This document shows positions 1-64,000 of a stretch of 64,000 nt of DNA, one piece after another. Origin of the DNA: a virus. Lineage: Duplodnaviria; Heunggongvirae; Uroviricota; Caudoviricetes. The notes beneath the pieces are model-generated. The model saw only the letters and a program-made list of their open reading frames with translations. It ran no database searches and was not told the DNA's origin. The translations under genes and the position numbers were made by a program. Numbering within the stretch: the stretch's first letter is position 1; each line of letters opens with the position of its first letter. The stretch lies in the IMG/VR virus record IMGVR_UViG_3300042922_001018; one strand, 5' to 3'.

Positions 1-108
1 GACGGTAGCGGGGACAACGGTTTCGAGCAGCCTGACCAGGGGGACGTGGACCTTCCCGCTCCCGGTAGCACGGGCAGCACGGGTACCACGGAGACTGACT
101 CCGAGTAA
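1..108 (+). CDS. 3' end of a CDS running in from upstream (acidic, Gly/Thr-rich tail)
   Basis: Frame 1 is open from base 1 (DGSGDNGFEQPDQGDVDLPAPG...) to TAA at 106-108; next gene starts 11 nt later. Confidence 0.6.
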   Translation, partial: DGSGDNGFEQPDQGDVDLPAPGSTGSTGTTETDSE

Positions 109-119
109 CCGCGAGCCAC

Positions 120-884
120 ATGAAACTTGCAGACCCAGTGTCGGTAGACCCGACACTCCCACCATCGCGGCCAGCAATCGTCCTGGGCCTGCTTACTGAA
201 GCTCGTGTCAACGGCTGGAGCCGAGAACTCACGGCAGATATCCTTCGTGAAGGCGTCGCCCTGTACAAGCCACTCGCTAAGAGGCTAGGGTTCGCTCCCG
301 AAGAACTGATGTCCCTCCTGTGGGAGTTCTGGCAGGATGCTGTGCCCGATGATGCACTCCTCGATAACACAGCGGCATTCATCTACCGTACGCTTGCGCG
401 CGAAGCTTCGGCGCAGGTCCGCTTGACCAGTGTCGAAGGTACCCGGCGTGTCGGCGCGAAGGACTTCCTCGTTGTCGCTATTCCGGCGAATGATGCTGAT
501 GTTCCCACCGTAGGTTCCGCTGGTGAAGATGATGAGGAGCTTCCTCTATCTTCGACAGGAACGATTGCAGTTCGGCACATCCTCATCGCGGCCGGTTTGG
601 ATGAGGATGCGGCGACTGGGCTAGTCGAGGCCGTTGTTGACCAACTGGTCACGAGCAGCTCTCTTCAAGGGGCCATCAAGCAGCTCGGAAAAGACGGAGC
701 GATGGCCGGTCGTTTGGGCTTGTCGCTCGCTCAGTGGCGTGCCATCGTTGGGCTAGTATTGGGTACGCCAAGAGGCCAGCCTGGATTGTATGAACTCGTC
801 TCCAGGGGCCACCCGAACCCGAGGCGCTTGAACTACGTCAAGCGTCAGATAGCGAGACTTCTGGAGCATGACTCTACCAACTGA
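120..884 (+). CDS. hypothetical protein in the pil operon (possible divergent sigma-like regulator)
   Basis: 254 aa ORF overlapping the next gene; the segment ELMSLLWEFWQ...AAFIYRTLARE loosely recalls sigma region 2. Confidence 0.55.
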   Translation: MKLADPVSVDPTLPPSRPAIVLGLLTEARVNGWSRELTADILREGVALYKPLAKRLGFAPEELMSLLWEFWQDAVPDDALLDNTAAFIYRTLAREASAQVRLTSVEGTRRVGAKDFLVVAIPANDADVPTVGSAGEDDEELPLSSTGTIAVRHILIAAGLDEDAATGLVEAVVDQLVTSSSLQGAIKQLGKDGAMAGRLGLSLAQWRAIVGLVLGTPRGQPGLYELVSRGHPNPRRLNYVKRQIARLLEHDSTN

Positions 885-1356
885 TTTCCTGGTAGCCGTC
901 TCTGCGTGGCCTGCGCTTGGCATCATCCAGAAGGCGCACGGTGCTACGGCAGCGCGGAACCTGCACAAGTTCTTGGTGGACCTCCAGGCTTCGGAGCCTG
1001 AGCGGATGTCGGCGGAGAAGGCAGCTCTTGACGCTGTCTGGGGCGTTCCGAGTTCGCTGCCTCAGATTCGCGAGAACGTCTTCGAGATGTCTCAGCAGAT
1101 AAGCGACATCTCTCGTTGCTGGGACAAGGAGAGCCTCGCTCTTGTGGCGCCGGAGTTGCCTCTGGGCACGCGAATCGTGTGGCTTCGCCTTGCTACTCAG
1201 CTCGATGCTGTGGCCAGCGAAATCCGCGAAGTGATGGCCGATTCTTCCCGTTCTCGTGGTGCTGACGATGTGCTAAACTATAGTGGACCGTCCACGACCG
1301 TGCACGCTTCCGTGGTGGATGGCGCTCACACGGATAACCAGGGGTACTTACTATGA
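868..1356 (+). CDS. hypothetical protein
   Basis: 162 aa; overlaps both neighbours, with an ATGA coupling to pilB. Confidence 0.6.
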   Translation: MTLPTDFLVAVSAWPALGIIQKAHGATAARNLHKFLVDLQASEPERMSAEKAALDAVWGVPSSLPQIRENVFEMSQQISDISRCWDKESLALVAPELPLGTRIVWLRLATQLDAVASEIREVMADSSRSRGADDVLNYSGPSTTVHASVVDGAHTDNQGYLL

Positions 1357-2510
1357 CGGAACAAGCGATTGTCTGGCTCGACAGGCTGGTGGACATGGCC
1401 GTCGAGTATCGCATCTCCGACCTCCATCTCCGCTTCGTCGATGACAACCCTCCGACGCTTACGGTTCGTGCTCGCCGCGACGGACAGCTCGTGCAGTGGG
1501 GTGAACCTCTGGTCGGTCAGGTAGCTCGCGCTGTCACCCTCCGCATCAAGTCTCTCGCGAACGTCGGTTCAGGTCAAATCCGCAAGGCGGAGGAAGGCCG
1601 GTATCCTCACCGACTCGGTTCCGGGAAGATTCCGGAGAACACGTTCGAGAACGTGTATGAGGATGAGGTGAAGAAGCTGCCTCGGATGGAGCTTCGTCTC
1701 GCCGTGCTGCCTACGGGTCGCGGTGAGACGATGATTATGCGTCTCCCGAGCGTTTCAGCAATCCCTGCCCTCAGCGACCTCGGGTTCTCGACCCACAACT
1801 ACAACGTCCTCCAGAAGCTCTTCGGTTTCGCGAACGGGTTGACTCTGTTCGCTGGTCCGATGGGTGCTGGTAAGACGACGAGTATGTACTCGGCTCTGAC
1901 CTATCTCGGTGGCGCCGACAAGGCCGTCTACTCGGTGGAAGACCCCATCGAGCGATTCCTCGACGACGTTGAGCAAATCGAGGTCAACGAAGAGGCGGGT
2001 AACGACTACAAGTCCATCCTTCGTTCTATGCGACGAGCGGACCTTCAGGTCATGCTCCTCGGTGAGATTCGAGACCGCGACACTTCGATGGCGGCTATCC
2101 AGATTTCCATTGCTGGTGCGCGAGTCATCTCCTCCATCCACGCTAACGACTCGGTCGGCGCGATGGAGGCCATGGTGACGCTTTCTGGCGCACCGCCCCT
2201 CCAGGTTCTCCAGTCTCTCCGTGGTGTCGTGTCTCAGCGTCTTGTGAAGACGCTGTGTAAGGCGTGCAACAAGGCCGGATGCCAGGAGTGCATGGGCACC
2301 GGCTACCGCGGCCGTGCGGCCATTCACGAGGTTCTCCACATCACACCTGAGCTGTCCTCGCTGATGGTCCGAGGCGCGCCCCGTCACAAGCTGCTGGAGA
2401 TGGCGAAGGAACAGGGGATGATGGCTCTGGAAGAGGATGCGAAGCGTCTTCTCAGCCAGAACCTCACCGACTGGGACGCTGTCAACGAGGTTCTCGGCGC
2501 GGGCGAGTAA
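1353..2510 (+). CDS. pilB: PilB/GspE-family pilus extension ATPase (short, lacks the N-terminal domain)
   Basis: SDLH motif, Walker A GPMGAGKTT, VEDPIE Asp box, LLGEIRD Walker B, SSIHAND His box, tetra-Cys CKAC...CQECMGTGYRGR. Confidence 0.93.
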   Translation: MTEQAIVWLDRLVDMAVEYRISDLHLRFVDDNPPTLTVRARRDGQLVQWGEPLVGQVARAVTLRIKSLANVGSGQIRKAEEGRYPHRLGSGKIPENTFENVYEDEVKKLPRMELRLAVLPTGRGETMIMRLPSVSAIPALSDLGFSTHNYNVLQKLFGFANGLTLFAGPMGAGKTTSMYSALTYLGGADKAVYSVEDPIERFLDDVEQIEVNEEAGNDYKSILRSMRRADLQVMLLGEIRDRDTSMAAIQISIAGARVISSIHANDSVGAMEAMVTLSGAPPLQVLQSLRGVVSQRLVKTLCKACNKAGCQECMGTGYRGRAAIHEVLHITPELSSLMVRGAPRHKLLEMAKEQGMMALEEDAKRLLSQNLTDWDAVNEVLGAGE

Positions 2511-2586
2511 CCCGCGTACCGCGCTCAGTTCACAGGCCTCTCAGCGGTAGAGTATTACACGACTTCCCTAACAGAAAGACGTGTAA

Positions 2587-4125
2587 ATGTCAACTGATTC
2601 CGTATGGGGCGGTGCTCCGTCCGCCGAGGCGTTCCCGCCCCCGCAGCAGCGAGAGCCGCACCCCGTTCAGGTTCCCACACCTGTTCCCCAGCAGGCCGTC
2701 CAGCCACAGCCGCTCACCAGGGCTGAACAGCGCCAGGCCGCAGCCTCGGTCGCGGCGCCTACCCCGGTTCCGGTGCCCGTCCCGGTCCCTCAGCCAGTCG
2801 CTCCTGACGCCGCGCCGCAGGCAGCTCCCGCAGCTCCTCAGCCCGTAGCTCCCCAGCCTGTCGCCGCCGCTCCTGCTCCGGTGGCAGCCCAGCCGCCGCA
2901 GCAGGTACAGCCGCTTCAGACGGTGAAGGTCGGAGAGGCCGCAGCGCGGTTCACGGAGGCACAGCTCGGTGGTGCGCGCGTGAAGTTCGAGCACATCATC
3001 GGTGTCGCGGCCGGTATGGGTGTCTCGGACATCCACATCGTTGGCGACTCGCCTCTTCGTGTGCAGAAGGCGGGTGCTGTTGTGACCATCGACGGCATCT
3101 ACGTCACGAACCAGGAAATCCTGATGTTCGTCGAGATGTACGGCAAGCAGCGCGGTGGTGCACACGAACTGGAACACGGCCGGAAGGGAACAGTCGAGTG
3201 TATGACGCAGGTCGGCGATGTCCGACTGCGTATGACGTACGTCCGCGAGGTTCACGGATTCGGCTGCACCGCTCGTATCGTGCCGGGTGACCCGCCCAGC
3301 ATCCACAGCGGCGTATTCGAGGACAACCCGATTCCGCAGAAGCTCATCGACATCACGATGGGCACCCGTGGCGGTGGCCTCATCATCGCAGAGGGACCGA
3401 CGGGTTCTGGTAAGACGACGCTCATCGCAGCTCTGCTGCGCGAGGTGAACGACAACCTCGAACGTCACATCTACACCATCGAAGACCCCATCGAGTTCTT
3501 GCACCGCTCGAACCGTTCGCTGGTTACCCAGCGCGAGGTCGGCGAGCACGCGGAGTCCATCCCGAGCGCTCTGCGTACTTCGCTGAGGTACAAGCCGCAC
3601 ATCATTCTCGTCGGTGAGCTTCTGGACCTGGAGACGGTCAAGGGCGCTATCGAAGCGGCGAACAAGGGTCACCTCATCTTCGCGACCTCGCACGCCTCGT
3701 CGGCGGAGGAAGGCGTCTCGGCGCTGGTGAACCAGTTCCCCGGTTCCGAGCAGAAGCAGATTCAGGTGGCCCTCTCGCAGGCGTTGAAGGCGGTCGTGGT
3801 GCAGCGACTCATCCCTCGTGTCGGCGGCGGTCTCGTACCGGCTCGTGAGCTTCTGCTGAACACCATCCCGGTGGCACTGAAGATTCGCGAGGGTAGCTTC
3901 CAGCAGCTCTCCCAGGCTATGAAGCCGACGGACAACATGTTCAAGTTCGAGAACGACCTGGCGCGCCTCATCCACGAGGGTCTGGTGGATGTCGAAGACG
4001 CGAAGCAGTTCGCGAACGACCGCAAGGAGCTGTACTCCAACGTGGACATGTACGTCCGCGAGCACGGCATGGACGCTCGCGTTCGTGAGCTGTTCACGGA
4101 TGACGAGAAGGGCATCGCGCGGTAA
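2587..4125 (+). CDS. pilT: PilT-family retraction ATPase with a Pro/Gln/Ala-rich N-terminal extension
   Basis: SDIHI, GPTGSGKTT, HIYTIEDPIEFLH, QREVGEH, ALRTSLRYKPHIILVGE, ATSH, PVALKIRE (AIRNLIRE-like); no Zn motif. Confidence 0.92.
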   Translation: MSTDSVWGGAPSAEAFPPPQQREPHPVQVPTPVPQQAVQPQPLTRAEQRQAAASVAAPTPVPVPVPVPQPVAPDAAPQAAPAAPQPVAPQPVAAAPAPVAAQPPQQVQPLQTVKVGEAAARFTEAQLGGARVKFEHIIGVAAGMGVSDIHIVGDSPLRVQKAGAVVTIDGIYVTNQEILMFVEMYGKQRGGAHELEHGRKGTVECMTQVGDVRLRMTYVREVHGFGCTARIVPGDPPSIHSGVFEDNPIPQKLIDITMGTRGGGLIIAEGPTGSGKTTLIAALLREVNDNLERHIYTIEDPIEFLHRSNRSLVTQREVGEHAESIPSALRTSLRYKPHIILVGELLDLETVKGAIEAANKGHLIFATSHASSAEEGVSALVNQFPGSEQKQIQVALSQALKAVVVQRLIPRVGGGLVPARELLLNTIPVALKIREGSFQQLSQAMKPTDNMFKFENDLARLIHEGLVDVEDAKQFANDRKELYSNVDMYVREHGMDARVRELFTDDEKGIAR

Positions 4126-4140
4126 TCCCGCAGCCAGACA

Positions 4141-4189
4141 AGCAGTCTGCCCGCCACCGGCCGTTTGGTCAGGTGGCGGGCAGACTGCT
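4141..4189 (+). terminator. hairpin terminator after pilT
   Basis: 18-bp inverted repeat agcagtctgcccgccacc / ggtggcgggcagactgct. Confidence 0.75.
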
Positions 4190-4218
4190 TTAGGGAAAGT
4201 CCCTGGTATGCTGGCAGC

Positions 4219-4686
4219 ATGAACTCTTTCGCCCGTGGCTCAATCTTCGTCGTCAGCTCCATCATCGGTCTTACCGCGCTGGTCGGATGCACGTCTTCGA
4301 CCCCGGCTCCGGTAGCGACCACTGAGACACCGATTTCGAGTGGCATTTATGTGGAGGCTCTGGCGACTGCCTTCCCCTCTGCGACTGAGATTGTCGCGTC
4401 CTCCGGAGGGACCGCCCCAACACCGGAGCTGACAGTTTTCGTCACCGTCCTGCCCGAGACAGAAGTCGGCCCGGAACAGGTACGTAGCGCTGTCGATGCG
4501 GTCTGCGACGTGGATGAGGGAGCGCACCGGCTTCTCTCGCTCTCAGTGGCCCGTGAAGGGTCGGAGAGCGGCATCTTGACGCCAGAGGACTACATCGACA
4601 CAGAAGCTCTCCTGGACGCTGCATTCCCCGAGGAGGGCAAGGTCTCGGCCAGCGGCATTGTCGTGCTGGAAGAGGCTTGCGCCTGA
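4219..4686 (+). CDS. lipoprotein (leaderless)
   Basis: TATGCT-N6-ATG; signal peptide with lipobox LVGC. Confidence 0.75.
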   Translation: MNSFARGSIFVVSSIIGLTALVGCTSSTPAPVATTETPISSGIYVEALATAFPSATEIVASSGGTAPTPELTVFVTVLPETEVGPEQVRSAVDAVCDVDEGAHRLLSLSVAREGSESGILTPEDYIDTEALLDAAFPEEGKVSASGIVVLEEACA

Positions 4687-4752
4687 CCGCGCGTCCAGTT
4701 TCAATGAGTGGCCTCGGTAAACTGAACCGAGCGCCTGAACCGGAGATTTCGC

Positions 4753-5217
4753 ATGCCTTTTGAACCTGACTATGAGTCGAGCTTGTCGTACCGGCCTCCG
4801 GGCGTGAAGGAACGCAACACTGCACGTTTCGTGGGTGCCCTCCTGGTGCTCATCGCTATCGGCATTGTCGTGTGCGGCTTCTTCTTGGAGACACAGTCGG
4901 AGCCGGTCCGGTCGCAGGGGACCGAAGCGGTAGGCACGCTGGAGAGCTTCAAGTACGTCGAGAACGAGGGGTACTACGCGGAGGTGCGGTTCAACGATGC
5001 GGCCGGGAACACCCACGTAGCTACCGCTCGCGAACCGATGTTCACTCAGAGCGCACGCCTTCTGGACCAGCCGTACACAGTCTTCTACAGCGGCGGAGAG
5101 CCTCCGGCGACGTTCATTGAAGGGTTGGACCCGACGATGCCGCTGTGGCCGTTCTTCGCAGGAGGCGGCTTCGTCGGCCTCCTGGGCATCGTGTTCCTGA
5201 TGAAGCCTAAGCGGTAG
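4753..5217 (+). CDS. two-TM membrane protein, DUF3592-like
   Basis: N- and C-terminal hydrophobic helices flanking a GTEAVGT...YYAEVRF...YTVFY beta domain. Confidence 0.65.
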   Translation: MPFEPDYESSLSYRPPGVKERNTARFVGALLVLIAIGIVVCGFFLETQSEPVRSQGTEAVGTLESFKYVENEGYYAEVRFNDAAGNTHVATAREPMFTQSARLLDQPYTVFYSGGEPPATFIEGLDPTMPLWPFFAGGGFVGLLGIVFLMKPKR

Positions 5218-5264
5218 TCGAAACTTCGTTCACTCTGCGAGCACCCCTCTATTACCATGAGGGT

Positions 5265-5855
5265 ATGAAGATTCGCAAGTTTGTACCTTTGACCGGTCTT
5301 GTTCTGGCCGCGTCGTTGGGTCTTGCGGGTTGCGCTCCGTCTGAGGCTCCCGCCCCGGACACGACTGCTACAGCCCCGGTTGTTCAGACTCCGGAGGTCG
5401 GAGGAACCGTAGACGCGGCGCAGGCGGAGGGCTTGAACGGTGGCGCCGTCCCCGGTCTTCGTGCCTACGCGATGCAGGACGGTACGTTCCTCGTCGTCTC
5501 GGAGACTGAACCACTCCCCGAAGCGGTACTCGCCGACATGGAGGCGCGCGTTGCTGCTGTACCTCTTGCAACGGACACCGCGTCATCGGCGGAAGTGGAT
5601 GCCCAGCTCAGCGGGTTCGTATTCGATGCTCGGGAGCAGACTGGGAAAGACATCGTCGTCCTGACGTACTCGTGGTACCCGATTGGGGTGGACGTGGATG
5701 CTCCGACGCAGGAGCGCTGGGTCCACATGGGGGATGTCGAGGGCGTCACTGACCCCATGGGGGACATCACGATTCGTACTCGCGAAGAGTACAGGGCGAT
5801 GCTGGACGCGGCTCAGGCTAACGACCCGAACATCGTCATCATCGAACACGGGTGA
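5265..5855 (+). CDS. lipoprotein, paralog family A (1 of 3)
   Basis: Lipobox LAGC; shared motif RAYAMQDGTFLVV...PLP...TGK. Confidence 0.8.
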   Translation: MKIRKFVPLTGLVLAASLGLAGCAPSEAPAPDTTATAPVVQTPEVGGTVDAAQAEGLNGGAVPGLRAYAMQDGTFLVVSETEPLPEAVLADMEARVAAVPLATDTASSAEVDAQLSGFVFDAREQTGKDIVVLTYSWYPIGVDVDAPTQERWVHMGDVEGVTDPMGDITIRTREEYRAMLDAAQANDPNIVIIEHG

Positions 5856-6445
5856 GCGCCGTGCGTCGGCCCGCGTTCTTTGTCGTGCCTGCGATGGCCC
5901 TAGCGCTCGTCCTAACGGCCTGTGGCTCCACGGAGACGCCCGAGCCAGTTTCGTCGCCCACAGAGGCCGTCAGCGGCTCCCAGGAGCCTTCTGTCGGTGA
6001 TGTGGTCGTGCCAGAGCCGGGAGCGACACAAGTCCCCTCCTGGTCTCAGGAACCTCGGCCATACCCGATGCGCGATGGGACGTTCGTTCTGGTCGCTCCC
6101 GGTGTCCCGCTTCCTGAGTCTGCCCGGCTGGACATGGAAGCTCGCGTCGCGGCCGTAACGCCTGCGACGCTGGAGGATAGCCCGGAAGTGGTGGACGCTG
6201 TCTTCTCGAACTTCTCTCGTCTTGCACAGACGCTACGTAGCGAGACCGGCCGGGCGGTGGTCATCATCGCGCACACCGTCTTGCCTTCGACAGGGCGTGA
6301 CCGATGGGTCCATTTCGGTGGGACGGCTCGTGAGAACATCCCTGCTCCGGAGTCTCTGACGGGTACTGAAGTTACCGTGGAAGAGTACCAGGAGAAGGTC
6401 TTCGAGCGCTCGAATGAGGACTATTTCGACGTGTTCATTCGATGA
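5852..6445 (+). CDS. lipoprotein, paralog family A (2 of 3)
   Basis: Lipobox LTAC; RPYPMRDGTFVLV...PLP...TGR. Confidence 0.8.
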   Translation: MSAVRRPAFFVVPAMALALVLTACGSTETPEPVSSPTEAVSGSQEPSVGDVVVPEPGATQVPSWSQEPRPYPMRDGTFVLVAPGVPLPESARLDMEARVAAVTPATLEDSPEVVDAVFSNFSRLAQTLRSETGRAVVIIAHTVLPSTGRDRWVHFGGTARENIPAPESLTGTEVTVEEYQEKVFERSNEDYFDVFIR

Positions 6446-6504
6446 GTGCGAACCGTACCATACTCGCGCTCACTGCGCAACTACCCCGCCGCTAACATAG
6501 GGGT

Positions 6505-7140
6505 ATGTCTAAGAAGAATCGCTTGGGTGGCCTGCTTGCGGTGCCCCTCGTTACCATCCTCCTGATTACGGGGTGCTCCGTCGGTTCGCCTGAACCTACC
6601 GAGACGCCGAACCCGTCTCCGAGCATTTCCGCGCCCGCCGACCCCACGGCCGCGCCCGAGCCGACGGAGCCACCAGCGCCCGCCCCGGAGGAGACTGCGG
6701 GTGCTGTCGTTGACGCTGCGACGGCCAGTGAGCTGAACTCGGAGAAGAACGGACAGTTCCGCGGCTACCCGATGCCGGATGGCTCCTACGTCGTCGTTGA
6801 CAAGACCGCTCCGCTCCCGGCCCCCGTCCAGCAGGACATCCACAACAAGGGGACGAACCACGCGAACACCTACACGGTGGACGACGGCACAAACGCCTTC
6901 CTTCAGGAACGTCAGAAGATGATTAACGAAGTCCAGACGAACACGGGAAAGCGTGCGGTTGCGCTTCTCCGTATGACCGGCTACGACTTCAACGAGAACC
7001 TCGTGACGAAGTATTTCTTCAACGGCCCGTATCAGCCTGACACGGCCTTCGGCTCAGCCGCTGAGGCTCAGGCTGCCGCCGAGGCGTGGATTGCTTCCCA
7101 GGAGAACCCGAACAACTACGTTCTCATCCTTCCGGAGTAA
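6505..7140 (+). CDS. lipoprotein, paralog family A (3 of 3)
   Basis: Lipobox ITGC; RGYPMPDGSYVVV...PLP...TGK. Confidence 0.8.
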   Translation: MSKKNRLGGLLAVPLVTILLITGCSVGSPEPTETPNPSPSISAPADPTAAPEPTEPPAPAPEETAGAVVDAATASELNSEKNGQFRGYPMPDGSYVVVDKTAPLPAPVQQDIHNKGTNHANTYTVDDGTNAFLQERQKMINEVQTNTGKRAVALLRMTGYDFNENLVTKYFFNGPYQPDTAFGSAAEAQAAAEAWIASQENPNNYVLILPE

Positions 7141-7141
7141 G

Positions 7142-7200
7142 AGCCGCGGCAACAAGAAAGGCACCCACGCGATGTGGGTGCCTTTCTTGTTGCCGCGGCT
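7142..7200. terminator. 27-bp perfect hairpin at the convergence of two transcription units
   Basis: agccgcggcaacaagaaaggcacccac-gcgat-gtgggtgcctttcttgttgccgcggct. Confidence 0.8.
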
Positions 7201-7234
7201 GGGGCTTGCACAGGAACCGCTGCCGACTAACGGT

Positions 7235-7280
7235 GCATGAGTGAGGGCCGGAGGCATCTCGCCCCGGCCCTCACTCATGC
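7235..7280 (-). terminator. hairpin terminator of the large pilin-adhesin gene
   Basis: gcatgagtgagggccgg / ccggccctcactcatgc just past the stop codon. Confidence 0.75.
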
Positions 7281-7284
7281 GTGC

Positions 7285-10200
7285 TTAGAAGCAGCCCATG
7301 TTCACTCGGTCGATACCGGTCGGCACGCTCGTAGCGCCAGTGGTGAACCAGCCGCTAGAACCCCAGCCGTTAGTAGCCTGGGACTGAGCCTGCTTGCTAG
7401 AGGCGCCGTCGAAGCAACCAATCTGAGTGGCCCATCCGGTCCAGGTACCACCGTTACGGGGTACCGTTCCCTGGATACGAACGCTGTTGTTGTATCCGTT
7501 CGCGTTCGCACCACCCGAGCCGTTGAAGCGGAGGGTGTTGACGACGTACCCACCGTAGTCGGTACCACCGAGAGCGGCCATGTACGAGCCGTCGTAGGAG
7601 CCGCCGGTCGGGGTGCCGGGGTAGGGAGGAACCTCCCAGTTGGCGCCGACTCGAACCGAACGGTCCTGCCATCCGGTGCCGACACCAGCGCCGCGAGTAC
7701 CGTTGTCGTTGGCTGCGCAGTAGACGGAAGCGCCGAAGCTACGGGTGACCCAACCGCTGTAGTAGGTTCCAGCGCTGCTGGAGCTGCGGCTTGCCGAAGC
7801 GCTCTGCGAGGTCGGGCTGGCCCAGTCCACCTGAGTGTTGGTGCCCGCCGGGCATCCGCCACCGGCCGAAGCGCTCCACGAGCCGCTCGTCGAGACGGTG
7901 GTACCCGTGTAGACGGTGCCGCGCCAGGTGTCCACGTTCGACCCAGAGACGTTCAGGTAGACGCCACCCGGTGCGGGCGGGATTTCAGCCTGGACGCCGC
8001 CGGTCTGGCGGAACTCGACACCGGAGTTGGCGAAGACGCCGACGCAGATGTAGTTGGCCGAGCTGCCGTACCAGTTCGCCCACGTTGCCGTGATGTTGCC
8101 GGTGCGGAAGCCGTTGCCGCTGTTCGGGTTGAACCAGCCCTGCCAGACACCCGTGTTGCCACCAGCGCCGTCGTTACGCCACTGGTACTGGATGCCTACG
8201 GTGCTGGCCGAGCAGTTCGCCTCGATGCCGACAGAACGCTGCGTGCCGTTCGGCACACCGCTCCAGAACGGCTGCTCCAGGTACATGCCAGTCGGGTTCT
8301 CGACGTTGCGGACCGTTTCGCGGTGCTCTACGGCGCTAGCCGGACCCTTGTTGTTCAGGCTGTCCTGAGTGTAGGGGTCGATGCAGCGGTGCTGAACGTC
8401 CACGTCGAGACGGTGTCCCTGAGCGACGTTGTACAGTACGGCCAGGTGGCGGTTGTCACCCAAGTTGCGCGGCGACGTGCCAGCGAGAACCGGGAGGGTG
8501 GTGTTCTGGCGCGTGTTGTTGATGTAACGCTCACGACCAGCCGTGTCACCCCAGGTGCTCCAGCCGCTCCAGGCGTTACCGGCACCCGTGGTGTTGATGC
8601 GGTAGCGGAAGCGGGACTCGCCCCACTGTCCGGCGCCGGAGCAGTTCTCGTAGGTGAAGACGTTGTCGAGGGTGGTCGAGTTGCCGCTTCCGCCCTGGTC
8701 AACACGGATGCGCTCAGCGGTGGCCGTGTTGTTGACGACCGGGTAGTTGACTCGGATGAGTCCCTGGCCCGGACCGGGAACGGTCGAGAGCGCTTCGAGC
8801 GGGTTGGTGATGGAGGCGTCGCGGTCAGGTCCGTCACAGACGGCGTAGCCGACGTAGCTCGCGTCGTAGAAGTTCGCGCGAGCCTTCGGAGCGGTGTGGC
8901 TGACCGACAGGTTGTTCCAGCGGGTCGGCTCCGAGCGCTTGTCCGTCTCGAAGGTGGACCAACCGCTGTTGAACCAGGCGCGACCAGCGTTCTGGAGGGC
9001 GTTGTTGGTACCGGTCATCGCGTAACGGATGGTCGTACCTGCGGGGCAGGACGAGTTGCCACCGATGGTGACGTTGTACTCAATGTCCATCGGAGTGGTG
9101 GACGGAGCGGCCAGGGTGATGTTACCGCTGGGGAGCGGCAGGTTGGTCGTCCACGTGGTGCTACGGGTCGGGGAAGGGTCCGAGGCCAGGTACGGGGAGA
9201 TGCAGCGTGCTACGGCCTCCCAGACGTAGTAGCGGCCCCATGCGGTGTCCACGTTGTAGAACGGTCCACCGACCGGCGAGGCAGCCCACGTCGTCCATGC
9301 ACCGGTCGGCGCAGGCGTGGTCTGACGGTAGCGGTACTCCGCCGTGGTGCCAGCCGGGCAGACAGCCGCGTCGTGGATGATGCGGTTGTTGATAGGCTCA
9401 GCGGTGCCCTGGTCGTTGGTCGTGAGGTTGGTCAGACCCGGCGGGGCCGGGATGGGACGAATCCACGTCTCGGTGTTGGTCGGGGACTCCGGACCCTGAG
9501 CGTAAGGGGAGACACAGCGTGCCTTCACTTCGATTTCGATGCGTCCACCGCGAAGGATGGCGATGAGGGCGCTCGTGTCACCGCTCCACGAAGTGAATGA
9601 GGTGTACGAAGTCGCCTCGTTCAGGCGGTAGCGGTAGCTGTACTCGGGAGTCGTGCCAGCGGGGCAACCCGTGGTGACGAAGTTCGCGGGTACCGGGTCA
9701 GCGTCGGCCGAAGGGTCGGTGAACGTGACGGTCGGCGTCGCCGGTACCGTCACGATGGGGCGAATCCACTGTGCCGTGTTGCGCGCGGCCTGAGTCGGCG
9801 AGAACTGAGTCGCGTTGTATGCACAACGGACCTGAGCGTTGACCTGGATGCGGGCACCCTCGGCGACGTTCGTCGTCATCACACGCGTGGTGCCCCAGGT
9901 GGTCCATGCGCTCCATGCGGAAGTACCGAAGCGGTAGCGCTGCTGGTACTGGCCGCTGGTGCCAGCGGGGCATGTGATAGCGGAGACAGTCGTCTGGTAG
10001 GAAGCCGTCGTCGGGTTAGTGCCCGTGATGGTCGGCGCCGCAATCGGGGGCCATGGTGTCTGGATGGTGACGATGTTCGACGGGTTGGACTCCACCGGAG
10101 GGAGCACGGCGATGGCACGGTAACGGTGGTTCTGACCGTAGGTCGAACCAGTGTCGAAGGTGAGCTGTGCGGTTACGCCGTCCTTCGGGTTCGGCGAGAT

Positions 10201-11460
10201 TGCCGGGGAAGGCGTCCAGGCACCGTTGTTGATGCTCTGCTCGACGCGGTAACGGACTGCCTGAAGCGACGAGACCGGACCCCAGGAGAGGTTGTGCTCG
10301 TGCGGACGGGCCGAGTTCTCGGAACCGGCGAGGACCGGAGCAGGAAGCGTCTGCGTGTAGTTCACCGTGTCGGTGGACGTGGCGTTCGATACGCTCGGCG
10401 GGCAGGCGGCGACAACCGCGACCTGGCCGACGGAACCGTTCGGTACGCCTTCAATCTGGACAGGCTCGAATGCGCCGTAAGAGGTGAAGGTGACTTCGTG
10501 GTTCTCAGCGCCCGTGGTCGAGGTGACCCAACGGACGGTGTACTCCGTCGTGAACGGCCCACAGGTCACGTAGTCCCAGGTAATCTGGATACCTTCACGC
10601 ATGGAGCCATAGATGTCACCGTTGGTGGCGGAGCGCTCGACCCGGAGGTTGTTGATGGGTCCAGGGTTGTAGAGAGTCTGCTCCGGCTGCTCTTCGGGGT
10701 TGGTGAGCGTGTCACCTTCGGCCGTCGGAGTAATCCAAGTCTTGCCAGCGATGTCGGTCGGACGGGGACCGGTGAGCGGCATGGCAACCTGGGTCTCCGA
10801 GCCGTTGGCGCGAGAAATCTTCACCAGCGAAGGCTGGCTCCATTCCCACTCGTAGTCACGCCAGTAAGAGTCGCGAGTGGCGGTGGACTTCTGAGCCGCG
10901 GGGACAGTCGTGGACAGGCCCACTTCGAGACCGGAAGCGTTGTAGTGGAGGTCACGACCGGCAGAGTTCGATGCGACGAACACTGCGTCGGTCGCGAAGC
11001 CGTCCACCGAGATGGTCTTAGTGGTCGCGGCGGGGGTACCTGGCGATGTGCCGAGGTCACAGACTTCGTTGTTGAAGTACGAGACCGTGTTGCTCAGCAC
11101 TCCACCGTCGAGGGTCCAGACGCTCTTACGGCAGTCGTCACGGAATGAACCGCTGCCGCGCTGCTGGTAGACACCAGGGGACCGACCGGGTAGCTCATAG
11201 AAGATAGCCGTCTTGTCGCCTCGAAGGAAGACCTGAGACGAGTTGTTGGCGTCGAGCGACCACGCCTTGCTAGCCGTGGTGAGGTTCGCTGCGCGAGTCT
11301 GCTCGTCGGCGTACTTACCTACGAAGTTGAAGGTCGTGATGAGCACGGCGAAGATGGTCGCGCCCACAATCATGCTGCCGAACACAGCGATGATACTCAG
11401 GACGGGGTCAGTGGCCCCTCGCTCTGAGCGCAGGTGTGTGAGCAGTCTGTTCATCATCAT
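7285..11460 (-). CDS. giant pilin-anchored adhesin (~1390 aa) with ~9 Cys-paired Fn3-like repeats
   Basis: Prepilin-like leader LRSERG|ATDPVLSIIAVFG plus hydrophobic helix; repeats CPAGTxxEYRYR...WxxW...ARCxS. Confidence 0.8.
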   Translation of the reverse strand: MMMNRLLTHLRSERGATDPVLSIIAVFGSMIVGATIFAVLITTFNFVGKYADEQTRAANLTTASKAWSLDANNSSQVFLRGDKTAIFYELPGRSPGVYQQRGSGSFRDDCRKSVWTLDGGVLSNTVSYFNNEVCDLGTSPGTPAATTKTISVDGFATDAVFVASNSAGRDLHYNASGLEVGLSTTVPAAQKSTATRDSYWRDYEWEWSQPSLVKISRANGSETQVAMPLTGPRPTDIAGKTWITPTAEGDTLTNPEEQPEQTLYNPGPINNLRVERSATNGDIYGSMREGIQITWDYVTCGPFTTEYTVRWVTSTTGAENHEVTFTSYGAFEPVQIEGVPNGSVGQVAVVAACPPSVSNATSTDTVNYTQTLPAPVLAGSENSARPHEHNLSWGPVSSLQAVRYRVEQSINNGAWTPSPAISPNPKDGVTAQLTFDTGSTYGQNHRYRAIAVLPPVESNPSNIVTIQTPWPPIAAPTITGTNPTTASYQTTVSAITCPAGTSGQYQQRYRFGTSAWSAWTTWGTTRVMTTNVAEGARIQVNAQVRCAYNATQFSPTQAARNTAQWIRPIVTVPATPTVTFTDPSADADPVPANFVTTGCPAGTTPEYSYRYRLNEATSYTSFTSWSGDTSALIAILRGGRIEIEVKARCVSPYAQGPESPTNTETWIRPIPAPPGLTNLTTNDQGTAEPINNRIIHDAAVCPAGTTAEYRYRQTTPAPTGAWTTWAASPVGGPFYNVDTAWGRYYVWEAVARCISPYLASDPSPTRSTTWTTNLPLPSGNITLAAPSTTPMDIEYNVTIGGNSSCPAGTTIRYAMTGTNNALQNAGRAWFNSGWSTFETDKRSEPTRWNNLSVSHTAPKARANFYDASYVGYAVCDGPDRDASITNPLEALSTVPGPGQGLIRVNYPVVNNTATAERIRVDQGGSGNSTTLDNVFTYENCSGAGQWGESRFRYRINTTGAGNAWSGWSTWGDTAGRERYINNTRQNTTLPVLAGTSPRNLGDNRHLAVLYNVAQGHRLDVDVQHRCIDPYTQDSLNNKGPASAVEHRETVRNVENPTGMYLEQPFWSGVPNGTQRSVGIEANCSASTVGIQYQWRNDGAGGNTGVWQGWFNPNSGNGFRTGNITATWANWYGSSANYICVGVFANSGVEFRQTGGVQAEIPPAPGGVYLNVSGSNVDTWRGTVYTGTTVSTSGSWSASAGGGCPAGTNTQVDWASPTSQSASASRSSSSAGTYYSGWVTRSFGASVYCAANDNGTRGAGVGTGWQDRSVRVGANWEVPPYPGTPTGGSYDGSYMAALGGTDYGGYVVNTLRFNGSGGANANGYNNSVRIQGTVPRNGGTWTGWATQIGCFDGASSKQAQSQATNGWGSSGWFTTGATSVPTGIDRVNMGCF

Positions 11461-11495
11461 GATTGTATCACCCTGTAGGTAGGAACGCTGACGGA

Positions 11496-14400
11496 TTATC
11501 CGTATGCGCCAGCGGACCACTGGTATCCGCTGTTGGCGTACGGACCGGTGCACGTCGCGCGAGAGTTCCACTCGACGTAGCCCCAGCTACCACCCTGGTT
11601 GTTGTAGTCCCAGGCGGCACCTTCCCAGCGCCAGTTGGATGCCTTGTTCATCAGCATCCAGAAGTACGGGTCTGCGCCCCACGCACCGTTGTAGCAGTTG
11701 ATGCCGTGGTTGAAGTGACGGTAGCCTGCACGGCCACTCCACTTGCCACCAGCGCTGACGCCACGGACGTAGAAGCCATTGCTGCCGCCCAGTGTGGACT
11801 GGTTCGTAGCTGCACCGCGAGCGCCCGTGAGGTCGTTGTAGCACGTCGTCTGCACGTAGGTCTTCTGAGCGCGACCTTCTTCAGCCTGCGTACCCCGGCT
11901 CCGGTGGTTGCGGTCCCAGCCGGTCCAACCGCTGTCCATGTTACCCGGCTCCTTCGTCATGGAGCCTTCCCAGTTGACACGGTTGAACGAGCTGTAGTCG
12001 GTGACGGTGCCCGCGGGGCAGGCGTTGCCGTTGACAGTCCAGTTCGAGTTCAGGGAACCATCGTAGCCGATGTGGACGGTCGGGCCAGCGGGCATGTCGC
12101 GCATGCGAGCCTGCGCGGCATGTTCGACAACCGGGCCAGCGGCGCTGGAATACTGGTTGATGCATCGCGTAGCGACCTGCACGTCGAAGTAGTCACCGTG
12201 GTACCACGGGTTGCCGCCGAGCGTCTGAGCGCCGGGGTTGCCACCCCATGCACTCCATGCGCGAGTCCAGCCGCCTTCGTTCCGGTCAGACCAGACGCCG
12301 CTCTTCGTGCGGTACTGGTACTGCGGGCTGAGGCCGGTACCACAGGTGACATCGGTGAACTGGAAGGTCGCCCAGGTGGAGGTGTTCCAGGAGACGGTCG
12401 GCGAAGCGGTCGTCGCGGTAACCGGCGTGGTGAACGACACGACCGTGTACTGGTAGGTCGGGCCGGTCGAGTAGTCAGAGACGCAGCGGGCCTGAAGCTG
12501 CGCACGGGCAACGTCACCGTTCGACACTGCGTCGAAGGTGAAGTTCGGCAGGGTCGCTGCGAATGCGCCCCATGCAGCCCACGAATCGTTCATTCCGGTG
12601 CGCGAGGAGACGCGTGCGGTGGTCGTCGCGGGGCAGTTCGTGGGGTTGGAGTACGAGGCCACGGGCGGAGCACCAGCGATGACAGTCTTGCCACCGACGG
12701 TCGGCTGAGCCGTGATTTCGTAGATGTGCCAGTCGCCGGTCGATGCAGCGCTCGGGCCGACGAGGGTTGCATCGGTGCCCGAGACGCAACGCGCCTCAAC
12801 GTCGAACTGAACGCGCTCGCCCTGGTTGATGGGCGAGTTGGCGCCGTTGGCGGCTCCCCAGCCAGTCCAGTTGGACCATCCACCAGCGTTCATCTGGTAG
12901 CGGCTACGCGACTCCCAGGTGGTGCCGGTTGCACAGCCCGCCTTGACCCAGGTCGGTGCGCCGTTGGCGGCGTACGTGACGGTGGGCGCGGAGGGGATGG
13001 ACGTGACGGGGCGGACACGCTCGACAACCGACTCGTCCGAAGAGGGGCCGTAGAGCTGCGTGCCGTTACCGAGGCAGTTCGCGGTGGCAACGATACGGAC
13101 CTTGCCACCTTCGGGAACGGTCACGTTCCGGGTGAACTGGTTCGGCGAGATGTTCGTGTAGGTCTCACGAGTGACATCGTTGACCTGAGCGAGCCAGGTA
13201 TAGCGAGGGGTCGTGCCAGCGGGGCAGGTAACCTGACCGATGGTGAACTGGTTGAAGCCGCTCGCGAGCGTCAGGAGAGGAGCGTCGGGCTTCGTCGTGA
13301 CTGGCACGTTGAGGACCACGATGTCGGACTCCGGCGAACCCGGTCCCTGTACATACGGGGAAACGTAGCGCGACTGGCCCTGGCCTTCGACCTTAGAACC
13401 CTGGTCTACGGCGCGAGTGTCGATGCGGTTGGTCGTCCACGGACCGTAAGTCCATGTGTTGCCGCCGTTGACACGGACGCGGTAGCGGTACTCGGCCGTG
13501 AGGCCAGCGGTCGTAGCGGCAGTGGAGACGGTCGTGGTGACGGTGTTGGTTCCACCGATGGACACGGTCGGCTTGGTCGGCGCCGAAGTGATGGGGCGGT
13601 CGAGCTGAGCGCTAGCAGTTGCAGTCTGGTTACCGACAGCGAACTCAGAGGCACAGCGTGCACGCACCTGGAACTCGATACGAGCGCCTTCAAGAGCCTT
13701 CGTGTCGTGGGAGAGCACACCATCGGCCCAGGTCGTCCACGTGGTCCAGGTGCCCTCGTCAAGGCGCGTACGGTGCTGGTACTGAGGCGTGGTGCCGGTA
13801 CCGCAAGATACGGTGGTCCAGGAAGCGACGCCGGTCGGCGCGATGGTCAGCGTCGGGGCACCGGGAGGCGGCAGAATCGGGTGGGTGTACTCCGCGATTT
13901 CGGAAGCCGCGGTCGGGTCGGTGACGCCCATCGAGGTACGGCAACGCGCCATGGCCTGAACAGAAATCTTCTGGCCCTGGTTGATGTTCTGGTTGAAGGA
14001 CTTGCCTGCGGCCCATTCGCTCCATGCGGTCCACTCGCCGTTACCCATCTTGTAGCGGTAGCGGTACTCCGTCGAACCACCGTACTGGCAGTAGACATTC
14101 GAGAAGGTGGAGGTGGCGGTGTTTCCGGACGCGGTGATGTTCACGCTCGGCGGAATCGGAGGCGCGACAGAGGTGTAGTCACCACCGGGGGTCAGGTACT
14201 CGATGGAGTTCGGGTTCAGCTCCCACAGCGCGAGCGCGTCGAGGTTGTCATCAGAGTAGACCCATACCGGACGTCCCTGAGCGTCGAGACCGGTGAACAC
14301 ACCAGCGCCGGAGGGAACGAACTGGACACGGGCCTTCGCGGTAACGCCGAGAGCGTTGTCGGACTTACCTTCCATCTCGGCCGTGACTACACCGGATTCC

Positions 14401-14795
14401 GGGTTGACGGCGAAGAAGGTGACGTGGCTGTTCGCGCCGAGTTCTGGCGTGTTGCCGAACTGCGAGGTGGCCTCAGTCAGCCCTTCAGCATCCATGTACT
14501 GCCATTCCCGCGGGAAGTCAGAGTTCATCTGTCCGAGGACGTTGGATGCGAGCTGGTTGATGCTGGAGCGAACCTGCGCCTGCTGCGCGGTCGTGTAGTC
14601 GAGAGTCTGGCGGAAGAAGAACCACGACATCGAGACGATGAGCAGAGTGGTGACGACGAGCACCAGGATGAGGGCGTTCGAGAGCGCGCCTCGTTCGCTG
14701 TTACGTTCCAGGATGGTGCGACGACGTTCTACGAACGCGCGGATACGAGCGAGCGGGTTTCCCTGCTCGCTCATCGGCGACTTAGCGCTGCTCAT
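11496..14795 (-). CDS. large pilin-anchored adhesin (1099 aa) with ~9 Cys-paired Fn3-like repeats
   Basis: Leader RNSERG|ALSNALILVLVV; same repeat unit as the neighbouring gene. Confidence 0.8.
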   Translation of the reverse strand: MSSAKSPMSEQGNPLARIRAFVERRRTILERNSERGALSNALILVLVVTTLLIVSMSWFFFRQTLDYTTAQQAQVRSSINQLASNVLGQMNSDFPREWQYMDAEGLTEATSQFGNTPELGANSHVTFFAVNPESGVVTAEMEGKSDNALGVTAKARVQFVPSGAGVFTGLDAQGRPVWVYSDDNLDALALWELNPNSIEYLTPGGDYTSVAPPIPPSVNITASGNTATSTFSNVYCQYGGSTEYRYRYKMGNGEWTAWSEWAAGKSFNQNINQGQKISVQAMARCRTSMGVTDPTAASEIAEYTHPILPPPGAPTLTIAPTGVASWTTVSCGTGTTPQYQHRTRLDEGTWTTWTTWADGVLSHDTKALEGARIEFQVRARCASEFAVGNQTATASAQLDRPITSAPTKPTVSIGGTNTVTTTVSTAATTAGLTAEYRYRVRVNGGNTWTYGPWTTNRIDTRAVDQGSKVEGQGQSRYVSPYVQGPGSPESDIVVLNVPVTTKPDAPLLTLASGFNQFTIGQVTCPAGTTPRYTWLAQVNDVTRETYTNISPNQFTRNVTVPEGGKVRIVATANCLGNGTQLYGPSSDESVVERVRPVTSIPSAPTVTYAANGAPTWVKAGCATGTTWESRSRYQMNAGGWSNWTGWGAANGANSPINQGERVQFDVEARCVSGTDATLVGPSAASTGDWHIYEITAQPTVGGKTVIAGAPPVASYSNPTNCPATTTARVSSRTGMNDSWAAWGAFAATLPNFTFDAVSNGDVARAQLQARCVSDYSTGPTYQYTVVSFTTPVTATTASPTVSWNTSTWATFQFTDVTCGTGLSPQYQYRTKSGVWSDRNEGGWTRAWSAWGGNPGAQTLGGNPWYHGDYFDVQVATRCINQYSSAAGPVVEHAAQARMRDMPAGPTVHIGYDGSLNSNWTVNGNACPAGTVTDYSSFNRVNWEGSMTKEPGNMDSGWTGWDRNHRSRGTQAEEGRAQKTYVQTTCYNDLTGARGAATNQSTLGGSNGFYVRGVSAGGKWSGRAGYRHFNHGINCYNGAWGADPYFWMLMNKASNWRWEGAAWDYNNQGGSWGYVEWNSRATCTGPYANSGYQWSAGAYG

Positions 14796-16546
14796 TCTTC
14801 CCCTCCGCGCTGGGACGTGACGCCAGCCAGAACCTTCATCAGAGTCACATCCTTGACGAGCGCAGATTCGATGATGTCACCGTCCGCACTCCACACCCTA
14901 ATGTTAGCAGACCCACACTCGTTCAAGCGGTCGAGAGCTGGAACTTCGAGGCGCGCCCAGTACCAGTCGCGGCCAGAGGTGTCCTGCGACAGGTTGATGT
15001 TGTTCGTCGAGAGTGAACCGATGCCCAGGTTGGTCGAGCAGAACACGCCGATTTTCAGGTTCCGTGGTGCGGTGCTGCCGGTGTACTGGTAGGAGACGCG
15101 GAGGACGGTGTCCTTAATCAGGGCGGGGTCAATCTTGGCGATTTCGACGCTCGACGCGGTCGTCGTGGCACTGTTACGTCCGGTGGCAACCAGGCTGATG
15201 TCCGATGCCGTAATGGTCTTGGCCGGGCCACCTGTCTGGGTGACACGGATGATGAACCGACCGACAGCGGTTGGGGTCGCGATGGTGTGGTTCAACGCGA
15301 GAGGTACGCTCTCGGTGCCGATACCTGCGAGGTCGATGGTCTGGAGGATGGTTGCCGTGCCGCTAGTGCTCGGGGCGTACTCGACGGTGACGGTACCAGT
15401 TGCTCCAGCCACCTGAGCGGTAGCCTGAAGGCGCATGCCAACGGTGATGGCGTTGATGCCGGTCATCTGCGGGGACGCGATGTTGTAGCGGAGCCACTTG
15501 CCCGTGTTTCCGCCGTTGAACGTGACGACGCCGGTTGCCTGGTCGTAGGCAGCGTTGGTGGAAGTCTCGAACGTTGCCGGGGTCTTCAGGATGTTCTCGA
15601 CGGTCTTGATGAGAGTCACATCGTCTACTGCGACGCGGCAACCGCTACAGTTCGTCACACGAATGGCGAGACGATACTGACCGGCAGCGGCGGCGGTGGA
15701 CTCGCTCGCGATGGTGGACCATTCACGGCGGTTCGTGGAAGGACCGAACGTAGGAGCGTTCGTACCCGCCTGGAGGCCCACCTGGACGAGCGCGCTACCG
15801 GATACGACCCTGGCGAAGCCGGAGGCCTTCAGGCGGTCTGCTACGGCCGCAGCGATGGGCTGGCTGTACACGACAGTGTCGCCCTGGATGATGAGTTCCT
15901 GCGCACCTGTAGAACGAGGCGTGGACGTTCCGGTCACTGTGGCGACGGCGCCTCCGGCTTCGGTGCTCCAGTTCGTCTGGGCGGCGGCACCTTCGAAGTC
16001 ACCCGCTGTTGCGAGGTTGGTCGAAAGGTTCTCGTTGTTGATGTCGCGAACGGACACGGTGATGCCGCTCGGGAGGTTCGGACCGATGTCCGAAGGCGTT
16101 CCGACCACGGTGGAGGACAGCGAGAGGCAGCCCTTCGGGGTCTTGCCCGCTGAGTCGAGCGTGCCACAGGACATCGTCGGACGGTTCGCAAGGATGCCAC
16201 GAGGCGCGGTCACTCGCAGCGTGAAACCGTTCACCGACGGGTCGAAGAAGACCTCACGGGTGACCGGAACAGTACGTCCCGAAACCGTGACGTTGAACGT
16301 CGTGGGAGGCTGGTCCGTAATCTTGTTGTACGGGGTCTTCTCGAAGTTGACGATTTCCTGTTCGAGACGGGTTGTCAGGTCGGAGTTACTCTGAGCGAGA
16401 GAGCTGCCCGCGAGCATCGTTGTGATGGCGCCACCGATAATGACCATCGTGACCATCGTGAGGATGGATGCAGCAATGAGAGCAACGGGCGAGGCATCGC
16501 CTCGGTCGCTTCGAAGGTGGGAAAGCAGTCTACGCATCACGCTCAT
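14792..16546 (-). CDS. minor pilin-like protein with probable carbohydrate-binding (jelly-roll) domains
   Basis: Leader LRSDRG|DASPVALIAASIL; NLATAGDFE...W...VDDVTL resembles CBM4/9-type modules. Confidence 0.7.
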   Translation of the reverse strand: MSVMRRLLSHLRSDRGDASPVALIAASILTMVTMVIIGGAITTMLAGSSLAQSNSDLTTRLEQEIVNFEKTPYNKITDQPPTTFNVTVSGRTVPVTREVFFDPSVNGFTLRVTAPRGILANRPTMSCGTLDSAGKTPKGCLSLSSTVVGTPSDIGPNLPSGITVSVRDINNENLSTNLATAGDFEGAAAQTNWSTEAGGAVATVTGTSTPRSTGAQELIIQGDTVVYSQPIAAAVADRLKASGFARVVSGSALVQVGLQAGTNAPTFGPSTNRREWSTIASESTAAAAGQYRLAIRVTNCSGCRVAVDDVTLIKTVENILKTPATFETSTNAAYDQATGVVTFNGGNTGKWLRYNIASPQMTGINAITVGMRLQATAQVAGATGTVTVEYAPSTSGTATILQTIDLAGIGTESVPLALNHTIATPTAVGRFIIRVTQTGGPAKTITASDISLVATGRNSATTTASSVEIAKIDPALIKDTVLRVSYQYTGSTAPRNLKIGVFCSTNLGIGSLSTNNINLSQDTSGRDWYWARLEVPALDRLNECGSANIRVWSADGDIIESALVKDVTLMKVLAGVTSQRGGEE

Positions 16547-16626
16547 TGTACTCGTACGGAGATAGGTGGATGAACGAGGCGGGAACCGGTTGGCGCTGGG
16601 GCTTTCAATCCGGTCCTCATCTCGGT

Positions 16627-17172
16627 TTACGACTTGACGTTGTTGATGTCAGTGAGCAGTTGGCTTGCGCTGCGGCCGGAGGGGAGAACTGCTCTCAACC
16701 GGTCGTTCTCGTGGAGGATTTCGCTGCTCTCAGACGTACGGATGAACACTTCACCGTTACCCGAGTGGCTCACAGCAGTCCATCCGTTCGCGAATCCGCG
16801 GACAAGAAGAGTCGTGCCTTCCGTCGGGGTGAAAGCGATAGAAGAGTTCATAAGAGCCTTCTGCGCTGTCGTAGGGGTACCGAGGTTCGGTCCGAACACC
16901 AGCGTAGCATAGTTGCCGTCGTTCTCGGCCATGTACGCAGCTTGCGCCGTCGCGACGCGGTCAAGGTCGGCCTTCGCGTTCAGGTTGTGCGCGTTCCCGA
17001 TGAAGCCGCTGATGGCGAAGGAACCGCCCACGAGCAGGATGAGCGTGATAGCGATACCCGCGATGATGAGGATGGGGTCGGTGGCACCGCGCTCCTTGCG
17101 CAGGCGTGCGATTTCGGCCTTGCGGGCCTTCAGGTGTTCAAGCATGGAAATCTTTCGGGTTGGGAGTGTCAT
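16627..17172 (-). CDS. type IV pilin-like protein (copy 7)
   Basis: ERG|ATDPILIIAGIAITLILLVGG...AKADLDRVATAQAAY; ATGA overlap with the upstream pilin. Confidence 0.88.
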   Translation of the reverse strand: MTLPTRKISMLEHLKARKAEIARLRKERGATDPILIIAGIAITLILLVGGSFAISGFIGNAHNLNAKADLDRVATAQAAYMAENDGNYATLVFGPNLGTPTTAQKALMNSSIAFTPTEGTTLLVRGFANGWTAVSHSGNGEVFIRTSESSEILHENDRLRAVLPSGRSASQLLTDINNVKS

Positions 17173-17699
17173 GAGCGGATGTCCGCAATGTCGGTCATCA
17201 CGGCGTTCCAGGTGATACCTGATGGCATCAGTACGCCAGCGGCTTCGTTCGTAGCGGGCGTAGTCGCTGGAATAGCGACGATGTTGGACGACACTGACGT
17301 ACGCAGAAACACAGTTCCCGAGGCGGAGAGCGTTACTGCCACCCAGCCGGAACTGGAGACACGAGCGCGCGAGGTACTCCCAGCGGTCGGCGTGAATCCA
17401 ATGGACGAGTTCTGAAGCTGGGTGTTCTGACCCGATGCATTCGGCCCAACCGCAAGGACCGCGTAACGGTCGTTCTCGGCGAGGTACGCAGCTTGCGCAG
17501 TCGCCATGCGGTCAAGGTCACCCTTGGCGTTCAAGTCGTTTGCATTGCCGATGAAACCGGAGATGGCGAAGGAACCGCCCACGAGCAGGATGAGCGTGAT
17601 AGCGATACCCGCGATGATGAGGATGGGGTCGGTTGCACCGCGCTCTTCACACAGGCGCGCGATTTCGGCCTTGCGAGCCTTCAGCTTGTCAAGCATCAT
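17169..17699 (-). CDS. type IV pilin-like protein (copy 6)
   Basis: Same conserved leader and helix; divergent C-terminus. Confidence 0.88.
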   Translation of the reverse strand: MMLDKLKARKAEIARLCEERGATDPILIIAGIAITLILLVGGSFAISGFIGNANDLNAKGDLDRMATAQAAYLAENDRYAVLAVGPNASGQNTQLQNSSIGFTPTAGSTSRARVSSSGWVAVTLSASGTVFLRTSVSSNIVAIPATTPATNEAAGVLMPSGITWNAVMTDIADIRS

Positions 17700-18202
17700 G
17701 ACCTCACGTTGTTGATGTCGGAGAGAAGCTGGGTAGCCGTAAGACCATCAGGAAGTACGACGTTTCCTCTGTCGGCCGATTCGTAAATCTGGCTCTGCGC
17801 AGAGCTACGGATGAATACCTTGCCAGAAGCAGAGTGTGTCACCGCCACCCAGCCGCTAGCGGTGAATCGGACGATGAACGTGTTCCCGGAAGTTGGCCGG
17901 AAGCCGATGGAAGAGTTCTCCAGGGCCAGGACGGGTGTGTTGATGTTCGGCCCAGAGACGTAGGTGGCGTAGGTGTCGTTCTCGGCGAGGTACGCAGCCT
18001 GGGCGGTCGCGACACGGTCGAGGTCACCCTTCGCGTTCAGGTCATTCGCGTTCGCAATGAAACCGCTGATAGCAAAGGAACCACCGACGAGGAGGATAAG
18101 GGTGATGGCGATACCCGCGATGATGAGGATGGGGTCAGTGGCGCCGCGCTCCTCACGCAGGCGCGCGATTTCGGCCTTCTTGGCCTTCAGTGCGTCAAGC
18201 AT
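17696..18202 (-). CDS. type IV pilin-like protein (copy 5)
   Basis: Same conserved leader and helix; divergent C-terminus. Confidence 0.88.
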   Translation of the reverse strand: MLDALKAKKAEIARLREERGATDPILIIAGIAITLILLVGGSFAISGFIANANDLNAKGDLDRVATAQAAYLAENDTYATYVSGPNINTPVLALENSSIGFRPTSGNTFIVRFTASGWVAVTHSASGKVFIRSSAQSQIYESADRGNVVLPDGLTATQLLSDINNVRS

Positions 18203-18235
18203 GTTGAGAGAATCTTTCAGGTTGGGGGGAGAGAA

Positions 18236-18274
18236 CCGAAGCCCTGGTCTAAGGGTATCAGACCAGGGCTTCGG
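18236..18274 (-). terminator. hairpin after pilin copy 4
   Basis: ccgaagccctggtct / agaccagggcttcgg. Confidence 0.7.
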
Positions 18275-18298
18275 GACCGCGCGTTAGCGCGGAGCGGT

Positions 18299-18826
18299 TC
18301 AGAGCGCGTTGATGGCGGTGAGAACTGCGGTGGCGAACGTGGTGTTCGCCGCGGCGTTGCCAGCGTTCGGCAGCACCAGCGTGCCCGGAAGGGCCGCGAT
18401 GTTGTTGCCCTGCGAGCCGACCTCGATGATGGCCGTGCCGGACGAGGTGCGCGCGTAGCGGGTGCCCGACGCGGACTCGGTGACAGCGACCCATCCGCCG
18501 GAAGCGGTCGGGGTGGTCAGGATGGTGAGCGAGTTGCCCGCGGTCGGCGTGAAGCCGATGGACGAGCTGCCCAGCGTCGCAACGTTGTTCGAGTAGGAGT
18601 CGCGCTCGGCGAGGAACGCGGCCTGAGCGGTCGCGACGCGGTCGAGGTCACCCTTGGCGTTCAGGTTGTTCGCGTTCGCGATGAAGCCGGAGATGGCGAA
18701 GGAGCCACCAACGAGCAGGATGAGGGTAATCGCGATACCCGCGATGATGAGGATGGGGTCAGTTGCTCCCCGCTCCTCGCGGAGGCGTGCGATTTCGGCC
18801 TTCTTGGCCTTCAGCTTGTCAAGCAT
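18299..18826 (-). CDS. type IV pilin-like protein (copy 4)
   Basis: Start MLDKLKAKK at 18826 with AAGGA RBS; conserved N-terminus. Confidence 0.9.
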   Translation of the reverse strand: MLDKLKAKKAEIARLREERGATDPILIIAGIAITLILLVGGSFAISGFIANANNLNAKGDLDRVATAQAAFLAERDSYSNNVATLGSSSIGFTPTAGNSLTILTTPTASGGWVAVTESASGTRYARTSSGTAIIEVGSQGNNIAALPGTLVLPNAGNAAANTTFATAVLTAINAL

Positions 18827-18872
18827 GCGTGGATGGTTCCTTTGGGTTGGTGGAGAGGAAGTCTCTCCATAA

Positions 18873-18896
18873 AGTAAATGGGCAGGCAGGTTCCAC
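18873..18896 (-). promoter_or_regulatory. conserved pilin upstream motif (variant copy)
   Basis: GTGGAAC-N3-CCTG-N2-CATTTACT. Confidence 0.7.
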
Positions 18897-18936
18897 AAAG
18901 AGAGGTTTCTTGTGTCCCCTCTTCGGGGGACAACGA

Positions 18937-18970
18937 CGAATCCCCCGCCCAGCGAAGGGCGGGGGATTCG
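18937..18970 (-). terminator. hairpin after pilin copy 3
   Basis: cgaatcccccgccc-agcgaa-gggcgggggattcg. Confidence 0.75.
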
Positions 18971-19004
18971 GTTTCCGCTAGAGTGTCGGTCCGTTGTCCG
19001 TGGG

Positions 19005-19520
19005 TTACGGGATGGCGACAACCGCGTCGCGGACCTGCGTCGCGGTGATGCCGGTCGGGAGCGTCAGCGTGCCACCGACGTAGGCGACGGTCGCGGTGGC
19101 ACCGGTACCGGTCACGTTGGCGTCGAGGACGGTCGTGGAAGCGGAGGTACGGACGTACTTCTGTCCGGAGGCCGACTTCGTGACGGCGACCCAGCCGGTG
19201 CTGCCGCTGGCGAGGATGGTGATGGGGTTGCCCGCGGTCGGCGTGAAGCCGATGGACGAGCTGCCCAGCGTGGTGACGCTGTTCGAGTAGGTGTCACGCT
19301 CGGCGAGGAACGCGGCCTGGGCGGTCGCGATGCGGTCGAGGTCACCCTTCGCGTTCAGGTTGTTCGCGTTCGCGATGAAGCCGCTGATGGCGAACGAGCC
19401 ACCCACGAGCAGGATGAGGGTGATGGCGATACCCGCGATGATGAGGATGGGGTCCGTTGCACCGCGCTCTTCGCGGAGGCGTGCGATTTCGGCCTTCTTG
19501 GCCTTCAGCTTGTCAAGCAT
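19005..19520 (-). CDS. type IV pilin-like protein (copy 3)
   Basis: Start MLDKLKAKK at 19520; conserved N-terminus. Confidence 0.9.
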   Translation of the reverse strand: MLDKLKAKKAEIARLREERGATDPILIIAGIAITLILLVGGSFAISGFIANANNLNAKGDLDRIATAQAAFLAERDTYSNSVTTLGSSSIGFTPTAGNPITILASGSTGWVAVTKSASGQKYVRTSASTTVLDANVTGTGATATVAYVGGTLTLPTGITATQVRDAVVAIP

Positions 19521-19566
19521 GGATGGTTCCTTAGGTTGGTCGGGTGGAGAGCTTGTCCCTCCACCT

Positions 19567-19590
19567 AGTAAATGTACAGGTGTGTTCCAC
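19567..19590 (-). promoter_or_regulatory. conserved pilin upstream motif
   Basis: GTGGAACACACCTGTACATTTACT. Confidence 0.75.
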
Positions 19591-19638
19591 AAAAAGTGAG
19601 CGCGCTTGTCCCCTCTTTGGGGGACAAGCCTTAGACAC

Positions 19639-19675
19639 AACGAATCCCCGACCCAGCGAAGGGTCGGGGATTCGT
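19639..19675 (-). terminator. hairpin after pilin copy 2
   Basis: aacgaatccccgaccc-agcgaa-gggtcggggattcgtt. Confidence 0.75.
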
Positions 19676-19713
19676 TGAACCGATGGTGGTCGGTGTGGCC
19701 TTGGCCGTGAGGC

Positions 19714-20208
19714 TTACAGCGCGCCGAACGCGGTGGCCACGTTCGCTGCGTTGATGCCGGTCGGCAGGGTGCCGGGCACGGACTCGGTGATGGTCGTCGA
19801 GGCCGAGGTACGGACGTACTTCGTACCCGAAGCCGACTTGGTCATGGCGACCCAGCCGCTCGGCGACGCGAAGAGGCGGATGGGGTTGCCCGCGGTCGGC
19901 GTGAAGCCGATGGACGAACCGCTCAGGGCGGTCAGCGCGGTGGCCTGGGTGTAGGTGCCGACACCTTCACCCGCGTAGGAGTCACGCTCGGCGAGGAACG
20001 CGGCCTGGGCGGTCGCGATGCGGTCGAGGTCACCCTTCGCGTTCAGGTTGTTCGCGTTCGCGATGAAGCCGCTGATGGCGAAGGAGCCACCGACGAGCAG
20101 GATGAGCGTGATGGCGATACCCGCGATGATGAGGATGGGGTCGGTTGCACCGCGCTCTTCGCGGAGGCGTGCGATTTCGGCCTTCTTGGCCTTCAGCTTG
20201 TCAAGCAT
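19714..20208 (-). CDS. type IV pilin-like protein (copy 2)
   Basis: Start MLDKLKAKK at 20208; conserved N-terminus. Confidence 0.9.
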   Translation of the reverse strand: MLDKLKAKKAEIARLREERGATDPILIIAGIAITLILLVGGSFAISGFIANANNLNAKGDLDRIATAQAAFLAERDSYAGEGVGTYTQATALTALSGSSIGFTPTAGNPIRLFASPSGWVAMTKSASGTKYVRTSASTTITESVPGTLPTGINAANVATAFGAL

Positions 20209-20256
20209 GTGTGTGGTTCCTTTGTAGGTTGGTGTGGAGAGCTTGTCCCTCCACCT

Positions 20257-20280
20257 AGTAAATGTACAGGTGTGTTCCAC
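20257..20280 (-). promoter_or_regulatory. conserved pilin upstream motif
   Basis: GTGGAACACACCTGTACATTTACT, identical to the 19567 copy. Confidence 0.75.
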
Positions 20281-20318
20281 AAAATGTGAACGAGGTGTAA
20301 CAAGACGATTGCATAATG

Positions 20319-20362
20319 CACAAGGAAGGCTCCCCAGCCGAAGCCAGGGAGCCTTCCTTGTG
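20319..20362 (-). terminator. hairpin after pilin copy 1
   Basis: cacaaggaaggctccc / gggagccttccttgtg. Confidence 0.75.
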
Positions 20363-20377
20363 GTGCGACGCTGCTAC

Positions 20378-20935
20378 TTAGCCAGCGGTGCGGATGTCAG
20401 TGACGATGGCCTGGACTGCGGCCAGGTCGATGCCCGTCGGGTACGTCAGAGCCGGGGAGATGGTGGTTCCCGATGCTCCAGCCGAGGCGATGGTGGTGCC
20501 GGTGGAGCTGCGTACGAAGACTTCGCCCGAGTTCGAGCGAGTCACAGCGACCCAACCCGAGTTGTTGGTGCCCACGACGACCTTGGTGCTGTTGCCAGCG
20601 GTCGGCGTGAAGCCGATGGAAGAAGTCTGGAGCTGGGTGTTGGCCTGGACGCCCGCGGTGGCGGAGTCTGCGTCCACGTTCGGTCCTACGACGAGGACTC
20701 CGTAGCCGTCCTTCTCGGCGAGGAATGCGGCCTGGGCAGTCGCGATGCGGTCGAGGTCACCCTTCGCGTTGAGGTTGTTCGCGTTCGCGATGAAGCCGGA
20801 GATGGCGAAGGAGCCACCAACGAGCAGGATGAGGGTAATGGCGATACCCGCGATGATGAGGATGGGGTCCGTTGCACCCCGCTCATCACGCAGACGCGCG
20901 ATTTCGGCCTTCTTGGCCTTCAGCTTGTCAAGCAT
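20378..20935 (-). CDS. type IV pilin-like protein (copy 1)
   Basis: MLDKLKAKKAEIARLRDERG|ATDPILIIAG... Confidence 0.9.
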   Translation of the reverse strand: MLDKLKAKKAEIARLRDERGATDPILIIAGIAITLILLVGGSFAISGFIANANNLNAKGDLDRIATAQAAFLAEKDGYGVLVVGPNVDADSATAGVQANTQLQTSSIGFTPTAGNSTKVVVGTNNSGWVAVTRSNSGEVFVRSSTGTTIASAGASGTTISPALTYPTGIDLAAVQAIVTDIRTAG

Positions 20936-20991
20936 GAGTGTAGGTTCTTCCTTGGGTTGGGTATAGCAGAAAGGGCGCTGTGCCCTCCACT

Positions 20992-21015
20992 AGTAAATGT
21001 ACAGGTCAGTTCCAC
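20992..21015 (-). promoter_or_regulatory. conserved pilin upstream motif
   Basis: GTGGAACTGACCTGTACATTTACT. Confidence 0.75.
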
Positions 21016-21055
21016 GCAAAGTGAACGCGCCTGCCAGGAAGAATCTCAACCAGCT

Positions 21056-21850
21056 TTAGAAGATGACGCCCAGTTCCTCGGGTGTGGGTGCGTACATCTG
21101 GCCGAAGTACGGGATGGCGATGACGGCAATGACGGTCGCCAACGCCAGGAAGATGCCGAAGGGGACGCCTGTGTCTCCACCCGCGTTCTTGCGGATGCTC
21201 TTGAACAGCGCGCGCAGCAAGGTCCAGACGGTGCTGGTAAGGAAGGCGAGGAAGAGCCACGCGACGACGGCCAGTGCGCCCACGAGCCAGACAGCTCCCA
21301 TGTCACTCGGATTGTCCGGCGAGATGATGGGCGTACCGTACGCAATGCCGAGGGAACCCACCCAGAACGCCAGCGATGGCGCCAGCTTCACATCCCCCAT
21401 GCCCATCTGCTTCGCGAACAGGAACGAGAGGACGAGGAACACTACGCCGACGGCAAGTGCAATGGCCGCGCCGACGAGGAGGGAGATGACCCAGTGTTCC
21501 GTCTCGTACATGAGAGAGAAGGGGAGCACGACGAGCGAGAAGACGGCCGTGTAGCCCGTCAAGACGTTCGGCAGCGTGCGGTAGTAGTAGTCGGTCGCGG
21601 CGAATAGCGCCAGCAGTCCGAAGAGACCTGCGATAGCCGGAATGAGCGTGTACGCCCCGGTCAGGAACGCGGCCAGAGCTGCGGCGAGACCTGCTACTGT
21701 GCCCATGAGGGGCAGGTTGATGACGTGCTCCGGGTCACGAGGCTTGACGGCGTAGCGTCCAGCGAACACCGTGTGGAGCCAGGCAAACACGGCAGCAGCC
21801 ACAACGGCGGCAAGGAGTATCCAGTCGAACTCAGCAGTCATGACCATCAT
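21056..21850 (-). CDS. pilD: prepilin peptidase (A24 family), apparently without the Zn/methylase domain
   Basis: Multi-TM; first Asp in ATDYYYRTLPN; GMGDVKL; VPFGIFL; no CxxC pairs. Confidence 0.88.
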   Translation of the reverse strand: MMVMTAEFDWILLAAVVAAAVFAWLHTVFAGRYAVKPRDPEHVINLPLMGTVAGLAAALAAFLTGAYTLIPAIAGLFGLLALFAATDYYYRTLPNVLTGYTAVFSLVVLPFSLMYETEHWVISLLVGAAIALAVGVVFLVLSFLFAKQMGMGDVKLAPSLAFWVGSLGIAYGTPIISPDNPSDMGAVWLVGALAVVAWLFLAFLTSTVWTLLRALFKSIRKNAGGDTGVPFGIFLALATVIAVIAIPYFGQMYAPTPEELGVIF

Positions 21851-21889
21851 CCTATCAGTCGTTGCCCAGCTTCAGCGGCGTTCGGCGGG

Positions 21890-22027
21890 TCAGTGGCCGG
21901 AGGTGACCATGGACACTGCCATCACGATTCCCCACGCGCCCATGAGGACCGACACGCCTACGGCGTACAGCACCATTTCGCCAGCGGGAGAGAGGGAGAA
22001 CGAGAGTCGCTTGCTGTCAGTGGTCAT
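21890..22027 (-). CDS. small membrane protein (45 aa, leaderless)
   Basis: TAGGGT-N6-ATG; MTTDSKRLSFSLSPAGEMVLYAVGVSVLMGAWGIVMAVSMVTSGH. Confidence 0.55.
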   Translation of the reverse strand: MTTDSKRLSFSLSPAGEMVLYAVGVSVLMGAWGIVMAVSMVTSGH

Positions 22028-22066
22028 GGCTACACCCTAGCATGGTACGGGGCGGTCCAATCTCTA

Positions 22067-22189
22067 CTACCCGCCGAGAGCTTGCCAGATGAAGTAGCCT
22101 GCTCCCGTGACAAGGATAGCCCCGAATCCAGCGATGAGAGCGACATTCCGCCAACTGATGTCGAGCGGAGGCTTCTCGGTTTTCGTCAT
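22067..22189 (-). CDS. small membrane protein (40 aa)
   Basis: MTKTEKPPLDISWRNVALIAGFGAILVTGAGYFIWQALGG; ATGA-coupled to the upstream gene. Confidence 0.55.
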   Translation of the reverse strand: MTKTEKPPLDISWRNVALIAGFGAILVTGAGYFIWQALGG

Positions 22190-22593
22190 GCGTTCTCTCC
22201 GAGCAGAGTGTAACCCTTCAAGATGTCCCGCAGGCGCCAGCGCAGAAGCTCGTAGCGGTGCTTGGTACGCGCGTTGCTGAGCACGTAGTCTCGGTCGCGG
22301 CCGACCTCGTCTTCGATGACCAGTGGCGCGTCGAACTGCGAGCGGGTGAGGTCGATGATGGTGCCGTCTTCGAGGCGGTTCCAGTAGTGGGACTCGCCGT
22401 TGACGAGCGCCCGTCGTAGCTCTCCACCGAGGATGTCCTGGACGATGAGGGCGGTCACGGCACAGTGCCCGGCTTCGGGGCGGTCGTAGGACCAGTTGTC
22501 AGCGGCGCTGGTGTCAGCGACCCATCCCTGCTCGATGAGATGCCAGAGGCCAACAGCCTGCGGGGTGGGAACGAGGTTCAGAGCGCGTGTCAT
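22186..22593 (-). CDS. YunG-like protein
   Basis: GHCAVTALIVQDILGG...SHYWN...IDLTRSQF (Cys-His-Asp). Confidence 0.75.
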   Translation of the reverse strand: MTRALNLVPTPQAVGLWHLIEQGWVADTSAADNWSYDRPEAGHCAVTALIVQDILGGELRRALVNGESHYWNRLEDGTIIDLTRSQFDAPLVIEDEVGRDRDYVLSNARTKHRYELLRWRLRDILKGYTLLGENA

Positions 22594-22727
22594 GAGACGA
22601 CTTTACCATGTACTCAGACGAATGGCACGGAGCTGCGCCGTTGGGAGCTTCGTGCCATTCGTACCCACACTCTTGGGTGGGTGTACATCTTCAGTTTACT
22701 ACGCCAAGGTCGAGAAGTGGAGCGCGT

Positions 22728-22859
22728 TCATCCGCCGAACAGAGCGGAACAGATGACGGTGACGATGCCGCTGAGGACCACGACTGCGAACAGCCCAAGG
22801 AAGACATCGCCTGCGTGGCCGATGTGCGTGTCGGCGAGCTTGTCGTGAGTGTTGGTCAT
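22728..22859 (-). CDS. small membrane protein (43 aa, leaderless)
   Basis: TACAGT-N6-ATG; single hydrophobic helix. Confidence 0.5.
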   Translation of the reverse strand: MTNTHDKLADTHIGHAGDVFLGLFAVVVLSGIVTVICSALFGG

Positions 22860-22874
22860 AGCCCGACTGTAACA

Positions 22875-22911
22875 TGAACGGCCCCGACTCGCAATGAGCC
22901 GGGGCCGTTCA
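22875..22911 (-). terminator. hairpin after the LPxTG gene
   Basis: tgaacggccccg / cggggccgttca. Confidence 0.7.
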
Positions 22912-22922
22912 GAGGGCGAACC

Positions 22923-23558
22923 TCAGAGGGCGGTGTTGTTCTGGTGACGACGCACGGTGGCGCCGACGGCGATGGCGCCACCCGCGAGCACGAGGGCACC
23001 TCCACCGACCCAGAGGCCGAGGAGACTGTTCGCGTCGATACCGGTCGGCGGCAGGGCGTTCTCAGCGGCGGTGTTGCTGGTTCCGTCAGCCGCGACGGCG
23101 GACGAGACGGTGAACGATGCGCTGACGCCCTGCGGGAGGGACGGCGAGGTGGCGATGACCGTGTACGGGCCGCTGGCGTTCGCGGGCAGCGTGATGGTCA
23201 CAGGCGCAAGCGAACCATCGGCGGTCGCGGTACGCTCGCCGAGCACCTGTCGTTCGACGGCGGCTGCGCGAATCATTGCCATCGTCGCTGCGGAGGCGTT
23301 CTCGCCCTCCAGGGTGACGGTGACGGTCTCACCCGGCTCGAAGGTGTCAGGCGTGGCGGAGAACTCGACGCTGCCACCGGGCGTGACGGTGCTGCTGGAG
23401 AGCAGCGCATCCGGTCCGAGGTCGGCGTAGGCGTGAGCTGCGGTGGGGACCGCGAGAGTGGCCGCTGCGACGATAGTCAGCGCTGCGGCGGTCTTCGCAA
23501 GCTTGTGGCGAGCAGAGACGGCTAGGGCGTTCTTTCCGGTGGCGGTTGAGATAGACAT
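22923..23558 (-). CDS. sortase-anchored (LPxTG) surface protein
   Basis: Signal peptide ending AHA; C-terminal LPPTG + TM helix + RRH. Confidence 0.85.
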   Translation of the reverse strand: MSISTATGKNALAVSARHKLAKTAAALTIVAAATLAVPTAAHAYADLGPDALLSSSTVTPGGSVEFSATPDTFEPGETVTVTLEGENASAATMAMIRAAAVERQVLGERTATADGSLAPVTITLPANASGPYTVIATSPSLPQGVSASFTVSSAVAADGTSNTAAENALPPTGIDANSLLGLWVGGGALVLAGGAIAVGATVRRHQNNTAL

Positions 23559-23611
23559 GTGACCAGCCTATCAGACATCTATGAGTTTGCCGAATCCTTG
23601 GGTCAGAAGGC

Positions 23612-25270
23612 TTAGCTAGCGTCCGACAGACTCAGCATTCTGCACTGTGGGCACTTTCTGCCTCGCTTAGTCCGCTCGAAGACCTTCGACTCCCAGGTGT
23701 GTCCGTTCTCGCACTCCCACTTCACGACTTTCCCGGACCCGATGAGCGTCTCGTCGGGCGAGATGTCGGTGCTCCGCCATTCGTCGAGAAGCTCGGGCGC
23801 GGAGACGGTGACGCTCATGACAACGGGGTTCTTGCGGTCGCGTCGGTAGACGGCTCCGCCACAGTCCCAGGCCTTCTCGTACTCCTCGCCATTATTCACT
23901 TCGACGGCGTCAGGCGCGTAGCGTGTGCTGCCTTTCACGAGCGTATAGCGCGGGTTGAGCTTGTTTCGGACGGTGAACCCGTTGGCTCCGAGCGTGACCC
24001 GCTGCGAGCGCTCGTTGTTGTCGTCGTAGAGGATATGGTCGTAGCCGGTGACTGTAGCTTCGAGGTAGGTGATGAACGCTTCGAGGTAGCGAGTGTCTGC
24101 TCCGTCGGCGGCGTATCGTTCGATGCGCAGCGCACGTTCCACGGTCTTGCGGTAGACGATGACAGCGAAGAGCTTCCCATCTCCGTGCGCGCCGACAGCG
24201 ATGAGCGGGTAGCTCTTGGAAGAGTTCTGACCGATGGGCGTTTCGAGCGAACGCTCGGTGAGGTACGCATTCGCTTCGTCGAGCGTGATGTTGTCGAGGT
24301 GCAGTGTGCCGGGCGTCTTCAGGTTGAGCATGGAGCGCAGCACGGCTTCGGCGCCGGTCCGACGGACCTTCCAGTCGTCTTCCCAGATGGTGATGAGGTT
24401 GATGCCTTGACCGGCGCAGGCTTCTGCCTTGTTCGCGTGGTAGTGCTCGGTCTTCCCGAACTTCTCGGTGTGCCAGTAGACTCCGTTGGCTTCGATGGCG
24501 ATACTGCGGCCGGGGATGTACATGTCGAGTTCGCGGTTCTTCACGACACTGCGAGCCGTAGGCGTGATGTCCTCATTGGGCAGGGTTTCACGAACGAGCG
24601 CGAGAATGTCTCGCTCGAAGATGGAGGAGAACTCCTTGCGCACACAGGTGTTGCACCCGCGGTTGTCACGCGTCCGATTGAATACGCGCGTCTTCCAGGT
24701 ATGCCCGTTCGCGCATGTCCACTGGACCATGATGTTCGAGTTGGGGAGGAGCTGGTCGGCGGTGTAGTTCTCGTCGTCGAGTTCAGCGGCGATGTCTGGG
24801 AACTTGGTGGCGAGGTCGTTGTTGCCGGGGACCACGACTTTCCCCGAGCATGCGGGGCATCCACGACCGGCTGTGCGATGGGAGACACGGGCTTGCCATT
24901 GGTAGCTGCATGTATCACAATGCCATATGAACTGGACTTTGGTTCCTACAGGAACGGTAGAAGGGTCGTGCTTCCCCAACGGGTCTTTTGCGAATTGGGC
25001 TGCGATGTCCGGTCGCAGCGTAGCGAGGTCGTTCACGCCTGCGACGATGACGCGACCTGCGCATACGGGGCAGCCTAGGCCTTCACGGGCGCGTCGAAAT
25101 ACGCTGGCTTCAGAGGCCTGCCCGCACATGGCGCATAGCCACTTAGCACGGTAATCCGAACCGGAAGAGACCTGTGCCGGAGACTTTGTGTTGTCAGGGT
25201 GCCAGAGCGCGGCGAGGTGCGGGTGAGTGGTCGCGATGTCATTCACGCCGGTAACGACTGAGGTGGGCAT
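23612..25270 (-). CDS. zinc-ribbon repeat (DUF4379-like) + PD-(D/E)xK nuclease; homing-endonuclease-like
   Basis: Four NDLAT..P / W.C..GH.W...V..R...GCP.C repeats; ELDMYIP...IAIEANGVYWH nuclease motif. Confidence 0.75.
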   Translation of the reverse strand: MPTSVVTGVNDIATTHPHLAALWHPDNTKSPAQVSSGSDYRAKWLCAMCGQASEASVFRRAREGLGCPVCAGRVIVAGVNDLATLRPDIAAQFAKDPLGKHDPSTVPVGTKVQFIWHCDTCSYQWQARVSHRTAGRGCPACSGKVVVPGNNDLATKFPDIAAELDDENYTADQLLPNSNIMVQWTCANGHTWKTRVFNRTRDNRGCNTCVRKEFSSIFERDILALVRETLPNEDITPTARSVVKNRELDMYIPGRSIAIEANGVYWHTEKFGKTEHYHANKAEACAGQGINLITIWEDDWKVRRTGAEAVLRSMLNLKTPGTLHLDNITLDEANAYLTERSLETPIGQNSSKSYPLIAVGAHGDGKLFAVIVYRKTVERALRIERYAADGADTRYLEAFITYLEATVTGYDHILYDDNNERSQRVTLGANGFTVRNKLNPRYTLVKGSTRYAPDAVEVNNGEEYEKAWDCGGAVYRRDRKNPVVMSVTVSAPELLDEWRSTDISPDETLIGSGKVVKWECENGHTWESKVFERTKRGRKCPQCRMLSLSDAS

Positions 25271-25300
25271 GCTAACAGTCTAGCATGCCCACCTCAGTCG
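25255..25300 (-). promoter_or_regulatory. 20-bp hairpin covering the -10 box and ATG of the nuclease gene; also the likely pilC terminator
   Basis: cgactgaggtgggcatgcta-acagtc-tagcatgcccacctcagtcg. Confidence 0.7.
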
Positions 25301-25313
25301 GTCCGAACCTACA

Positions 25314-26738
25314 TCATACTTCCGTCAAACCAAGGAACATATCGTAAATTGGCAGGTACGTGGACACGATGACCAGGACCATGATGAGACCCACGGCGCC
25401 GTTCGCGATAGGCTGGAGAGCCGTGGTGAGGTTCTCCGTGCGCTTGTGCGCTTCACGTCGGTAGAAGTCGGTGAGGTTCGCGAGCGCCTTGATTTCAGAA
25501 CCGGAGTCGAAACCGTTGCGCATGATGAAGCCAGCGGACGGCGGGATGAGGTAGCCGTCGGCGACGCCTGCGAAGTCGGAAGTACCGTTGTCCATGCGGC
25601 GGATGTGCGCGAGAAGGTGGTACTTGTACGCGGCGTTCGAGGAGGCTTCCGCAGCCGTCTTCAGTGCCTCGCGGTCGGACATACCGACTTCGAGGAGACC
25701 TGACAGGATGGAGAACACCTGGACGAGACGCTGCGACTGGAGCACCTTACCGAGGATGGGCACCTTCACGCTCATCCGGCCCAGCTTCATGCGAAGCCGC
25801 TCGTTGTAACGTCCCCAGAACTTGTAGTAGATGAACCACGAGATGCCCGAGACGATGGCGATAGCACCGACCCAGATGAGGCCCGTTCCGAGGTCCATGA
25901 CGAACTGAGACAGCGGCGGAAGCGGCTTGCCGAGGGACTCGAACATGTCCGCGAACACCGGCAGAACGAACAGGATGACCGCGTAGAGGAACAGGATGAT
26001 GACCGTGAAGAGGATGATGGGCTGCATGGTCGCGGACTTGATTTTCTGCTTCAAGTCCTGGCCTTCCAGCATGATTTCCGCGCCCTTCTTCAGGTTCACG
26101 GCCTCCGCACCGGACTGGGCACCAACGTGCAGAAGGTCCGCCACGATGCGAGGGAAAATCTTCTCCTCCTCGCGCATAGCGGCGGAGAACGACTTCTGAC
26201 CAGACGCGACAAGCTGGTACATGCGGGCGTAGGCGTTGCCCAGCTCGGTCTTCTTGTACTGCTCTGCCAGCGTCGCGAGCGGCCGTGTCTCACCACGGGC
26301 CGTTTCGAGCATTAGAGCGAGGATGCGGAGGGACTCCGCTACCTCAACCGGCTTGACGTTCTTGTCGAACTCCAGCCATTGCGGGCGGCGGGAAACCTTC
26401 TCCTTGACGGGACGCGCAGCCTTCTCGATGAGTTCGCGGAGAATCTTGTCCTGCTGCGCCTTCTGCGAGGCTTCGCGAGCTTCCAGCTTCTCGCGGTTCT
26501 TCTCCGAGGTCTTGCGCTGCTTCTCCAGACCGGCGCGTTCGCGAGCGAGCTGAGCCTCGGTCTGGACCTTCGGCTGCTTGGCAGCTTCGGTGTCGCGCTT
26601 GCCCTGTTCCTTCTGGTTTCGGGCGCGCTCCTTCTCCATCCGAGCCTGCTCTTTTGCGAACTCCTTGTCGCGCTTCGCCTGCTCCTTAGGGGACAGGTCG
26701 GAAACGACTCCGGGCGGGGTGTCCGGGTTAAGCGTCAT
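25314..26738 (-). CDS. pilC: PilC/GspF-family pilus platform protein
   Basis: Two T2SSF repeats; IKSATMQP-TM-VLPVFADMF..LP.LS; KVPILG; C-terminal LQP...TYLPIY. Confidence 0.9.
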   Translation of the reverse strand: MTLNPDTPPGVVSDLSPKEQAKRDKEFAKEQARMEKERARNQKEQGKRDTEAAKQPKVQTEAQLARERAGLEKQRKTSEKNREKLEAREASQKAQQDKILRELIEKAARPVKEKVSRRPQWLEFDKNVKPVEVAESLRILALMLETARGETRPLATLAEQYKKTELGNAYARMYQLVASGQKSFSAAMREEEKIFPRIVADLLHVGAQSGAEAVNLKKGAEIMLEGQDLKQKIKSATMQPIILFTVIILFLYAVILFVLPVFADMFESLGKPLPPLSQFVMDLGTGLIWVGAIAIVSGISWFIYYKFWGRYNERLRMKLGRMSVKVPILGKVLQSQRLVQVFSILSGLLEVGMSDREALKTAAEASSNAAYKYHLLAHIRRMDNGTSDFAGVADGYLIPPSAGFIMRNGFDSGSEIKALANLTDFYRREAHKRTENLTTALQPIANGAVGLIMVLVIVSTYLPIYDMFLGLTEV

Positions 26739-26807
26739 GGGTGTTCTCCTGGTCAGAAATCTAGGCCTACTCTATCACCCTGCGGCAACTCTCAGCGACG
26801 GGGAGGT

Positions 26808-27650
26808 TCAGTCCTTCCACACCTTGACTTGCTCGATGAGAAGAGTGTCCGTGTCCAACAGCCAGGTGTTGCGATTCGTCCATTCCAGCTCGGTACCACG
26901 CACAAGGGTCTGGAAGCCGCCCTCCCCTTCCGCGTGGTCGAAACTCACGAGCCGGTTGATGAAGTGATGCCAGTGGCCGTGCCAGAACTGGGCTGGCATC
27001 ACTTCGCGGAACACGCGGTCAAGCTGCGCACGGCTCTGGTTCGCGTAAGTGAGTTCCTCCGCACGCCAACCACCCGCTCGGGAGAGGGCGTCGAGTTCCG
27101 CAATGCCGAACGGCGCGTCATGCGCCAGCATGATGTCCATAGCGATGCCGATGCGTCGCAGCTTGCCGATGCGCTCGATGATGCGGTCCGCCTGAGCGGG
27201 CGTGATGTTCTCCTGGAGCCACCAGTCGAACCCGACCTTCCGATATCGGAAGTCGATGCTGGAAGCCCCGCCGAGAGCAAGACCGTGGAGGACGCCGTCT
27301 TCGCGCGCAGCGCTCGGGCGCTCGAATACGTAGCCGCGCGGCAGAATGTTCAGTCGGCCGCGGCGCCGGATGCCTTCGTCGTTGTGGAGTTCCGGCTCAT
27401 CCTCGACCTGCTTCTCAATCCAGTCGTAGCCTTCGTGGTTCCCGAGTACGACGTTCATGGTCAGCTCGCTCTTATCGAGCCAGTAGTTGAGGCTGTTCGC
27501 GTATGCGTTCGCGTCGGAGTAGCGGCCGAAGCCCAGGCCGAGGTCACCGAGGTGGAAGATTTCTTCCGCCCCGGCGCGCTTGAAGGCAGGGATGGCGCGT
27601 TGCGCCCACTTGATGTTCCCGTGCCAGTCTCCCGCTATTCCGATGAGCAT
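26808..27650 (-). CDS. calcineurin-like metallophosphoesterase
   Basis: GDWHG, HLGDLG, GNHE, AHDAP, HGHWH. Confidence 0.88.
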   Translation of the reverse strand: MLIGIAGDWHGNIKWAQRAIPAFKRAGAEEIFHLGDLGLGFGRYSDANAYANSLNYWLDKSELTMNVVLGNHEGYDWIEKQVEDEPELHNDEGIRRRGRLNILPRGYVFERPSAAREDGVLHGLALGGASSIDFRYRKVGFDWWLQENITPAQADRIIERIGKLRRIGIAMDIMLAHDAPFGIAELDALSRAGGWRAEELTYANQSRAQLDRVFREVMPAQFWHGHWHHFINRLVSFDHAEGEGGFQTLVRGTELEWTNRNTWLLDTDTLLIEQVKVWKD

Positions 27651-27695
27651 GTCAGCAGTCTACAGGAGCTTCGAGACTCAGCGAGTAGCCCGGTT

Positions 27696-28397
27696 CTAGA
27701 GCAGTAACTCTTTCACGTACTCCGGCGCGACGCCCTCTTCCAGAACGAGTCTCACCGTGGAGAACGGTAGCCCTCCTTCGGGCGGGATGACACCTTCGCT
27801 TACCGGGTTGCCAATCAGAGCGAAGACTGTCCGCGACAAGTCGTCTGGGGTGGCTCCTGAGTTCACAAGCCACAGAAGGTCATCCGTGCTCCACCGATGC
27901 GCGTAGTGCCCGAAGACGATGCCCGGCCACCCAGCGGCGAACTGAGCGGAGCGCGCGAACTTCCCCTTGCTGAACCAGCGGGCCGCGGTCATAATCTCCG
28001 GCGGCGCCATGCCGTAGTGGGAAACGAACAGCATCAAGTACGTGAGGCGCTGCGATGCCGTACGGTTCTCGACGCGCCGTGTCTGAGACCAGGCTACCGC
28101 TCGGGTGGTCTCACTGACCTCGTCTCGGGTAAACCCCGTCAGCTTCCACGGGTCGTCGATGTAGAGGTTCAGGTTGACGTTGTTGTCGTTTATCGCGAGC
28201 AGGGCAGCCGTCTCGAAGTCTTCGAGGAACCGACCGGCGCCGCGCAGCCAGGCCATGTTCGACTCTGTACCGGGGCTGGAGCTGCTGGCGGTACAGAGCG
28301 TGCGTAGAGCTGGCGCGTCTACGTGTCTGAACGCCTCTGCATAGCTGTAGACAGGACGGAACAGTCGGAATACGGGACGTTCGAGTTCACGCTTCAT
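27696..28397 (-). CDS. hypothetical protein, paralog pair B
   Basis: Shares YIxDPWKLTG, GMAP and LPFS...PEY with the neighbour. Confidence 0.7.
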   Translation of the reverse strand: MKRELERPVFRLFRPVYSYAEAFRHVDAPALRTLCTASSSSPGTESNMAWLRGAGRFLEDFETAALLAINDNNVNLNLYIDDPWKLTGFTRDEVSETTRAVAWSQTRRVENRTASQRLTYLMLFVSHYGMAPPEIMTAARWFSKGKFARSAQFAAGWPGIVFGHYAHRWSTDDLLWLVNSGATPDDLSRTVFALIGNPVSEGVIPPEGGLPFSTVRLVLEEGVAPEYVKELLL

Positions 28398-29100
28398 GAT
28401 GGAGCATCTCCCTTGCGTACTCCGGCGAGATGTCATCGGCCAGAACAGCTTGCAGGACACTGAACGGCAGCTCAGCGCGAGAGGTGGTGTTCGCAGACTT
28501 TATGCCCGTGAGCGCGGTGTACGCGGCCGTGAACGCCGCCTTGTCGTCGAACTCCACGAGCCACTTCATGTCCGCTGCGCTCCAGGTGCCAGCAGGCGTA
28601 CCGAAAAGGAGCGTGGCCCACCCATGAGTGTATGTGCGCACATCAGGGGCGATGGTACGGCCTCCGCTGTACCATTCAGCACACTTGATGAGTTCGTCCG
28701 GCGCCATACCGTGACGAGTTACGGTGCGCATCAGGAACGAGAGGCCCGAGAACCCGGTGTGCTCGCGGAGGAGCGGCGGCGTGTGCACAGCGGCGAGGTA
28801 GTGAGTGGCAAGGCTCACTTCTTCGTGGCGGTAGCCGGTCAGCTTCCAAGGGTCGGAGATGTAGGGGTGCAGCTTGCCCGGTATGCGCGACGGGTCTTCC
28901 GAGTATGCGACGGCGGCTTCCTCGAAGTCATCACCGAATCGTTCGTAGGCCCGGAGCCATGTCCGCGCTTCCGTGCTCGTGCTTCCGCCGAAGCCTTCTG
29001 AGACCACACCGAACACTTCAGGATGCAAGTCTTCACGGATGTAGAGCAGTTGTGACTTCGTCGGCGCGAACGCGTGGAACGCGGTCTGCGGAACAGTCAT
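28387..29100 (-). CDS. hypothetical protein, paralog pair B
   Basis: As above; TAGAGT-N6-ATG leaderless start. Confidence 0.7.
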   Translation of the reverse strand: MTVPQTAFHAFAPTKSQLLYIREDLHPEVFGVVSEGFGGSTSTEARTWLRAYERFGDDFEEAAVAYSEDPSRIPGKLHPYISDPWKLTGYRHEEVSLATHYLAAVHTPPLLREHTGFSGLSFLMRTVTRHGMAPDELIKCAEWYSGGRTIAPDVRTYTHGWATLLFGTPAGTWSAADMKWLVEFDDKAAFTAAYTALTGIKSANTTSRAELPFSVLQAVLADDISPEYAREMLHHEA

Positions 29101-29157
29101 ACGCACACTCTACAACGTGCAACCAGCATTGTCCAGTACCGGTGGTACGATGAGGGT

Positions 29158-29475
29158 GTGACTTTCGAACCGGGTGAAGATGTAATCGTCGAACGCTTCG
29201 GCGGATTCTACGCTGACCACGTTGCTGTGGTCGTCGGTGATTTCGTGGAGCTGGAGATGGGCGGGACCGCTATGCTGTCCAGCGTCCGCAGCTTCGACGA
29301 CCCTGAGGCGCAAGCTGCTATGAAGGCGACGCTGTACCAGCGTCGTGGAGAAGATGTCGAACGCGCTCTCCTTGCCTTCGAGACGGACCCGAGCGACGAG
29401 AACCGCGAGCGCCTCGTGTTCCTGTCGTCCCAGGTTCTCCACAAGGCGGAGACCGACGTAGACTCCGACGAGTAA
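29158..29475 (+). CDS. hypothetical protein
   Basis: TACGAT-N6-GTG start; coding-like codon usage. Confidence 0.6.
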   Translation: MTFEPGEDVIVERFGGFYADHVAVVVGDFVELEMGGTAMLSSVRSFDDPEAQAAMKATLYQRRGEDVERALLAFETDPSDENRERLVFLSSQVLHKAETDVDSDE

Positions 29476-29480
29476 GCGCC

Positions 29481-29693
29481 ATGCTGAAGCAAGGCGTCCT
29501 GAAGACTTCGACGCACGCTCTCGCTCGCGCGCTCCTGGCTCGTCGGGAAGGTCCGCTCCGCGGCATCACTGTCGGGCGTTTCTTCATCTCCTGGGATGGG
29601 AAGCCTGGCGACTACATGGAGACCGTGGACACGGCCGAGTTCTTCGGCGAGGCCAAGACGAAAGACCGCTTCACCGTCGGAGCCTCGAACTAG
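29481..29693 (+). CDS. hypothetical protein (70 aa)
   Basis: ORF directly following the previous gene. Confidence 0.5.
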   Translation: MLKQGVLKTSTHALARALLARREGPLRGITVGRFFISWDGKPGDYMETVDTAEFFGEAKTKDRFTVGASN

Positions 29694-29900
29694 GATTCCC
29701 TTCCGGCACGGCGTATGCTATGCTGTCGAGTATGAATCGTTCACTGGTCTCCCTCGCGTGGCACGCGTTTGAAACGCGCGCCATTTCGGCACTGGGGCAG
29801 CCGACCGATTCGGCATACCCCAAGCTCATCCATTAGGGCCACTCCAGGTGGCTCGCCCTAGAAGGCTCGAAGTCACGAAACGCGGAGGGAGGCTCGCAAG

Positions 29901-30410
29901 ATGACTAGCAGCGAACGAGAGCGTAGTGTCGTCGTCCTTGACGCGAGCTACCAGCCTCTCAACGTCGTGTCCTTCCGTCGCGCCATCGGTTACCTTCTCT
30001 CGAACAAGGCGACTGTGGTTGAGACGGACCCGGAGGTTCCTATAGGCATCACTCTGCCTGATGGAACGAACACAGCTCCTCGCGTCATTGCGTTCGCGTA
30101 CTCGGTGCCGTGGATGTGGACTCATGATGTTCCGTGGAACCGGCGTCGGATGCTGGAACGTGACAACTGGACGTGCGCTTACTGCGGTGGGCACGCGCGT
30201 ACCGTTGACCACGTTATGCCTCAGTCCCGTGGTGGTGGGAACACCTGGATGAACACGGTGGCTGCGTGCGGCCCTTGCAACAACAAGAAGGCCGACCGTA
30301 CGCCAGAAGAGGCCCACATGACGCTGCTGTTCCAGCCTCGCGTCATGTCTCGGCGTGAACTCTTCAAGCGTCGTATCGCTACGGCCGGAGTAGACATCGA
30401 CTGGTTGTGA
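29901..30410 (+). CDS. HNH endonuclease
   Basis: VLDASYQPL, RDNWTCAYCG, TVDHVMPQSRGG, ACGPCNNKK. Confidence 0.9.
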   Translation: MTSSERERSVVVLDASYQPLNVVSFRRAIGYLLSNKATVVETDPEVPIGITLPDGTNTAPRVIAFAYSVPWMWTHDVPWNRRRMLERDNWTCAYCGGHARTVDHVMPQSRGGGNTWMNTVAACGPCNNKKADRTPEEAHMTLLFQPRVMSRRELFKRRIATAGVDIDWL

Positions 30411-30520
30411 ACACGAGTGCTCACTGCCAGCAGATGCCTGCATCTGCACGTTGTAATCGCGAGGCGATTACGGCTCATGGATGGCTCCATCCATCGGTTG
30501 TGAGCACTCGGCAGGAATAG

Positions 30521-30562
30521 ACGAAGCCCCCGGAGGGAACCATCCAACCTCCGGGGGCTTCG
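30521..30562. terminator. hairpin between convergent genes
   Basis: cgaagcccccggagg / cctccgggggcttcg. Confidence 0.7.
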
Positions 30563-30633
30563 CTTGGCGTATGCCCAACCTGACTACGTGTAGGCGGCGA
30601 AGGTTTCGCGACACGCCGTCTCTCAGGCTACGG

Positions 30634-31398
30634 TCAGCTTTCGATGAGCGACCGCCAGTTATACCGGGCCAATGCCACGACTGCCGAGAGGACTGCCCCG
30701 GCGACGCCCAGCGGCGTGAAGAATGCACAGGCCACCGCGAACACGATGGCGGCGGGCGCGAGCCAGAGCCAGCGCTTACCGTACCGGAAGGCGAACACGA
30801 TGGCGCTCACCACGGTGAACAGCGTGAGAGCGATAGCGAAGACTGCCACCCAGCTCAGGAGCGCAGAGTTGGAACCATCGAACCGGTCCAGCCCGATGAG
30901 GGCAACGATGGACGAGAACAGCATCATGAAGAGGATGGGGAGCTGGCCGATAGCTGATGCCACCGCCGAGAAGGTCACTCCTCGGCTGAGGATGCTTCGA
31001 CCGACGGCGACACCGAGGAGGGGGATGCTCACGATGGTAGTGGCGAGCGCCATCCAGCCGAGCGCGCTCCCCAGGATGGGCCAGAAGCCGCTGAGTGCGC
31101 CTGCGGCAAGGTTCGCCACCCAGCCGATGCCCGCGATGAGCAGAATGAGGGCGGAACCGGCGTAGATGGCGGTGGTTGCACCAGGGCCGATGGTGAAGAG
31201 GTCGCGAATAGCGCGGTCCTGACGCCGGGCGGCTGCTCGGTCGGAAGCGCTACGTTGACGTGCGCCTGGGACGCGAGTCGTGTACGCCTTGCCTTCGAAG
31301 TAGGTAGTGCGGGCAGTGACCTGCCCCTTCTTGTTCCGGTGCTCCGTGAACTCCGGAAGCGCACCCCAGGTCTTGACCTTGCGACTGTATTTGCCCAC
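30634..31398 (-). CDS. multi-pass membrane protein
   Basis: Basic N-terminus followed by ~6 hydrophobic helices. Confidence 0.7.
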   Translation of the reverse strand: MGKYSRKVKTWGALPEFTEHRNKKGQVTARTTYFEGKAYTTRVPGARQRSASDRAAARRQDRAIRDLFTIGPGATTAIYAGSALILLIAGIGWVANLAAGALSGFWPILGSALGWMALATTIVSIPLLGVAVGRSILSRGVTFSAVASAIGQLPILFMMLFSSIVALIGLDRFDGSNSALLSWVAVFAIALTLFTVVSAIVFAFRYGKRWLWLAPAAIVFAVACAFFTPLGVAGAVLSAVVALARYNWRSLIES

Positions 31399-31435
31399 GA
31401 CGCTAGGCTACCAGCATCCGCGGACATACGCAACA

Positions 31436-31930
31436 TCACATGCGTTTGGCGTTCTTGATACCCGCCCCGGCTGGCCCTGGGGGCTTTCGCGGCAAGAGGC
31501 TGCCGAAGGCTCCAGCGAACGCTGCGGTGACTGTGATGGCAATGCCGAAGATGCCGATGTAGACGAACCGTTCGGACCCTTCGAGGAAGAAGAAGTTGGG
31601 CGTCATGAGGATGTATGCCATGGCGATACCTAGCGTGAACGGTACGCTTCCCATTGCGAACCAGACGGCCCACCATGCGCGTCTAAGCCGCATCACTTTC
31701 TTCGTTGGCGCGACTCGTAGGATGTCGCCTTCGCGCGTCTGGTACCGGTTTATGAACGCCATCTCCAGTACGATGCCGCGTTTCCCATCGGCTGCGCGCA
31801 AGTCGATGGAGTCCTTACCGGAACGTGTCAGATACCCGTAGTAGGCTCTCTTGACGCGCGCGACCTGCCCGCCGGGCAGGGTAATCCACTGTCCTACGAG
31901 CGCCTCAGGCGTCAGCACCAACAAGTTCAC
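31436..31930 (-). CDS. membrane protein
   Basis: Two C-terminal TM helices. Confidence 0.6.
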   Translation of the reverse strand: MNLLVLTPEALVGQWITLPGGQVARVKRAYYGYLTRSGKDSIDLRAADGKRGIVLEMAFINRYQTREGDILRVAPTKKVMRLRRAWWAVWFAMGSVPFTLGIAMAYILMTPNFFFLEGSERFVYIGIFGIAITVTAAFAGAFGSLLPRKPPGPAGAGIKNAKRM

Positions 31931-32297
31931 GGGGAGTTCCTTCGCGTACCCATTCCCCGTTCCGACGCACTTCGACGACGGTCGTCTCAGGGTCGTCTAG
32001 CTCGCGCTGTACACGGTCTAGAGCGGTCTCTTCGCCTTCACGGCGCTTCCGTTCCTGGTCAAGCCAGAATCGGAACTCAGGAGTCTCCGTCATTCGGATG
32101 AAGGCATTGCGCTTGTTGCGCTTCTGCTCACGGTTGTCACGAGCTTCGCCGACCGCGCCGGACGCGGTATGCACGATGCGTACACCTGTCTTCGCGCGGT
32201 CGCGATGCTGTCCACCAGCGCCGGAGACGGTGAACGTCTGCACGTCACAGTCGTCCAGCGTCACGCTGAACAATGGGGCATCGCTTCTTGTCGTCAT
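31905..32297 (-). CDS. stand-alone RF-1/peptidyl-tRNA hydrolase domain protein (ArfB/PrfH-like)
   Basis: SGAGGQHRDRAKTGVRIVHTASG...REQKRNK, with an intact GGQ motif. Confidence 0.88.
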   Translation of the reverse strand: MTTRSDAPLFSVTLDDCDVQTFTVSGAGGQHRDRAKTGVRIVHTASGAVGEARDNREQKRNKRNAFIRMTETPEFRFWLDQERKRREGEETALDRVQRELDDPETTVVEVRRNGEWVREGTPRELVGADA

Positions 32298-32713
32298 GAT
32301 GGGAGTCGTTCCTGTACTTGCTCCCACGTCACCTGTTCGGCTCCCCAGAAGCAGACCACGGGGATGTTCTTCTTTACAGCCAACAGCGTAGCACCTCGGG
32401 TACCCGCATTGCGCTCACCCGGCTGGAAGAAGGCCAACACCCCGTCAGGCTCTCGCGCAATCATTCGGGCATTGCGACGGTGGCCTGCGGCCTTGTCGGT
32501 TGAACCATCCGGCCGCTTCCAGTCAGTCACCGGATGCGGTTCAAGCTGCCAGCCACGACGACCCGCGACTCGCGCGCAGAGCTGGTCGGCGCCACGCGCG
32601 GCGCCGTGAATGAGTGTGCCTGTGCCGTGCTTGCGCTCGATGCGTCGGAAGGCGTCATCGACGGTTTCCTCATTGCCGTACTCGCGTGAACCTGTGACCA
32701 TGACCGTGAACAT
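32294..32713 (-). CDS. SLOG family (DUF2493/YspA-like) protein
   Basis: VMVTGSR, LIHGAARGAD, AGHRRNARM, GT motif. Confidence 0.85.
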   Translation of the reverse strand: MFTVMVTGSREYGNEETVDDAFRRIERKHGTGTLIHGAARGADQLCARVAGRRGWQLEPHPVTDWKRPDGSTDKAAGHRRNARMIAREPDGVLAFFQPGERNAGTRGATLLAVKKNIPVVCFWGAEQVTWEQVQERLPS

Positions 32714-33330
32714 CAGTCTTCTCCTGCAATCTCGTGGAGCCAGATGCTACCGGGGATGAAATGCCACTCGGTTCGCGACTCATCGTCAACCATGTTGTTC
32801 CACACGGGTTCGCGTGCTTCCCACTTCGCTGAAGCGTTCTCGTCGTCGTAGTAGGAGAACTCCTCTACGCCTTCAATGCCGAGCAGCGCAATGTACGTCT
32901 CGTCCACGGCGCTGCACACGATGCGCCCGTAGACGTAGTCCGCATCCCGTCCAGAAGCATCGGCGTAGGGCATCCACAGGTCTACGCGGATAGTGAGGTC
33001 GAACGACGACCAGAGCTGGTGCGGGTGCATGTAGTACGGAGCGAAGTCCGCCAGCAGCTCGATAGCGAACTCTTTGTCGGTGACGCTCCCCTCCCGTAGC
33101 CGATGCCGAACGAATATGGACGGCGAGTAGCCTCGTGGCGCAATGACTTTCGTTACGAAGCCCTCAGCGTTCGACGGGTCGCCTCCGGCCATATCACCGT
33201 GCAGCTCGTCGAGCTTCACGCGCGCATACGGCGCAAGTGCCGCTGGGAGCCGTCCTGCGAGCATAGCGGGGAACGCCCGGTACTGAGAGTACGGAACGCG
33301 GAAGCCGTTGAGGATGCGGACGTTGCTCAT
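32713..33330 (-). CDS. hypothetical protein
   Basis: 205 aa ORF coupled within the operon. Confidence 0.65.
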   Translation of the reverse strand: MSNVRILNGFRVPYSQYRAFPAMLAGRLPAALAPYARVKLDELHGDMAGGDPSNAEGFVTKVIAPRGYSPSIFVRHRLREGSVTDKEFAIELLADFAPYYMHPHQLWSSFDLTIRVDLWMPYADASGRDADYVYGRIVCSAVDETYIALLGIEGVEEFSYYDDENASAKWEAREPVWNNMVDDESRTEWHFIPGSIWLHEIAGED

Positions 33331-33333
33331 CGC

Positions 33334-34194
33334 TCAGTCGTCGCTGAAGCCCCAGTCGTCATCCTCATCGTAGTCGTCGTCGTCCTCATCGTAGTGAGTC
33401 TCGGTGTACTCGACATCGGAGGCTTCGAGAACGACGTAGCGGGTGACGCGCACCTTCTGGTAGTTGCAGTCGCGCGGGACGCTGACGACATCGCGAGGGT
33501 TCACGCGGACGCGGAGGAGCACGCCCTGAGCGAAGCCACTGGCGTATGCGTAGGTGCCTGCGTGCAGTCCTCGCGAGCAGCCACGGTCGATGTTCGAGTC
33601 CACGTACGAACGCTGAATCTCGATGGTCGAGCCGACCTGATTGAGGAGGTGTCCGCGGGTCGGGACGCCGTCGATGATGCCAGGGCCGGAGTGGATGCTG
33701 CGGTAGTCGCGACGGACACCCTTATACGCGATGAAGTCGCCGTCGTTGGTGATGGCGAAGTCGAAGCGGCGCAGGAAGCCGTAGAGCGACTGACGGGACG
33801 CCTCGGAGGGGTTCTGGTAGAGCTTCTCCAGGAACCGCACTGCGGGCTTCCACTTGTCCTCATCGCCGATGCCGTACTTCTCGATGGTACGGCGGATGAA
33901 GCGGGCGATGCCTTCGTCGATGGGGTCGTGGTCGTAGAGGACGTTCGTGCCGTCGTACGTGATGTTGTCGGAGAGCTTCGCGAGCCGGTCACCGATGACG
34001 ACTGCCAGCGAGAGAAGCTCCTCGATGCGTTCGATGTCGTCGGTCTTCTCCACCTCCAGCAGCTCCAGCACCCGGTTGTAATGAGGGCTGTCGCTCAGGA
34101 CGGTCAGCGGAAGGCCCGTCGGCCGATAGATGGTGATGGCCGATGGGATGTTCTCGCCCTCGCCGGGCGTGTACGTGCTGTACGGAAGTACCAT
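33334..34194 (-). CDS. rIIB: rIIB-like protein
   Basis: NPS...LYGFL...ITNDGDFIAYKGV...CSRGLHAG...VNPRDVVSVPRD. Confidence 0.9.
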   Translation of the reverse strand: MVLPYSTYTPGEGENIPSAITIYRPTGLPLTVLSDSPHYNRVLELLEVEKTDDIERIEELLSLAVVIGDRLAKLSDNITYDGTNVLYDHDPIDEGIARFIRRTIEKYGIGDEDKWKPAVRFLEKLYQNPSEASRQSLYGFLRRFDFAITNDGDFIAYKGVRRDYRSIHSGPGIIDGVPTRGHLLNQVGSTIEIQRSYVDSNIDRGCSRGLHAGTYAYASGFAQGVLLRVRVNPRDVVSVPRDCNYQKVRVTRYVVLEASDVEYTETHYDEDDDDYDEDDDWGFSDD

Positions 34195-34224
34195 GATTGT
34201 GTCCTCTCGGGCCTCAGTCTAGCA

Positions 34225-36645
34225 TCACTCTACGACGTTGAGAAGCTGGTCGTAGGCAGCGTTCACGTAGAGCACCGCGTGCTTGATGCGACCGTCTCCG
34301 CGCTCCAGCCCAGACAGCAGCGGGTACCGCTCGATGATGGTCAGCTCAGTGATGTAATCGTGAACGGCAAGAACACGCTCGCGCTGGTCTTCAGTCAGCC
34401 CGAGGGTGTGAACGTTCTGCTGCACCGTCGTAGTGAAGTTCTCCTTGTCACCCCGCCAGTAGCTCACACGGGCGCCCTTGCGGAGCATCGCGAGGAACTG
34501 TTCGACGGAGTGAGAGGGACGCTTCCCGCCTTCGCGGAAGATAGGGTCTTTCAGCTCGTCAAGGCGTGGTTCCAGCTTCATCATGACGGCCTGGGACTTC
34601 GACTCGGTCCACAGCGCCATCGAGGTGTCAGCGGCTTCGAACTCATCCACGAGACTCTCGAAGAGTTCAGTGACGACCTCATCGAGCGGGCGAATACCGG
34701 GCGCGTCCTGGATGAGGTCTTCGAGCTTCTGTGAAGCACGCAGCACGATGACACGATAGCCCGCACGGCTGACCTGCTTCATGACATCGAGGGCGAGTTC
34801 TGCCGCCAGCCGTCCAGGGTGCGCGCCACGGTCCGCGAGCTTCGCCACGAGGTCTGCGGCGGTACCCGTTGCGGCCTGCGAGTCGGGAAGGACGTAAGCC
34901 ATCTTCCCGCCGCCACCGACACGCTCGTTCTCCAGGAGCGCCCGTTGGGTCTCGGTTGCATCCTCAGGGATTTCGACGCGCTCCCCCAGGATGAAAGTCT
35001 CCATCTCGGAGTTGTCCATCGAGTCGGTGTTCAGGCGCGCCCGGTCGGAGGTAGATGACAGCGCAGGCTGGAGGACCGAGTAGTCTCGCTTCTCGCGGGC
35101 CGCACGCTTCACGTAATCGCTTCGCGACCGCCGCGCCGAAGCATCCCGTCGGTACTCGCGCCGCTCCTCCATCGCCTCTTCTTCGATGCTCTGGACCGGC
35201 ACGAACTGTGCCAGCTCACGGAACCACGGGGAGAAGTCCTCGGGGCGTCCGAGCGTGATGTAGCGCGTCGTCGTTTCGACGGTCTCGACACCCGCGCGGC
35301 GGAGCCACCGCTCGTAGTCGCGGATGTCGCGTTCAGCGTTGCTGATGGTCTTCGAGTAGTCGTCGGGCAGCGTGTACACGACCGTCAGCTCATCGAGAGT
35401 CTCCGGGGCGTCGTGGGTGTCCGCGTGCTTGATGGAACGCGCCGTGTACCGGGTTCCGGTGTTGCGTGGTGCCACCTCAGACAGGTAAGGCGGGCGCACA
35501 TAACGAAGGTGGTCTTCCGGCGTCACGGCGATGAACTCGCCTGTTGCCTTGCCTTCCTCGTTGAGCCTCGGCCGCTCCTGGGCGGGGAAGAACGGGACTT
35601 CCCCCTTCGTAGGAATCACTTCACCGTGCCACGTGCTCAGCTCCTCCTGGAGGAACTTCGGAAGGGAGCTGTGGTAGAGCAGCGCTTCGTTCCGCGATGA
35701 GTTCTCGATGCGGGCCGCGGCCTGCACACGGAACTCTTCCACCCATGCCTCAGCGATGCGCGTGATGGTTTCGCGGCTCTGGGACACTGCCCGAATGCCT
35801 TCACGGCTGGTCTCAACCTTGACCTGGCCGTTCGGAAGTGAGAGGAAGATGCGCTTCGCACCGTCGATGCGCGACACAACGCCGCCGTCGAGTTCGGACG
35901 TGATGTCGTACCGGACGCCGAGAATCTCGGCTGACGCGCCCTTGAACCCTTCCACCGCGTCTTCGTCGAGTGCGTACCAGCCATGCTCACCGATGCGCTG
36001 GAACTGCGTCGGGTTGTGCAGGCTGTACTTCGGCGCCTGGCCGTTGACGAGGATGCTGCCGGGCGGGTAGGAGATGAACAGGTTCTCGGCAGCGGCCTGC
36101 ATCGCATCGACATCCGCAACGGGGATGCAGACGGTGACACCGTTCGGCTCATCCGTCTCCTCGTAACCGATGAACTTGAAGTCGGGGATGCCGTCTTCGT
36201 CGCGGATGACCGCGATGGTGTGCTTCTCGCCGTTCTTGATGGTGATGAGCGAGAACGACGGCGTGATAGCGAGTGGGGACTTGGACCCGAGGCCGAACCC
36301 GCCGCGTTCCTCATTCGAGCCACGCTTATCGGATGCGCCGACCTTCGAGTAGGTGTCGCGGATGTCCGCCTTCGACATCCCTGTTCCCCAGTCCTGAATC
36401 ACGAGGACCGGGTTGAGCGAACTCGGCAGAGAGATTTCGATGGGACGGGTCTGCTTCGCGCGGATGTGCGCGTCGGCAGCGTTCGACCCCAGCTCTTGCA
36501 GGATGGCTCGCCACGGGTTCTTGTACAGCGACTCCGAGATGGACTGGAGGAGGAAGACCGTAGCTTCCTCGTCGATGGTCAGCTTGATGCTGTCCTTGAC
36601 ATCGACGTTGTCTTCGACCGTACCCTTGATGCTTTCGATAATCAT
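34225..36645 (-). CDS. rIIA: rIIA-like protein (GHKL ATPase N-terminus)
   Basis: LYKNPWRAILQELGSNAADAH, DWGTGMS, GGFGLGSKSP; adjacent to rIIB. Confidence 0.88.
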   Translation of the reverse strand: MIIESIKGTVEDNVDVKDSIKLTIDEEATVFLLQSISESLYKNPWRAILQELGSNAADAHIRAKQTRPIEISLPSSLNPVLVIQDWGTGMSKADIRDTYSKVGASDKRGSNEERGGFGLGSKSPLAITPSFSLITIKNGEKHTIAVIRDEDGIPDFKFIGYEETDEPNGVTVCIPVADVDAMQAAAENLFISYPPGSILVNGQAPKYSLHNPTQFQRIGEHGWYALDEDAVEGFKGASAEILGVRYDITSELDGGVVSRIDGAKRIFLSLPNGQVKVETSREGIRAVSQSRETITRIAEAWVEEFRVQAAARIENSSRNEALLYHSSLPKFLQEELSTWHGEVIPTKGEVPFFPAQERPRLNEEGKATGEFIAVTPEDHLRYVRPPYLSEVAPRNTGTRYTARSIKHADTHDAPETLDELTVVYTLPDDYSKTISNAERDIRDYERWLRRAGVETVETTTRYITLGRPEDFSPWFRELAQFVPVQSIEEEAMEERREYRRDASARRSRSDYVKRAAREKRDYSVLQPALSSTSDRARLNTDSMDNSEMETFILGERVEIPEDATETQRALLENERVGGGGKMAYVLPDSQAATGTAADLVAKLADRGAHPGRLAAELALDVMKQVSRAGYRVIVLRASQKLEDLIQDAPGIRPLDEVVTELFESLVDEFEAADTSMALWTESKSQAVMMKLEPRLDELKDPIFREGGKRPSHSVEQFLAMLRKGARVSYWRGDKENFTTTVQQNVHTLGLTEDQRERVLAVHDYITELTIIERYPLLSGLERGDGRIKHAVLYVNAAYDQLLNVVE

Positions 36646-36758
36646 GCGGCTGCAAGCCTTCCTCTGCGAGTCCCTGCCACCCTAGCAGACGATACGGGGA
36701 AGTGTCAATGTGAGGGATAGTGCACATCCACCCTAATGTGCACTATCCCTCACATTGC

Positions 36759-37538
36759 TCAGCGGCCGGAGAGAATCCCGCGGAGCACTTCAGCGCACTT
36801 CTCGGCTGGTACAACCTCGTTCCGGTGCACAAGCACGATACGCACGTCCGGCGTCTTGCGGCGGGCGCCGAGCACATCGTTGACGAGGGCGCGGTCGTCA
36901 CGGCCTCCATTGAGAAGGAGGAAGACGACATCAGCGGTCTGCACGGCTCGTGTCATGTCGGTGCACACTTCAACGGCAGTCTCGTTCCGCGCACGGTCCA
37001 GCAGGTCGAGAGACGTGGTGTGAAGGACGACGGCGGGCCGCTGCGGGTTCTCGAAGCCTCGGCCTTCACGGAGCGAGACGGTCTCCAGGTCAGTCTCGTA
37101 CGCGCGCTCCAGAATCTTGCGGATAGCGGCGGTGTTGCCACGGACGGGACCGACGAACGTGAAGCGGTAGTACCAGCCGCGGGGGAACTCGGTAATCCAG
37201 TTGTACCGCTGCATCCCCGTGTTCGGGTCCAGGTACGTGATGGGGGCACCATCCGGGTTCTCAGCGCGGGCGCGGGCTGAGAGCAGCCCGTAGCGAGCGC
37301 GCGTGCGACGCACGAAGGAGACGCTGCGCTTCACCTTGTTTGCAATCTGGCTGTCAGAAAGGCCTTCCTCGTATGCCGCCATGACTGCGACGACATCGGT
37401 GGGAAGCTCCTCACTGATGAACACGCAGTCGTCACACAGCGCTTGGTTCTTGGGTCGGGCCTGACCGCAACGGGGGCAGGACGGCTTGCTGGAGGAGGTG
37501 GTCGCGGACGAGCCGACGAGGGTGCCAGTGATACTCAT
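36759..37538 (-). CDS. putative regulator (Zn finger + HTH)
   Basis: CPRC...CDDC followed by GLSDSQIANKVKRSVSFVRRTR. Confidence 0.55.
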   Translation of the reverse strand: MSITGTLVGSSATTSSSKPSCPRCGQARPKNQALCDDCVFISEELPTDVVAVMAAYEEGLSDSQIANKVKRSVSFVRRTRARYGLLSARARAENPDGAPITYLDPNTGMQRYNWITEFPRGWYYRFTFVGPVRGNTAAIRKILERAYETDLETVSLREGRGFENPQRPAVVLHTTSLDLLDRARNETAVEVCTDMTRAVQTADVVFLLLNGGRDDRALVNDVLGARRKTPDVRIVLVHRNEVVPAEKCAEVLRGILSGR

Positions 37539-37594
37539 ACACCCTTTATGCAGCTCGTTCCAAGTTACCTGTCAACTTTAGCCCTTGACAAGGA

Positions 37595-37632
37595 ACAGGT
37601 TTTCCTGTATACGCGATTACAGGTTTTCCTGT
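37595..37632. promoter_or_regulatory. two palindromic operator-like boxes ACAGG-TTTT-CCTGT
   Basis: Exact 14-mers at 37595-37608 and 37619-37632, next to TTGACA hexamers on both strands. Confidence 0.6.
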
Positions 37633-37662
37633 TCGCTGGTATCTGCCACAGGAGCGCTCTTT

Positions 37663-37833
37663 TCAGGCGGACTGCTTGTCGTAATAGACGACGGTGGGGA
37701 CTTCTTCGCCCAGGATAGCGAGGATGTCGCGAGCAAGAGGAATAGCGCGCTCAGGGACCGGACCGTAGGTGCCCCGTTCGATTTCATAACACAGTTGCCG
37801 TATGCGTGTGATGACATCGAAATCGGCCGTCAT
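37663..37833 (-). CDS. small hypothetical protein (56 aa, leaderless)
   Basis: TAGACT-N7-ATG; MTADFDVITRIRQLCYEIERG... Confidence 0.5.
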   Translation of the reverse strand: MTADFDVITRIRQLCYEIERGTYGPVPERAIPLARDILAILGEEVPTVVYYDKQSA

Positions 37834-37887
37834 AGCAGCGAGTCTATCAGACGCATACTCGACCCATGGGATGCTAGGCTGTGAGGC

Positions 37888-38406
37888 ATGAAGAAGCCGT
37901 TGAAGCTCCTGCCGTTCATCCTGCTTGCGTCCATCTTCGCTGTGTGGATGACGACCGCGGGGATGACCGGGCAGGCTTCGCTCGAAGCAGAGTTCGCGAA
38001 GGCGGAGCAGCGTCTCGCCGATGGAACCGGGACTCAAATCACGGTCCAGTCGGAAGGTCAGGACCGTATCCGAACTGGTCGTCGTGCATCCTACAAGTGG
38101 TGCTACAAGTTCGAGTATCAGGCGGATGGCTACTCGGTGCCTTTCACTGAAAAGCGCTGGTGCGAACGCTCGCAGACCAGCGAGCCTGTGTCGGCCACCC
38201 TGGTGTACCGGGAAGACTTCCCGCAGATTCACTACTGGGTACGCTCCGACGCCACTGAGGAGATGTACTACGGTACGAGCATTCAGCTCTGGTCAGGCTG
38301 GGCAAGCGGCGCGGCTGCGCTCGGCCTGTCTGGGTTTGCGGTCATCTCTGCTGTGGTGAACCGCAAGCGAAAGACCCCGTCAGCCGAAGCCAACGGGGTC
38401 TCATAG
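37888..38406 (+). CDS. two-TM membrane protein (DUF3592-like)
   Basis: N- and C-terminal TM helices; TAGGCT-N7-ATG. Confidence 0.6.
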   Translation: MKKPLKLLPFILLASIFAVWMTTAGMTGQASLEAEFAKAEQRLADGTGTQITVQSEGQDRIRTGRRASYKWCYKFEYQADGYSVPFTEKRWCERSQTSEPVSATLVYREDFPQIHYWVRSDATEEMYYGTSIQLWSGWASGAAALGLSGFAVISAVVNRKRKTPSAEANGVS

Positions 38407-38413
38407 CGGCGAC

Positions 38414-38635
38414 TCAGTCGTCGAGGATTTTCGTCTCCCAGGTGCCGTCCGGCCGCTGGTTGGCGATGCCCGCCTTGCCTGTCGTCATGGCCTCCATCAT
38501 GAAGTTCCATGCCGGGTCACCCTCGCGGATGCTCCCATCGGCGCGGTAGTCAAGCGGGTTGTCCACAGGCGCGTCCCGCATGTCGTTGGACGGCTCCGCC
38601 TCTGTCTTCGCCTTCTTCCGACTGAACCAGCCCAT
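38414..38635 (-). CDS. hypothetical protein (73 aa)
   Basis: MGWFSRKK start; coupled to the upstream gene. Confidence 0.65.
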   Translation of the reverse strand: MGWFSRKKAKTEAEPSNDMRDAPVDNPLDYRADGSIREGDPAWNFMMEAMTTGKAGIANQRPDGTWETKILDD

Positions 38636-39372
38636 CAGACCGAGGCGGGGTCGGAGTTGAAGCCGATGTACGCGGCGCCGACGATGAAACGGTCATCGTA
38701 CGCGAGCGTTTCATCCGCAGCCGCATCGTTTGCCGAGAAGTCGAGCAGCGTGAACGCGTAGTATGCCGTCAGCGCGAGGTTGTGGAACCCCGTCGCCTCA
38801 TCGACCGAGCGACCCGCCCAGTATTCGTTGACGTGATGCTGGAGCAGCGAGTAGTACACGCCCCAGTTCTTCGTCTCGGCGACTCCGAGCGTCCCGTAGA
38901 CCTCCGCGACCATCGCGAGGGGACGCAGCGGGATGAGGTCGTACCGAGCCGTCACGCCTTCAACCACGCGGTCCGGGTCTTTCATGTTCTCGTCGTTCTC
39001 GCGGTATGCCAGCGGGGCACGGGTGAAGCTCTCGCCCACGTAGTCGTACTGGCGGTCGTCGAACTCCGGGTGCATCTCCTGCGACTCGATGAGCGTGAAA
39101 GCGTGCCAGGCCACCGACGAAAGGTGGCTGAGCTGCATCTCGATGTCGATGTTCTCACCAGCCCAGAAGAGGTTCGCGTGGCGCTGGAGGGCAGAGTACG
39201 ACTTCGACTGCTCGTAGCCGCGACGGAAGTTGTGCGCGTCGTACTTGCGGGCACCGTTGCCGTAGAGGGTCGCCAGCTCTCGTAGAGCGAAAGGCGGGAT
39301 GAGCGCGTAGGCCTGCTTCTTCACGCCCTTCGCACCGCCGGTCGATGAGACGCTTCGTGTTTCCTTCGTCAT
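38635..39372 (-). CDS. tandem DUF5664 (dATP/dGTP diphosphohydrolase-like) protein
   Basis: GGAKG...YALIPP...GARKYDAHNFRRG...ALQRH...HL; second degenerate copy RYDLIPL...LQHH...GFHNL. Confidence 0.8.
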   Translation of the reverse strand: MTKETRSVSSTGGAKGVKKQAYALIPPFALRELATLYGNGARKYDAHNFRRGYEQSKSYSALQRHANLFWAGENIDIEMQLSHLSSVAWHAFTLIESQEMHPEFDDRQYDYVGESFTRAPLAYRENDENMKDPDRVVEGVTARYDLIPLRPLAMVAEVYGTLGVAETKNWGVYYSLLQHHVNEYWAGRSVDEATGFHNLALTAYYAFTLLDFSANDAAADETLAYDDRFIVGAAYIGFNSDPASV

Positions 39373-40964
39373 GCGTTGTTCCTGTTCTTCTTGATGTCAG
39401 CGGTGATACCTGCGATGTCGAGACCCGAGAACGCCTTCTTCGCGATGGCCTTCTCCTGAGCGAACGTTTTCTTCTTCTCTTCCTCCGACGTGGCGGCACC
39501 TGAGAAGGTCTCGACCCACTCTACACCCAGCGGGTCGAGATGCCGCTGGGCGCGAGTGACGGCCACGTAGGAGAGCATGACCTCTTCCACGGACACCGTG
39601 TCACCACGAGGCGCTCGGAAGTCATCGGCAACGGTGACCTGGAACCACTCCAGACCCTTCGCCGCGTGAGCGGTCGAGACGATGGTCCGCGCCTGTCCTG
39701 CCTCCACGCAGTTGTCGATGGAGCGGACCACAGCGTCAGGGCCGTAGTCGTCGATGAGGGAGACGAGCTTTCCCAGCTCAGCGTCAGCCTCTTCCTCGAC
39801 ATGGTTCTGAACCTGCTTCCAGGAGCCGAACATCGAGAGGTCAGCGTGATTCGTCTTGCCCTTGTCGTGGAGTTCCTTCGCCGCAACGGCGAGCTTCCGA
39901 AGCTCCTGTGGGACGTGGCGTCCGCCGATAGCCGTGGAGTGGCCCTGCTGCTGCGCCTTCGCCAGCTCGACCAGCGCGCCCATGTTGGTGCGGGTGAGGA
40001 TGGCTTCCGGCTGACGCTTCGTTGCGCGGAACACACTGGAAGGCAGTCCGGGCATACCGCTGAGACGGAAGTCACCGAGGAGCGCTAGGAAGCGGTTCGC
40101 GTAGTCCGCGATGGCGTCTCCGAAGCGGAAGGACTGTGAGAGGTCATACCCAGTGCCACCGAACGCGTCCATCGCAGAGATAGCGCCACGCCACCCGTAG
40201 ATGGCCTGTGCCCGGTCGCCGACGACGACGACCTGAGCGTTCTTCTGGGACTCGATGAGGCCAATCATCAGGGGGTCCGTGTCCTGCGCCTCGTCCAGCA
40301 GGATGAAGTCGTAAGGTAGCTCGGGGTTGGAGAGCGCGTACATCTTCAGGTAGTGGTCGTGGCTGAACTTCAGCTTGCCGTCGAGCGCGACGACATCGTT
40401 CCAGTACGACTTCGCGTACCCGAGAACATAGTCGCCGAGCTGGCGCTTGCCTTCCTCGGTGAGGCGGAACGCCGGGTCGAACGCGATGTGGGAGACCTGG
40501 AACTCCGTGTCGGCCGAATGGCAGAAGCCGGAGACGGCGCTTTCCACGAGCTTGACAAGCTGCTGAGCGCTCACGGCGCCAACAGAGCCACCATCGTTCA
40601 GGCCACGGAGGCTGAACTTCCCCTGGCGGTTGATGCTCAGCACGTCCGCCTTGTCGGTCCAACGCTGCCACTTGCTCGCGTTCATCCGGTGCTGACGCGG
40701 AGCGCCGAACTCGGCATAGGCGAGGGAGTGGATGGTCCGCGAGACGACAGGGGTGCCAGCGAAGCGTCGCTGTGCTTCCTCGGCGATGGGCTTGTTGAAC
40801 GCGAGGTAGATGCCGTTCTGGCCCTTCGGCTTCGCCTCATCCGCAAGAAGCCGAAGCGAGGCGGTCTTTCCCGTCCCCGCTCCTGCGTTGATGACGAGGT
40901 TCTGGCCGGTACGGAAACCGTCGCGAATGGCTACTTGCTCGTCTGTAGGAGAAAACTCAGGCAC
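39369..40964 (-). CDS. UvrD/Rep-like SF1 helicase
   Basis: AGAGTGKT, YLAFN, LLDEAQD, VGDRAQAIYGWRGA, LSQSFRFG, STAHAAKGLEW, YVAVTRA. Confidence 0.92.
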   Translation of the reverse strand: MPEFSPTDEQVAIRDGFRTGQNLVINAGAGTGKTASLRLLADEAKPKGQNGIYLAFNKPIAEEAQRRFAGTPVVSRTIHSLAYAEFGAPRQHRMNASKWQRWTDKADVLSINRQGKFSLRGLNDGGSVGAVSAQQLVKLVESAVSGFCHSADTEFQVSHIAFDPAFRLTEEGKRQLGDYVLGYAKSYWNDVVALDGKLKFSHDHYLKMYALSNPELPYDFILLDEAQDTDPLMIGLIESQKNAQVVVVGDRAQAIYGWRGAISAMDAFGGTGYDLSQSFRFGDAIADYANRFLALLGDFRLSGMPGLPSSVFRATKRQPEAILTRTNMGALVELAKAQQQGHSTAIGGRHVPQELRKLAVAAKELHDKGKTNHADLSMFGSWKQVQNHVEEEADAELGKLVSLIDDYGPDAVVRSIDNCVEAGQARTIVSTAHAAKGLEWFQVTVADDFRAPRGDTVSVEEVMLSYVAVTRAQRHLDPLGVEWVETFSGAATSEEEKKKTFAQEKAIAKKAFSGLDIAGITADIKKNRNNA

Positions 40965-41505
40965 CCGCCAAGCCTAACACATGTCCGCGCGGACGAACCG
41001 GCCGAACCATGATTTGCACTGGCTCATCGGGAGACTCCATCGCCACTTCGTCACCGGGATTACCCAGCGGCAGGAAGCCCTCCGCCGCATACAGCGGCCC
41101 CACTCCGGCGGAGACCCGCGTGAAGTACGAAAGCCCTACCGCTGCACGTTCCGCGTCGGCATGTTCGAGTGCCCGGCTGAGAAGCGCACGAGCGATGCCA
41201 GACCGACGAGCGGACGGCACAGTGAACAGTCTGCTCACTTCGTAGTAGCTCGTGTATCCAGCCAGCGCTCGCTGCATCGGTTCCCAAATGGGGAGGGACA
41301 GGCTGACGTGACCAACTACTTCGTCACCGTCCAGTGCGATGAAGCGCGCCAGCGTTTTCCCGTCGGATGTGTCGAGGTAGCCGTCGATTCCCTGTTCGCG
41401 CTGAAGTGGCGTAGGGTACTGCTCCTGTGCTGCGAACATCTCGGCGGTTGCGGAACGCAGCGCGTCGCTGTAACGACCTTCGTATGGGAGGTATCGAGCT
41501 GTCAC
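40957..41505 (-). CDS. GNAT acetyltransferase
   Basis: VSRLFTVPSARRSGIARALL...LYAAEGF. Confidence 0.8.
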   Translation of the reverse strand: MTARYLPYEGRYSDALRSATAEMFAAQEQYPTPLQREQGIDGYLDTSDGKTLARFIALDGDEVVGHVSLSLPIWEPMQRALAGYTSYYEVSRLFTVPSARRSGIARALLSRALEHADAERAAVGLSYFTRVSAGVGPLYAAEGFLPLGNPGDEVAMESPDEPVQIMVRPVRPRGHVLGLAGA

Positions 41506-42128
41506 TGGTCTTCGAGACGACGGCGCGGCCGACGCTCCGTGTTCTCCTGTGCTGCTTCGACTGCGTCCCTGGTCGCAGAATCGCTCAGAACGGCCTTCTC
41601 GTCGTCTGTGAGGACCGAAATGCTCTCCCGCGTCCCGTACAGCGTCTTGACGTACTCGGCGTGCTCAGCGGCTTCGTCCTCGCTAACGAGTGCGACGTTC
41701 GGCTCCTTCGCCTCGCCCTTGACGTACTCCTCACCGTTGCCCGTACGGCGCATGGTGTACTCGCCGTTGCGACGTTCCAGCACGAGACCGATGCCGTGCG
41801 CGATGTACGAGTTCTTGCCGCGCACGTCGGCCTCGTCATCAGGGAAGTCCTTCGTCAGCTTGAACGCGTCGCCGACATCGAGGTTCAGCCCGTATCGCTC
41901 ATTGATGGCCTTCAGGTTCGCCCGCGCGGCTCGAAGGTCACCCTGCTCGTTCTTGACGCGCTGGTAGAGGAAGAGAGCAGTCGCGATGACGAACAGGCCC
42001 ACGGTGCCCCAGACCCAGTTCACGTACGTCGTGATGACGGCGATGAAGATGGGAGCGATAGACAGGCAGAGCAGGGCCATGCCGATGTAGCTGAGGTTCT
42101 TGTTGGGCTTGTAGAGGACGATGTTCAT
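41502..42128 (-). CDS. membrane-anchored hypothetical protein
   Basis: Two N-terminal TM helices; leaderless start. Confidence 0.65.
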   Translation of the reverse strand: MNIVLYKPNKNLSYIGMALLCLSIAPIFIAVITTYVNWVWGTVGLFVIATALFLYQRVKNEQGDLRAARANLKAINERYGLNLDVGDAFKLTKDFPDDEADVRGKNSYIAHGIGLVLERRNGEYTMRRTGNGEEYVKGEAKEPNVALVSEDEAAEHAEYVKTLYGTRESISVLTDDEKAVLSDSATRDAVEAAQENTERRPRRRLEDQ

Positions 42129-42165
42129 TCGTACAGCCTAGCACTTGCTGCTGTGGTCGCTGCGC

Positions 42166-42597
42166 TCAGTACAGCTCTCGCTGCGGCGGCGTGTAAGGCG
42201 CACCATCGTGGTCCAAGTCCTCACCCGCATCGTACTCGGTCGCTGCGACCCGAAGGGAATCCCGCGAGCTACGCCGGACATGGCGGATGCGCTCGCGTCG
42301 GTTCTTCTTCTCCCACCGCCCCGTGTCCCGGTTGACCCACATCATCCCCTTGTGACAGGGAGCCAGGAGGCCACCCAACTGCGACGAGTCCACGTCCACG
42401 GTGCAGAAGTCCGCGAACGTGCCCTGAAGTGTCTTCACCCGGTCGTACTCACCGTCGGCGTTCTTGACGAGACGGTCGTAGTAGTGGTCCCGGCCGAAGA
42501 GGACATGCGAGTGGTACTCGTAGCGACGAACATCCGGGTACGCCGCATCGTCGCGCACCATCACGTGATGCGGCAAGTCTTTCCTCGTGCGGGACAT
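42166..42597 (-). CDS. 'MSRT' family basic protein (1 of 3)
   Basis: MSRTRKD...FADFCTVD...PCH; Arg-rich C-terminal helix. Confidence 0.7.
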   Translation of the reverse strand: MSRTRKDLPHHVMVRDDAAYPDVRRYEYHSHVLFGRDHYYDRLVKNADGEYDRVKTLQGTFADFCTVDVDSSQLGGLLAPCHKGMMWVNRDTGRWEKKNRRERIRHVRRSSRDSLRVAATEYDAGEDLDHDGAPYTPPQRELY

Positions 42598-42617
42598 AGC
42601 GCTCAGCCTAGCACGAA

Positions 42618-43148
42618 TCAGTACCACCAGGAAGCCCCGCGGCGGTGGCGGGTTTCCAGCACGTCGAAGCTGTCCTCGATGTCACCGTTGGCGCGGTACT
42701 CAGCGACGTGGCGTCGCAAGGTGTCGCGAACGTGGCGCCGGTCACCCGCGTACCAGTCGCGCTCCTCAGCCTGGCTGTTGCCCTGGCGCATGCGGCCGAA
42801 GGCGGGACGGCAGGGCGGCAGGATGCCAGCGGGCAGGTCACGCGGGTGGATGTCCGCGGTGCAGTAATCCGCGAAGTGACCCACGACCACCGACTCGAAG
42901 CGGTACCGCTTCACGAGACGCTTCTCGTACCGGTAGACCGGCCACTGCCCGCTCGTGTCGAGAACGGCGCGGTCCACCTCTTCGATGGTGAAGAGCGGGT
43001 TGCCGCGCTCGTCCTTCATCATCCGGGTGCGGTGGCGCGCACGACCGAACATGAAGTGCCAGTGGAGCGCGTAACGGGGGTTCTCCGGGTAAGCCGTCTT
43101 GTCGCGAGCGATGACATCGTACGGCCGGTCCTTGTCCGTGCGGGACAT
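42618..43148 (-). CDS. 'MSRT' family basic protein (2 of 3)
   Basis: MSRTDKDRP...FADYCTAD...PCR. Confidence 0.75.
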   Translation of the reverse strand: MSRTDKDRPYDVIARDKTAYPENPRYALHWHFMFGRARHRTRMMKDERGNPLFTIEEVDRAVLDTSGQWPVYRYEKRLVKRYRFESVVVGHFADYCTADIHPRDLPAGILPPCRPAFGRMRQGNSQAEERDWYAGDRRHVRDTLRRHVAEYRANGDIEDSFDVLETRHRRGASWWY

Positions 43149-43154
43149 GGTGTT

Positions 43155-43271
43155 CTCTCCTTAGTGCAAGATGCGCGAAACAACCGTGACGCAGGTACGT
43201 CACGGTGCACGTCGCGCTAGGCAAGGTGCCTAACTATGCACTAGGTGGAAGAACTTCATGGAGCTATCGTA
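43155..43271 (-). promoter_or_regulatory. candidate leader-peptide attenuator (MKFFHLVHS at 43230-43259)
   Basis: TACGAT-N6-ATG uORF; TAGTGCA in the uORF pairs with TGCACTA abutting the AGGAGAG RBS; two internal hairpins. Confidence 0.5.
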
Positions 43272-44237
43272 TCACACGATTGTTTCAAGTGAATGAGCAT
43301 CCAGAGCCGCAAGGACCGCGCGCACCACAGGAGGCGGTGTAGCGCGGGTGATTTGGGTGAACACCGACTTCCGGTTTCCCGCGAACTTCGTGGTGGGGGT
43401 GAACCCCTGAAGAAGTGCGGCCTCCTCTGGCGAGATGAGACGGGACTGCATCTGCGTCACCGGCGTCTGCACAACGTCGCGGTACAGGAGGCGTTCGCGC
43501 GCATTCGGTCGTTCGTTGAACGAGTCGATGAGCACAAGGTCGCGTGCGCGCGGCGTGAGAGTGCGGATGGGGACGCTCAGCGGCGTGCAGACGCGCTCGG
43601 AGAGGAACCACAGGTCCGGCGGGAGGCTCAACACGTCAGCAGCGCTACGCCAGAGCGGGAGGCTGTCATCCGTGCGGTACGGCGCCTGATGGTTGTACCG
43701 AGAGTGAGTCGGCGCGGGACACTTCGCTTCCACGCCATCGCGACGAGCGAGGAGATAGGCGCGAGGTCGAAGCTGAGCGACGCCGTACTGTTCAGCGTGC
43801 AGGATGCCTGCCCACACGCTGTACCCGATGGCGCGGAACACGTCAGCGACGGCCTCGAAGAGAGGCAGGTACTCCGGCTCTTGCTCGAAAGCGGCAGCTC
43901 GCGGGAGGAATCGAGCAACATGCGTCACGGGGAGCAGCGCGTCTCCGACATCTTCCAGCTCACGGAGTGCGGCCATGTCATCCCACAGACCGCCGTGGAT
44001 GCGTTCCGCAAGCTGCGCGGGCTTGACACCCTTCGGCAGCGGCAGGTAGGCCCAGTACAGGTCGGTGGGGAACTCCCGCACCGTGTCGAAGTCCCAGATG
44101 TCCACGAAAGGTGTGGACAGACCGAGAAGGCTGCGAGTGGCAAGCAAGTCGTCCATGACGCCGAGGTCTTGGGTTTTCGAGCCGTACTCCTTCGCGGCTA
44201 CGGTCACGCCGATACCGCCGAATGCGTTGAGAATCAC
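43272..44237 (-). CDS. degenerate C5 DNA methyltransferase-like protein
   Basis: NAFGGIG (motif I), EQE (VI), GVAQLRPR (VIII), LLQGF (IX), QITRATPP (X); catalytic PC replaced. Confidence 0.7.
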   Translation of the reverse strand: MILNAFGGIGVTVAAKEYGSKTQDLGVMDDLLATRSLLGLSTPFVDIWDFDTVREFPTDLYWAYLPLPKGVKPAQLAERIHGGLWDDMAALRELEDVGDALLPVTHVARFLPRAAAFEQEPEYLPLFEAVADVFRAIGYSVWAGILHAEQYGVAQLRPRAYLLARRDGVEAKCPAPTHSRYNHQAPYRTDDSLPLWRSAADVLSLPPDLWFLSERVCTPLSVPIRTLTPRARDLVLIDSFNERPNARERLLYRDVVQTPVTQMQSRLISPEEAALLQGFTPTTKFAGNRKSVFTQITRATPPPVVRAVLAALDAHSLETIV

Positions 44238-44557
44238 GCTGCTACATACTCCTTCTGGGCGCGAAGGGATTCCATCTTGCCTGCACGCCTCGTCTGCTTG
44301 GTCTTCTTACGGCGTCCGTCGCGGTCAGTACACATCGGGCATCCACACGTAGAGACGTGGGAGAACCAGTCGTAGCGGCAGCGGAGACGCACGTACCGAG
44401 GGTTGTCGTGGAGGTACATCTCGCGGGCCTCTGCCATGGACGGCAGTTCGCAGGGCGCGCCATCGCGATGGTCATGGTCTTCCTCGAAACGGACCTTCGT
44501 GTCGGCCGTATCGAAAGCTCGAACGAGAGGAGGCCGAGTCTTACGAGTCCTGGACAT
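44234..44557 (-). CDS. 'MSRT' family basic protein (3 of 3)
   Basis: MSRTRKTRP...HDHRDGAPCELP...CRY...CGCPMC. Confidence 0.7.
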   Translation of the reverse strand: MSRTRKTRPPLVRAFDTADTKVRFEEDHDHRDGAPCELPSMAEAREMYLHDNPRYVRLRCRYDWFSHVSTCGCPMCTDRDGRRKKTKQTRRAGKMESLRAQKEYVAA

Positions 44558-44569
44558 GGCCTCAGTCTA

Positions 44570-45148
44570 TCACGATGCAGCGGGGAGGGATGTTGCCCCA
44601 GGCAATGTACAGGTTCCGAGGTAGTGCAGGCGCTCGTACGGGATGCCTTGCGACGATGCGTAGATGTCAGCCCAGCACTCGCTGTCGAGAGTTCCCATAC
44701 CGGTGGTTGTAGACCCGCCAACCGGCCAGGCTCCGCGAGCTTGAAGGATGTGCGCGTATTCGTGGATGAGGACGTAGACATGCTCGTCTTCGCCCATCTC
44801 CGGGGACAAGTAGATGCGCTCCGGGGAGGTGCCCATGTAGACGCAGCCGCCCTTGCTTATTGCGCCGTTGGCATCCGGCTGCGCGGCACAGTTCAGCTCC
44901 GGGTCTTCAGTGTAGACGAGCTGAACTCCGTCAGCTTCGATGCGCTCAGCCAGTTCGTCAGACGACAACACGGCGCTGCCGGTCACGACTTCGTCCTGCT
45001 TCGTGGTGCTCGACTCGGTGCCGAGGTACCAGCCGCCCATCAGCAGCGCCAGGCCGATGATGACGGCGATAGGGTACATCAGGATGCTTGTGCGCCGCTT
45101 CTCTGGCGGCGCCGCAATGATGTCGATGTCAGTGGTGACGGTGTTCAT
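44570..45148 (-). CDS. membrane-anchored HEXXH metallopeptidase-like protein
   Basis: N-terminal TM; LIHEYAHILQ...ECWAD. Confidence 0.75.
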   Translation of the reverse strand: MNTVTTDIDIIAAPPEKRRTSILMYPIAVIIGLALLMGGWYLGTESSTTKQDEVVTGSAVLSSDELAERIEADGVQLVYTEDPELNCAAQPDANGAISKGGCVYMGTSPERIYLSPEMGEDEHVYVLIHEYAHILQARGAWPVGGSTTTGMGTLDSECWADIYASSQGIPYERLHYLGTCTLPGATSLPAAS

Positions 45149-45858
45149 GCAGCCTTCGACTCTTCGGCCAACGCGGCCTCGACACGGGCAAGGTCTTCAG
45201 CGAAGTCAACTTCGATGGCAGTGTACGGCGTGATGTCAACCGGCTCGAAAGCGATACGCGACGCAGAAGCGGACAGCTCGATAGCGCGCTCGAAATAGTC
45301 CTGCTCGCGCACAGCATTCAGCCAGTACAGGAACTCGCCCTTGTCGTCGGCCGAGATGTAGTTGATGCCTACAGCTTCACCGAGAGCCACGGTGGGCGAG
45401 ATGTCCTTGGAGATGCGGTCGATGTGCCCGTACTCGTCCAGCGTGTACTTGACTTCCTCATCCGCTACCCGCGAGCGGTCAACCGCCACCCCGTTCCGGC
45501 CGGTCACAACGATGGGCTGAAACGCCCGAAGAACGCCTTCATCGAACACAAGGTCGCCGTTTACCCAGAGCACGCCTTCATCGAAGGGCGTCCCGTGCAT
45601 AGCGCCGAGTAGCGTCTTCGCGGTATTCGTTGAAGCGAAGTCCGCGTTGTAGTGCTTCCGGATGTCCGGGTAGGCGTCCACAATGTCTTCGACCTGATGG
45701 CCTACTGCAATCGTGATGGAGGCTTCGGGGAACACGGAACGAAAAGCTCGAAGCTGGCGCTCCAGGATGGTCGTGCCGTCGCCGACTGGCGTCAGAGACT
45801 TCGGGAACGGCTTGCCGAGACGCGTTCCCTTCCCCGCTGCCAGGATGACGATGTGCAC
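45145..45858 (-). CDS. NTP transferase (LicC/phosphocholine cytidylyltransferase-like)
   Basis: ILAAGKGTRL..PKSL, NGDLVFD, DEEVKY, GEAVGI, EVDFAEDL. Confidence 0.85.
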   Translation of the reverse strand: MHIVILAAGKGTRLGKPFPKSLTPVGDGTTILERQLRAFRSVFPEASITIAVGHQVEDIVDAYPDIRKHYNADFASTNTAKTLLGAMHGTPFDEGVLWVNGDLVFDEGVLRAFQPIVVTGRNGVAVDRSRVADEEVKYTLDEYGHIDRISKDISPTVALGEAVGINYISADDKGEFLYWLNAVREQDYFERAIELSASASRIAFEPVDITPYTAIEVDFAEDLARVEAALAEESKAA

Positions 45859-45947
45859 GTCACCCAGGATACCATCACGCTCGCAGGACGGGCGGTTAGC
45901 CTACTCGGCGAGCCAGGAAGATGCCGACTGGCACGAGGTCGAATCCG

Positions 45948-46907
45948 TCATCTCCCCGACGCCGCAATCGACTGAGGAGGCACCACGGTCAGCGTGACGG
46001 TATCATCACGGCCTTCCAGGAGACGGGGACGCGCCTCGAACGTCTCTCGCAGCTCGTCATCCGAATGCTTCCGGATGTCCACCGATACCCACTCGCCGCC
46101 GTCCCAGTCCAGGCTCCGGTCCCACGGGCAGATGACGCGGCGCCACTTGTAGTGCGAGTGGCGTTCGGTGTCCGTCGGGTCAGTGGGGTTCACACTCGAA
46201 TACTGCATGACCATCGTGTTGTGGACCTTGCGTGCCGGGTCTGCTTCCAAGGCAAGGAAGTCCTCCGGTGCCAGACGCTCGACGACGAACTGGAACACAC
46301 GGAACACCTCGCCATGACCGACGGCCACCATGTTCTCCACACCGTCACGACGGTAGAAGGAAGTCATCAGCGACTCGACCCGGCCCCGCAGACCGGTCGC
46401 GAGCGACTCGCCGCCCTGCGGCTTCCAGTACCACTCGTGCAGCGAACGGACACGACGCGTTGCGTCATCCATCGCTCGGTGCGAAACGACCTCGCCCCAG
46501 TCGCGCTCGCGCAGACGGTCTTCGACGCGCCATTCGCCGTCCAGGTGGAGATGGAACGCCGTCTCACGGGTACGAACGTGAGGGGAGACGTAGAACCGGT
46601 CGAAGCCTGCGTGCGGAGTCCCCGCCTCGATGTACTCGCGGATACGCTCCGCGCGCTCGACACTTCCCATCGCTTCGGCGAACTGGAGAGCGTCCTGCGC
46701 TTCGCGGAGCGCTTCAGCGAACAGCCACTCGCCAGCCGCTTCTGCCTGCTCTACACCGAGCGGGGACAGACGCATGTAGCTGTCATGACGCCCATCGTAA
46801 GCGTCGATGGGCAGCTCGGTCTCACGTCCCGCCTTGATGAGGCGCTGCGCGACGTTCGCCTCGGACTCGCCGTGGCGGATGAGCGTGAGTCGTGTGGGGA
46901 GCGTCAT
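45948..46907 (-). CDS. histidine phosphatase (PGAM-like)
   Basis: LIRHGESEAN, VSPHVRTRET, LRERDWG, VGHG. Confidence 0.9.
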   Translation of the reverse strand: MTLPTRLTLIRHGESEANVAQRLIKAGRETELPIDAYDGRHDSYMRLSPLGVEQAEAAGEWLFAEALREAQDALQFAEAMGSVERAERIREYIEAGTPHAGFDRFYVSPHVRTRETAFHLHLDGEWRVEDRLRERDWGEVVSHRAMDDATRRVRSLHEWYWKPQGGESLATGLRGRVESLMTSFYRRDGVENMVAVGHGEVFRVFQFVVERLAPEDFLALEADPARKVHNTMVMQYSSVNPTDPTDTERHSHYKWRRVICPWDRSLDWDGGEWVSVDIRKHSDDELRETFEARPRLLEGRDDTVTLTVVPPQSIAASGR

Positions 46908-46940
46908 GGCACCAGTGTACCACGACAGGACGAGAGCTGT

Positions 46941-47129
46941 CTACCGACGCTGTGTCTGAAGGTCGCGCCGTGCCGCAGCCGCGGACTTACCTTCACCGAC
47001 GATGAAGTGACCCTGGACGCTGCGGCCGGTCACGTAGTAGTTCCACCCGAGAGGCCACTTGCGCTTCTTCGCGAGCAACCGGAAAGTGGGGTGGTCCGGG
47101 AGGCGGTCGTACGAGCGAGTCGTTCTCAT
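46941..47129 (-). CDS. small basic hypothetical protein
   Basis: 62 aa ORF, ATGA-coupled to the macro gene. Confidence 0.5.
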   Translation of the reverse strand: MRTTRSYDRLPDHPTFRLLAKKRKWPLGWNYYVTGRSVQGHFIVGEGKSAAAARRDLQTQRR

Positions 47130-47572
47130 CGGTCGAAAGTCCAGACCTCGATGTCAACACCGTGCTTCGTGGACAGAGCGTCATAGACAGGTTCCACATC
47201 ATCCCACTGGAGACCGCCGATGCCACAGCCGATGAGCGGAAGAGCGATGCGGTCGAACCCCTGGGTCGCGGCGTGGCCGAGAGCGCGGTCTAGGCCGTCC
47301 TCCAGCCATTCCAGACGCGCGTTCGCGCCGGGAGCGTCCTGCGACGCGATGTTGTACACGTCGGGCTTCTCCGGGTCTTTCCAATAGAACACGCGGCCCG
47401 GCTGGAGGAGCTTCTGCGCACAGTGAGCCGCGTACTGCTCATACATTGCCGGGTACTCACGGCGGAACCGCACCGCGATGCCTGCGCCCATGACACCGAA
47501 GACGTTGACACCATGGCCGAGAGCCGGAGCGTCCGAGTCGAACAAGTCGCCGGAGAAGTGGAGAAGGGTCAT
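47126..47572 (-). CDS. macro domain (TARG1/DarG-like ADP-ribose hydrolase)
   Basis: GDLF, HGVNVFGVMGAGIA, IALPLIGCGIGGLQW. Confidence 0.9.
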   Translation of the reverse strand: MTLLHFSGDLFDSDAPALGHGVNVFGVMGAGIAVRFRREYPAMYEQYAAHCAQKLLQPGRVFYWKDPEKPDVYNIASQDAPGANARLEWLEDGLDRALGHAATQGFDRIALPLIGCGIGGLQWDDVEPVYDALSTKHGVDIEVWTFDR

Positions 47573-47611
47573 GCCGCTGAGCCTACCACAGTTTCATCGC
47601 GAGTAGGGTGC

Positions 47612-48136
47612 TCAGCTTCGGAAATGCGTGATGCCGAGCTGGGCCGCATGCAGGACCACTACGAAGTACATCGCGTCCTGCGAAACGCCAGACTCCTCCG
47701 CTACCCACTTCGAGAACTCCGAGTCGTACAGGCCGTCGAGACGGTTCTTCTCGGTGCTCGCGCCCGAGAGGTCAGCGCCACGGACTTCGGCGGTAACGGC
47801 CGAATCCGGCGCTGCCGCACCGATGTAGCCTAGGTTCCAGATGAAGGGTTCGGGGAGGCTCTCGTTCACCATTCGAGTGTTGATGTCAGCCGAGTTCAGG
47901 ATGCTGTCCCAGTAAGCGGTCTTCTGCGCATCTGTCGCCTCGATGCCGCGCGTGTTGAGCTGTGCTCCAATCGCGCGCTCAGAGATTTCGTACTCCTGGT
48001 CAGTCGTGTCAGTCACGCCGTCTTCCGTCGCGACTGATGGAGTCGGCGGAAGAGGAGGCGTCGAAGGTGCGCACGCGCTGAGCGTCAACGCCAGAGCGGC
48101 TGCGGAGACGAAGAGAACGAGACGATTACGAGGCAT
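47612..48136 (-). CDS. lipoprotein, paralog family C (1 of 4)
   Basis: Lipobox LSAC; WNLGYIGA. Confidence 0.75.
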   Translation of the reverse strand: MPRNRLVLFVSAAALALTLSACAPSTPPLPPTPSVATEDGVTDTTDQEYEISERAIGAQLNTRGIEATDAQKTAYWDSILNSADINTRMVNESLPEPFIWNLGYIGAAAPDSAVTAEVRGADLSGASTEKNRLDGLYDSEFSKWVAEESGVSQDAMYFVVVLHAAQLGITHFRS

Positions 48137-48150
48137 GTACCCATCTTACC

Positions 48151-48741
48151 TTACGGAGTCAGCGATGAGAACTGTGGACCGCAGAGCGTGGCAAGACCCA
48201 TCTTGATGATGGGAGCATACCCGCGTTCAACGACCTCATCCGCGACCGCGTAGTTGAGAGCTTCCGCAGTCTCATTGATGATGCGCTGTGCCATCTGGTC
48301 GATAGGCGTCGCGGTCGTGTCTGCCTGCGCTTCTGCACATCCGACGTACAGAACGTTCAGGAGATAGTCGCCTGTCGGAGCGACGCCTTCGAGCTTCTCG
48401 ATGACCGACGCATACGTCTGCCCCTGGTCGTCGAGGATAGGCTCCCCGCCCAGGCCCGCCTGGCTGAGGAAGAGAGCCTCCGCCGTCGCGTCTCGCTCTA
48501 CGCCCTGCGGGTCCACGCCCTCACGGGGGAAAGTCTCCAGAGGTGACGCGCCCGGTGTAGGCGTCGCGTCCGGCGTCGTGGTGGGCGTAGGTGTCGCGGT
48601 CACGACAGGCGCGTCCGGCATCTTGATAGTGCCCCGAGTCGTAGAGGTCGGCGTGGGAGCAGGCTCAGGCGCAGAGCAACCGGCGAACAGAAGCGTCGCG
48701 GCTACAACGGCCGCTGCGCTAGCAACGGTCTTGAACTTCAT
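48151..48741 (-). CDS. lipoprotein, paralog family C (2 of 4)
   Basis: Lipobox FAGC; PTGDYLLNVLYVGC. Confidence 0.8.
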   Translation of the reverse strand: MKFKTVASAAAVVAATLLFAGCSAPEPAPTPTSTTRGTIKMPDAPVVTATPTPTTTPDATPTPGASPLETFPREGVDPQGVERDATAEALFLSQAGLGGEPILDDQGQTYASVIEKLEGVAPTGDYLLNVLYVGCAEAQADTTATPIDQMAQRIINETAEALNYAVADEVVERGYAPIIKMGLATLCGPQFSSLTP

Positions 48742-49379
48742 CCTCGGAAGACTCCATTTTCCAGGTCACGTCGAGCTTGCTCGTCGAACAGGGGGACACA
48801 GACGTACGAGTAGCTGGTCGTGGCCGCAGCCATGTACGCCGTGGAGAGTTCTGCATCCTCAGAGGAGGAGAAGCCCACCCACATCGGAACTTCGGCCAGC
48901 GCCTTAGTGAAAGCGTCATTCAGACTGAGGTTCTGGCTCTGGTATGCCTGCACAGCATTGCAGAGCTTGTACGTCAGGTTCAGCACGTAGTCGGTCGTGG
49001 GGGCAGTACCGCCCGCCTGGATGATTTTCTGGACCGGAAGCTCCTCAGTGCGGTCCGACGGCACGACGTAGGCCGAGTCGGTCTTCACACCGACGGCGAT
49101 GAGGGCTTCATCTTCGAGAATGGGGTATTGCGGAAGACCGCCCGTCTGGACTCCGCTCGCAGGAAGGATTTCCGTTGACGGTGCAACCAGCTCTTCCGGC
49201 TCTTCCGCAGGTGACTCTGACGGTTCCGAAGATGATGTGGGGTCAGCGCCCGGAGATTGAATGCCGCCAGGGTCCGTGGGCAACGGCCCAGGCGTGTTCG
49301 TGGTTGGCGCACACGCAGTCAGCATCAGGGCGACGCTCACTGCGGCGAGAATGCCGGGGAGAACCTTCAGCTTCTTCAT
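48738..49379 (-). CDS. lipoprotein, paralog family C (3 of 4)
   Basis: Lipobox LTAC; PTTDYVLNLTYKLC. Confidence 0.8.
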   Translation of the reverse strand: MKKLKVLPGILAAVSVALMLTACAPTTNTPGPLPTDPGGIQSPGADPTSSSEPSESPAEEPEELVAPSTEILPASGVQTGGLPQYPILEDEALIAVGVKTDSAYVVPSDRTEELPVQKIIQAGGTAPTTDYVLNLTYKLCNAVQAYQSQNLSLNDAFTKALAEVPMWVGFSSSEDAELSTAYMAAATTSYSYVCVPLFDEQARRDLENGVFRG

Positions 49380-49921
49380 TCCGCACCCTCCTTCGGCGTG
49401 TACCCATCGAACGGAGTCAGCACGGGTTCACAGAGGAGCGACATTCCGCGGAACATCAGTTCACTGTAGACGTTGGCCTGCCGCGACTCAGCCGCGTAGC
49501 CGGTGACTTCGGGGAGCTTCGCGTAGAGGGACTCGACGAGAGCCTGGATGTTCTCAGCTTGACCGGTCTGCTGCTTGGCCTGGTCGCAACCCCAGTAAGT
49601 GAGGTTGAGCGCGTATTCCGCCGTGGGTACCGTGGCACCGCTCTCCTCAGCATAGTCGGGGAAGCTGAGTGCGCCTGGCTCTGGTTCGGCACTGGGAACG
49701 TCGCCGAGACTAGCGAAGCTCAACATCTGGTTCTCAGCTTCGGTGTTGCGCTCGAACCCGATGGAGTCCACCTCTGTCTCCGAGATGACCTCAGTGCTGG
49801 GAGCGACCGCCGGAGCAGGGGTGCTGGTCACGTCGGGCGGAAGGGGAGGCTCGGAAGCGGTGCAGCCCGCAAGCAGGAGCGCAGCGACGAGCGGTACGCC
49901 TACAGCGATAAGTCGCTTCAT
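49376..49921 (-). CDS. lipoprotein, paralog family C (4 of 4)
   Basis: Start MKRLIA; lipobox LAGC; PTAEYALNLTYWGC. Confidence 0.8.
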   Translation of the reverse strand: MKRLIAVGVPLVAALLLAGCTASEPPLPPDVTSTPAPAVAPSTEVISETEVDSIGFERNTEAENQMLSFASLGDVPSAEPEPGALSFPDYAEESGATVPTAEYALNLTYWGCDQAKQQTGQAENIQALVESLYAKLPEVTGYAAESRQANVYSELMFRGMSLLCEPVLTPFDGYTPKEGAE

Positions 49922-49966
49922 CGGTGCGCTCCTGTCTTGACGGCCGCGGATTTCACAACCGTGTTG

Positions 49967-50038
49967 TGGAGAGGGTGGGACTTGAACCCACATCCTTACG
50001 CTGAAGAACGCGTTGCTCTGAACCTGAGCTACCTCCCC
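49967..50038 (-). ncRNA. atypical tRNA-like RNA with an 8-nt anticodon loop
   Basis: Good acceptor, D and T arms; anticodon arm ACGC-GTTCTTCA-GCGT. Confidence 0.7.
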
Positions 50039-50126
50039 GAGGACTGGCGGGCAAGCGCCCGCCAGCTAGAGCAAAGCTCTACGTGAACAGTGTAGCACAC
50101 GCGGAATGCTCCATAGTGGATGAAGT

Positions 50127-50327
50127 TCAGAGGGGTCCGTGCTCAGCTTCCCAAGCCGCCCACTCTTCTGGGGTCTTCGGTCGTTCGCGTTCGAGCCAGT
50201 AGTCGAGCGTACCGTCTTCGTACGCCTTCTTGACTTCCAGGTACGTGTCGTAGCGACCGAGACCCACTCCGACATCAACGCCCGCGTCGAACTGTGGGTC
50301 GCTGTGCGGCTTCTGCATGTCTGCCAT
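50127..50327 (-). CDS. small acidic protein (66 aa) within the RNA array
   Basis: AGAAAGGA RBS; MADMQKPHSD... Confidence 0.55.
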   Translation of the reverse strand: MADMQKPHSDPQFDAGVDVGVGLGRYDTYLEVKKAYEDGTLDYWLERERPKTPEEWAAWEAEHGPL

Positions 50328-50341
50328 ATCGTTCCTTTCTG

Positions 50342-50415
50342 TGCAGCTAAGAGGACTTGAACCTCTGACCTCCACCGTGTCAAGGTGGCGCTCTAACCGC
50401 CTGAGCTATAGCTGC
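50342..50415 (-). tRNA. tRNA-Val(GAC)
   Basis: Cloverleaf; CCACC-TTGACAC-GGTGG. Confidence 0.93.
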
Positions 50416-50419
50416 GTGA

Positions 50420-50765
50420 TGCCCTAGCGAGCGACGCTCGCGTCGGACTTCACATGCGTTCGGTGAACGATGTGATGCCCTTGGAGCCTGCGCCGCGGTC
50501 GGCTCCAGAAGCGGTGAGCAGGGACTTTGCTCCCGGTGGACAGCCCGCACCTCCGCGGAGGTCGTTGCAACAGCAGGCCGTTAGTTCGCCAGAGACAACT
50601 CACACCCACCCCGCGCTCTGACAGACGGATTGTGGGAGAGCTACGACACGACACTCGACTTGTCCTCGTCGTGTTGCAGCCGTCTACAGCCTACCACGCG
50701 TGGTAGACATTGTGCCCTAGCGAGCGAAGCCCGCACCGGACCCGACATGCGGCCGTTGGCCGATG
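50420..50765 (-). ncRNA. structured spacer RNA with two homologous 53-nt covarying units
   Basis: Units at 50420-50472 and 50713-50765. Confidence 0.55.
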
Positions 50766-50768
50766 GTG

Positions 50769-50841
50769 TGCCCTCGACAGGAATCGAACCTGCGACCTCT
50801 GGTACCGGAAACCAGCCTTCTATCCACTGAAGTACGAGGGC
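50769..50841 (-). tRNA. tRNA-Arg(CCG)
   Basis: CTGGT-TTCCGGT-ACCAG. Confidence 0.92.
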
Positions 50842-50896
50842 AAAGGAAAACGCGGCCCGGTATCTAATCGGACCGCGTCTCCACCCCACGCCCCTT

Positions 50897-50971
50897 GATT
50901 GCAAGAGGGGACTTGAACCCCTGGCCCATACGCCTTGTGGCGTCGCTCTTCCAACTGAGCTACAAGCAATC
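50897..50971 (-). ncRNA. tRNA-like RNA with a 4-nt anticodon loop and extended acceptor
   Basis: D arm GCTC/GAGC; ACGCC-ACAA-GGCGT; T arm AGGGG-TTCAAGT-CCCCT; ends GATTGC/GCAATC. Confidence 0.7.
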
Positions 50972-50997
50972 GCAGGATGTGGAGTTATTGCGAGGGT

Positions 50998-51064
50998 GAG
51001 AGACCCTGGGATTCGAACCCGGCGCCCGAAGGCGCTTCACCCGCGTGCTCGCGTTCAGTCTCTC
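50998..51064 (-). ncRNA. mini tRNA-like RNA with a UUCG tetraloop in place of the anticodon
   Basis: GAGAGAC/GTCTCTC acceptor; GCGCC-TTCG-GGCGC; GGG-TTCGAAT-CCC. Confidence 0.6.
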
Positions 51065-51142
51065 GGCCGAATGGTTACAGCCATCCGGTTGTATCGCCCG
51101 CTGTAACGAGCGACATGTACAGCGTACCACACGTCTCAGACA

Positions 51143-51412
51143 TCACTGTCGTTCGTCGGAACGCTCGTTCAGGAAGGCGTGAAGCGCCTCATCGGACACC
51201 TTCGCGCGTACCGTCCGGGCATGCACCCAGCGCTTGATGTGGTTGGCATCATTCCACAGACCGCGGAACGCGGCGGGGAGGAAGTAGAACAGCGGCAGGA
51301 GAATCCAGAAACCGCCTGGCAGCCCGTTGTAGAGGAGGGGCATGGCGAAAATCCCCAGGAGCAGGGTCGCGATGAAAGTGGCTACGGGCCACCGTGACAT
51401 GAGCGCGCGCAT
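51143..51412 (-). CDS. small membrane protein (89 aa, leaderless)
   Basis: TACACT-N6-ATG; two TM helices. Confidence 0.6.
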   Translation of the reverse strand: MRALMSRWPVATFIATLLLGIFAMPLLYNGLPGGFWILLPLFYFLPAAFRGLWNDANHIKRWVHARTVRAKVSDEALHAFLNERSDERQ

Positions 51413-51443
51413 AGGGCGAGTGTACCACGGTTCCGCCGAAAGC

Positions 51444-51759
51444 GAACACACCTGTAAGCCGGGTTCTGTCCAGGACGCGAGTCCCTGGGCTGCCATCTTT
51501 CTGAAGCGCAGAGCGCCCCGCGGCTTAGCCGCTGCCACTTACCCGTCCATCATCGAGGCACGACGCCCTAGGACTGTTTGTGTTGCACCGGTCCTCACCC
51601 TACTTCTTAGGCTGGGCTTAGTGGTATGAAGGTGTCAAGTTCGGCACGTTAGTCACCGAATCAGTAACCAACGTGCCGACTCTGACACTCCCACATGGAT
51701 GTCGTGTTGGTGCCCGGACTTTCCTCAACGCTTATGCGCTGCGACAGCCTGGTGTGTTC
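51444..51759 (-). ncRNA. rnpB: RNase P RNA with a non-canonical specificity domain
   Basis: P1 GAACACACC/GGTGTGTTC; P2; P3; GAGGAAAGTCCGG and ACAGAACCCGGCTTA (P4); P5 GCACC/GGTGC-AA; P6 CACGAC/GTCGTG; GGGTAAG loop 15. Confidence 0.92.
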
Positions 51760-51837
51760 TGGAGGCGCTGACGGGATTTGAACCCGCGATTGTACGGTTT
51801 TGCAGACCGTTCCCTTTGGCCGCTCGGGCACAACGCC
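51760..51837 (-). tRNA. tRNA-Cys(GCA), CCA encoded
   Basis: ACGGT-CTGCAAA-ACCGT; U73. Confidence 0.95.
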
Positions 51838-51842
51838 GTGTA

Positions 51843-52418
51843 TCAGTCGTCTTCTGACGAACCGAAGAGGGAGGACAGCGGCCCCGGCTGTCCAGATTCA
51901 GGAGGGTTCTCGATGCCATGCACTGACAAGGCCGTGAAGAAGGTACAGATGGCGAACGCGAACGCGAAGATACCCACAGCCATCTTCCTGGCGTCCGAGA
52001 TTTCGCCAAGGGTGTCATCAAGACGCTCGCGGGGGAACTTGTCCCAGGCTTCCGGGTTCTCGGCCTTGTACGTTCTGACGAGCGACATGAGCAGCGAATC
52101 GGTCAACGGGGTGAACTTCTTCACCGCCCGGCTGTCGGCCGTCGGAAGCGCGTACATGCTCGACGCTGAAGGCAGGAGGATGCGTTCCAGCCGCGAGTAG
52201 ACATCACCGGGGCGGTAGATGACGACGGTCGCTGTAGATGATGCCCCAATGCTGGAAGCGTTCGTCGTCATCTTCACCCCGGACTTCGGGTCGATGATGA
52301 CGAACTTCCGGTCGATGACTCGGAGGATGTAGCGGTCTCCGAAGACGTGGTCTGCGGACGTTGCGATGTCCTCCCGGTAGTAAACCCGTTCCAGGCCGGT
52401 GATTTCGAGCTTAGCCAC
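51843..52418 (-). CDS. hypothetical protein with a C-terminal TM helix
   Basis: GTG start after a GGAGG RBS (MAKLEITG). Confidence 0.6.
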   Translation of the reverse strand: MAKLEITGLERVYYREDIATSADHVFGDRYILRVIDRKFVIIDPKSGVKMTTNASSIGASSTATVVIYRPGDVYSRLERILLPSASSMYALPTADSRAVKKFTPLTDSLLMSLVRTYKAENPEAWDKFPRERLDDTLGEISDARKMAVGIFAFAFAICTFFTALSVHGIENPPESGQPGPLSSLFGSSEDD

Positions 52419-52641
52419 GGTCAACCTCCAGTCGGCGAATGACGAGCCAGTACATCGCCTGTTGGAATCCGATGAGAACCGTGAGCGACACAATGGCCAT
52501 CGTGGCGTACGCGAAGATGTCGCCGTCGAGGAGGGACACGAAGTCGAAGATGTACGGCACGCCGCGCACGAGGAGCAGGAACACTGCGCCGATGGCGAAG
52601 AAGACGATACCGGCGCCGAGCGCCTGAAGCTGCTGCTTCAT
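52411..52641 (-). CDS. small membrane protein
   Basis: Two TM helices; coupled to neighbours. Confidence 0.6.
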   Translation of the reverse strand: MKQQLQALGAGIVFFAIGAVFLLLVRGVPYIFDFVSLLDGDIFAYATMAIVSLTVLIGFQQAMYWLVIRRLEVDRG

Positions 52642-52994
52642 CAGTTGACCTTCCCGATGGCGAAGATGACTTCGCGGGCGATGACAAAGAGAACCAGCGG
52701 CACGCCACCGGCAAGAAGGACCAGGCCGATGATGTCCCAGAACGGTCCAGGAACTCGCTCGGTGGCATACACGAGGCTCGCGGTGAGTGTACCCAGAAGG
52801 TACGACACGATGGCTGCGGCCGGGACTGCGGCAAGGACACCGAGCGCTTTCAAGCTAGCCCGGCCCATCGTGTCGGGTTCCCGGTCAGCGTCGGCGTACT
52901 TCAGATACGCCGACCGCTTCCAGTAGGCCAGTGCGGACATCACCCCGATGAGCAGGAAGATGAGCACCGCGTGGACGATGGACATTGCGAACAT
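52641..52994 (-). CDS. membrane protein
   Basis: Three TM helices; TAGGCT-N6-ATG. Confidence 0.65.
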   Translation of the reverse strand: MFAMSIVHAVLIFLLIGVMSALAYWKRSAYLKYADADREPDTMGRASLKALGVLAAVPAAAIVSYLLGTLTASLVYATERVPGPFWDIIGLVLLAGGVPLVLFVIAREVIFAIGKVN

Positions 52995-53039
52995 GTTCCG
53001 AGCCTACCACGAGTCTCGGCCGTCCGCCCAGTCGTTACG

Positions 53040-53113
<74 letters not shown>

Positions 53114-53194
53114 TGGAGCCATCGGTTGTTACGGAGTCCCATGACTTACTCCGGGCGCGAGAGGCGAGCGCTACGCCCCTCGTTTACGCCGTTG

Positions 53195-53265
53195 CTCCCC
53201 GTCCAGGACTCGAACCCAGGCGACTGGGTCCAACGCCCAGCGTGCTGCCATTACACCAACGGGGA
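53195..53265 (-). tRNA. tRNA-Gln(TTG), G at position 33
   Basis: CTGGG-CGTTGGA-CCCAG. Confidence 0.85.
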
Positions 53266-53467
53266 ATAGGGTATCCTGACGAGCTACCCTGGAGCGTTCT
53301 CCGTGACCGTGCAGACCCGAAGGCCCGGACAGTGCGGCAAGAACGACATCGGCACGCCCTCGCCAGAGCGCCTTAGACGCCCTGACTCTCTTTTCGGGGG
53401 CTGCGACCCTGCCTGATGTGTTTTCGCGGCGTACGCCCGCTTGTGGCGCCGTTCCGTGCATCGTGCG

Positions 53468-53540
53468 CTCCCCCGCCTGGACTCGAACCAAGAACAACTG
53501 AACCAGAATCAGCCGTGTTACCGAATTACACCACGGGGGA
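53468..53540 (-). tRNA. tRNA-Gln(CTG)
   Basis: GCTGA-TTCTGGT-TCAGT. Confidence 0.93.
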
Positions 53541-53600
53541 ATAGGAGTGTCCGTGGAATCTGACACTCCTGAAGATGTCCGAGTTTACGGACAAGTTGAG

Positions 53601-53763
53601 GACCGGCGCTCTGCCTGGTTGAGCTACCACCCGCGTGTGCGAGGTGAATCCGCCGACGCCGCTAGCAAGCGTCTTGGCGAACCGTTACGGTCTTCCCGAT
53701 TCATCGTGCGCACGAGTCGTCGTTCAGACCGGAACGCCGGGATTTGAACCCGTATCTCCGGCC
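53601..53763 (-). ncRNA. circularly permuted tRNA-like RNA opened at the anticodon (Y-RNA/YrlA-like order)
   Basis: GGCCGG-AGAT-T arm ... ~100 nt ... TA-GCTC-AACCAGGCA-GAGC-G-CCGGTC. Confidence 0.55.
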
Positions 53764-53765
53764 GG

Positions 53766-53840
53766 TGGGCGTGACGGGACTTGAACCCGCGAATCGTTCC
53801 ATTATGAGTGGAGTGCCTTGACCAGCTTGGCTACACGCCC
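53766..53840 (-). tRNA. tRNA(CAT), probably Ile2
   Basis: TCCA-CTCATAA-TGGA; GGGCGTG acceptor; separate fMet and Met genes are present. Confidence 0.85.
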
Positions 53841-53844
53841 ATGC

Positions 53845-53890
53845 CAACTATACACATTCGTTATCATGTAACAACAAATGTGTATAGTTG
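53845..53890. promoter_or_regulatory. AT-rich 14-bp inverted repeat with a TATAGT box in each arm
   Basis: caactatacacatt...aatgtgtatagttg. Confidence 0.55.
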
Positions 53891-53894
53891 ACGA

Positions 53895-53969
53895 TGGAGC
53901 CGACAGCGGGGATTGAACCCGCGACCCCCGTATTACGAGTACGGTGCTCTACCACTGAGCTATGTCGGC
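53895..53969 (-). tRNA. tRNA-Thr(CGT), CCA encoded
   Basis: CCGTA-CTCGTAA-TACGG. Confidence 0.95.
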
Positions 53970-53972
53970 ACT

Positions 53973-54176
53973 GCCAGGGTGCTACGGGATTCTACCTCTC
54001 CAAGTGTGAGGCCAGCCACCGCCGTCGCGATGACCGCTGCTTTCGCAGTCCGTAGTCGTTCTTACACGGACGAGGGCTTGGAGTCCCTGCCGTCAAACGG
54101 GAGATTACGCAACTGACCTTTCGGTGACGAGCTTTACTGAGACAACCGGAGCCTCAATCCCGCCGTACAACCTGGC
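53973..54176 (-). ncRNA. candidate structured ncRNA between Thr tRNAs
   Basis: Closing helices GCCAGG/CCTGGC and CGGGATT/AATCCCG; GAAA tetraloops; no credible ORF. Confidence 0.45.
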
Positions 54177-54187
54177 TTCCCGTTCTG

Positions 54188-54260
54188 TGCCACCAGCGGG
54201 GTTCGAACCCGAGACCTCGCCCTTACCATGGGCGCGCTCTACCAACTGAGCTATGGCGGC
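54188..54260 (-). tRNA. tRNA-Thr(GGT)
   Basis: CGCCC-ATGGTAA-GGGCG. Confidence 0.9.
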
Positions 54261-54289
54261 ATCGCCCGATTGGGACCGGGCCTATCCTG

Positions 54290-54361
54290 AGCCACCAGTG
54301 AGGATTGAACTCACGACCTCTTCCTTACCAAGGAAGCGCTCTACCACTGAGCTATGGCGGC
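54290..54361 (-). tRNA. tRNA-Thr(GGT), second copy
   Basis: CTTCC-TTGGTAA-GGAAG. Confidence 0.93.
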
Positions 54362-54435
54362 ATGACCCAGCCAGCTAGCCGACCGTCCGGAAGGCTGCCG
54401 CTGGGCGCATGTTCGGGCTACTGCCCGGACTTCAT

Positions 54436-54707
54436 GGTATCAGACAGTGTGCGATTAGGCCAAACACTCTGACGGTAGTACATCCGGCTACGCGGTTACC
54501 AACCCGCTTTCGGTTTCGGAGCGCGTTCGCCGCACGCTCCTACTCGATACGACCGGCCTTCCCCTGAGTCCGTGGTTCAGGGCATCCCGTGGGGTCTGTG
54601 TATGCGACTTCAACGAGCGTGTTGCAACACGCACCGTCCGCGACAAGCGCGGCCCCCTCGTGACTCCTTAGATGATGACGTTCTAGGCCAACATTCTGAC
54701 GGATACC
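54436..54707 (-). ncRNA. candidate structured ncRNA with an internal ~20-nt repeat
   Basis: Ends GGTATC/GATACC; CCGTCAGARTGTT(T)GGCCTA occurs twice. Confidence 0.45.
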
Positions 54708-54708
54708 G

Positions 54709-54777
54709 TGCCGGAGTGGGACTCGAACCCACGCCCTCCAGCCCTTTCAAGGCGGCGCTCCCCTGGAGCTGTCCAGC
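54709..54777 (-). ncRNA. atypical tRNA-Phe(GAA)-like RNA
   Basis: Shrunken D arm, bulged anticodon stem, intact T arm. Confidence 0.6.
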
Positions 54778-54793
54778 TAGACCTTTCAGTCCG

Positions 54794-54867
54794 TACCTGC
54801 GGGGAGGCTTGAACTCCCGACCTCGCGATTATGAGTCGCGCGCTCTCACCAACTGAGCTACACAGGC
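54794..54867 (-). tRNA. tRNA-Met(CAT), elongator
   Basis: CGCGA-CTCATAA-TCGCG. Confidence 0.9.
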
Positions 54868-54899
54868 ATAAGGGCGCGAGCGCCCCCGTGGAGAGGCTA

Positions 54900-55778
54900 T
54901 CACGCCTCGCCAGGTTCCGGTGTCCAGAAGTCCGCGATGAGACCCTTGTGGTCGCTCACCGGCAAATCTCCCAGCTCCGGGTCGTAGAACGTCTCCGAAC
55001 CGAACGTCCGGGCCGCGGCAGGCTGCCCCGCGCTACCCCAAGCCCATTCGTAAGCCATGATGTAGTCGATGCGCCGCTTCGGCGTCTGCTCCGGACGGTA
55101 GATGGAGCCAACCGACTCGAAGGTGCGCTTCGACCAATGATTCACGTCACCTGACGTGTGCCCCGATTGTTCCGGGTCACCGCACTCGTTCCACGCATCC
55201 AACCAGAGCGTCGAATCATCTTCTACACCCAGGTCCAGACCGCGAAGATACCGAACCGTCCGAGATTCGGGTACAGCGTTCAGGTCTCCCGCAAGCAGAA
55301 TGATGGGACGGTGCTGCCGGTGGTGTCCACCGGGCTGACGAGTGAAGATGTCGTGAGCGTTCACGCTCACATGCCGCGCTTCCTTCATCCGGGACTTCTC
55401 GAACCCGGCGCCCCACTTGAAGTGCGCGTTGAAGATGTAGACGGCGCGGCCATCGACTTCCGATTTCGACACGAGTACCGGCACGTTCACGTCCGGCGTC
55501 TGCATCTTCACGTTCAGCTCGTGCACGGCGATGGGGTGACGGGACAGGGTGATGTTCCCGTACTCACCTTTCTTCGTTTCGCCGATGACCTTGTAATCCA
55601 TCCCCAGCTTGAAGCTCAGGACATCACCGACGTAGAAGCCCGCCGCCTCAGGGCCGGGCACTTCCTGAAGGCACAAGAAGTCGAGGTCTTCGAACTTCAG
55701 CGTGTCTACGAGAAGGTCAAGCCGCTCTTTGAGCAGCTTCGGCTCTTTGAGCAGGTTCAGGGTCGCAACGCGTATCAC
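54900..55778 (-). CDS. endonuclease/exonuclease/phosphatase (EEP) family protein
   Basis: VATLNL, LCLQEV, FNAHF, AGDLN, RIDYI, SDH. Confidence 0.9.
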   Translation of the reverse strand: MIRVATLNLLKEPKLLKERLDLLVDTLKFEDLDFLCLQEVPGPEAAGFYVGDVLSFKLGMDYKVIGETKKGEYGNITLSRHPIAVHELNVKMQTPDVNVPVLVSKSEVDGRAVYIFNAHFKWGAGFEKSRMKEARHVSVNAHDIFTRQPGGHHRQHRPIILLAGDLNAVPESRTVRYLRGLDLGVEDDSTLWLDAWNECGDPEQSGHTSGDVNHWSKRTFESVGSIYRPEQTPKRRIDYIMAYEWAWGSAGQPAAARTFGSETFYDPELGDLPVSDHKGLIADFWTPEPGEA

Positions 55779-55810
55779 GTCACGACCCTATCACGAAACT
55801 GCGCCCTACG

Positions 55811-56047
55811 CTACTGAGCGATAGGCTGCGCGGTCTTACGCGCGTGGACTTCGAGCGGCGATTCCGCCGGGAGTCGGGCACCGTACACCTGAGCGTAATC
55901 GGCAGCACGGTCGCGCTCCTCGCGGAGCATGTCCATGTCGTCACGCGTCGCAGGCGTATCGCGAGACTCGATGTAGTTTCGGGTGGCGATGTACGCCTCC
56001 ACAGGGTTGAGCTTTCCGCGCTTCTTCCCTACGCCTTTCAAAGACAT
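55811..56047 (-). CDS. small hypothetical protein
   Basis: AAAGGA RBS; MSLKGVGKKRG... Confidence 0.55.
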   Translation of the reverse strand: MSLKGVGKKRGKLNPVEAYIATRNYIESRDTPATRDDMDMLREERDRAADYAQVYGARLPAESPLEVHARKTAQPIAQ

Positions 56048-56104
56048 GATGAATCCTTTCTGGGGCCAGTCTAGTGGCCGTCGTCGTGCGCTGCGATGCA
56101 GCGC

Positions 56105-56180
56105 TGGTGCCCCCGACCCGAATCGAACGGGCAACCGACGGATTAGAAGGCCGTTGCTCTATCCGTTGAGCTACGGGGGC
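56105..56180 (-). tRNA. tRNA-Arg(TCT), CCA encoded
   Basis: Anticodon loop CTTCTAA. Confidence 0.92.
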
Positions 56181-56193
56181 GTAGAAGAACTTG

Positions 56194-56266
56194 TGCCGAC
56201 TGTGGGACTCGAACCCACAACCCCCGCATTACAAGTGCGGTGCGCTACCAGTTGCGCCAAGTCGGC
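56194..56266 (-). tRNA. tRNA-Thr(TGT)
   Basis: CCGCA-CTTGTAA-TGCGG. Confidence 0.95.
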
Positions 56267-56335
56267 ATGCGACGGGAGGCCTCACCCGCTTGGGGCAACC
56301 TACGCGACCGAAGCCGCCGCTCTTCGGCCGAACCG

Positions 56336-56407
56336 AGCGGATGACGAGATTCGAACTCGCGACCCTCACCTTGGCAAGGTGATGCGCTACCACTGCGCTA
56401 CATCCGC
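56336..56407 (-). tRNA. tRNA-Gly(GCC)
   Basis: TCACC-TTGCCAA-GGTGA. Confidence 0.95.
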
Positions 56408-56452
56408 GTATGCAACTACTCTAGCACGCGCTCGTTGCCCTTCACGTTACTG

Positions 56453-56528
56453 CGGAAGCGGTAGGGGTCGAACCTACAGACCTTCTCGGCACCGGATTAC
56501 GACCGGCTGCTCTCCCCAGCGCGCCTCC
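56453..56528 (-). tRNA. atypical class II tRNA: GTA (Tyr) anticodon on a Ser-like body
   Basis: GGAGGCG/CGCTTCC-G73; reduced D arm; GCCGG-TCGTAAT-CCGGT; variable hairpin. Confidence 0.6.
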
Positions 56529-56608
56529 ACGACTCTCCAACCGGTATCGGTGTCGCTTCTGACGCTGCCTGATTGAACTGCACTTCCATGAGACTCCGTG
56601 GAGTCTTG

Positions 56609-56681
56609 TGGGACCAACGGGGATTGAACCCGTGACCTTTCGATTTTCAGTCGAACGCTCTACCAACTGAGCTACAGCCCC
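56609..56681 (-). tRNA. tRNA-Phe(GAA)
   Basis: TTCGA-CTGAAAA-TCGAA. Confidence 0.95.
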
Positions 56682-56855
56682 ATCCGGCCCGCCCAGCTCA
56701 ACCGCCATGAGCTATCGGGCAGACCTTCCCGTGAACGCGGTGCTTCGCCGCAATGTCCCCGCCTGGGAGCACGAGCACTCCCACCGAGTAAGGTTGCGAG
56801 AGGGGACGGAATCCTCCCACATCCAGACCACGGACCTAAGCCCGTGACCGTAGCG

Positions 56856-56929
56856 TAGCCGAGGGGAGACTTGAACTCCCGACCTTTGCATTATCAGTGC
56901 AACGCTCTAACCAACTGAGCTACACGGCT
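56856..56929 (-). tRNA. tRNA-Ile(GAT)
   Basis: TTGCA-CTGATAA-TGCAA. Confidence 0.93.
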
Positions 56930-57058
56930 GTAGCCAGGGTAGCCTTACGGCTAGCTTCACGAGTCGCCCTGGCGCCGACTCACTACCCTTCTGACCACTC
57001 CGGGTGGGGCGCTCGCAGACTAGGCGTTTGCCTGTTCTCAGCGCTCTCATTCGAGCTG

Positions 57059-57132
57059 TTGCGGGAGGTGGATTTGAACCACCGGCCTCCAGGTTATGAG
57101 CCTGGCGGGCTACCGAGCTGCCCTACCCCGCG
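57059..57132 (-). tRNA. tRNA-fMet(CAT)
   Basis: CGCGGGG start with C1:A72 mismatch; CCAGG-CTCATAA-CCTGG. Confidence 0.9.
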
Positions 57133-57315
57133 TCAAGGTCACACGTGACCTGCTACTGTATTCGTGTCCTGAGCGCCCGGTTCATAACGCCGAGCAGGAC
57201 GTTTTCATTGCGAGGAGTCACCGAGGGCCGCAGCATTACTCGGTAACCCAGTTAGCTGGAGAGCTTACGCCGACGCACCAACTGTTCCTACGTGACCAGT
57301 GTAGCACACTAGTTG

Positions 57316-57388
57316 TGACCCCAGCGGGATTCGAACCCGCGCTAACGCCGTGAAAGGGCGCCGTCCTGGGCCGCTAAACGATGGGGCC
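57316..57388 (-). tRNA. tRNA-Glu(TTC)
   Basis: GCGCC-CTTTCAC-GGCGT. Confidence 0.95.
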
Positions 57389-57570
57389 AGGTGGTTCCCG
57401 AGCGAAGAATCCGGCTCGGGAACCAGTTCGCAGCGACCCCAGCTATCAGCCCACCCAGCGCAGTGAACCTATCCGAGACCGGCGCTCTGCCGGGCTGCTG
57501 ACATTGAGCTTATCACACCGCGAGCGAGACGACAAGCTAAGACACGCCGGAGATGCACTCCGACGCCATG

Positions 57571-57643
57571 TGACCCCAGCGGGATTCGAACCCGCGTTAC
57601 CGCCGTGAGAGGGCGACGTACTAGGCCGCTATACGATGGGGCC
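57571..57643 (-). tRNA. tRNA-Glu(CTC)
   Basis: TCGCC-CTCTCAC-GGCGG. Confidence 0.95.
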
Positions 57644-57665
57644 ATACGAACCGCAGTGCGGTCCT

Positions 57666-58172
57666 TCAGCTCCCCATGTGCGCGTCCACAAGCTCGTCAA
57701 GGAACTCGCGGAGACGGTTACGGGGAACCTTCTCGATACGAGCTGCTCCGGCCTGGAGCTGCTCGTCGAAGTGTTTCAATAGTGCCTCTGCGTCGAGGTG
57801 CAACCGACGCGCCAGCCGAGGCACGTCTTCGTTCTTCTTGTACTCGGCCGGGCCGACGGGGGTCGGCGCGCTATCGGCTGACGCAGCGCTCACGATACGG
57901 ATGCCCCGCAGTCGTGAGAGGCGGTGGTTATACCCCGCCGGTTGCAGCGCGTGTATCGCGTCATTCGTGACGAACCCTAGAAGCATCTTGTCCCGTTGAG
58001 CGGCCCAAGCGGACACCTCGTCGTAGGAGCGAGGGATGCTCAGGTATCGCATGAACTCTGCAACATCAGCGGATACGTGTCTTCCCGCGTACCCTGGGCC
58101 GGGGACGATTCGCCTCCCGTCCAGATGGCCGACGAGGAAGTAAGTCCGCTGGTGCTTAGCTGCAAGAGTCAC
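57666..58172 (-). CDS. hypothetical protein (leaderless)
   Basis: TACACT-N6-GTG; 168 aa. Confidence 0.6.
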   Translation of the reverse strand: MTLAAKHQRTYFLVGHLDGRRIVPGPGYAGRHVSADVAEFMRYLSIPRSYDEVSAWAAQRDKMLLGFVTNDAIHALQPAGYNHRLSRLRGIRIVSAASADSAPTPVGPAEYKKNEDVPRLARRLHLDAEALLKHFDEQLQAGAARIEKVPRNRLREFLDELVDAHMGS

Positions 58173-58325
58173 CGGACCAGTGTATCAAGCCTGTACAGGC
58201 GGGGACGGTACGACATTACGCATCTCCGGTTCGCGGGGCAACCCGCCTGTCAGTTCTATCCGCTTCGAGCGGTTTTCTCATGAGCCTGCGTTTACGCCTG
58301 AATCGTGAGAAAACTCGAAGCGTTG

Positions 58326-58411
58326 CGGAGGGCAAGGGATTTGAACCCTTGTGCGCTTGCACGCTCACCGTTTTCAAGACGGGCACCTTAGGCCAACTCA
58401 GTCAGCCCTCC
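58326..58411 (-). tRNA. tRNA-Ser(TGA)
   Basis: Loop CTTGAAA; long variable arm; G73. Confidence 0.92.
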
Positions 58412-58514
58412 ATGCTTGCGTCCGCGGACCCGCTCAACCCACGATGCTCTGCTGCGTTTCCGCCCTGAAGCTTGTCGTGAACGTCGCGCCCCGCGGACGC
58501 AAGTTGTGACAGTC

Positions 58515-58570
58515 TCGGCAAGAGGATTCGAACCTACTCTTGGGGTAGCTGACCCCACGGCTCCACGCCG
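58515..58570 (-). ncRNA. D-armless tRNA-like RNA
   Basis: CGGCG/TGCCG; TGGGG-TCAGCTA-CCCCA; AGG-TTCGAAT-CCT. Confidence 0.5.
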
Positions 58571-58687
58571 CTACTTTTTCTCGAATCGAACGAGACGCAA
58601 CCAGCACCGAGACTGCAAGAGATTCCAGGAGCCTCTCCACGAGAAGCGCCCTGGAACATACATCTAGGTCTCGCGAATGAGACCCTG

Positions 58688-58776
58688 CGGAGCGAGAGGG
58701 ATTTGAACCCTCGATGCCCTTGCGGGCATACCACCTTTCCAGGGTGGCGCACTAGGCCGGACTATGCGACCGCTCC
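58688..58776 (-). tRNA. tRNA-Ser(GGA)
   Basis: CCACC-CTGGAAA-GGTGG; long variable arm. Confidence 0.95.
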
Positions 58777-58946
58777 AGGCTCCGACCTCCCCGGCAGATT
58801 GAACCGCCAGTAACCCGTTGTCGGAATCACGGGGATTTTGGACCTGGCACCAGACCCAAGAAAATGAGGGGCACAAACCATGTGCCAACCCTTGTCTTTC
58901 CCATCGCTTTCTTCGCTACGCGTACGCTTCACGATGAGGGTGTCAA

Positions 58947-59005
58947 GACCGCCCCCGAATCGAACGGGGAACATCCTCCGTGAGTATGAAGCCTCTGACA
59001 GCGTC
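58947..59005 (-). ncRNA. short T-arm-containing tRNA-like fragment
   Basis: CCCCG-TTCGATT-CGGGG followed by GCGGTC, which pairs with the 5' GACGC. Confidence 0.35.
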
Positions 59006-59016
59006 ATACCCTCTAC

Positions 59017-59155
59017 CCGGTAGTGGGTGCCGGACTCGAACCGAACTCCTAAGAGCGCGCATTGTTCCTAAAACCGGCCATGTCGTGAGGAACGCCTCCC
59101 CGCGACAGGACCAGCCCAATGGTGCCGGGCGCCTGCCTGTTCTACCCTCTACCGG
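59017..59155 (-). ncRNA. enlarged tRNA-like RNA (long acceptor + T arm + ~90-nt core)
   Basis: CCGGTAGAGGGT/ACCCACTACCGG; TCGG-TTCGAGT-CCGG. Confidence 0.5.
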
Positions 59156-59199
59156 CAGCCACCGCACGGAAGAGCGACCAACCTGCGTGATGACTGTCG

Positions 59200-59272
59200 T
59201 ACCCCGACTCGGATTCGAACCGAGAACCTCCGGTGTTTGAAGCCGTCGCCTCTGCCATTGGGCTACCAGGGT
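59200..59272 (-). tRNA. tRNA-Leu(CAA), short variable arm
   Basis: Loop TTCAAAC; Leu-type D arm GCCCAATGGCAGAGGC. Confidence 0.8.
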
Positions 59273-59317
59273 GTATGAGACAACTTTACAGGATGTCTCA
59301 GTCTGTTGTCAAGTCGG

Positions 59318-59701
59318 TTACCACCAGACCCGGACGACGTACTTTCCGTGAGGAAGTTCGCCCTTGCTGATGAGGTCGGCAAGGATGTAGTCCGGCTCAG
59401 GGGCCGAACGGATGAGCTTGATTTCCTCGCTACGGTCAGCGGGCGACGCCGCGTCCAGCCATCGTTGGAGGCTGTCGAACCCGGAGTATTCGCGCTCCTC
59501 TTCGAGGTTCGCGATGAGCTGCTCCACCATGTCCTCGTCCATGTCGTAGACGACGTGTGAATCGTTGGGGAGCATATCGCCCGTCTGCTGACCGATGTAC
59601 TTCCGCCCGTAGAAGCGGGTAGCGATGGCGTCGAGAGTGTCGGGGCCGTCGTGGTCCAGCATGTCCATGATGAACACGTTCTCTTGCTGCGGTGTATGCA
59701 C
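59318..59701 (-). CDS. acidic hypothetical protein
   Basis: 127 aa ending GKYVVRVWW; TAGACT-N6-GTG. Confidence 0.7.
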   Translation of the reverse strand: MHTPQQENVFIMDMLDHDGPDTLDAIATRFYGRKYIGQQTGDMLPNDSHVVYDMDEDMVEQLIANLEEEREYSGFDSLQRWLDAASPADRSEEIKLIRSAPEPDYILADLISKGELPHGKYVVRVWW

Positions 59702-59740
59702 GCGGCTAGTCTACATCATGAAAACGACTTGCGTCAGACG

Positions 59741-59829
59741 CGGAGCGAGAGGGATTTGAACCCTCGGTTCCCTTACGGGAACACCACCTTAGCAGGGTGG
59801 CGCACTAGGCCGGACTATGCGACCGCTCC
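59741..59829 (-). tRNA. tRNA-Ser(GCT)
   Basis: CCACC-CTGCTAA-GGTGG; long variable arm. Confidence 0.95.
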
Positions 59830-59883
59830 ATTCGGCTGGATTAAGCGCCAGCCCGCTGTGTGGATTCCAACAGCAGAATCTCG

Positions 59884-59956
59884 TACCCCGCCCCGGACTC
59901 GAACCGGGAACTCCCAGATTTTAAGTCCGTTGCCTCTGCCGTTGGGCTAGCGGGGC
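59884..59956 (-). tRNA. tRNA-Leu(TAA), short variable arm
   Basis: CGGA-CTTAAAA-TCTG. Confidence 0.88.
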
Positions 59957-60406
59957 TTAGTCGCCTCCGCCACCACCTCCGCCGCCACCACCTCCACCGC
60001 CGTCGCCACCCGACGAACCTCCAGTGTCGCCGCCATAAGAACTGGGCGAGTCGTAGCTGGGGGTGTCGGAGTAACTCGGAGTATCGGACTGGGGGCGCGG
60101 GTTGTTGTCGTAGCTGCTGGTAGTAGCGAGGAAGGCGACGGATGCTGCTCCCGCCGATGCTCCCCCGTCCCCACTGTCATTGCGGCGTTCCTCGCGAAGA
60201 CGCGCGCGGGTGAGAGGAGCCTCAGCCGGTGCGGTACGCGAGACGGTTGCGACCGGGGCACTGGGCGTGATGCGAGGCATCGCTTCGGTCATTGGGGCAG
60301 CGGTTTCTGTCGTCGCGGTCTTCCGTCTGGCGCGTACGACCAGGAGGACGATGACGACGATTGCGACGAGGACAAGTGCCCCTCCGATGATGAACTCTGG
60401 CTGCAT
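59957..60406 (-). CDS. single-TM protein with a Ser/Gly-rich tail
   Basis: N-terminal TM; poly-Gly C-terminus; TAAGAT-N6-ATG. Confidence 0.7.
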   Translation of the reverse strand: MQPEFIIGGALVLVAIVVIVLLVVRARRKTATTETAAPMTEAMPRITPSAPVATVSRTAPAEAPLTRARLREERRNDSGDGGASAGAASVAFLATTSSYDNNPRPQSDTPSYSDTPSYDSPSSYGGDTGGSSGGDGGGGGGGGGGGGGD

Positions 60407-60429
60407 GGTGCTATCTTAGCACCTCTGTG

Positions 60430-60502
60430 TGCCCGCGGCCGGATTTGAACCGGCGACCTACCGATTAGGAGTCGGTCGCTCTATCCGCTGAGCTACGCAG
60501 GC
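60430..60502 (-). tRNA. tRNA-Arg(CCT)
   Basis: ACCGA-CTCCTAA-TCGGT. Confidence 0.95.
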
Positions 60503-60814
60503 TTAGCCTTTGCTGATGCGATTGTAGAACGCTTCCAGCTCGTCGGGACTGTACGTGTGCCACACATCGAAGCCGAGAGCGCCCGCGGTCTGGAACACAG
60601 CGAAGGTCGTTCCGACTGCCATCATGATGGCGATGGCACCTACCGCCATGCCGATGAGTGCGAAACCGGGGTGCGAGCGTTCGCGCCTCGCGATGAAGAG
60701 CGAGACCGTGCTGACGATGAACCCGACGAATGGGACGAAGGCCAAGGTCAACCCGACGACGCTTGTCAGGTTCGCGTCCTGAAGCTTAGGCTTCGGTGTG
60801 GCTACCGTTGTCAT
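60503..60814 (-). CDS. small membrane protein (DUF4190-like)
   Basis: Two TM helices around RRERSHPGFA; TACCCT-N6-ATG. Confidence 0.6.
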   Translation of the reverse strand: MTTVATPKPKLQDANLTSVVGLTLAFVPFVGFIVSTVSLFIARRERSHPGFALIGMAVGAIAIMMAVGTTFAVFQTAGALGFDVWHTYSPDELEAFYNRISKG

Positions 60815-60843
60815 GGGGCTAGGGTACCACATGGGTTAGCGAG

Positions 60844-60934
60844 CGGAGCGGGTGGGATTTGAACCCACGGAACGGGATGAACCGTTCACCTGATTTCGAA
60901 TCAAGCGCACTCGGCCGGACTATGCGACCGCTCC
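60844..60934 (-). tRNA. tRNA-Ser(CGA)
   Basis: CTTGA-TTCGAAA-TCAGG; long variable arm. Confidence 0.93.
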
Positions 60935-61039
60935 ATAGGGCAAGGACTCCTTAGGTAGCGACCCCAGGAGGTTGAGACTTCCGCACAGGCCTCGCCAGCC
61001 CCATGCTCCCACCCGAAGGCAGGCTCTCGAAGTTGTTTC

Positions 61040-61118
61040 CGCCCCGAGGGTGGACTTGAACCACCGACCCTCCGCACCAACTGGGGGTGTTCCGCCGTCA
61101 CGAACTTGCAGCGGGGAC
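61040..61118 (-). ncRNA. atypical tRNA-like RNA (irregular acceptor and anticodon arm)
   Basis: D arm GTTC/GAAC; T arm GGTGG-TTCAAGT-CCACC; CCCCG/CGGGG. Confidence 0.55.
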
Positions 61119-61227
61119 AGCATCCGGGAACCTCCCGGAACGCAGTTTCCTGCGCGTAGAGGTCAGTGAGTTGTTCGCAGGTTGAACGCGTATTGCCTGC
61201 GACCGCTTCTCTGCATCAGCGGTACGT

Positions 61228-61317
61228 CACGAACCGGACAGGCTACCCAGCCAGTCGTTTTACCAAGCCGTCTATGTGGCACAGGCGGGGACTCGAACCC
61301 CTTGCATCCGGTTCTCG
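61228..61317 (-). ncRNA. permuted tRNA-like RNA (YrlA-like order) abutting the tmRNA 3' end
   Basis: GAACCGGA...TCCGGTTC closing stem enclosing T arm GGGG-TTCGAGT-CCCC, a closed acceptor-like hairpin and a D-like segment. Confidence 0.55.
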
Positions 61318-61701
61318 TGGAGATGGGGGGAATCGAACCCCCGTCCATTGTCATCTTTCCAGGCCTTCTACGAGCGTATCCTCTTGTTCTTCCTGTCCGT
61401 CGCGGCGTTGGAGGCACCGGAGCGCGGGGACACCACACCCTCATACTCAGTACCGCCGAGTGTGAGACTCGGTACTGCGCCTGTGTCTTGGGTTTGATAC
61501 CGGGCCGTCCAGGTGTTCAGGCTACCTGATTGACGGTGCGGCAGACCTCATTGAGGCCGTCGCGGCTTACGCTGCGAGGGCGAGGTCGTTGCGAGTTGCG
61601 TTGGCATCTCTTGGTGGACTGGCATTGATGCGGGGTTACCAGACCAATCCCCGGCTCGCTTCTCCTCGAAGCAACTGACGATGTCGAAACCGGTCATCCC
61701 C
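61318..61701 (-). ncRNA. ssrA: tmRNA; tag peptide ANATRNDLALAA
   Basis: 5' GGGGATGACCGGTTTCGAC; 3' GGACGGGGGTTCGATTCCCCCCATCTCCA; G3:U70; internal tag ORF ending ALAA-TAA. Confidence 0.96.
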
Positions 61702-61827
61702 AGTCGTGACCTGCCGAAGCGGGTCACTGGTTGAGAAACAGGACAAGTTCGTTTACACAGGCCTCGTCACGCCTCGATACAACTCATCCCCGGCCGTTTC
61801 TCCTGACCGTTGAGGGACTTCGTTTCG

Positions 61828-61899
61828 CACGCCTGCCTGGACTCGAACCAAGAACAAAGGTACCAGAAACCTCCGTGTTGCCAATTACACCACAAGCGT
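61828..61899 (-). tRNA. tRNA-Gln(CTG), second divergent copy
   Basis: GAGGT-TTCTGGT-ACCTT. Confidence 0.85.
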
Positions 61900-61944
61900 A
61901 TAGCGCCGAAGCGCTGTCATGCATCCGATATCTCGTATCGGAAA

Positions 61945-62098
61945 CCGTTGAGCTACATCTCGTTCTCGGAGAAGCTGCGCGAACCTCTCTGGCCGATGTC
62001 ACGGACCCGAACCGTACGCCACCATCATCGACTGTCTCTTAGAACGAGCGGGCGAGGAGTTGAACCCACCGTCTCCCGAGCGTGCATCGGGTGCTCTC
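61945..62098 (-). ncRNA. circularly permuted tRNA-like RNA opened in the D loop (CAC at the anticodon position)
   Basis: GAGC-A-CCCGA-TGCACGC-TCGGG-AGAC-T arm-CGCTCGTTCT ... 74 nt ... AGAACGAGATG-TA-GCTC-AACGG. Confidence 0.65.
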
Positions 62099-62101
62099 TA
62101 G

Positions 62102-62175
62102 GGTGAATAACGGGATTCGAACCCGCGACATCCGCGACCACAACGCGGCGCTCTACCGACTGAGCTATATCCACC
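62102..62175 (-). tRNA. tRNA-His(GTG)
   Basis: G-1:C73; CCGCG-TTGTGGT-CGCGG. Confidence 0.95.
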
Positions 62176-62178
62176 ATG

Positions 62179-62276
62179 CGCCGTTGCGGCTACCTGCTCC
62201 GCGGGAGTCGAACCCAACGGACAGCGGGATTTGAACCCGTAGCGACAACAGCCTTCGCGCTGCTCGCCCCGTGGCG
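62179..62276 (-). ncRNA. RNA with two tandem T-arm hairpins
   Basis: CGGG-TTCAAAT-CCCG and GGG-TTCGACT-CCC enclosed by GCTAC/GTAGC and CGCC/GGCG. Confidence 0.5.
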
Positions 62277-62415
62277 AGTTGTTCAGCGCTGACCGAACCT
62301 GGGGTGCATGCTGCGTCAGGTTCAGAAGAAGTGAGGGACGGGCGGCATAACGCGTACTTGGAAGCGTCCGTGCACAGACTTGTATTCCGACCGCCAGAGG
62401 CCGACCCCGCCCCCG

Positions 62416-62488
62416 TGGACCCAGAGGGACTTGAACCCCCGACATCCTCGGTGTAAACGAGGCGCTCTACCAACTGAGCTATAAGTCC
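62416..62488 (-). tRNA. tRNA-Val(TAC)
   Basis: CCTCG-TTTACAC-CGAGG. Confidence 0.92.
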
Positions 62489-62571
62489 ATTCGAGTGTCC
62501 GATGCAAGCACCGTCAGACGCACTCGACGCCTGTGACCGCTTATTTCTAGGGTGCAGTTCACTATACCCCG

Positions 62572-62757
62572 TACCCTCTGCGGGACTCGAACCCGCACCT
62601 TGTATCCAGGCTTCGAAAACGCGCTTCCCTGCCGGGGGCTAAGGTTCCCCAACCTCGTACCTTCTGGGTAGCGAGGCCCGGTCCCGGTGCATCCGCAACG
62701 TTCCTGGAATGACACCCCACCGTTTTTGGGCCGCTCTTCCTTTTGAGCTAAGAAGGT
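62572..62757 (-). ncRNA. tRNA scaffold with a ~110-nt inserted domain
   Basis: Acceptor ACCTTCT/AGAGGGT-A; D arm GCTC-AAAAGGAA-GAGC; T arm GCGGG-TTCGAGT-CCCGC; insert closed by TCCAGG/CCTGGA. Confidence 0.6.
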
Positions 62758-63105
62758 ATGCAAGTGGGACTCGCCCGGCTCAGGCTTCACCCACATCCGC
62801 CGTCCCGGACCCATTTCGCACCGAACAGTGGCGGGATTCCTTCGTTTGTCGAACACGCGAAGTGTTCAGTCGCCAGACGACTGGCTGCTCTACCCCGAGC
62901 CAGGGCCGTGGTTCTTGCGGTGCCACGGTACCGTCGGGGCGCCAACCCCTGCTCCTGGCGAATCAGGCATGATGTGAGCGTACAGCATTCATAGCGAGTA
63001 CGCAAGTGGCAAGGCCCGTTAGCCCTCGGGTAGCGAGACGCGTCCCGCCGACTTGCGGAAGCAACGCCGCGCATCTTTTGCTGAGTTGCCCCTCAGCGAG
63101 CCTTG

Positions 63106-63177
63106 CTCCCCCGACTGGATTCGAACCAGTGACGCATCGGTTAACAGCCGAACGCTCTGCCGCTGAGCTACAGGGGA
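63106..63177 (-). tRNA. tRNA-Asn(GTT)
   Basis: TCGG-CTGTTAA-CCGA. Confidence 0.94.
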
Positions 63178-63402
63178 ATAGTGGTGGACGACCCTCACGC
63201 CGCCCGGCCTCACACCGGGACTGAGGCTTGCTTCGCAAGCTGCCTCTCTTCAACGTTGGGCTACGGTCTAGGGGTCGCCCGGTGACGGCTGTTTGTGTCA
63301 TAGGGGCCGTCGGTCCCCATCTCGGGAGAGTCTAGAATCTCCGAGCACGGCGCGTACGCGACGCTGTGTTACAAGCGCCACGGTTTGTATGCCGTCGTAC
63401 AG

Positions 63403-63475
63403 TGGACCTGAGGGGAATCGAACCCCTGACCTCCTCGATGCGAACGAGGCGCGCTACCAACTGCGCTACAGGCCC
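63403..63475 (-). tRNA. tRNA-Ala(CGC)
   Basis: G3:U70; CCTCG-TTCGCAT-CGAGG. Confidence 0.94.
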
Positions 63476-63629
63476 GTATGGGCCGACCCGTTGACTGCCC
63501 TCCGGTTTACACACCGGTTCGTGTGGCTGCCCTCCCTCAGTCGCGCGTACGGGTCAAGCCGCGCGGGTGTTCTTTCCTACAGCCGAGGGGAGCGCGAGGC
63601 GCTCTTGCTTCCGCTCCGAGGAGCGGCAG

Positions 63630-63712
63630 TGCCGGACACGGGACTCGAACCCGCACGAGCTAATGCTCACTGCGACCTGAACGCAGCGCGTCTACCATTC
63701 CGCCAATCCGGC
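63630..63712 (-). tRNA. tRNA-Leu(CAG)
   Basis: CTGCG-TTCAGGT-CGCAG; long variable arm. Confidence 0.95.
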
Positions 63713-63870
63713 ATAGCAGCGAGCGCCCGAAGACACCCACCGCCACGACGAGCCACCTGTTCTAGCCAGTCCTCTACTGACCCCGGAGTGGTAGCTCCGT
63801 AACCCGCTCGTCATCGGGGTCACAGCTCCTTTCTAGATGCCTCGGGCGAGACTATGCTGTGACTGCTCGG

Positions 63871-63943
63871 TACCCCGCATCGGACTTGAACCGATAACCT
63901 TCCGACCCTAAATCGGACGCCTCTTCCATTGGGCTAGCAGGGC
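63871..63943 (-). tRNA. tRNA-Leu(TAG), short variable arm
   Basis: TCCGA-TTTAGGG-TCGGA; Leu-type D arm. Confidence 0.88.
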
Positions 63944-64000
63944 GAATGGAGCCGCGAGCAAATACCACCGACTGCTCCTTCTCCTCTTCCAGCCCGGATT

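What the first reader, a model, noticed from the sequence alone, without database searches (positions are those of the whole stretch)
1353..26738. Retractile type IV pilus system carried by a phage-like giant element
Seen: pilB, pilT, pilC, prepilin peptidase and ten prepilin-leader proteins sit on the same DNA as rIIA/rIIB, DUF5664, a GGQ release-factor domain, tmRNA and more than 30 tRNAs. Known: the latter set is typical of large phages, whereas PilB/PilT/PilC pili are normally chromosomal or on conjugative elements. Inference: the element equips its actinobacterial host with its own extend/retract pilus, for mating contact, adhesion, DNA uptake or receptor control.
Basis: partly seen in the sequence, partly recalled or inferred. 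Interest (0 to 1): 0.85.

Follow-up and report, generated by a model that had tools for sequence, protein, structure and literature searches.

The report
Stripped-down retractile pilus on actinobacterial megaplasmid
A giant actinobacterial plasmid, probably not a phage, carries its own extend-and-retract pilus whose subunits lack an acidic residue described as absolutely conserved in bacterial pili, and it most likely uses this pilus to catch cells to mate with.

Summary
The genes are real: pilB, pilT, pilC, an A24 peptidase and ten prepilins, co-linear with rIIA/rIIB in independent assemblies (no chimera), on a 450-kb metagenome contig. 'Phage-like' is not supported. The closest relatives (PilB 59-60%, PilT 52-54%, PilC 54-55%) lie on three circular 546-608-kb Curtobacterium megaplasmids (pS16, pD40, pCPAA3). 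pS16 and pD40 also carry tRNA+tmRNA arrays, RepA and ParA; pS16 has a coupling protein, a VirB4-like ATPase and no annotated virion gene. The system is separate from the host's chromosomal type IVa pilus (AU p=8.5e-6). It is unusual: no PilM in the three relatives, a short PilB, a peptidase without methylase domain, and pilins with no acid at +5 (R-G/A|A-T-D-P, archaeal-like), though the fold is a bacterial pilin. Seven tandem major-type pilins; three tip-type pilins, two with FN3-fold arrays. Most likely role: capturing mating partners, as IncI thin pili do (inferred, about 0.5). Conjugation genes on this contig rest on unchecked scan notes. The scan noted this same stretch in an overlapping window, not on other DNA. 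I found no paper describing the system.

The parts
1353..2510 (+). Short PilB-type extension ATPase (385 aa, no N1 domain; Walker A GPMGAGKTT, Asp box, Walker B GEIRD, CxxC..CxxC zinc motif)
   Evidence: 59-60% to pS16/pD40; tree
2587..4125 (+). PilT-type retraction ATPase (Pro/Gln-rich N-terminal tail; GPTGSGKTT; Walker B reads GELLD across the clade; C-terminal ALKIRE motif)
   Evidence: 52-54% to the three Curtobacterium plasmids
4219..7140 (+). Four lipoprotein-like ORFs and one two-TM ORF after pilT; no family hit, not found in pS16/pD40; link to the pilus not shown
7285..11460 (-). Core minor pilin m3 (1391 aa): pilin domain plus about nine Cys-paired ~97-aa repeats of FN3 fold
   Evidence: N-terminal domain orthologous to m3 of pS16, pD40, L011, L161, L162
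11496..14795 (-). Core minor pilin m2 (1099 aa, leader ERG|ALSNALIL, PilX/K-like): pilin domain plus eight Cys-paired FN3-fold repeats
   Evidence: Atlas lead to N_methyl clusters, 0.80-0.81 only
14792..16546 (-). Core minor pilin m1 (584 aa, leader DRG|DASPV); its orthologues in L011 and L161 carry a CBM_4_9 hit
   Evidence: no Pfam hit in the window copy itself
16627..20935 (-). Seven tandem major-type pilins (164-185 aa) with near-identical leader and helix ERG|ATDPILIIAGIAIT and variable heads; four have their own 79-nt upstream element, and hairpins lie between them
   Evidence: AF2 pLDDT 89.8; top 14 structural matches are type IV pilins, best T. thermophilus PilA4 Z 9.3, rmsd 3.1, 122 aligned
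21056..21850 (-). A24 prepilin peptidase, both catalytic Asp (TDYYYRTLPN, GMGDVKL), no Cys/zinc methylase domain
25314..26738 (-). PilC platform protein, two T2SSF domains, charged N-terminal tail
   Evidence: clade of 29 clusters at 49-100% identity, next hits 29% or less
31905..36645 (-). Context: RF-1/GGQ domain gene, YAcAr/SLOG-like gene, rIIB, rIIA
49966..63943 (-). Context: array of 36 tRNA calls plus tmRNA, a trait shared with pS16 and pD40

Best explanation
The window is part of a roughly 0.5-Mb megaplasmid of the family of Curtobacterium pS16/pD40/pCPAA3, hosted by a Micrococcales actinobacterium. It encodes a minimal type IV filament: the A24 peptidase cuts prepilins after R-G/A without methylating them; three core minor pilins prime and cap the tip, two carrying long FN3-fold arms; PilB and PilC polymerise one or several of the seven major pilins; PilT retracts the fibre. 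The most likely job is to catch a recipient cell and pull it in for transfer through the plasmid's own conjugation apparatus, with varied pilin heads and tip arms tuning partner range or escaping pilus-binding phages. Shown: gene identities, motifs, folds (predicted), kinship, plasmid context of relatives. Inferred: cleavage site, assembly, retraction, and the mating role.
For: Only three plasmid records match the pilin, all circular 546-608-kb Curtobacterium plasmids. pS16 and pD40 share PilB/T/C, pilins, UvrD, a 1000-aa protein, a sigma-like gene and a tRNA+tmRNA array with the window. In pS16 and pD40 the pil locus sits beside RepA and ParA. pS16 has a true coupling protein (TrwB_AAD_bind 2.7e-46), a VirB4-like AAA_10 ATPase, ArdC, ssb and wall hydrolases. 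An FtsK/SpoIIIE translocase gene lies head-to-head with pilC in six clade loci. The three relatives keep this system although at least one host already has a chromosomal PilB/PilT pilus, which argues for a plasmid-serving role. Precedent: IncI2 TP114 pilus and its tip adhesins stabilise mating pairs and set recipient range (PMC9045228).
Against: No experiment. Only about 73 of the contig's 450 kb were seen; coupling protein, VirB4 and relaxase on this contig rest on unchecked notes (e1-5596627, e1-5596697), and my homologue searches with the pS16 proteins returned no hit on the 450,372-bp contig. No relaxase was found in the relatives (PLSDB 'non-mobilizable'; uninformative, control empty). 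FtsK is not beside pilC in the window's own sub-lineage. pS16 also carries a full flagellar operon, so these plasmids do give hosts surface traits unrelated to mating. PilMNO are essential for type IVa assembly (PMC6916266), so a machine without them might not make long fibres.
Confidence: 0.5

Rival explanations
1. Same megaplasmid and same pilus, but it serves the host: adhesion to plant or litter surfaces, biofilm or twitching, not mating.
For: FN3-fold arrays and CBM_4_9-like modules on tip pilins; 22 and 14 pilin-like genes scattered over pS16 and pD40, many with large C-terminal domains; pS16 carries a flagellar operon; modular pilins mediate adhesion in S. sanguinis (PMC6916266).
Against: C. 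pusillum AA3 already has a chromosomal type IVa locus; the pil core is conserved beside rep/par and FtsK across the family, while the flagellar operon was seen only in pS16. The two roles are not exclusive.
Confidence: 0.25
2. The machine makes only a short pseudopilus that pushes cargo or DNA through the wall (secretion-like or competence-like), perhaps with the neighbouring FtsK.
For: Short N1-less PilB and no PilM resemble the minimal Com system (PMC10191384); FtsK adjacency; loss of Glu5.
Against: PilT is kept, whereas Com pili and T2SS lost it; megadalton-scale FN3 arms on tip pilins and seven variable major pilins fit a surface-exposed fibre; no ComEC/ComEA name in the pS16 annotation.
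Confidence: 0.12
3. The element is a jumbo phage or phage-plasmid that gives its host a pilus.
For: rIIA/rIIB, RF-1 domain, PF18909, tRNAs and tmRNA are common in large phages; pS16 has DnaE, NrdEF, ThyA, RNA ligase; about 80% of its genes are unnamed; Evseev 2022 noted a terminase-like protein in pCPAA3 (PMC8929003); my terminase profile missed even a true actinophage, so negatives are soft.
Against: No virion gene name among 727 pS16 features; no Terminase_6N, TerL_ATPase, SPP1 portal or HK97 capsid hit; the terminase match maps to a LAGLIDADG intein region shared with the long FtsK gene of pS16/pD40; no pil match in phage or viral collections; relatives are stable circular replicons with RepA, ParA and a coupling protein.
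Confidence: 0.07
4. Ordinary chromosome with a vertically inherited pilus locus, or a chimeric assembly.
For: PilT-type pili are common on actinobacterial chromosomes (231 of 301 sampled genomes).
Against: Chromosomal loci have canonical G|FTLIE pilins and only 30-33% identical ATPases; AU test rejects grouping with the Curtobacterium chromosomal PilT, p 8.5e-6; among 401 Microbacteriaceae genomes the pilin profile scores under 1e-20 only on pCPAA3; junction repeated in independent assemblies.
Confidence: 0.02

Closest known systems
Curtobacterium giant plasmids pS16 (NZ_CP126255.1), pD40 (NZ_CP126274.1), pCPAA3 (CP018784.1)
   Same: Orthologous PilB/PilT/PilC/peptidase, ATDP pilins, three core minor pilins in the same order, tRNA+tmRNA array (pS16, pD40), similar size; pilins are annotated only as hypothetical proteins.
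   Different: Window GC 62% against 67%; pilB-pilT separated from pilC by the pilin block; rIIA not found in pS16; tip pilins much longer; relatives carry a second pil system. The one paper I found on pCPAA3 (PMC8929003) does not mention a pilus.
Monoderm type IVa pili (Streptococcus sanguinis, Clostridium; chromosomal loci of Actinomycetota)
   Same: PilB + PilT + single PilC platform + A24 peptidase, bacterial pilin fold, several major pilins, modular minor pilins, no secretin.
   Different: No PilM in the three complete relatives; pilins lack Phe1, Glu5 and Pro22; PilB lacks N1; peptidase lacks the methylase domain; plasmid-borne; separate long-branch clade.
Conjugative type IVb thin pili (R64, IncI2 TP114, PAPI-1)
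   Same: Pilus on a mobile element alongside a coupling protein and VirB4-like ATPase; variable tip adhesins as the likely specificity device.
   Different: Those are diderm systems with a secretin, long leaders with Glu5 and (by established knowledge) no PilT; diversity comes from a shufflon, here from gene duplication; role here is untested.
Com pili of Firmicutes
   Same: Minimal membrane complex of ATPase plus platform, N1-less ATPase, no PilMNO.
   Different: Com has no PilT and has Glu5 pilins; ComGA/ComGB models score well below cut-off.
Archaeal type IV pilins and PibD
   Same: Charged residue at -2, G/A at -1, no acid at +5, peptidase without methylase, several pilins with one shared hydrophobic helix (PMC4371748).
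   Different: The head fold and the motors are bacterial; the likeness is most likely convergent.
Pilus loci of Pseudomonas pBT2436-like megaplasmids and of Arthrobacter/Frondihabitans megaplasmids (pACHL01, pNBRC108728a)
   Same: A type IV pilus locus in the backbone of a 400-kb-class plasmid (PMC8628078); the second pACHL01 system has a short PilB, a pilin G|AFDLP without Glu5, and groups with this clade.
   Different: Those two actinobacterial plasmids also encode PilM; identities are only 34-36%.

Membership tests
Type IV filament superfamily | Extension ATPase, platform protein, prepilin peptidase | tested here: met
   T2SSE, 2x T2SSF, Peptidase_A24 over cut-off; catalytic motifs intact
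Type IV filament superfamily | Pilin with class III signal and lollipop fold | tested here: met
   G/A at -1 plus hydrophobic helix; AF2 long helix plus beta meander; top 14 VIA matches are pilins, best Z 9.3
Type IV filament superfamily | Pilins are processed and polymerise into filaments | not testable with these tools
   needs N-terminal MS and EM
Type IVa pilus (monoderm) | PilT retraction ATPase | tested here: met
   best family TIGR01420 though under cut-off; PilT side of the tree, SH-aLRT 100
Type IVa pilus (monoderm) | PilM/PilN/PilO sub-complex | tested here: inconclusive
   PilM_2 absent from the three complete relatives with working positive controls and no hit in ORFs flanking pilB/pilT; PilN/PilO not searched; 84% of the window's own contig unseen
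Type IVa pilus (monoderm) | Major pilin with Phe1, Glu5, Pro22 | tested here: not met
   0 of 10 window pilins have an acid at +5; none of the 96 family clusters that read x[GAS]|xxDP does; cleavage site inferred
Type IVa pilus (monoderm) | Bifunctional PilD with zinc/methylase domain; PilB with N1 domain | tested here: not met
   peptidase has no Cys domain, only Peptidase_A24 76-209; PilB is 385 aa and matches PilB models only from about position 185
Com pilus | No PilT; ComGA/ComGB; Glu5 pilins | tested here: not met
   PilT present; ComGA 154/300 bits, ComGB 80/240 bits
Tad/Flp pilus | Tiny Flp pilin, TadA, two platform proteins | tested here: not met
   pilins 144-165 aa mature with globular head; one PilC; TadA model weak
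Conjugative type IVb thin pilus | Required for mating-pair formation | not testable with these tools
   only context evidence
Curtobacterium giant-plasmid family (pS16/pD40/pCPAA3) | Shared backbone genes, pil clade and tRNA+tmRNA array | tested here: met
Curtobacterium giant-plasmid family (pS16/pD40/pCPAA3) | RepA, ParA, coupling protein, VirB4 on the same replicon; circular | tested here: inconclusive
   shown for pS16; for this contig only unchecked notes; two searches gave no hit on the 450,372-bp contig
Jumbo tailed phage | Capsid, portal, terminase genes | tested here: inconclusive
   none in relatives by annotation or four profiles, but one profile missed phage CN1A and the contig was not fully seen

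The most novel reading that the evidence does not exclude
A distinct, undescribed subtype of type IV filament confined to Micrococcales giant plasmids: PilB+PilT+PilC without PilMNO, unmethylated pilins with an archaeal-style cleavage site and no Glu5, serving as a retractile mate-capture pilus for conjugation in a single-membrane bacterium.
Probability: 0.35. Interest if true: 0.82.

Novelty: new variant of a known kind. Interest (0 to 1): 0.62.

Why it matters
[quoted passage not shown] A natural PilT-powered system that seems to lack both tests what these parts are for. It sits on plasmids in cultured, non-model Curtobacterium strains, so it can be studied now. Because the pilins have no +5 acid they are missed by Pfam and labelled hypothetical, so the system would likely be missed by rule-based pilin finders too. 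If it serves mating, it extends pilus-assisted conjugation, known from Gram-negative IncI plasmids, to actinobacterial megaplasmids. It also shows that tRNA arrays, tmRNA and rIIA/B do not diagnose a phage.

Tried and rejected
No whole genome is held and the JGI record cannot be searched, so the 450-kb contig was not scanned; I did not walk along it. Homologue searches with the pS16 T4CP-like and VirB4-like proteins, and a metagenome scan, did not return this contig: uninformative, since candidates are capped and inteins shift lengths. Replic_Relax search: empty, control empty. Foldseek on the pilin model: no E under 0.001, though pilins top the list; the wide VIA search was clear. Long opposite-strand ORFs (7237-9600, 10126-11148, 11463-15092) rejected as shadows by codon GC pattern. 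Silent-cassette reading of the seven pilins (Neisseria pilS style) rejected: all have full leaders, four have their own upstream element; promoter and terminator scans were not above chance. Terminase note on pCPAA3 traced to a shared intein region in pS16/pD40; pCPAA3 itself not tested. ORF 120-884 upstream of pilB: Atlas points to unnamed actinobacterial clusters, not PilM/N. Trees are quick IQ-TREE runs with long branches; the join of the two plasmid systems and pACHL01 may be an artefact. Ten literature searches found no description of this pilus; the library lacks most subscription journals. No complex prediction was sent.
Full report
Observation. The source is a 450,372-bp JGI metagenome contig; two Logan assemblies are identical over the pilB end. 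Two unrelated assemblies of sister elements are co-linear from the peptidase/pilC region through rIIB and rIIA at 67-87% nucleotide identity, so the 26-33 kb junction is not a chimera.

What the element is. The small pilin matches only three plasmid records, all circular Curtobacterium plasmids of 546-608 kb, and no phage record. PilC forms a clade of 29 clusters at 49-100% identity with a gap to 29% or less; among GTDB species genomes the scan found the clade only on pCPAA3, and viral contigs gave nothing. pS16 and pD40 share with the window PilB (59-60%), PilT (52-54%), PilC (54-55%), pilins (40-50%), UvrD (44-45%), a 1000-aa protein and a sigma-like gene. They carry arrays of 37 and 34 tRNAs with tmRNA. 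Their pil locus lies next to RepA and ParA. I read the whole pS16 annotation: DnaE, NrdEF, ThyA, ligases, SmpB, a flagellar operon, wall hydrolases, a coupling protein (TrwB_AAD_bind 2.7e-46) and a VirB4-like ATPase, but no capsid, portal, terminase or tail name. Four virion profiles were negative. These negatives are soft, as one profile also missed phage CN1A. A published remark on a terminase-like protein in pCPAA3 (PMC8929003) is best explained by a shared intein: the only match of CN1A terminase covers its LAGLIDADG region and falls inside the long FtsK gene of pS16. rIIA also occurs on 14 plasmids, and tRNAs are commoner on large plasmids (PMC8628078). I put megaplasmid at about 0.9. For this contig itself, coupling protein, VirB4, relaxase-like and ParA genes rest on unchecked notes of the scan; my own searches did not retrieve them.

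Not the host's pilus. PilT passes its cut-off in 231 of 301 sampled Actinomycetota genomes (the tally includes four unpublished genomes, G402, G449, G489, G521; no sequence of theirs was used elsewhere). C. pusillum AA3 has its own chromosomal locus between rpoC and rpsG with canonical G|FTLIE pilins and ATPases only 30-33% identical. In trees the window's PilT and PilB group with the plasmid copies (SH-aLRT 99) and not with chromosomal ones; an AU test rejects joining the clade to the Curtobacterium chromosomal PilT (p 8.5e-6). Among 401 Microbacteriaceae genomes the pilin profile scores under 1e-20 only on pCPAA3; the weaker hits I inspected were mostly canonical chromosomal pilins.

Anatomy. 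PilB is short, without the N1 domain, and keeps Walker A/B, Asp box and zinc motif; PilT keeps its boxes, with a clade-wide Leu for Arg after Walker B. PilM is absent from all three complete relatives while two other actinobacterial megaplasmids ring as positive controls. The peptidase has both aspartates and no methylase domain. The seven small pilins are tandem duplicates with a near-identical leader and helix and variable heads; four have their own upstream element. One folds at pLDDT 89.8 into a long helix and beta meander; the top 14 structural matches are type IV pilins, best T. thermophilus PilA4 (Z 9.3, rmsd 3.1, 122 aligned), whose residue 1 aligns at the predicted cut. None of the ten has an acid at +5. 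Of 113 family clusters, 96 read x[GAS]|xxDP, with Arg at -2 in 78 and never an acid at +5 (D3-P4 is fixed by my pattern). [quoted passage not shown] A review says Glu5 is present 'often, but not always' across pilins and absent from capping subunits (PMC10191384); the unusual point here is its loss from major-type subunits. The three large pilins are a core set kept in the same order in pS16, pD40 and three metagenomic loci; in the window two are extended by Cys-paired repeats that fold at pLDDT 92.9 as FN3 domains (Z 12.2, rmsd 2.2, 93 aligned). pS16 and pD40 hold 22 and 14 pilin-like genes, many far from the motor.

How it most likely works. Shown: the four core parts of a type IV filament plus PilT. 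Inferred: cleavage after R-G/A without methylation; tip priming by the three core minors; extension by PilB/PilC; retraction by PilT; Asp3 may stand in for Glu5. For function I favour mate capture (0.5): the locus is backbone, lies by rep/par, has an FtsK translocase head-to-head with pilC in six clade loci, co-occurs with a coupling protein and VirB4-like ATPase in pS16, and is kept although a host pilus exists. The model is the IncI2 thin pilus, whose tip adhesins stabilise mating pairs (PMC9045228). Rivals: host adhesion or motility (0.25), a short secretion- or competence-like pseudopilus (0.12), phage (0.07), chromosome or chimera (0.02).

Comparison and verdict. It works like a monoderm type IVa pilus but fails the Glu5/Phe1, methylase and N1 criteria, and PilM is missing in its relatives; it is not Com or Tad. 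Pili on megaplasmids are known in Pseudomonas and annotated on Arthrobacter and Frondihabitans plasmids, so the headline 'pilus on a phage' falls. What remains is an apparently undescribed variant on a family of giant actinobacterial plasmids, testable in cultured strains. I found no paper on it in ten searches of an open-access library. New variant of a known kind; interest 0.62.

Noticed in passing
L006 (pS16 334,755-363,980): pS16 carries a complete flagellar gene cluster (export gate, motor, hook, flagellin, sigma factor) on the megaplasmid.
   Followed up: no
L004:33707-40552 and L009:32748-38622: pS16 and pD40 have a second PilB/PilT/PilC/A24 system with another Glu5-less pilin type (DG|IELSIPNII or IEVSIPNII); also no PilM.
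   Followed up: partly
P0322, P0329, P0335, P0340: Distant pilin relatives begin directly with M-A-N-P-F and have no leader at all, so they may need no prepilin peptidase.
   Followed up: no
L108 (pACHL01 143,738-168,790): pACHL01 has two adjacent pil systems, one with PilM and a long PilB, one with short PilB and a G|AFDLP pilin.
   Followed up: partly
P0108-P0227: The VirB4-like family spans 285-608-kb replicons or contigs of Agromyces, Pseudarthrobacter, Citricoccus, Nocardioides and Rathayibacter, and often carries inteins; this points to a wider family of giant actinobacterial conjugative plasmids that MOB-suite calls non-mobilizable.
   Followed up: no
window 23612-25270 (-): DUF4379 zinc-finger repeat protein inserted between pilC and the peptidase; present in L014 and L016, absent in L015, with 21 matches in pS16: probably a mobile endonuclease-like gene.
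   Followed up: partly
window 22923-23558 (-): Secreted protein with a C-terminal LPPTG plus transmembrane segment, a sortase-type wall anchor, inside the pil region.
   Followed up: no
window 4219-7140 (+) and 47612-49993 (-): Two clusters of Pro/Thr-rich lipoprotein-like ORFs without family hits; entry-exclusion or surface proteins are possibilities.
   Followed up: no
H35-H38 (Variovorax 800-kb plasmids): These megaplasmids carry rIIA homologues, and Variovorax plasmids also appear among PilT matches: a possible second case of rIIA plus pilus on megaplasmids.
   Followed up: no
L110 (C. pusillum AA3 chromosome, about 2,182,000-2,190,000): Chromosomal type IVa locus inserted between rpoC and the rpsL/rpsG operon.
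   Followed up: partly

What the first reader, a model, noticed from the sequence alone, without database searches (positions are those of the whole stretch)
16627..20935. Seven tandem pilins with a constant N-terminus and variable heads
Seen: seven same-strand genes share ~75 near-identical N-terminal residues (and long stretches of DNA identity) plus an SSIGFTPT motif, then diverge. All are full-length ORFs, unlike silent Neisseria pilS cassettes. Inference: an interchangeable pilin repertoire (mixed fibres, or receptor/antigen switching). The shared 5' block is a ready substrate for recombination that would swap heads or change copy number.
Basis: partly seen in the sequence, partly recalled or inferred. 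Interest (0 to 1): 0.8.

Follow-up and report, generated by a model that had tools for sequence, protein, structure and literature searches.

The report
Seven tandem pilin genes on megaplasmid
A giant plasmid-like element of a soil or leaf actinobacterium carries seven intact, side-by-side genes for the building blocks of a retractable hair-like fibre; all share the same stem but have different outer surfaces, and their sequences show the fronts have been swapped by recombination, so this is a larger, newly seen example of a known way to vary a cell-surface fibre.

Summary
Seven intact minus-strand genes (16627-20935) encode 164-185-aa proteins. Their first ~78 residues are 89-100% identical; the rest is about 35-65% identical.

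They are real type IV pilins of a family with no Pfam model:
- The AlphaFold model has pLDDT 94 and matches Thermus PilA4 best (Z 11.2).
- An A24 prepilin peptidase, a PilC-like platform, PilB-like and PilT-like ATPases and three giant pilin-like proteins lie in the same locus.

Four genes are self-contained cassettes with a conserved upstream box, a 5' hairpin and a 17-20-bp terminator hairpin. Three are translationally coupled and run into the giant minor-pilin genes.

The array is not fixed in relatives:
- One complete metagenomic locus has a single pilin between the peptidase and the minor pilins.
- Other loci have at least 2-3, in a different order.
- Some loci hold five tandem long-headed forms.
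- Cultured Curtobacterium megaplasmids carry 14-25 family matches.

The head tree and the 5'-block tree conflict (AU p 0.0005-0.001), so the genes are mosaics made by recombination.

No expression or fibre-composition data could be obtained, so mixed fibres versus switching stays untested. The nearest precedents are Haloferax PilA1-6 and Streptococcus sanguinis PilE1/PilE2. I rate it a new variant of a known kind, of moderate interest. This scan holds notes on this same stretch only, none on other DNA.

The parts
20378..20935 (-). pil1, 185-aa prepilin; first gene after the peptidase; own upstream box and terminator
19714..20208 (-). pil2, 164-aa prepilin; autonomous cassette; its head type is shared with at least 8 other contigs
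19005..19520 (-). pil3, 171-aa prepilin; autonomous cassette; its head type is shared with L004, L003 and P0001; this is the one modelled
18299..18826 (-). pil4, 175-aa prepilin; autonomous cassette with a weaker match to the upstream box; followed by a 17-bp hairpin
17696..18202 (-). pil5, 168-aa prepilin; no upstream box; its stop overlaps the pil6 start
17169..17696 (-). pil6, 175-aa prepilin, translationally coupled to pil5 and pil7
16627..17145 (-). pil7, 172-aa prepilin (an alternative start at 17172 gives 181 aa); only a weak structure follows before the 584-aa gene
20936..21015 (-). upstream box (GTGGAAC ... CATTTAC), leader hairpin and AAGGA ribosome site of pil1; equivalent stretches lie at 20209-20290 (pil2), 19521-19600 (pil3) and 18827-18905 (pil4)
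   Evidence: (family D4)
20319..20362 (-). 20-bp terminator-like hairpin after pil1
19604..19677 (-). two strong hairpins after pil2 (19638-19677 and 19604-19629)
18937..18970 (-). hairpin after pil3; a paralogue of the pil2 hairpin, with compensatory base changes
18236..18274 (-). 17-bp hairpin after pil4, at the boundary between the autonomous cassettes and the coupled pil5-7 block
21056..21850 (-). A24 prepilin peptidase (GxGD motif present; no methyltransferase region detected)
14792..16546 (-). 584-aa protein with a prepilin-type N-terminus (minor pilin)
11496..14795 (-). 1099-aa protein with a prepilin-type N-terminus (giant modular minor pilin)
7285..11460 (-). 1391-aa protein with a prepilin-type N-terminus of the same ATDP type (giant modular minor pilin)
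25314..26738 (-). PilC/GspF-like platform protein (two T2SSF domains)
1353..2510 (+). PilB/GspE-like extension ATPase
2587..4125 (+). PilT-like retraction ATPase (261 bits to the PilT/PilU family model; cut-off 319)

Best explanation
The seven genes are intact paralogous subunits (prepilins) of one type IVa-like, probably retractile pilus. The pilus is encoded on a ~450-kb plasmid-like element of a Microbacteriaceae-type actinobacterium.

Shown:
- Each protein has a 20-residue basic leader ending ...ERG, then an invariant hydrophobic helix.
- The model is the classic pilin 'lollipop': a long N-terminal helix plus a five-stranded sheet.
- The peptidase, platform, extension ATPase, retraction-type ATPase and three giant pilin-like proteins lie in the same locus.
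- Array size, content and order differ between related elements.
- The constant front and the variable head have conflicting phylogenies.

Inferred mechanism:
- The constant front (leader plus helix) is what the peptidase, the membrane and the fibre core must recognise. Any head carried on it can therefore be fed into the same machine.
- The variable loop after the helix and the C-terminal third form the exposed fibre surface.
- The array grew by tandem duplication of a ~690-bp promoter-gene-terminator cassette.
- The 83-98% identical 5' blocks then allow homologous recombination, which homogenises fronts, reshuffles heads and changes copy number over evolutionary time.
- Four genes with their own promoter-like box and terminator can be expressed independently. 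Three are made with the minor-pilin operon.
- The likely result is fibres that are heteropolymeric, or of alternative composition, with different surface properties (adhesion partner, or escape from pilus-targeting phages). This would be as in Haloferax volcanii PilA1-6 and Streptococcus sanguinis PilE1/PilE2.
For: - Pilin identity: the AF2 model has pLDDT 94.2, with a helix at 24-75 and five strands. The best structural matches are all type IV pilins: 6xxd PilA4 at Z 11.2 over 117 aa, 4noa at Z 8.8, others at Z 5-7.5. The nearest ESM Atlas clusters are actinobacterial N_methyl pilins.
- Machinery: one search finds Peptidase_A24, T2SSF, two T2SSE proteins, and the PilB/GspE-like, PilT-like and PilC/GspF-like assignments.
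- Prepilin-type N-termini on the three large downstream proteins.
- Family-wide invariance of the first 29 mature residues, and nearly invariant R16, R19 and G20-P24 in 71 sequences.
- Cassette architecture: searches show the upstream box and 5' hairpin. One search shows terminator hairpins with z -5.7 to -8.5.
- Array variation: L010 has the peptidase, one pilin and the three minor pilins. L005 and L007 have the peptidase plus at least 3 pilins. L008 has a pil3-type pilin, then a pil2-type, then the 584-aa homologue. L004 has a pil3-type pilin, then the 584-aa homologue.
- Curtobacterium plasmids hold 25 and 14 profile matches, including tandem sets of 3-4 next to PilC and the ATPases.
- Mosaicism: the pil2-type head clade has support 100/99. 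The 5'-block DNA rejects that clade, p-AU 0.0012. The heads reject pil2+pil3 as sisters (p 0.0005) and pil1-4 as a clade (p 1e-8). Yet pil2 and pil3 are 97.9% identical over 234 nt at the 5' end, with a 102-nt exact tract.
- Synonymous divergence among pil1-4 is 0.07-0.25 in the 5' block against 0.46-0.99 in the heads.
- Precedents: PMC4371748 (six Haloferax pilins with one H-domain, each able to build pili); PMC6916266 and PMC10628169 (heteropolymeric PilE1/PilE2 fibre).
Against: - There are no expression, read-level or protein data, so nothing shows that more than one of the seven is made or assembled.
- The cleavage site is inferred. The mature end lacks the bacterial Phe1/Glu5 signature, and Pfam N_methyl does not match.
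- Synonymous divergence in the 5' block is also lower than in the heads between elements. Part of the 5' similarity could therefore reflect codon-level constraint, or poor head alignment, rather than conversion.
- The clades tested by AU were chosen after seeing the trees, and the 5'-block tree itself is poorly resolved.
- pil5-7 lack an own promoter-like box and may be low-abundance subunits.
- PilM/N/O-type components were not identified.
Confidence: 0.6

Rival explanations
1. There is one major pilin and six minor pilins. Only one gene (for example pil1 or pil2, which have the best promoter-like sites) supplies the fibre. The others, especially the coupled pil5-7, are low-abundance subunits that prime assembly or sit at the tip with the three giant pilins.
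For: - pil5-7 have no upstream box and are translationally coupled into the minor-pilin operon, behind a 17-bp hairpin.
- Type IVa systems usually need several minor pilins (established knowledge; PMC6916266).
- Only pil2 reaches the sigma-70-type consensus threshold.
Against: - A complete related locus has just one small pilin plus the three large ones (L010).
- In L008 and L004 a box-bearing or major-type pilin directly precedes the 584-aa gene. pil5-7 equivalents are therefore dispensable.
- All seven keep the identical helix. Minor pilins normally diverge there, as the three large ones do here.
Confidence: 0.2
2. The array is gene-dosage amplification or neutral duplication debris. It simply raises pilin supply, or is a by-product of unequal crossing-over, and the head differences have no functional meaning.
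For: - The tandem ~690-bp period includes the promoter and the terminator.
- Copy number varies among relatives.
Against: - Heads are only about 35-65% identical, yet all seven frames are intact and keep the scaffold residues.
- Head dN/dS is roughly 0.4-0.9, with saturated dS.
- The pil2-type and pil3-type heads are each conserved across several separate contigs. This indicates that distinct heads are maintained.
Confidence: 0.08
3. The pilus is a mating or recipient-recognition pilus of a Gram-positive conjugative megaplasmid. The alternative pilins, together with the giant minor pilins, set which cells can be contacted. This would do by gene array plus recombination what the IncI shufflon does for PilV.
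For: - The closest relatives of the machinery and the pilins are on 545-608-kb Curtobacterium plasmids.
- In both annotated plasmids an FtsK/SpoIIIE-domain gene sits next to PilC.
- Plasmid type IV pili with variable adhesins are known to set conjugation specificity (PMC9045228, PMC5430464).
- Unchecked notes of this scan report transfer-type genes elsewhere on the element.
Against: - No transfer gene lies in the locus within this window.
- PLSDB types the Curtobacterium plasmids as non-mobilizable.
- There are no inverted-repeat shufflon sites and no recombinase in the array.
- The variable parts here are major-type subunits, not a tip adhesin.
- An orphan cassette also sits in a chromosomal-looking Microbacterium contig.
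Confidence: 0.12

Closest known systems
Haloferax volcanii adhesion pilins PilA1-PilA6 (Esquivel et al. 2013, as reviewed in PMC4371748)
   Same: Both have several full-length pilins with an almost identical hydrophobic N-terminal domain and different heads, all served by one machine. In Haloferax each pilin can build a pilus alone and gives different adhesion or microcolony behaviour, and subsets are expressed in different conditions.
   Different: The Haloferax system is archaeal (PibD peptidase, no PilT) and its genes are not one tandem array. Here there are seven bacterial T4a-like genes in one 4.3-kb array on a plasmid-like element, with a cassette architecture and a recombination signature. 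No functional data exist here.
Streptococcus sanguinis type IV pilus: tandem major pilins PilE1/PilE2 plus three minor pilins, two of them large and modular (PMC6916266, PMC6497953, PMC10628169, PMC9934059)
   Same: Both are monoderm T4a-type pili with long leader peptides and tandem, highly similar major pilins. The S. sanguinis fibre is a proven heteropolymer, and exactly three minor pilins include bulky modular ones. A PilT-type ATPase is present in both.
   Different: S. sanguinis has two major pilins, not seven, with a canonical class III signal and a PilD; its locus is chromosomal. Here the mature end is non-canonical (A-T-D-P..., no Phe1 or Glu5), the peptidase shows no methyltransferase region, and the minor pilins are far larger (584-1391 aa).
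Neisseria pilE/pilS antigenic variation
   Same: In both, a conserved 5' region and variable 3' regions allow homologous recombination that changes the exposed part of the pilin.
   Different: The pilS copies are promoterless, 5'-truncated silent cassettes that donate to a single expression locus. Here all seven copies are complete, and four have their own promoter-like box and terminator.
IncI1/IncI2 plasmid thin pilus with the PilV shufflon (PMC5430464, PMC9045228)
   Same: Both are plasmid-borne type IV pili in which one constant N-terminal part is combined with several alternative C-terminal parts.
   Different: The shufflon is a site-specific inversion system (Rci recombinase, inverted sfx sites) acting on a minor tip pilin of a T4b pilus in Enterobacteria. 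Here there are no inversion sites and no recombinase. The genes are separate and the system is T4a-like in an actinobacterium.
Multi-archaellin and multi-Flp tandem loci (own knowledge, e.g. Halobacterium and Methanococcus archaellin genes, flp1-3 of Haemophilus ducreyi; review PMC10117864 not read in detail)
   Same: These are also tandem paralogous type IV filament subunits with conserved N-termini.
   Different: They belong to different filament classes (archaellum, Tad), have fewer copies as a rule, and show no PilT-type machine.

Membership tests
Type IV pilin (type IV filament subunit) | Class III signal: a short basic leader ending in Gly at -1, followed directly by a ~20-residue hydrophobic stretch | tested here: met
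   The leader of 20 residues ends ...E-R-G, then comes an invariant hydrophobic segment, in all seven genes. Cleavage itself is inferred.
Type IV pilin (type IV filament subunit) | Bacterial N-terminal signature (Phe/Met at +1, Glu at +5; Pfam PF07963 N_methyl) | tested here: not met
   The mature end reads A-T-D-P-I. There is no PF07963 match at E<=1 and only a weak NCBIfam PilA match. Asp at +3 might substitute for Glu5 (inference).
Type IV pilin (type IV filament subunit) | Lollipop fold: a long N-terminal helix packed on an antiparallel sheet | tested here: met
   AF2 pLDDT 94.2 with a helix at 24-75 and five strands. Top structural matches are all pilins, with Z up to 11.2.
Type IV pilin (type IV filament subunit) | Genetic linkage to a prepilin peptidase, an extension ATPase and a platform protein | tested here: met
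Type IV pilin (type IV filament subunit) | Polymerises into a surface filament | not testable with these tools
   Needs microscopy or mass spectrometry of sheared fibres.
Type IVa pilus system (as opposed to Tad/T4c or T4b) | PilT-type retraction ATPase and a single two-domain PilC platform | tested here: met
   The PilT/PilU family model scores 261 bits, below its 319-bit cut-off but by far the best hit. PilC has two T2SSF stretches.
Type IVa pilus system (as opposed to Tad/T4c or T4b) | Bifunctional PilD with an N-methyltransferase region | tested here: not met
   Only PF01478 is matched, at residues 76-209 of 264, and there is no Cys in the N-terminal part shown.
Type IVa pilus system (as opposed to Tad/T4c or T4b) | PilM/PilN/PilO alignment subcomplex | tested here: inconclusive
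   No family match for the small ORFs at 120-1356 and 4165-7140; divergent forms are not excluded.
Neisseria-type pilE/pilS silent-cassette system | Promoterless, 5'-truncated donor copies and a single expression locus | tested here: not met
   All seven have a start codon, leader and full length. Four have promoter-like boxes and terminators.
Shufflon (IncI PilV) | Inverted recombination sites flanking alternative 3' segments, plus an Rci-type recombinase | tested here: not met
   The only inverted repeats are terminator hairpins. All genes are co-oriented. No integrase or recombinase family turned up among the neighbouring ORFs scanned.
Heteropolymeric or multi-major-pilin type IV pili (S. 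sanguinis, H. volcanii type) | Two or more full-length pilins sharing a near-identical N-terminal helix, encoded with one machine | tested here: met
Heteropolymeric or multi-major-pilin type IV pili (S. sanguinis, H. volcanii type) | Several pilins found in fibres, or each able to support piliation alone | not testable with these tools
   No expression or proteomic data were reachable.

The most novel reading that the evidence does not exclude
The array, with the three giant modular pilins, is a recombination-driven 'wardrobe' of surface-exposed subunits for a retractile mating or contact pilus of giant Gram-positive plasmids. It would set or broaden which cells the plasmid's host can seize. 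That would be an actinobacterial, array-based counterpart of the IncI shufflon and a first case of a type IV pilus serving conjugation in a monoderm.
Probability: 0.12. Interest if true: 0.8.

Novelty: new variant of a known kind. Interest (0 to 1): 0.55.

Why it matters
Type IV pili in Actinobacteria are known almost only as Tad pili, plus the zoospore pili of Actinoplanes and a predicted system in Rubrobacter (PMC6916266, PMC8325347).

This locus is a T4a-like, PilT-bearing system on giant Microbacteriaceae plasmids. Its pilin family escapes Pfam and is rare: 315 cluster representatives among 1.84 billion.

A seven-gene array whose fronts and heads have separate histories is a natural experiment. 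It shows how a filament keeps an invariant assembly interface while its exposed surface diversifies. It also extends the idea of multi-pilin or heteropolymeric fibres beyond Streptococcus sanguinis and haloarchaea.

Cultured Curtobacterium strains carry related arrays, so the question can be tested.

If the pilus serves plasmid transfer, it would bear on how megaplasmids spread in Gram-positive soil and leaf bacteria.

Tried and rejected
Read-level tests for deletions or chimeras, and any expression test, were therefore impossible.
- The first genome-contig scan used leader-peptide patterns and confirmed nothing. The second found one locus. Viral contigs gave nothing and the phage collection gave no match, so a phage origin is not supported.
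- Pfam gave no family for the seven pilins, for the three giant proteins, or for six long-headed relatives.
- The plain dS contrast as proof of gene conversion was set aside. The 5' block also has lower dS than the heads between elements, so it was replaced by tree-incongruence tests.
- A shufflon-like inversion system was rejected. A Neisseria-type silent-cassette system was rejected.
- The rice-phyllosphere paper that came up for Curtobacterium, megaplasmid and pili says nothing about this system.
- The WhiG/sigma-28 control known for other actinobacterial pili (PMC8325347) was considered for the upstream box. I did not pursue it and ran no test for it.
- Complex prediction was not used: filament subunits are a poor case for it by the tool's own guidance.

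Full report
**1. What is there**

Listing ORFs over 14-24 kb and re-anchoring the starts on the shared leader gives seven complete minus-strand genes. They lie exactly in the reported span. In transcription order:
- pil1 20378-20935
- pil2 19714-20208
- pil3 19005-19520
- pil4 18299-18826
- pil5 17696-18202
- pil6 17169-17696
- pil7 16627-17145

The proteins are 164-185 aa long. In the alignment almost every column of the first ~78 residues is invariant. That front consists of a 20-residue basic leader ending E-R-G, then a hydrophobic helix that starts A-T-D-P-I-L. Whole-protein identity to pil1 is 56-70%.

At the DNA level the first 234 nt are 83-98% identical. Exact shared tracts run from 29 to 102 nt. 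The repeat finder recovers a seven-copy 300-nt family with a period of 506-727 nt.

The SSIGFTPT motif is exact in five genes and differs by one residue in pil5 and pil7.

One qualification: the 'heads' keep a common scaffold. They vary mostly in the loop after the long helix and in the C-terminal third.

**2. Are they pilins?**

Pfam finds nothing, not even the N_methyl motif. NCBIfam gives only weak hits to Myxococcus PilA (E 3.5e-6 to 0.04). Three other lines of evidence identify them as pilins.

- **Predicted fold.** An AlphaFold model of pil3, built with 71 family sequences, is confident (mean pLDDT 94.2). It has a leader helix, a 52-residue helix (24-75), five strands and a short C-terminal helix.
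- **Structural matches.** Foldseek's top hits are type IV pilins. VIA-align gives Thermus thermophilus PilA4 (6xxd) at Z 11.2 and rmsd 3.0 over 117 residues, and Pseudomonas PilE (4noa) at Z 8.8. Gonococcal, PAK, Myxococcus and Dichelobacter pilins score Z 5-7.5.
- **ESM Atlas.** The Atlas places the protein next to actinobacterial clusters that carry N_methyl.

The neighbourhood supplies the machine:
- an A24 prepilin peptidase directly upstream, 21056-21850
- a PilC/GspF-like platform, 25314-26738
- a PilB/GspE-like ATPase, 1353-2510
- a PilT-like ATPase, 2587-4125, scoring 261 bits to the PilT/PilU model

Directly downstream of pil7 lie three large ORFs of 584, 1099 and 1391 aa. Each begins with a prepilin-type leader, R-G, and a hydrophobic stretch. 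They look like giant modular minor pilins.

The system is thus T4a-like and probably retractile. It is not a Tad system.

It departs from the bacterial canon in two ways:
- The inferred mature end has no Phe1 or Glu5.
- The peptidase shows only the protease domain.

**3. Transcription architecture (inferred from sequence)**

pil1-4 are each preceded by a conserved stretch. It contains an invariant GTGGAAC ... CATTTAC box, a short stem-loop with some compensatory changes, and an AAGGA ribosome site. For pil2 it scores as TTCACA-N18-TACATT in the sigma-70 scan.

Each of pil1-4 is followed by a perfect hairpin of 17-20 bp. The z-scores against shuffles are -5.7 to -8.5. The hairpins after pil2 and pil3 are paralogous and differ by compensatory changes.

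pil5, pil6 and pil7 have no such box. Their stops and starts overlap, and only a weak structure separates pil7 from the 584-aa gene.

The locus therefore reads as four autonomous ~690-bp cassettes, followed by three pilins co-transcribed with the minor pilins.

In the window the box occurs only before these pilins. The same box also precedes family members in three unrelated contigs: L003, L007 and L008.

**4. Where it lives**

No genome is held for the window. The protein database places the window's pilins on a 450,372-bp contig.

The closest relatives of the ATPase (59-60% identity) and of the pilins (44-46%) in the plasmid collection are three Curtobacterium megaplasmids of 545-608 kb. Phage collections give nothing.

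The element is therefore best described as a giant Microbacteriaceae plasmid-like replicon. Other notes of this scan say the same (unchecked here except through).

**5. Comparison of arrays**

Metagenome and MAG contigs gave 15 related loci. They were mapped with the window's proteins.

| Locus | Content |
|---|---|
| L010 (complete) | peptidase, one pilin, homologues of the 584-, 1099- and 1391-aa genes |
| L005, L007 | peptidase, then at least three pilins before the contig ends |
| L008 | pil3-type pilin, pil2-type pilin, then the 584-aa homologue |
| L004 | pil3-type pilin directly before the 584-aa homologue |
| L012 | five tandem, translationally coupled pilins of 378-402 aa with the same front |
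| L011 | at least three long-headed forms of the same kind |
| L006 | a mix of short and long forms |

The order in L008 (pil3-type then pil2-type) is the reverse of the order in the window.

In cultured strains, a profile of the family finds 25 matches on plasmid pS16 and 14 on plasmid D40. These include tandem sets of three to four next to PilC, the peptidase and the two ATPases. All are annotated 'hypothetical protein'.

Two further family members, P0031 and P0036, are recorded on a contig of the same length as the window's. They are not in the window and group with the L006 type. The element probably has a second pilin locus.

The array is thus clearly not invariant. pil5-7 equivalents are not a required part of the system.

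**6. Constant front: constraint, conversion, or both?**

The first 29 mature residues are identical in nearly all family members on separate contigs, long-headed ones included. The constancy is therefore first of all a family-wide assembly constraint.

Synonymous divergence among pil1-4 is 0.07-0.25 in the front against 0.46-0.99 in the heads. However, the front is also less diverged than the heads between elements. This contrast alone does not prove conversion.

The trees give a clearer signal:
- **Head tree.** pil2 sits in a clade with heads from eight other contigs (support 100/99). pil3 sits in another clade with L004, L003 and P0001 (95/77).
- **5'-block DNA.** pil2 and pil3 are each other's nearest sequences (97.9% identity).
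- **AU tests.** The 5' data reject the pil2-head clade (p-AU 0.0012) and, marginally, the pil3-head clade (p 0.038). The head data reject pil2+pil3 as sisters (p 0.0005) and pil1-4 as a clade (p 1e-8).

The tested groups were chosen after seeing the trees, and the 168-nt block resolves poorly, so the p-values are indicative. Even so, the fronts and heads have different histories: the genes are mosaics.

pil1+pil6 and pil5+pil7 pair with each other in the head tree and have no sampled orthologue. This suggests duplications within this lineage.

The identity profile of the cassettes shows a sharp fall at about +230 nt, a spike at the SSIGFTPT codons, and renewed similarity in the 3' hairpin of pil2 and pil3.

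**7. Interpretation**

The best-supported reading has four parts:
- One pilus machine is served by a family of interchangeable subunits.
- The invariant leader plus helix is the interface for the peptidase, the membrane and the fibre core.
- The exposed loop and the C-terminal region diversify.
- The array grows, shrinks and is reshuffled by duplication of whole cassettes and by recombination in the near-identical 5' blocks.

Nothing here shows whether several subunits are co-assembled (as S. sanguinis PilE1/PilE2; PMC6916266, PMC10628169), used under different conditions (as Haloferax PilA1-6; PMC4371748), or mostly idle.

The main rival is one major pilin plus accessory minor pilins. It is weakened by L010, L008 and L004 and by the identical helices, but it remains possible for pil5-7.

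A role in plasmid transfer is suggested only by the plasmid location and by an FtsK/SpoIIIE-domain gene beside PilC in both annotated Curtobacterium plasmids. The IncI shufflon offers a functional analogy (PMC5430464, PMC9045228), but its defining features are absent.

**8. Novelty and score**

Multi-pilin loci with shared N-termini are known, so this is not a new kind of system. Four things are new:
- the family itself: no Pfam model, all relatives 'hypothetical', and only 315 representatives at E<=0.001 among 1.84 billion
- its setting on giant actinobacterial plasmids, with a PilT-type machine
- the size and cassette organisation of the array
- the direct sequence evidence for front/head mosaicism

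I rate it a new variant of a known kind, with interest about 0.55.

Noticed in passing
window 7285-16546 (-): Three very large proteins (1391, 1099 and 584 aa) directly follow the array. Each has a prepilin-type leader and hydrophobic N-terminus, and none has a Pfam family. They are conserved in order in L004, L008 and L010 at 44-90% identity. They are probably giant modular minor pilins or adhesins.
   Followed up: partly
window 20936-21015, 20209-20290, 19521-19600, 18827-18905 (-); L003 4939-5007, L007 2077-2145, L008 547-619: An invariant box GTGGAAC-N5-CTG-N2-CATTTAC, followed by a short stem-loop with some compensatory changes, precedes pilin genes in unrelated contigs. In the window it occurs nowhere else. 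It may be the site of a dedicated regulator or sigma factor.
   Followed up: partly
L003 4939-5514 (uncultured Microbacterium MAG contig CAYZEL010000118.1): A single pilin cassette (box, leader, pil3-type head) sits among housekeeping-looking genes (MscL-like, GalU-like, an acetyltransferase). No pilus machinery lies within 7 kb. It is either an orphan cassette on a chromosome or a binning or assembly artefact.
   Followed up: no
L012 7534-13376; L011 5098-8701; L013; L015: Arrays of up to five translationally coupled pilins of 378-417 aa. They carry the same invariant front and the pilin fold region, plus an extra ~200-aa C-terminal part with no Pfam family. The representative search also finds family members up to 862 aa.
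   Followed up: partly
window 4165-7140 (+): Four small ORFs with lipoprotein-like signal sequences lie between the PilT-like ATPase and the giant pilin gene. Three of them are paralogous (196, 197 and 211 aa). A 154-aa membrane protein is also there. None has a family match; they could be the missing assembly or cell-wall-crossing parts.
   Followed up: no
window 18937-18970 and 19638-19677 (-): The terminator hairpins after pil3 and pil2 are copies of one another. They differ by paired (compensatory) substitutions, which argues that the stem is under selection.
   Followed up: partly
proteins P0031 and P0036: Two further family members with different leaders are recorded on a contig of the same length (450,372 bp) but are not in this window. 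They group with the L006-type locus, so the element probably has a second pilin cluster.
   Followed up: partly
Curtobacterium plasmids NZ_CP126255.1 and NZ_CP126274.1 (L001, L018): These plasmids hold 25 and 14 profile matches to the pilin family, spread over several clusters. In both, an FtsK/SpoIIIE-domain gene is the divergent neighbour of PilC and a ParB-domain gene follows the ATPases. All the pilins are annotated as hypothetical.
   Followed up: partly
window 23612-25270 (-): A 552-aa protein with four DUF4379 treble-clef zinc-finger repeats lies between PilC and the peptidase region. A homologue keeps the same position in L005.
   Followed up: no
window 38635-40964 (-): A dATP/dGTP diphosphohydrolase N-terminal domain protein sits next to a UvrD-type helicase, with a C-5 cytosine methylase at 43272-44237. 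This is DNA-metabolism cargo typical of large mobile elements.
   Followed up: no

What the first reader, a model, noticed from the sequence alone, without database searches (positions are those of the whole stretch)
20810..20935. Non-canonical class III signal: G|ATDPILI, no Glu5, archaeal-like pattern
Seen: after the basic leader ...ERG the mature pilins begin ATDPILIIAGIAITLILL, with Asp3/Pro4 and no Phe1 or Glu5. The minor pilins begin ATDPVL, ALSNAL and DASPVA. The peptidase lacks the CxxC Zn/methylase region. Known: bacterial T4a pilins use G|FTLIE, and haloarchaeal pilins use AVSPVIGVILMVAITVIL. Inference: a PilT-powered bacterial pilus built from unmethylated, archaeal-pattern pilins that standard N-methyl HMMs would miss; possibly an undescribed type IV filament subtype orthogonal to host pili.
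Basis: partly seen in the sequence, partly recalled or inferred. Interest (0 to 1): 0.8.

Follow-up and report, generated by a model that had tools for sequence, protein, structure and literature searches.

The report
Megaplasmid type IV pilins without Phe1/Glu5
A giant actinobacterial plasmid-like element encodes a retractable type IV pilus whose ten subunits carry an undescribed signal (…[D/E]-R-G|A-T-D-P…) lacking the Phe1, Glu5 and N-methylation features thought near-universal in bacterial pilins. The pilin fold and assembly machinery are bacterial, not archaeal.

Summary
Bases 20810-20935 (minus strand) encode residues 1-42 of the first of seven tandem pilin paralogs: a 20-residue basic leader ending ERG, then ATDPILIIAGIAITLILLVGG. 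Three large downstream subunits carry ERG|ATDPVL, DRG|DASPVA and ERG|ALSNAL. The adjacent A24 peptidase has both catalytic Asp motifs, no Cys and no methyltransferase domain.

The motif defines a family: 268 clusters among 1.84 billion representatives. No member tested matches Pfam N_methyl, archaeal Pilin_N, TadE or Flp.

The archaeal reading is not supported:
- The predicted fold is a bacterial type IVa pilin (Z 10.1 to Thermus PilA4).
- The second half of the long N-terminal helix (α1) is homologous to ordinary chromosomal Microbacteriaceae pilins (hhalign 92.5%).
- PilB, PilT and PilC are type IVa-like.

Relatives are confined to Microbacteriaceae megaplasmids. In Curtobacterium pusillum AA3 the chromosome carries a standard type IVa pilus (G|FTLIE pilins, bifunctional PilD), and the plasmid carries this variant.

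Leaderless relatives start within one residue of the predicted mature N-terminus, which supports cleavage after Gly20. Cleavage, lack of methylation and filament formation remain untested.

I found no description in the literature searched. The scan earlier noted a related leaderless, Glu5-less megaplasmid pilus on other DNA (e1-5353431). Verdict: a new variant of a known kind, of moderate to high interest.

The parts
20876..20935 (-). Leader peptide of pilin 1 (residues 1-20, MLDKLKAKKAEIARLRDERG), predicted amphipathic helix ending in Gly(-1)
   Evidence: helix 2-19; family logo
20810..20875 (-). Predicted mature N-terminus ATDPILIIAGIAITLILLVGGS, the first (hydrophobic) half of helix α1: Asp3, Pro4, Gly20-Gly21
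20378..20935 (-). Pilin paralog 1 (185 aa)
   Evidence: AF2 pLDDT 89.3, type IVa pilin fold
19714..20208 (-). Pilin paralog 2
19005..19520 (-). Pilin paralog 3
18299..18826 (-). Pilin paralog 4
17696..18202 (-). Pilin paralog 5
17169..17699 (-). Pilin paralog 6
16627..17145 (-). Pilin paralog 7
14792..16546 (-). 584-aa subunit with DRG|DASPVA signal (minor or tip pilin candidate)
   Evidence: homologue in Curtobacterium plasmids
11496..14795 (-). 1099-aa subunit with ERG|ALSNAL signal
7285..11463 (-). About 1390-aa subunit with ERG|ATDPVL signal
21056..21850 (-). A24 aspartic prepilin peptidase, peptidase-only (Asp87, Asp153; no Cys; no A24_N_bact)
25314..26738 (-). PilC/GspF-type platform protein (two T2SSF domains)
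1353..2510 (+). PilB/GspE-type assembly ATPase, short form with CxxC...CxxC motif
2587..4125 (+). PilT-type retraction ATPase with a 130-aa Pro/Ala/Gln-rich N-terminal extension

Best explanation
The region encodes the signal and assembly helix of a divergent bacterial type IV pilin family (the 'ATDP pilins'). The family belongs to a type IVa-like, PilT-equipped pilus system carried on giant Microbacteriaceae plasmid-like elements.

Proposed mechanism:
1. Each prepilin is inserted in the membrane by its 22-residue hydrophobic segment, with the conserved basic leader (…L-R-x-[D/E]-R-G) in the cytoplasm.
2. The dedicated peptidase-only A24 enzyme (Asp87/Asp153) cuts after Gly20. Ala1 becomes the new, unmethylated N-terminus.
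3. PilB and PilC polymerise the subunits through the invariant first half of helix α1. Asp3 probably replaces Glu5 as the buried charge partner of the neighbouring subunit's N-terminal amine. Gly20-Gly21 probably serve as the helix-melting hinge.
4. PilT retracts the fibre.
5. Seven paralogs share the assembly helix and display different heads. Three large subunits with the same type of signal are probably tip adhesins.

Shown here: sequence, conservation, fold prediction, machinery homology, synteny and taxonomic range. Inferred: cleavage site, lack of methylation, the role of Asp3, filament formation and retraction.
For: - Signal present in 10 proteins of the cluster and invariant among the 7 paralogs, under purifying selection.
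- Family of 268 clusters at E<=1e-3, with a sharp logo around the site.
- AF2 model: pLDDT 89.3, pTM 0.75, α1 helix spanning residues 24-75 plus a 4-stranded sheet.
- Best structural matches are all bacterial pilins: Thermus PilA4 6xxd (Z 10.1, rmsd 2.7, 117 aligned), PilE 4noa (Z 8.6), Shewanella pilin (Z 8.5), Myxococcus PilA 8tj2 (Z 7.0, 23% identity). The chains' residue 1 aligns near model residues 18-22.
- hhalign against canonical Microbacteriaceae pilins: probability 92.5%, E 4.7e-7, over the second half of α1.
- Protein-language-model and structure neighbours are actinobacterial N_methyl pilins.
- Leaderless relatives begin M-A-N-P-F-L-V, aligned to (A)-T-D-P-I-L-I. Their translation start therefore falls within one residue of the predicted mature N-terminus.
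- Peptidase: PF01478 only, invariant ATDYYYRxLPN and GMGDVK motifs, no Cys.
- Machinery: PilB with a tetracysteine motif, best PDB match Myxococcus PilB 8.6e-47. PilT best match Aquifex PilT 1.7e-55, TIGR01420 261 bits. PilC best match Myxococcus PilC 3.5e-18.
- The gene set PilC, peptidase, pilins, large subunits, PilT, PilB is syntenic in three Curtobacterium megaplasmids.
- In C. pusillum AA3 the bifunctional PilD (PF06750, 127 bits) and the G|FTLIE pilins are chromosomal, while the plasmid A24 enzymes lack PF06750.
- Peptidase plus prepilin(1-75) co-fold, weak support only: ipSAE 0.34 against a best control of 0.00. That mark was reached by 58 of 80 solved complexes and 2 of 110 mismatches. 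At 0.60 or below it was reached by only 7 of the 80 and by both passing mismatches. Runs agree in at least 94% of contacts, and partner pLDDT is at least 74.
Against: - There are no experimental data on processing, methylation or piliation.
- No PilM/N/O homologue was detected among the cluster ORFs scanned, so the machinery is minimal or incomplete.
- pilC, the peptidase gene and pilB/pilT are separated by unrelated genes in this window.
- Foldseek gave no significant PDB hit (best E 0.46, PAK pilin). A sequence profile finds no solved pilin.
- hhalign homology covers only 35 columns.
- Leaderless relatives have no acidic residue near the N-terminus, so Asp3 may not be essential for assembly.
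- The host of this window is unknown, so orthogonality to host pili is shown only for a relative's host.
Confidence: 0.72

Rival explanations
1. The pilins, or their signal and peptidase module, are of archaeal origin: a horizontally acquired archaeal-type pilus subunit set run by bacterial ATPases.
For: Two family members give a faint hit to DUF7262 (E 0.26).
Against: No PF07790 match in 43 members at E<=10, nor on the Curtobacterium plasmid. The best structural matches are bacterial pilins and no archaeal pilin is among the 50 listed. The second half of α1 is homologous to actinobacterial chromosomal pilins. Nearest neighbours of both pilin and peptidase are actinobacterial. ATPases and platform are PilB/PilT/PilC-like.
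Confidence: 0.05
2. The system is a chimera: a type IVa pilus that adopted a Tad (type IVc)-style processing module. The leader and cleavage site co-evolved with a TadV-like peptidase-only enzyme, which explains the loss of Phe1, Glu5 and methylation.
For: The chromosomal Tad pilins of C. pusillum have the leaders …LRDDRG|SATAEY and …GERG|SVSVEF, very close to …LREERG|ATDP. The canonical type IVa pilin of the same genome has …EEKEKG|FTLIE. TadV-type enzymes lack the PilD N-terminal region (PMC3244431, read).
Against: A profile of the window's peptidase family hits the syntenic plasmid enzymes (1e-8, 6.8e-6) and, faintly, chromosomal PilD (0.062), but not the Tad-linked A24 candidates. The Atlas structure search aligns residues 2-255 with PilD-like proteins that carry A24_N_bact (TM 0.65). 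The enzyme could therefore be a PilD that lost its methylase loop. There is no Flp motif, no TadE match and no TadA/B/C.
Confidence: 0.25
3. These proteins are not pilins in function. They are N-terminally anchored or Sec-secreted surface proteins, with the hydrophobic segment acting as a signal anchor or as a signal peptide cut by signal peptidase I (for example at A-N-A near residue 52).
For: No canonical pilin HMM matches. An A-x-A triplet follows the hydrophobic segment in this window's copies.
Against: The A-x-A triplet is not conserved in the family (TNG, NNS and GNA variants). The hydrophobic segment continues into one uninterrupted 52-residue helix, as in pilins. The [GA](-1) and +1 to +4 positions are the most conserved in the protein. 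The genes are always linked to an A24 peptidase, PilB, PilC and PilT.
Confidence: 0.05

Closest known systems
Monoderm type IVa pili (Streptococcus sanguinis, Clostridium; chromosomal pil loci of Microbacteriaceae such as C. pusillum AA3)
   Same: PilB with a tetracysteine motif, PilT and a single PilC. Pilins of 150-190 aa with long leaders and the lollipop fold. Several major-type pilin paralogs and large modular minor pilins. The second half of α1 is homologous.
   Different: The mature N-terminus is A-T-D-P, not F-T-L-I-E. There is no PF07963 match. The peptidase lacks the A24_N_bact/methyltransferase region. No PilM/N/O was detected. The system is plasmid-borne.
Tad/Flp (type IVc) pili of Actinobacteria
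   Same: Peptidase-only A24 enzyme. Leader ending [D/E]-R-G followed by Ala/Ser-x-Thr. No N-methylation expected.
   Different: Flp pilins are 40-70 aa and carry Glu5-Tyr6. Tad systems have TadA, TadB and TadC and no PilT. None of these is found here.
Archaeal type IV pili (e.g. haloarchaeal PilA paralogs with a shared hydrophobic domain)
   Same: No Glu5 and no methylation. Pro near position 3-4. Several paralogs share an identical hydrophobic domain.
   Different: No Pilin_N match. The predicted head fold resembles bacterial type IVa pilins. The ATPases and platform are bacterial PilB/PilT/PilC types.
Plasmid-borne type IVb thin pili of IncI plasmids (R64, TP114)
   Same: A type IV pilus encoded by a large plasmid, with variable adhesin subunits. 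In TP114 the pilus adhesins set conjugation specificity (abstract of PMC9045228, seen).
   Different: Those are type IVb systems of Proteobacteria with canonical Glu5 pilins and shufflon-varied PilV. No conjugation link is shown here, apart from an FtsK/SpoIIIE gene next to the cluster on pS16.
Leaderless, Glu5-less megaplasmid pilins noted earlier in this scan (e1-5353431)
   Same: My profile search recovers leaderless M-A-N-P-F-L-V pilins as relatives (E 4e-13 to 2e-8). They align from the predicted mature N-terminus onward.
   Different: The window's family keeps a conserved 9-33 residue leader and a dedicated peptidase.

Membership tests
Bacterial type IV pilin (class III signal, IPR012902 / PF07963 N_methyl) | Hydrophilic leader ending in Gly, followed by about 21 hydrophobic residues | tested here: met
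   Leader of 20 aa ending in Gly20. Position -1 is G 73% / A 27% in 110 relatives. 22 uncharged residues follow Pro4.
Bacterial type IV pilin (class III signal, IPR012902 / PF07963 N_methyl) | Match to the N_methyl motif (Phe/Met at +1, Glu at +5) | tested here: not met
   0 of 43 members match PF07963 at E<=10. +1 is Ala and +5 is Ile. The sequence fails the PilFind rule [GAS]-x4-[DE] given in PMC3244431.
Bacterial type IV pilin (class III signal, IPR012902 / PF07963 N_methyl) | Lollipop fold: α1 helix of about 50 residues packed on an antiparallel β-sheet | tested here: met
   AF2 pLDDT 89.3, helix 24-75 plus 4 strands. Z 10.1 / rmsd 2.7 / 117 aligned to PilA4 6xxd, and many other pilins at Z 5-8.6.
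Bacterial type IV pilin (class III signal, IPR012902 / PF07963 N_methyl) | Cleavage by a prepilin peptidase and N-methylation of residue 1 | not testable with these tools
   Indirect evidence only: adjacent A24 peptidase, leaderless relatives starting at the predicted site, a weak co-fold score, and no methyltransferase domain.
Type IVa pilus system | PilB-type assembly ATPase, PilT retraction ATPase and PilC platform in one conserved gene set | tested here: met
   Synteny with three Curtobacterium plasmids. The PilT TIGR01420 score of 261 bits is below the 319 cut-off.
Type IVa pilus system | Bifunctional PilD (A24_N_bact/methyltransferase plus A24) | tested here: not met
   Only PF01478 matches and there is no Cys. 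By contrast, chromosomal PilD of C. pusillum scores 127 bits on PF06750.
Type IVa pilus system | PilM/PilN/PilO alignment proteins | tested here: inconclusive
   No Pfam match among the cluster and neighbouring ORFs scanned. Divergent or distant genes are not excluded.
Archaeal type IV pilin (PF07790 Pilin_N) | Match to the Pilin_N N-terminal domain model | tested here: not met
   No match in the window protein or in 43 relatives. No match on the Curtobacterium plasmid.
Archaeal type IV pilin (PF07790 Pilin_N) | Archaeal-type pilin head fold | tested here: inconclusive
   No archaeal pilin is among the 50 listed structural matches, which are dominated by bacterial pilins. Absence from a list does not exclude a family.
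Tad/Flp (type IVc) pilins | Flp motif (G|xxxxEY) in a 40-70 aa pilin, or a TadE N-terminal domain | tested here: not met
   No PF07811 or PF04964 match. The proteins are 165-185 aa with a globular head.
Tad/Flp (type IVc) pilins | Peptidase-only A24 enzyme (TadV type) | tested here: met
   Phylogenetic affinity to TadV or to PilD is unresolved.

The most novel reading that the evidence does not exclude
This is the first bacterial type IVa-class, PilT-retracted pilus whose major subunits lack N-methyl-Phe1 and Glu5. It uses a dedicated non-methylating peptidase and an Asp3/Pro4 N-terminus. It belongs to a wider undescribed clade, which includes leaderless pilins, carried by giant actinobacterial extrachromosomal elements. 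It works insulated from the host's own chromosomal type IVa pilus, possibly to bring cells together for spread of the element.
Probability: 0.45. Interest if true: 0.75.

Novelty: new variant of a known kind. Interest (0 to 1): 0.62.

Why it matters
Glu5 and the Gly|Phe-methyl N-terminus are treated as the signature of bacterial type IV pilins. They are central to current assembly models (charge neutralisation in the filament core) and to every detection tool (PF07963, PilFind).

A conserved family of type IVa-fold pilins that drops all three features, yet keeps PilB, PilC and PilT, is a natural experiment on which features are truly required. It also shows that pilus surveys undercount such systems.

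The same cell can hold a canonical chromosomal pilus and this plasmid variant. That makes the specificity of peptidase-pilin and pilin-pilin recognition directly testable. The location on 450-600 kb elements with tRNA arrays raises the question of what a pilus does for such an element.

Tried and rejected
- Foldseek against the PDB gave no hit at E<=0.001; the best was PAK pilin at E 0.46. The VIA-align wide search was needed.
- A profile search of PDB sequences with the family alignment found only chance hits.
- Pfam and NCBIfam on the pilins gave nothing except a faint Myxococcus PilA helix match (E 0.009, 16 bits) and Pilin_GH (3 of 43 members, E 0.008).
- The archaeal Pilin_N model run on the Curtobacterium genome gave only sub-threshold chromosomal hits.
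- Pairwise phmmer of the peptidase against the Curtobacterium A24 enzymes was too weak to build a tree. A family profile ranked the syntenic plasmid enzymes first and PilD a distant third, so the peptidase's origin stays open.
- No whole genome is held for this window, so the host's own pili could not be examined. A relative's host was used instead.
- Phage identity of the element: Terminase_6N and HK97 capsid models found nothing in the C. pusillum genome and plasmid. tblastn of the pilin against 50,697 phage records found nothing.
- A link to conjugation was considered. No FtsK/SpoIIIE homologue was seen among the window ORFs I scanned; one lies next to the cluster on pS16 only.
- I ran no further search on the large subunits, because only two homologues were available for an alignment.

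Full report
**What is there.** The finding lies on the minus strand. The ORF at 20378-20935 encodes a 185-aa protein, and its first 42 codons are exactly bases 20810-20935. They read a 20-residue, lysine/arginine-rich leader ending ERG, followed by ATDPILIIAGIAITLILLVGGS. Six further paralogs follow head to tail (16627-20208) with the same leader and N-terminal 75 residues and divergent C-terminal halves. A six-frame scan for 'charged residue, G/A/S, then a 20-residue uncharged stretch' finds ten such signals in the cluster. They are the seven pilins plus three large proteins beginning ERG|ATDPVL (about 1390 aa), ERG|ALSNAL (1099 aa) and DRG|DASPVA (584 aa).

**Is it more than chance?** Across the seven paralogs, the N-terminal 71 codons are 84-98% identical in DNA. 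Third codon positions are only 63-94% identical, while the protein is almost invariant. That is purifying selection on the leader and helix, not merely recent duplication. A word-index search found 68 relatives. An exhaustive profile search of 1.84 billion cluster representatives found 268 at E<=1e-3 and 64 at E<=1e-30. In 110 unique N-termini the logo is L-R-x-[D/E]-R-[G 73% / A 27%] | A-T-D-P-I-L-[V/I]-I-A-[G/A]-I-A-…-L-L-V-G-G, with leaders of 9-33 residues. Asp3 and Pro4 were fixed by my search pattern there, but they are at least 90% conserved in the unbiased 43-sequence alignment.

**What the protein is.** With that alignment AlphaFold2 gives a confident model: pLDDT 89.3, pTM 0.75. It has a leader helix, one uninterrupted 52-residue helix (residues 24-75), a four-stranded antiparallel sheet and a C-terminal helix. 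Foldseek found nothing significant; its best hit was full-length PAK pilin at E 0.46. The exhaustive VIA-align search of 48,161 chains put bacterial pilins at the top:
- Thermus PilA4 6xxd: Z 10.1, rmsd 2.7 Å, 117 of 125 residues aligned.
- Pseudomonas PilE: Z 8.6.
- Shewanella pilin: Z 8.5.
- TTHA1222: Z 8.3.
- Neisseria PilV: Z 7.6.
- Myxococcus PilA: Z 7.0, 23% identity.
- Also PulG, EpsG and the S. sanguinis pilus.

Residue 1 of the full-length chains aligns to model residues 13-22. No archaeal pilin appears among the 50 rows. That does not exclude one, but the fold is clearly the bacterial type IVa/T2SS pilin fold. The Atlas look-up agrees. After the protein's own cluster, 27 of 30 feature neighbours are actinobacterial clusters carrying PF07963, and the structural neighbours are N_methyl pilins.

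**Why databases miss it.** Neither the window protein nor any of 43 relatives matches PF07963 (N_methyl), PF07790 (archaeal Pilin_N), TadE or Flp at E<=10. NCBIfam gives only a 16-bit match to the helix of Myxococcus PilA. A family profile finds no solved pilin by sequence. The PilFind rule [GAS]-[uncharged]4-[DE] (PMC3244431) fails, because Asp sits at +3 and Ile at +5. All named relatives are annotated 'hypothetical protein'.

**The machinery.**
- The neighbouring 264-aa protein (21056-21850) matches only Peptidase_A24. Its ATDYYYRxLPN (Asp87) and GMGDVK (Asp153) motifs are invariant in ten homologues. It has no cysteine and no A24_N_bact domain, which is the region holding the CxxC pairs and methyltransferase activity in PilD. 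Its feature neighbours are actinobacterial A24-only proteins.
- PilC (25314-26738) has two T2SSF domains and matches Myxococcus PilC.
- On the other strand, a 385-aa PilB/GspE-type ATPase carries a CxxC…CxxC motif. Its best PDB match is Myxococcus PilB at 8.6e-47.
- A 512-aa PilT follows. It matches Aquifex PilT at 1.7e-55 and scores 261 bits on the PilT/PilU model, and it has a variant of the AIRNLIRE box.
- No PilM/N/O homologue was detected.

The system is therefore type IVa-like in its motors, platform and pilin fold, but it has a peptidase-only processing enzyme.

**Where it occurs.** tblastn finds the pilin in no phage record. Among plasmids it occurs only in three Curtobacterium megaplasmids of 546-607 kb, with 7-9 copies each. 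A pattern scan of one genome per 185,579 species finds only pCPAA3 of C. pusillum AA3 and an uncultured Microbacterium MAG. The rest are metagenomic contigs of up to 395-637 kb. On pS16 and pCPAA3 the gene order is pilC, pilin-like gene, peptidase, pilins, three larger subunits, then pilT and pilB. Identities to the window's proteins are PilC 55%, PilT 53%, PilB 59%, pilins 42-50% and large subunits 26-32%. The window also carries 36 tRNA genes, a tmRNA and an SRP RNA. This resembles pCPAA3, which the literature notes for its tmRNA (PMC10832533). The window therefore very probably belongs to a Microbacteriaceae giant plasmid-like element. No paper I found describes its pilus.

**The informative comparison.** The chromosome of C. 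pusillum AA3 has an ordinary type IVa pilus locus next to rpoC and fusA. Its pilins match N_methyl (42 bits) and read …EEKEKG|FTLIELLVVV. It has a PilB with an MshEN domain, and a PilD scoring 127 bits on A24_N_bact. The two A24 genes on the plasmid lack that domain. So in one cell the canonical signal goes with the bifunctional enzyme, and the ATDP signal goes with the peptidase-only enzyme. Profile-profile comparison of the ATDP family with 26 canonical Microbacteriaceae pilins gives 92.5% probability (E 4.7e-7) over the second half of α1: …NA.[D/N].NAK.DL..I.TAQ.A…. Extrapolated without gaps, the ATDP mature end is one residue longer than the canonical one. Asp3 then lies about one helical turn before the position of Glu5. 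The family thus looks like a derivative of actinobacterial type IVa pilins whose first few residues and processing enzyme changed together.

**The cleavage site.** Three observations support cutting after Gly20.
1. Conservation peaks at positions -3 to +6, with only G or A at -1.
2. The profile search recovered relatives with no leader at all. They begin M-A-N-P-F-L-V, M-H-P-F-I-I or M-P-N-P-Y-V-V, and these align with (A)-T-D-P-I-L-I. Their translation start therefore falls within one residue of the predicted mature end.
3. A co-fold of the peptidase with prepilin residues 1-75 gave weak support. The score was 0.34 against a best control of 0.00. That mark was reached by 58 of 80 solved complexes and 2 of 110 mismatches. 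At 0.60 or below it was reached by only 7 of the 80 and by both passing mismatches. The runs agree in at least 94% of contacts, and partner pLDDT is at least 74.

None of this replaces N-terminal sequencing.

**The archaeal and Tad resemblances.** The short pattern A-x-[D/S]-P-hydrophobic, the absence of Glu5 and the non-methylating peptidase do recall archaeal pilins. Every test of actual relationship pointed to Bacteria instead. A closer look-alike of the leader is the host's own Tad system. C. pusillum Flp and TadE read …LRDDRG|SATAEY and …GERG|SVSVEF. This suggests a type IVa pilus that adopted a Tad-style processing logic. However, the peptidase profile scores PilD faintly and the Tad-linked enzymes not at all. 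Its predicted structure superposes on PilD-like proteins over residues 2-255. A PilD that lost its methylase loop is therefore equally possible. I leave this open at about 25% for the Tad-module version.

**Mechanism proposed.**
1. Prepilins insert with the leader in the cytoplasm (inferred).
2. The A24 enzyme cuts after Gly20 (inferred, supported as described above).
3. Ala1 stays unmethylated because no methyltransferase domain is present (inferred).
4. PilB and PilC polymerise subunits through the invariant helix. Asp3 is the likely partner of the neighbouring N-terminal amine, and Gly20-Gly21 occupy the place of the Pro22 hinge (inferred from established type IV pilus structures).
5. PilT retracts the fibre (inferred from homology and conserved linkage).
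6. Seven heads on one stalk sequence and three large signal-bearing subunits suggest mixed or switchable fibres with tip adhesins.

The biological role is unknown. Adhesion, aggregation that favours spread of the element, and DNA uptake are all possible. The only hint of conjugation is an FtsK/SpoIIIE gene beside the cluster on pS16.

**Verdict.** This is a new variant of a known kind of machine. The scan has already met a related leaderless, Glu5-less megaplasmid pilus on other DNA (e1-5353431). My profile search links the two groups independently.

Noticed in passing
window 33334-36645 (-): Adjacent homologues of the phage T4 RIIA (806 aa, phrog_612 E 6e-64) and RIIB (286 aa, phrog_609 E 3e-51) lysis-inhibition proteins on what otherwise looks like a megaplasmid. 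Whether the element is a plasmid, a phage-plasmid or a huge phage is open. Terminase_6N and HK97 capsid models found nothing in the related C. pusillum genome and plasmid.
   Followed up: partly
window 49966-63943 (-): Array of 36 tRNA genes with a tmRNA (61315-61701, tag ANATRNDLALAA) and a small SRP RNA (58412-58503), all on one strand.
   Followed up: partly
window 38635-40964 (-): A dATP/dGTP diphosphohydrolase N-terminal domain protein (PF18909, E 2e-36), a family I recall from phage 2-aminoadenine (Z-genome) DNA pathways. It lies directly downstream of a UvrD-like helicase.
   Followed up: no
window 2587-2980 (+): The PilT homologue carries a 130-residue Pro/Ala/Gln/Val-rich low-complexity N-terminal extension that is absent from solved PilT proteins.
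   Followed up: no
window 5265-7140 (+): Three paralogous lipoproteins of about 200 aa (lipobox LAGC / LTAC / ITGC) with no family match lie between pilT and the large pilin-like subunits. A fourth lipoprotein-like ORF lies at 4165-4686.
   Followed up: no
window 21850-25314 (-): In this window pilC and the peptidase gene are separated by inserted genes: a DUF4379 treble-clef zinc-finger/REase-like protein (23612-25270), a 211-aa surface protein with a C-terminal membrane anchor (22923-23558) and a YunG-family protein (22186-22593). The same insertion is present in a related 395-kb metagenomic contig but not in the Curtobacterium plasmids.
   Followed up: partly
proteins P0155-P0214; locus L014: A sister subfamily has the signal D-x-[A/G]|E-N-S-I-M-Q-T-I-[ST]-I-A-V-S-A-I-L-I-A-A-G-L (33 of the listed hits). 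Many are 300-650 aa bimodular pilins. One lies on a 637-kb metagenomic contig full of unannotated genes.
   Followed up: partly
L001 (Curtobacterium sp. MCSS17_016 plasmid pS16) 33650-40552: The same plasmid carries a second type IV filament-like cluster (three T2SS/T4P ATPase genes, a T2SSF gene, a second prepilin peptidase) about 9 kb from the ATDP cluster. An FtsK/SpoIIIE gene lies divergent from pilC.
   Followed up: no
L016 (C. pusillum AA3 chromosome) 10169-17872: A canonical type IVa pilus locus (N_methyl pilins, PilB with MshEN, a PilT-like ATPase, bifunctional PilD nearby) sits between the rpoC and fusA/rpsG regions. Earlier scan notes on Microcella and Microbacterium reported the same location.
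   Followed up: partly
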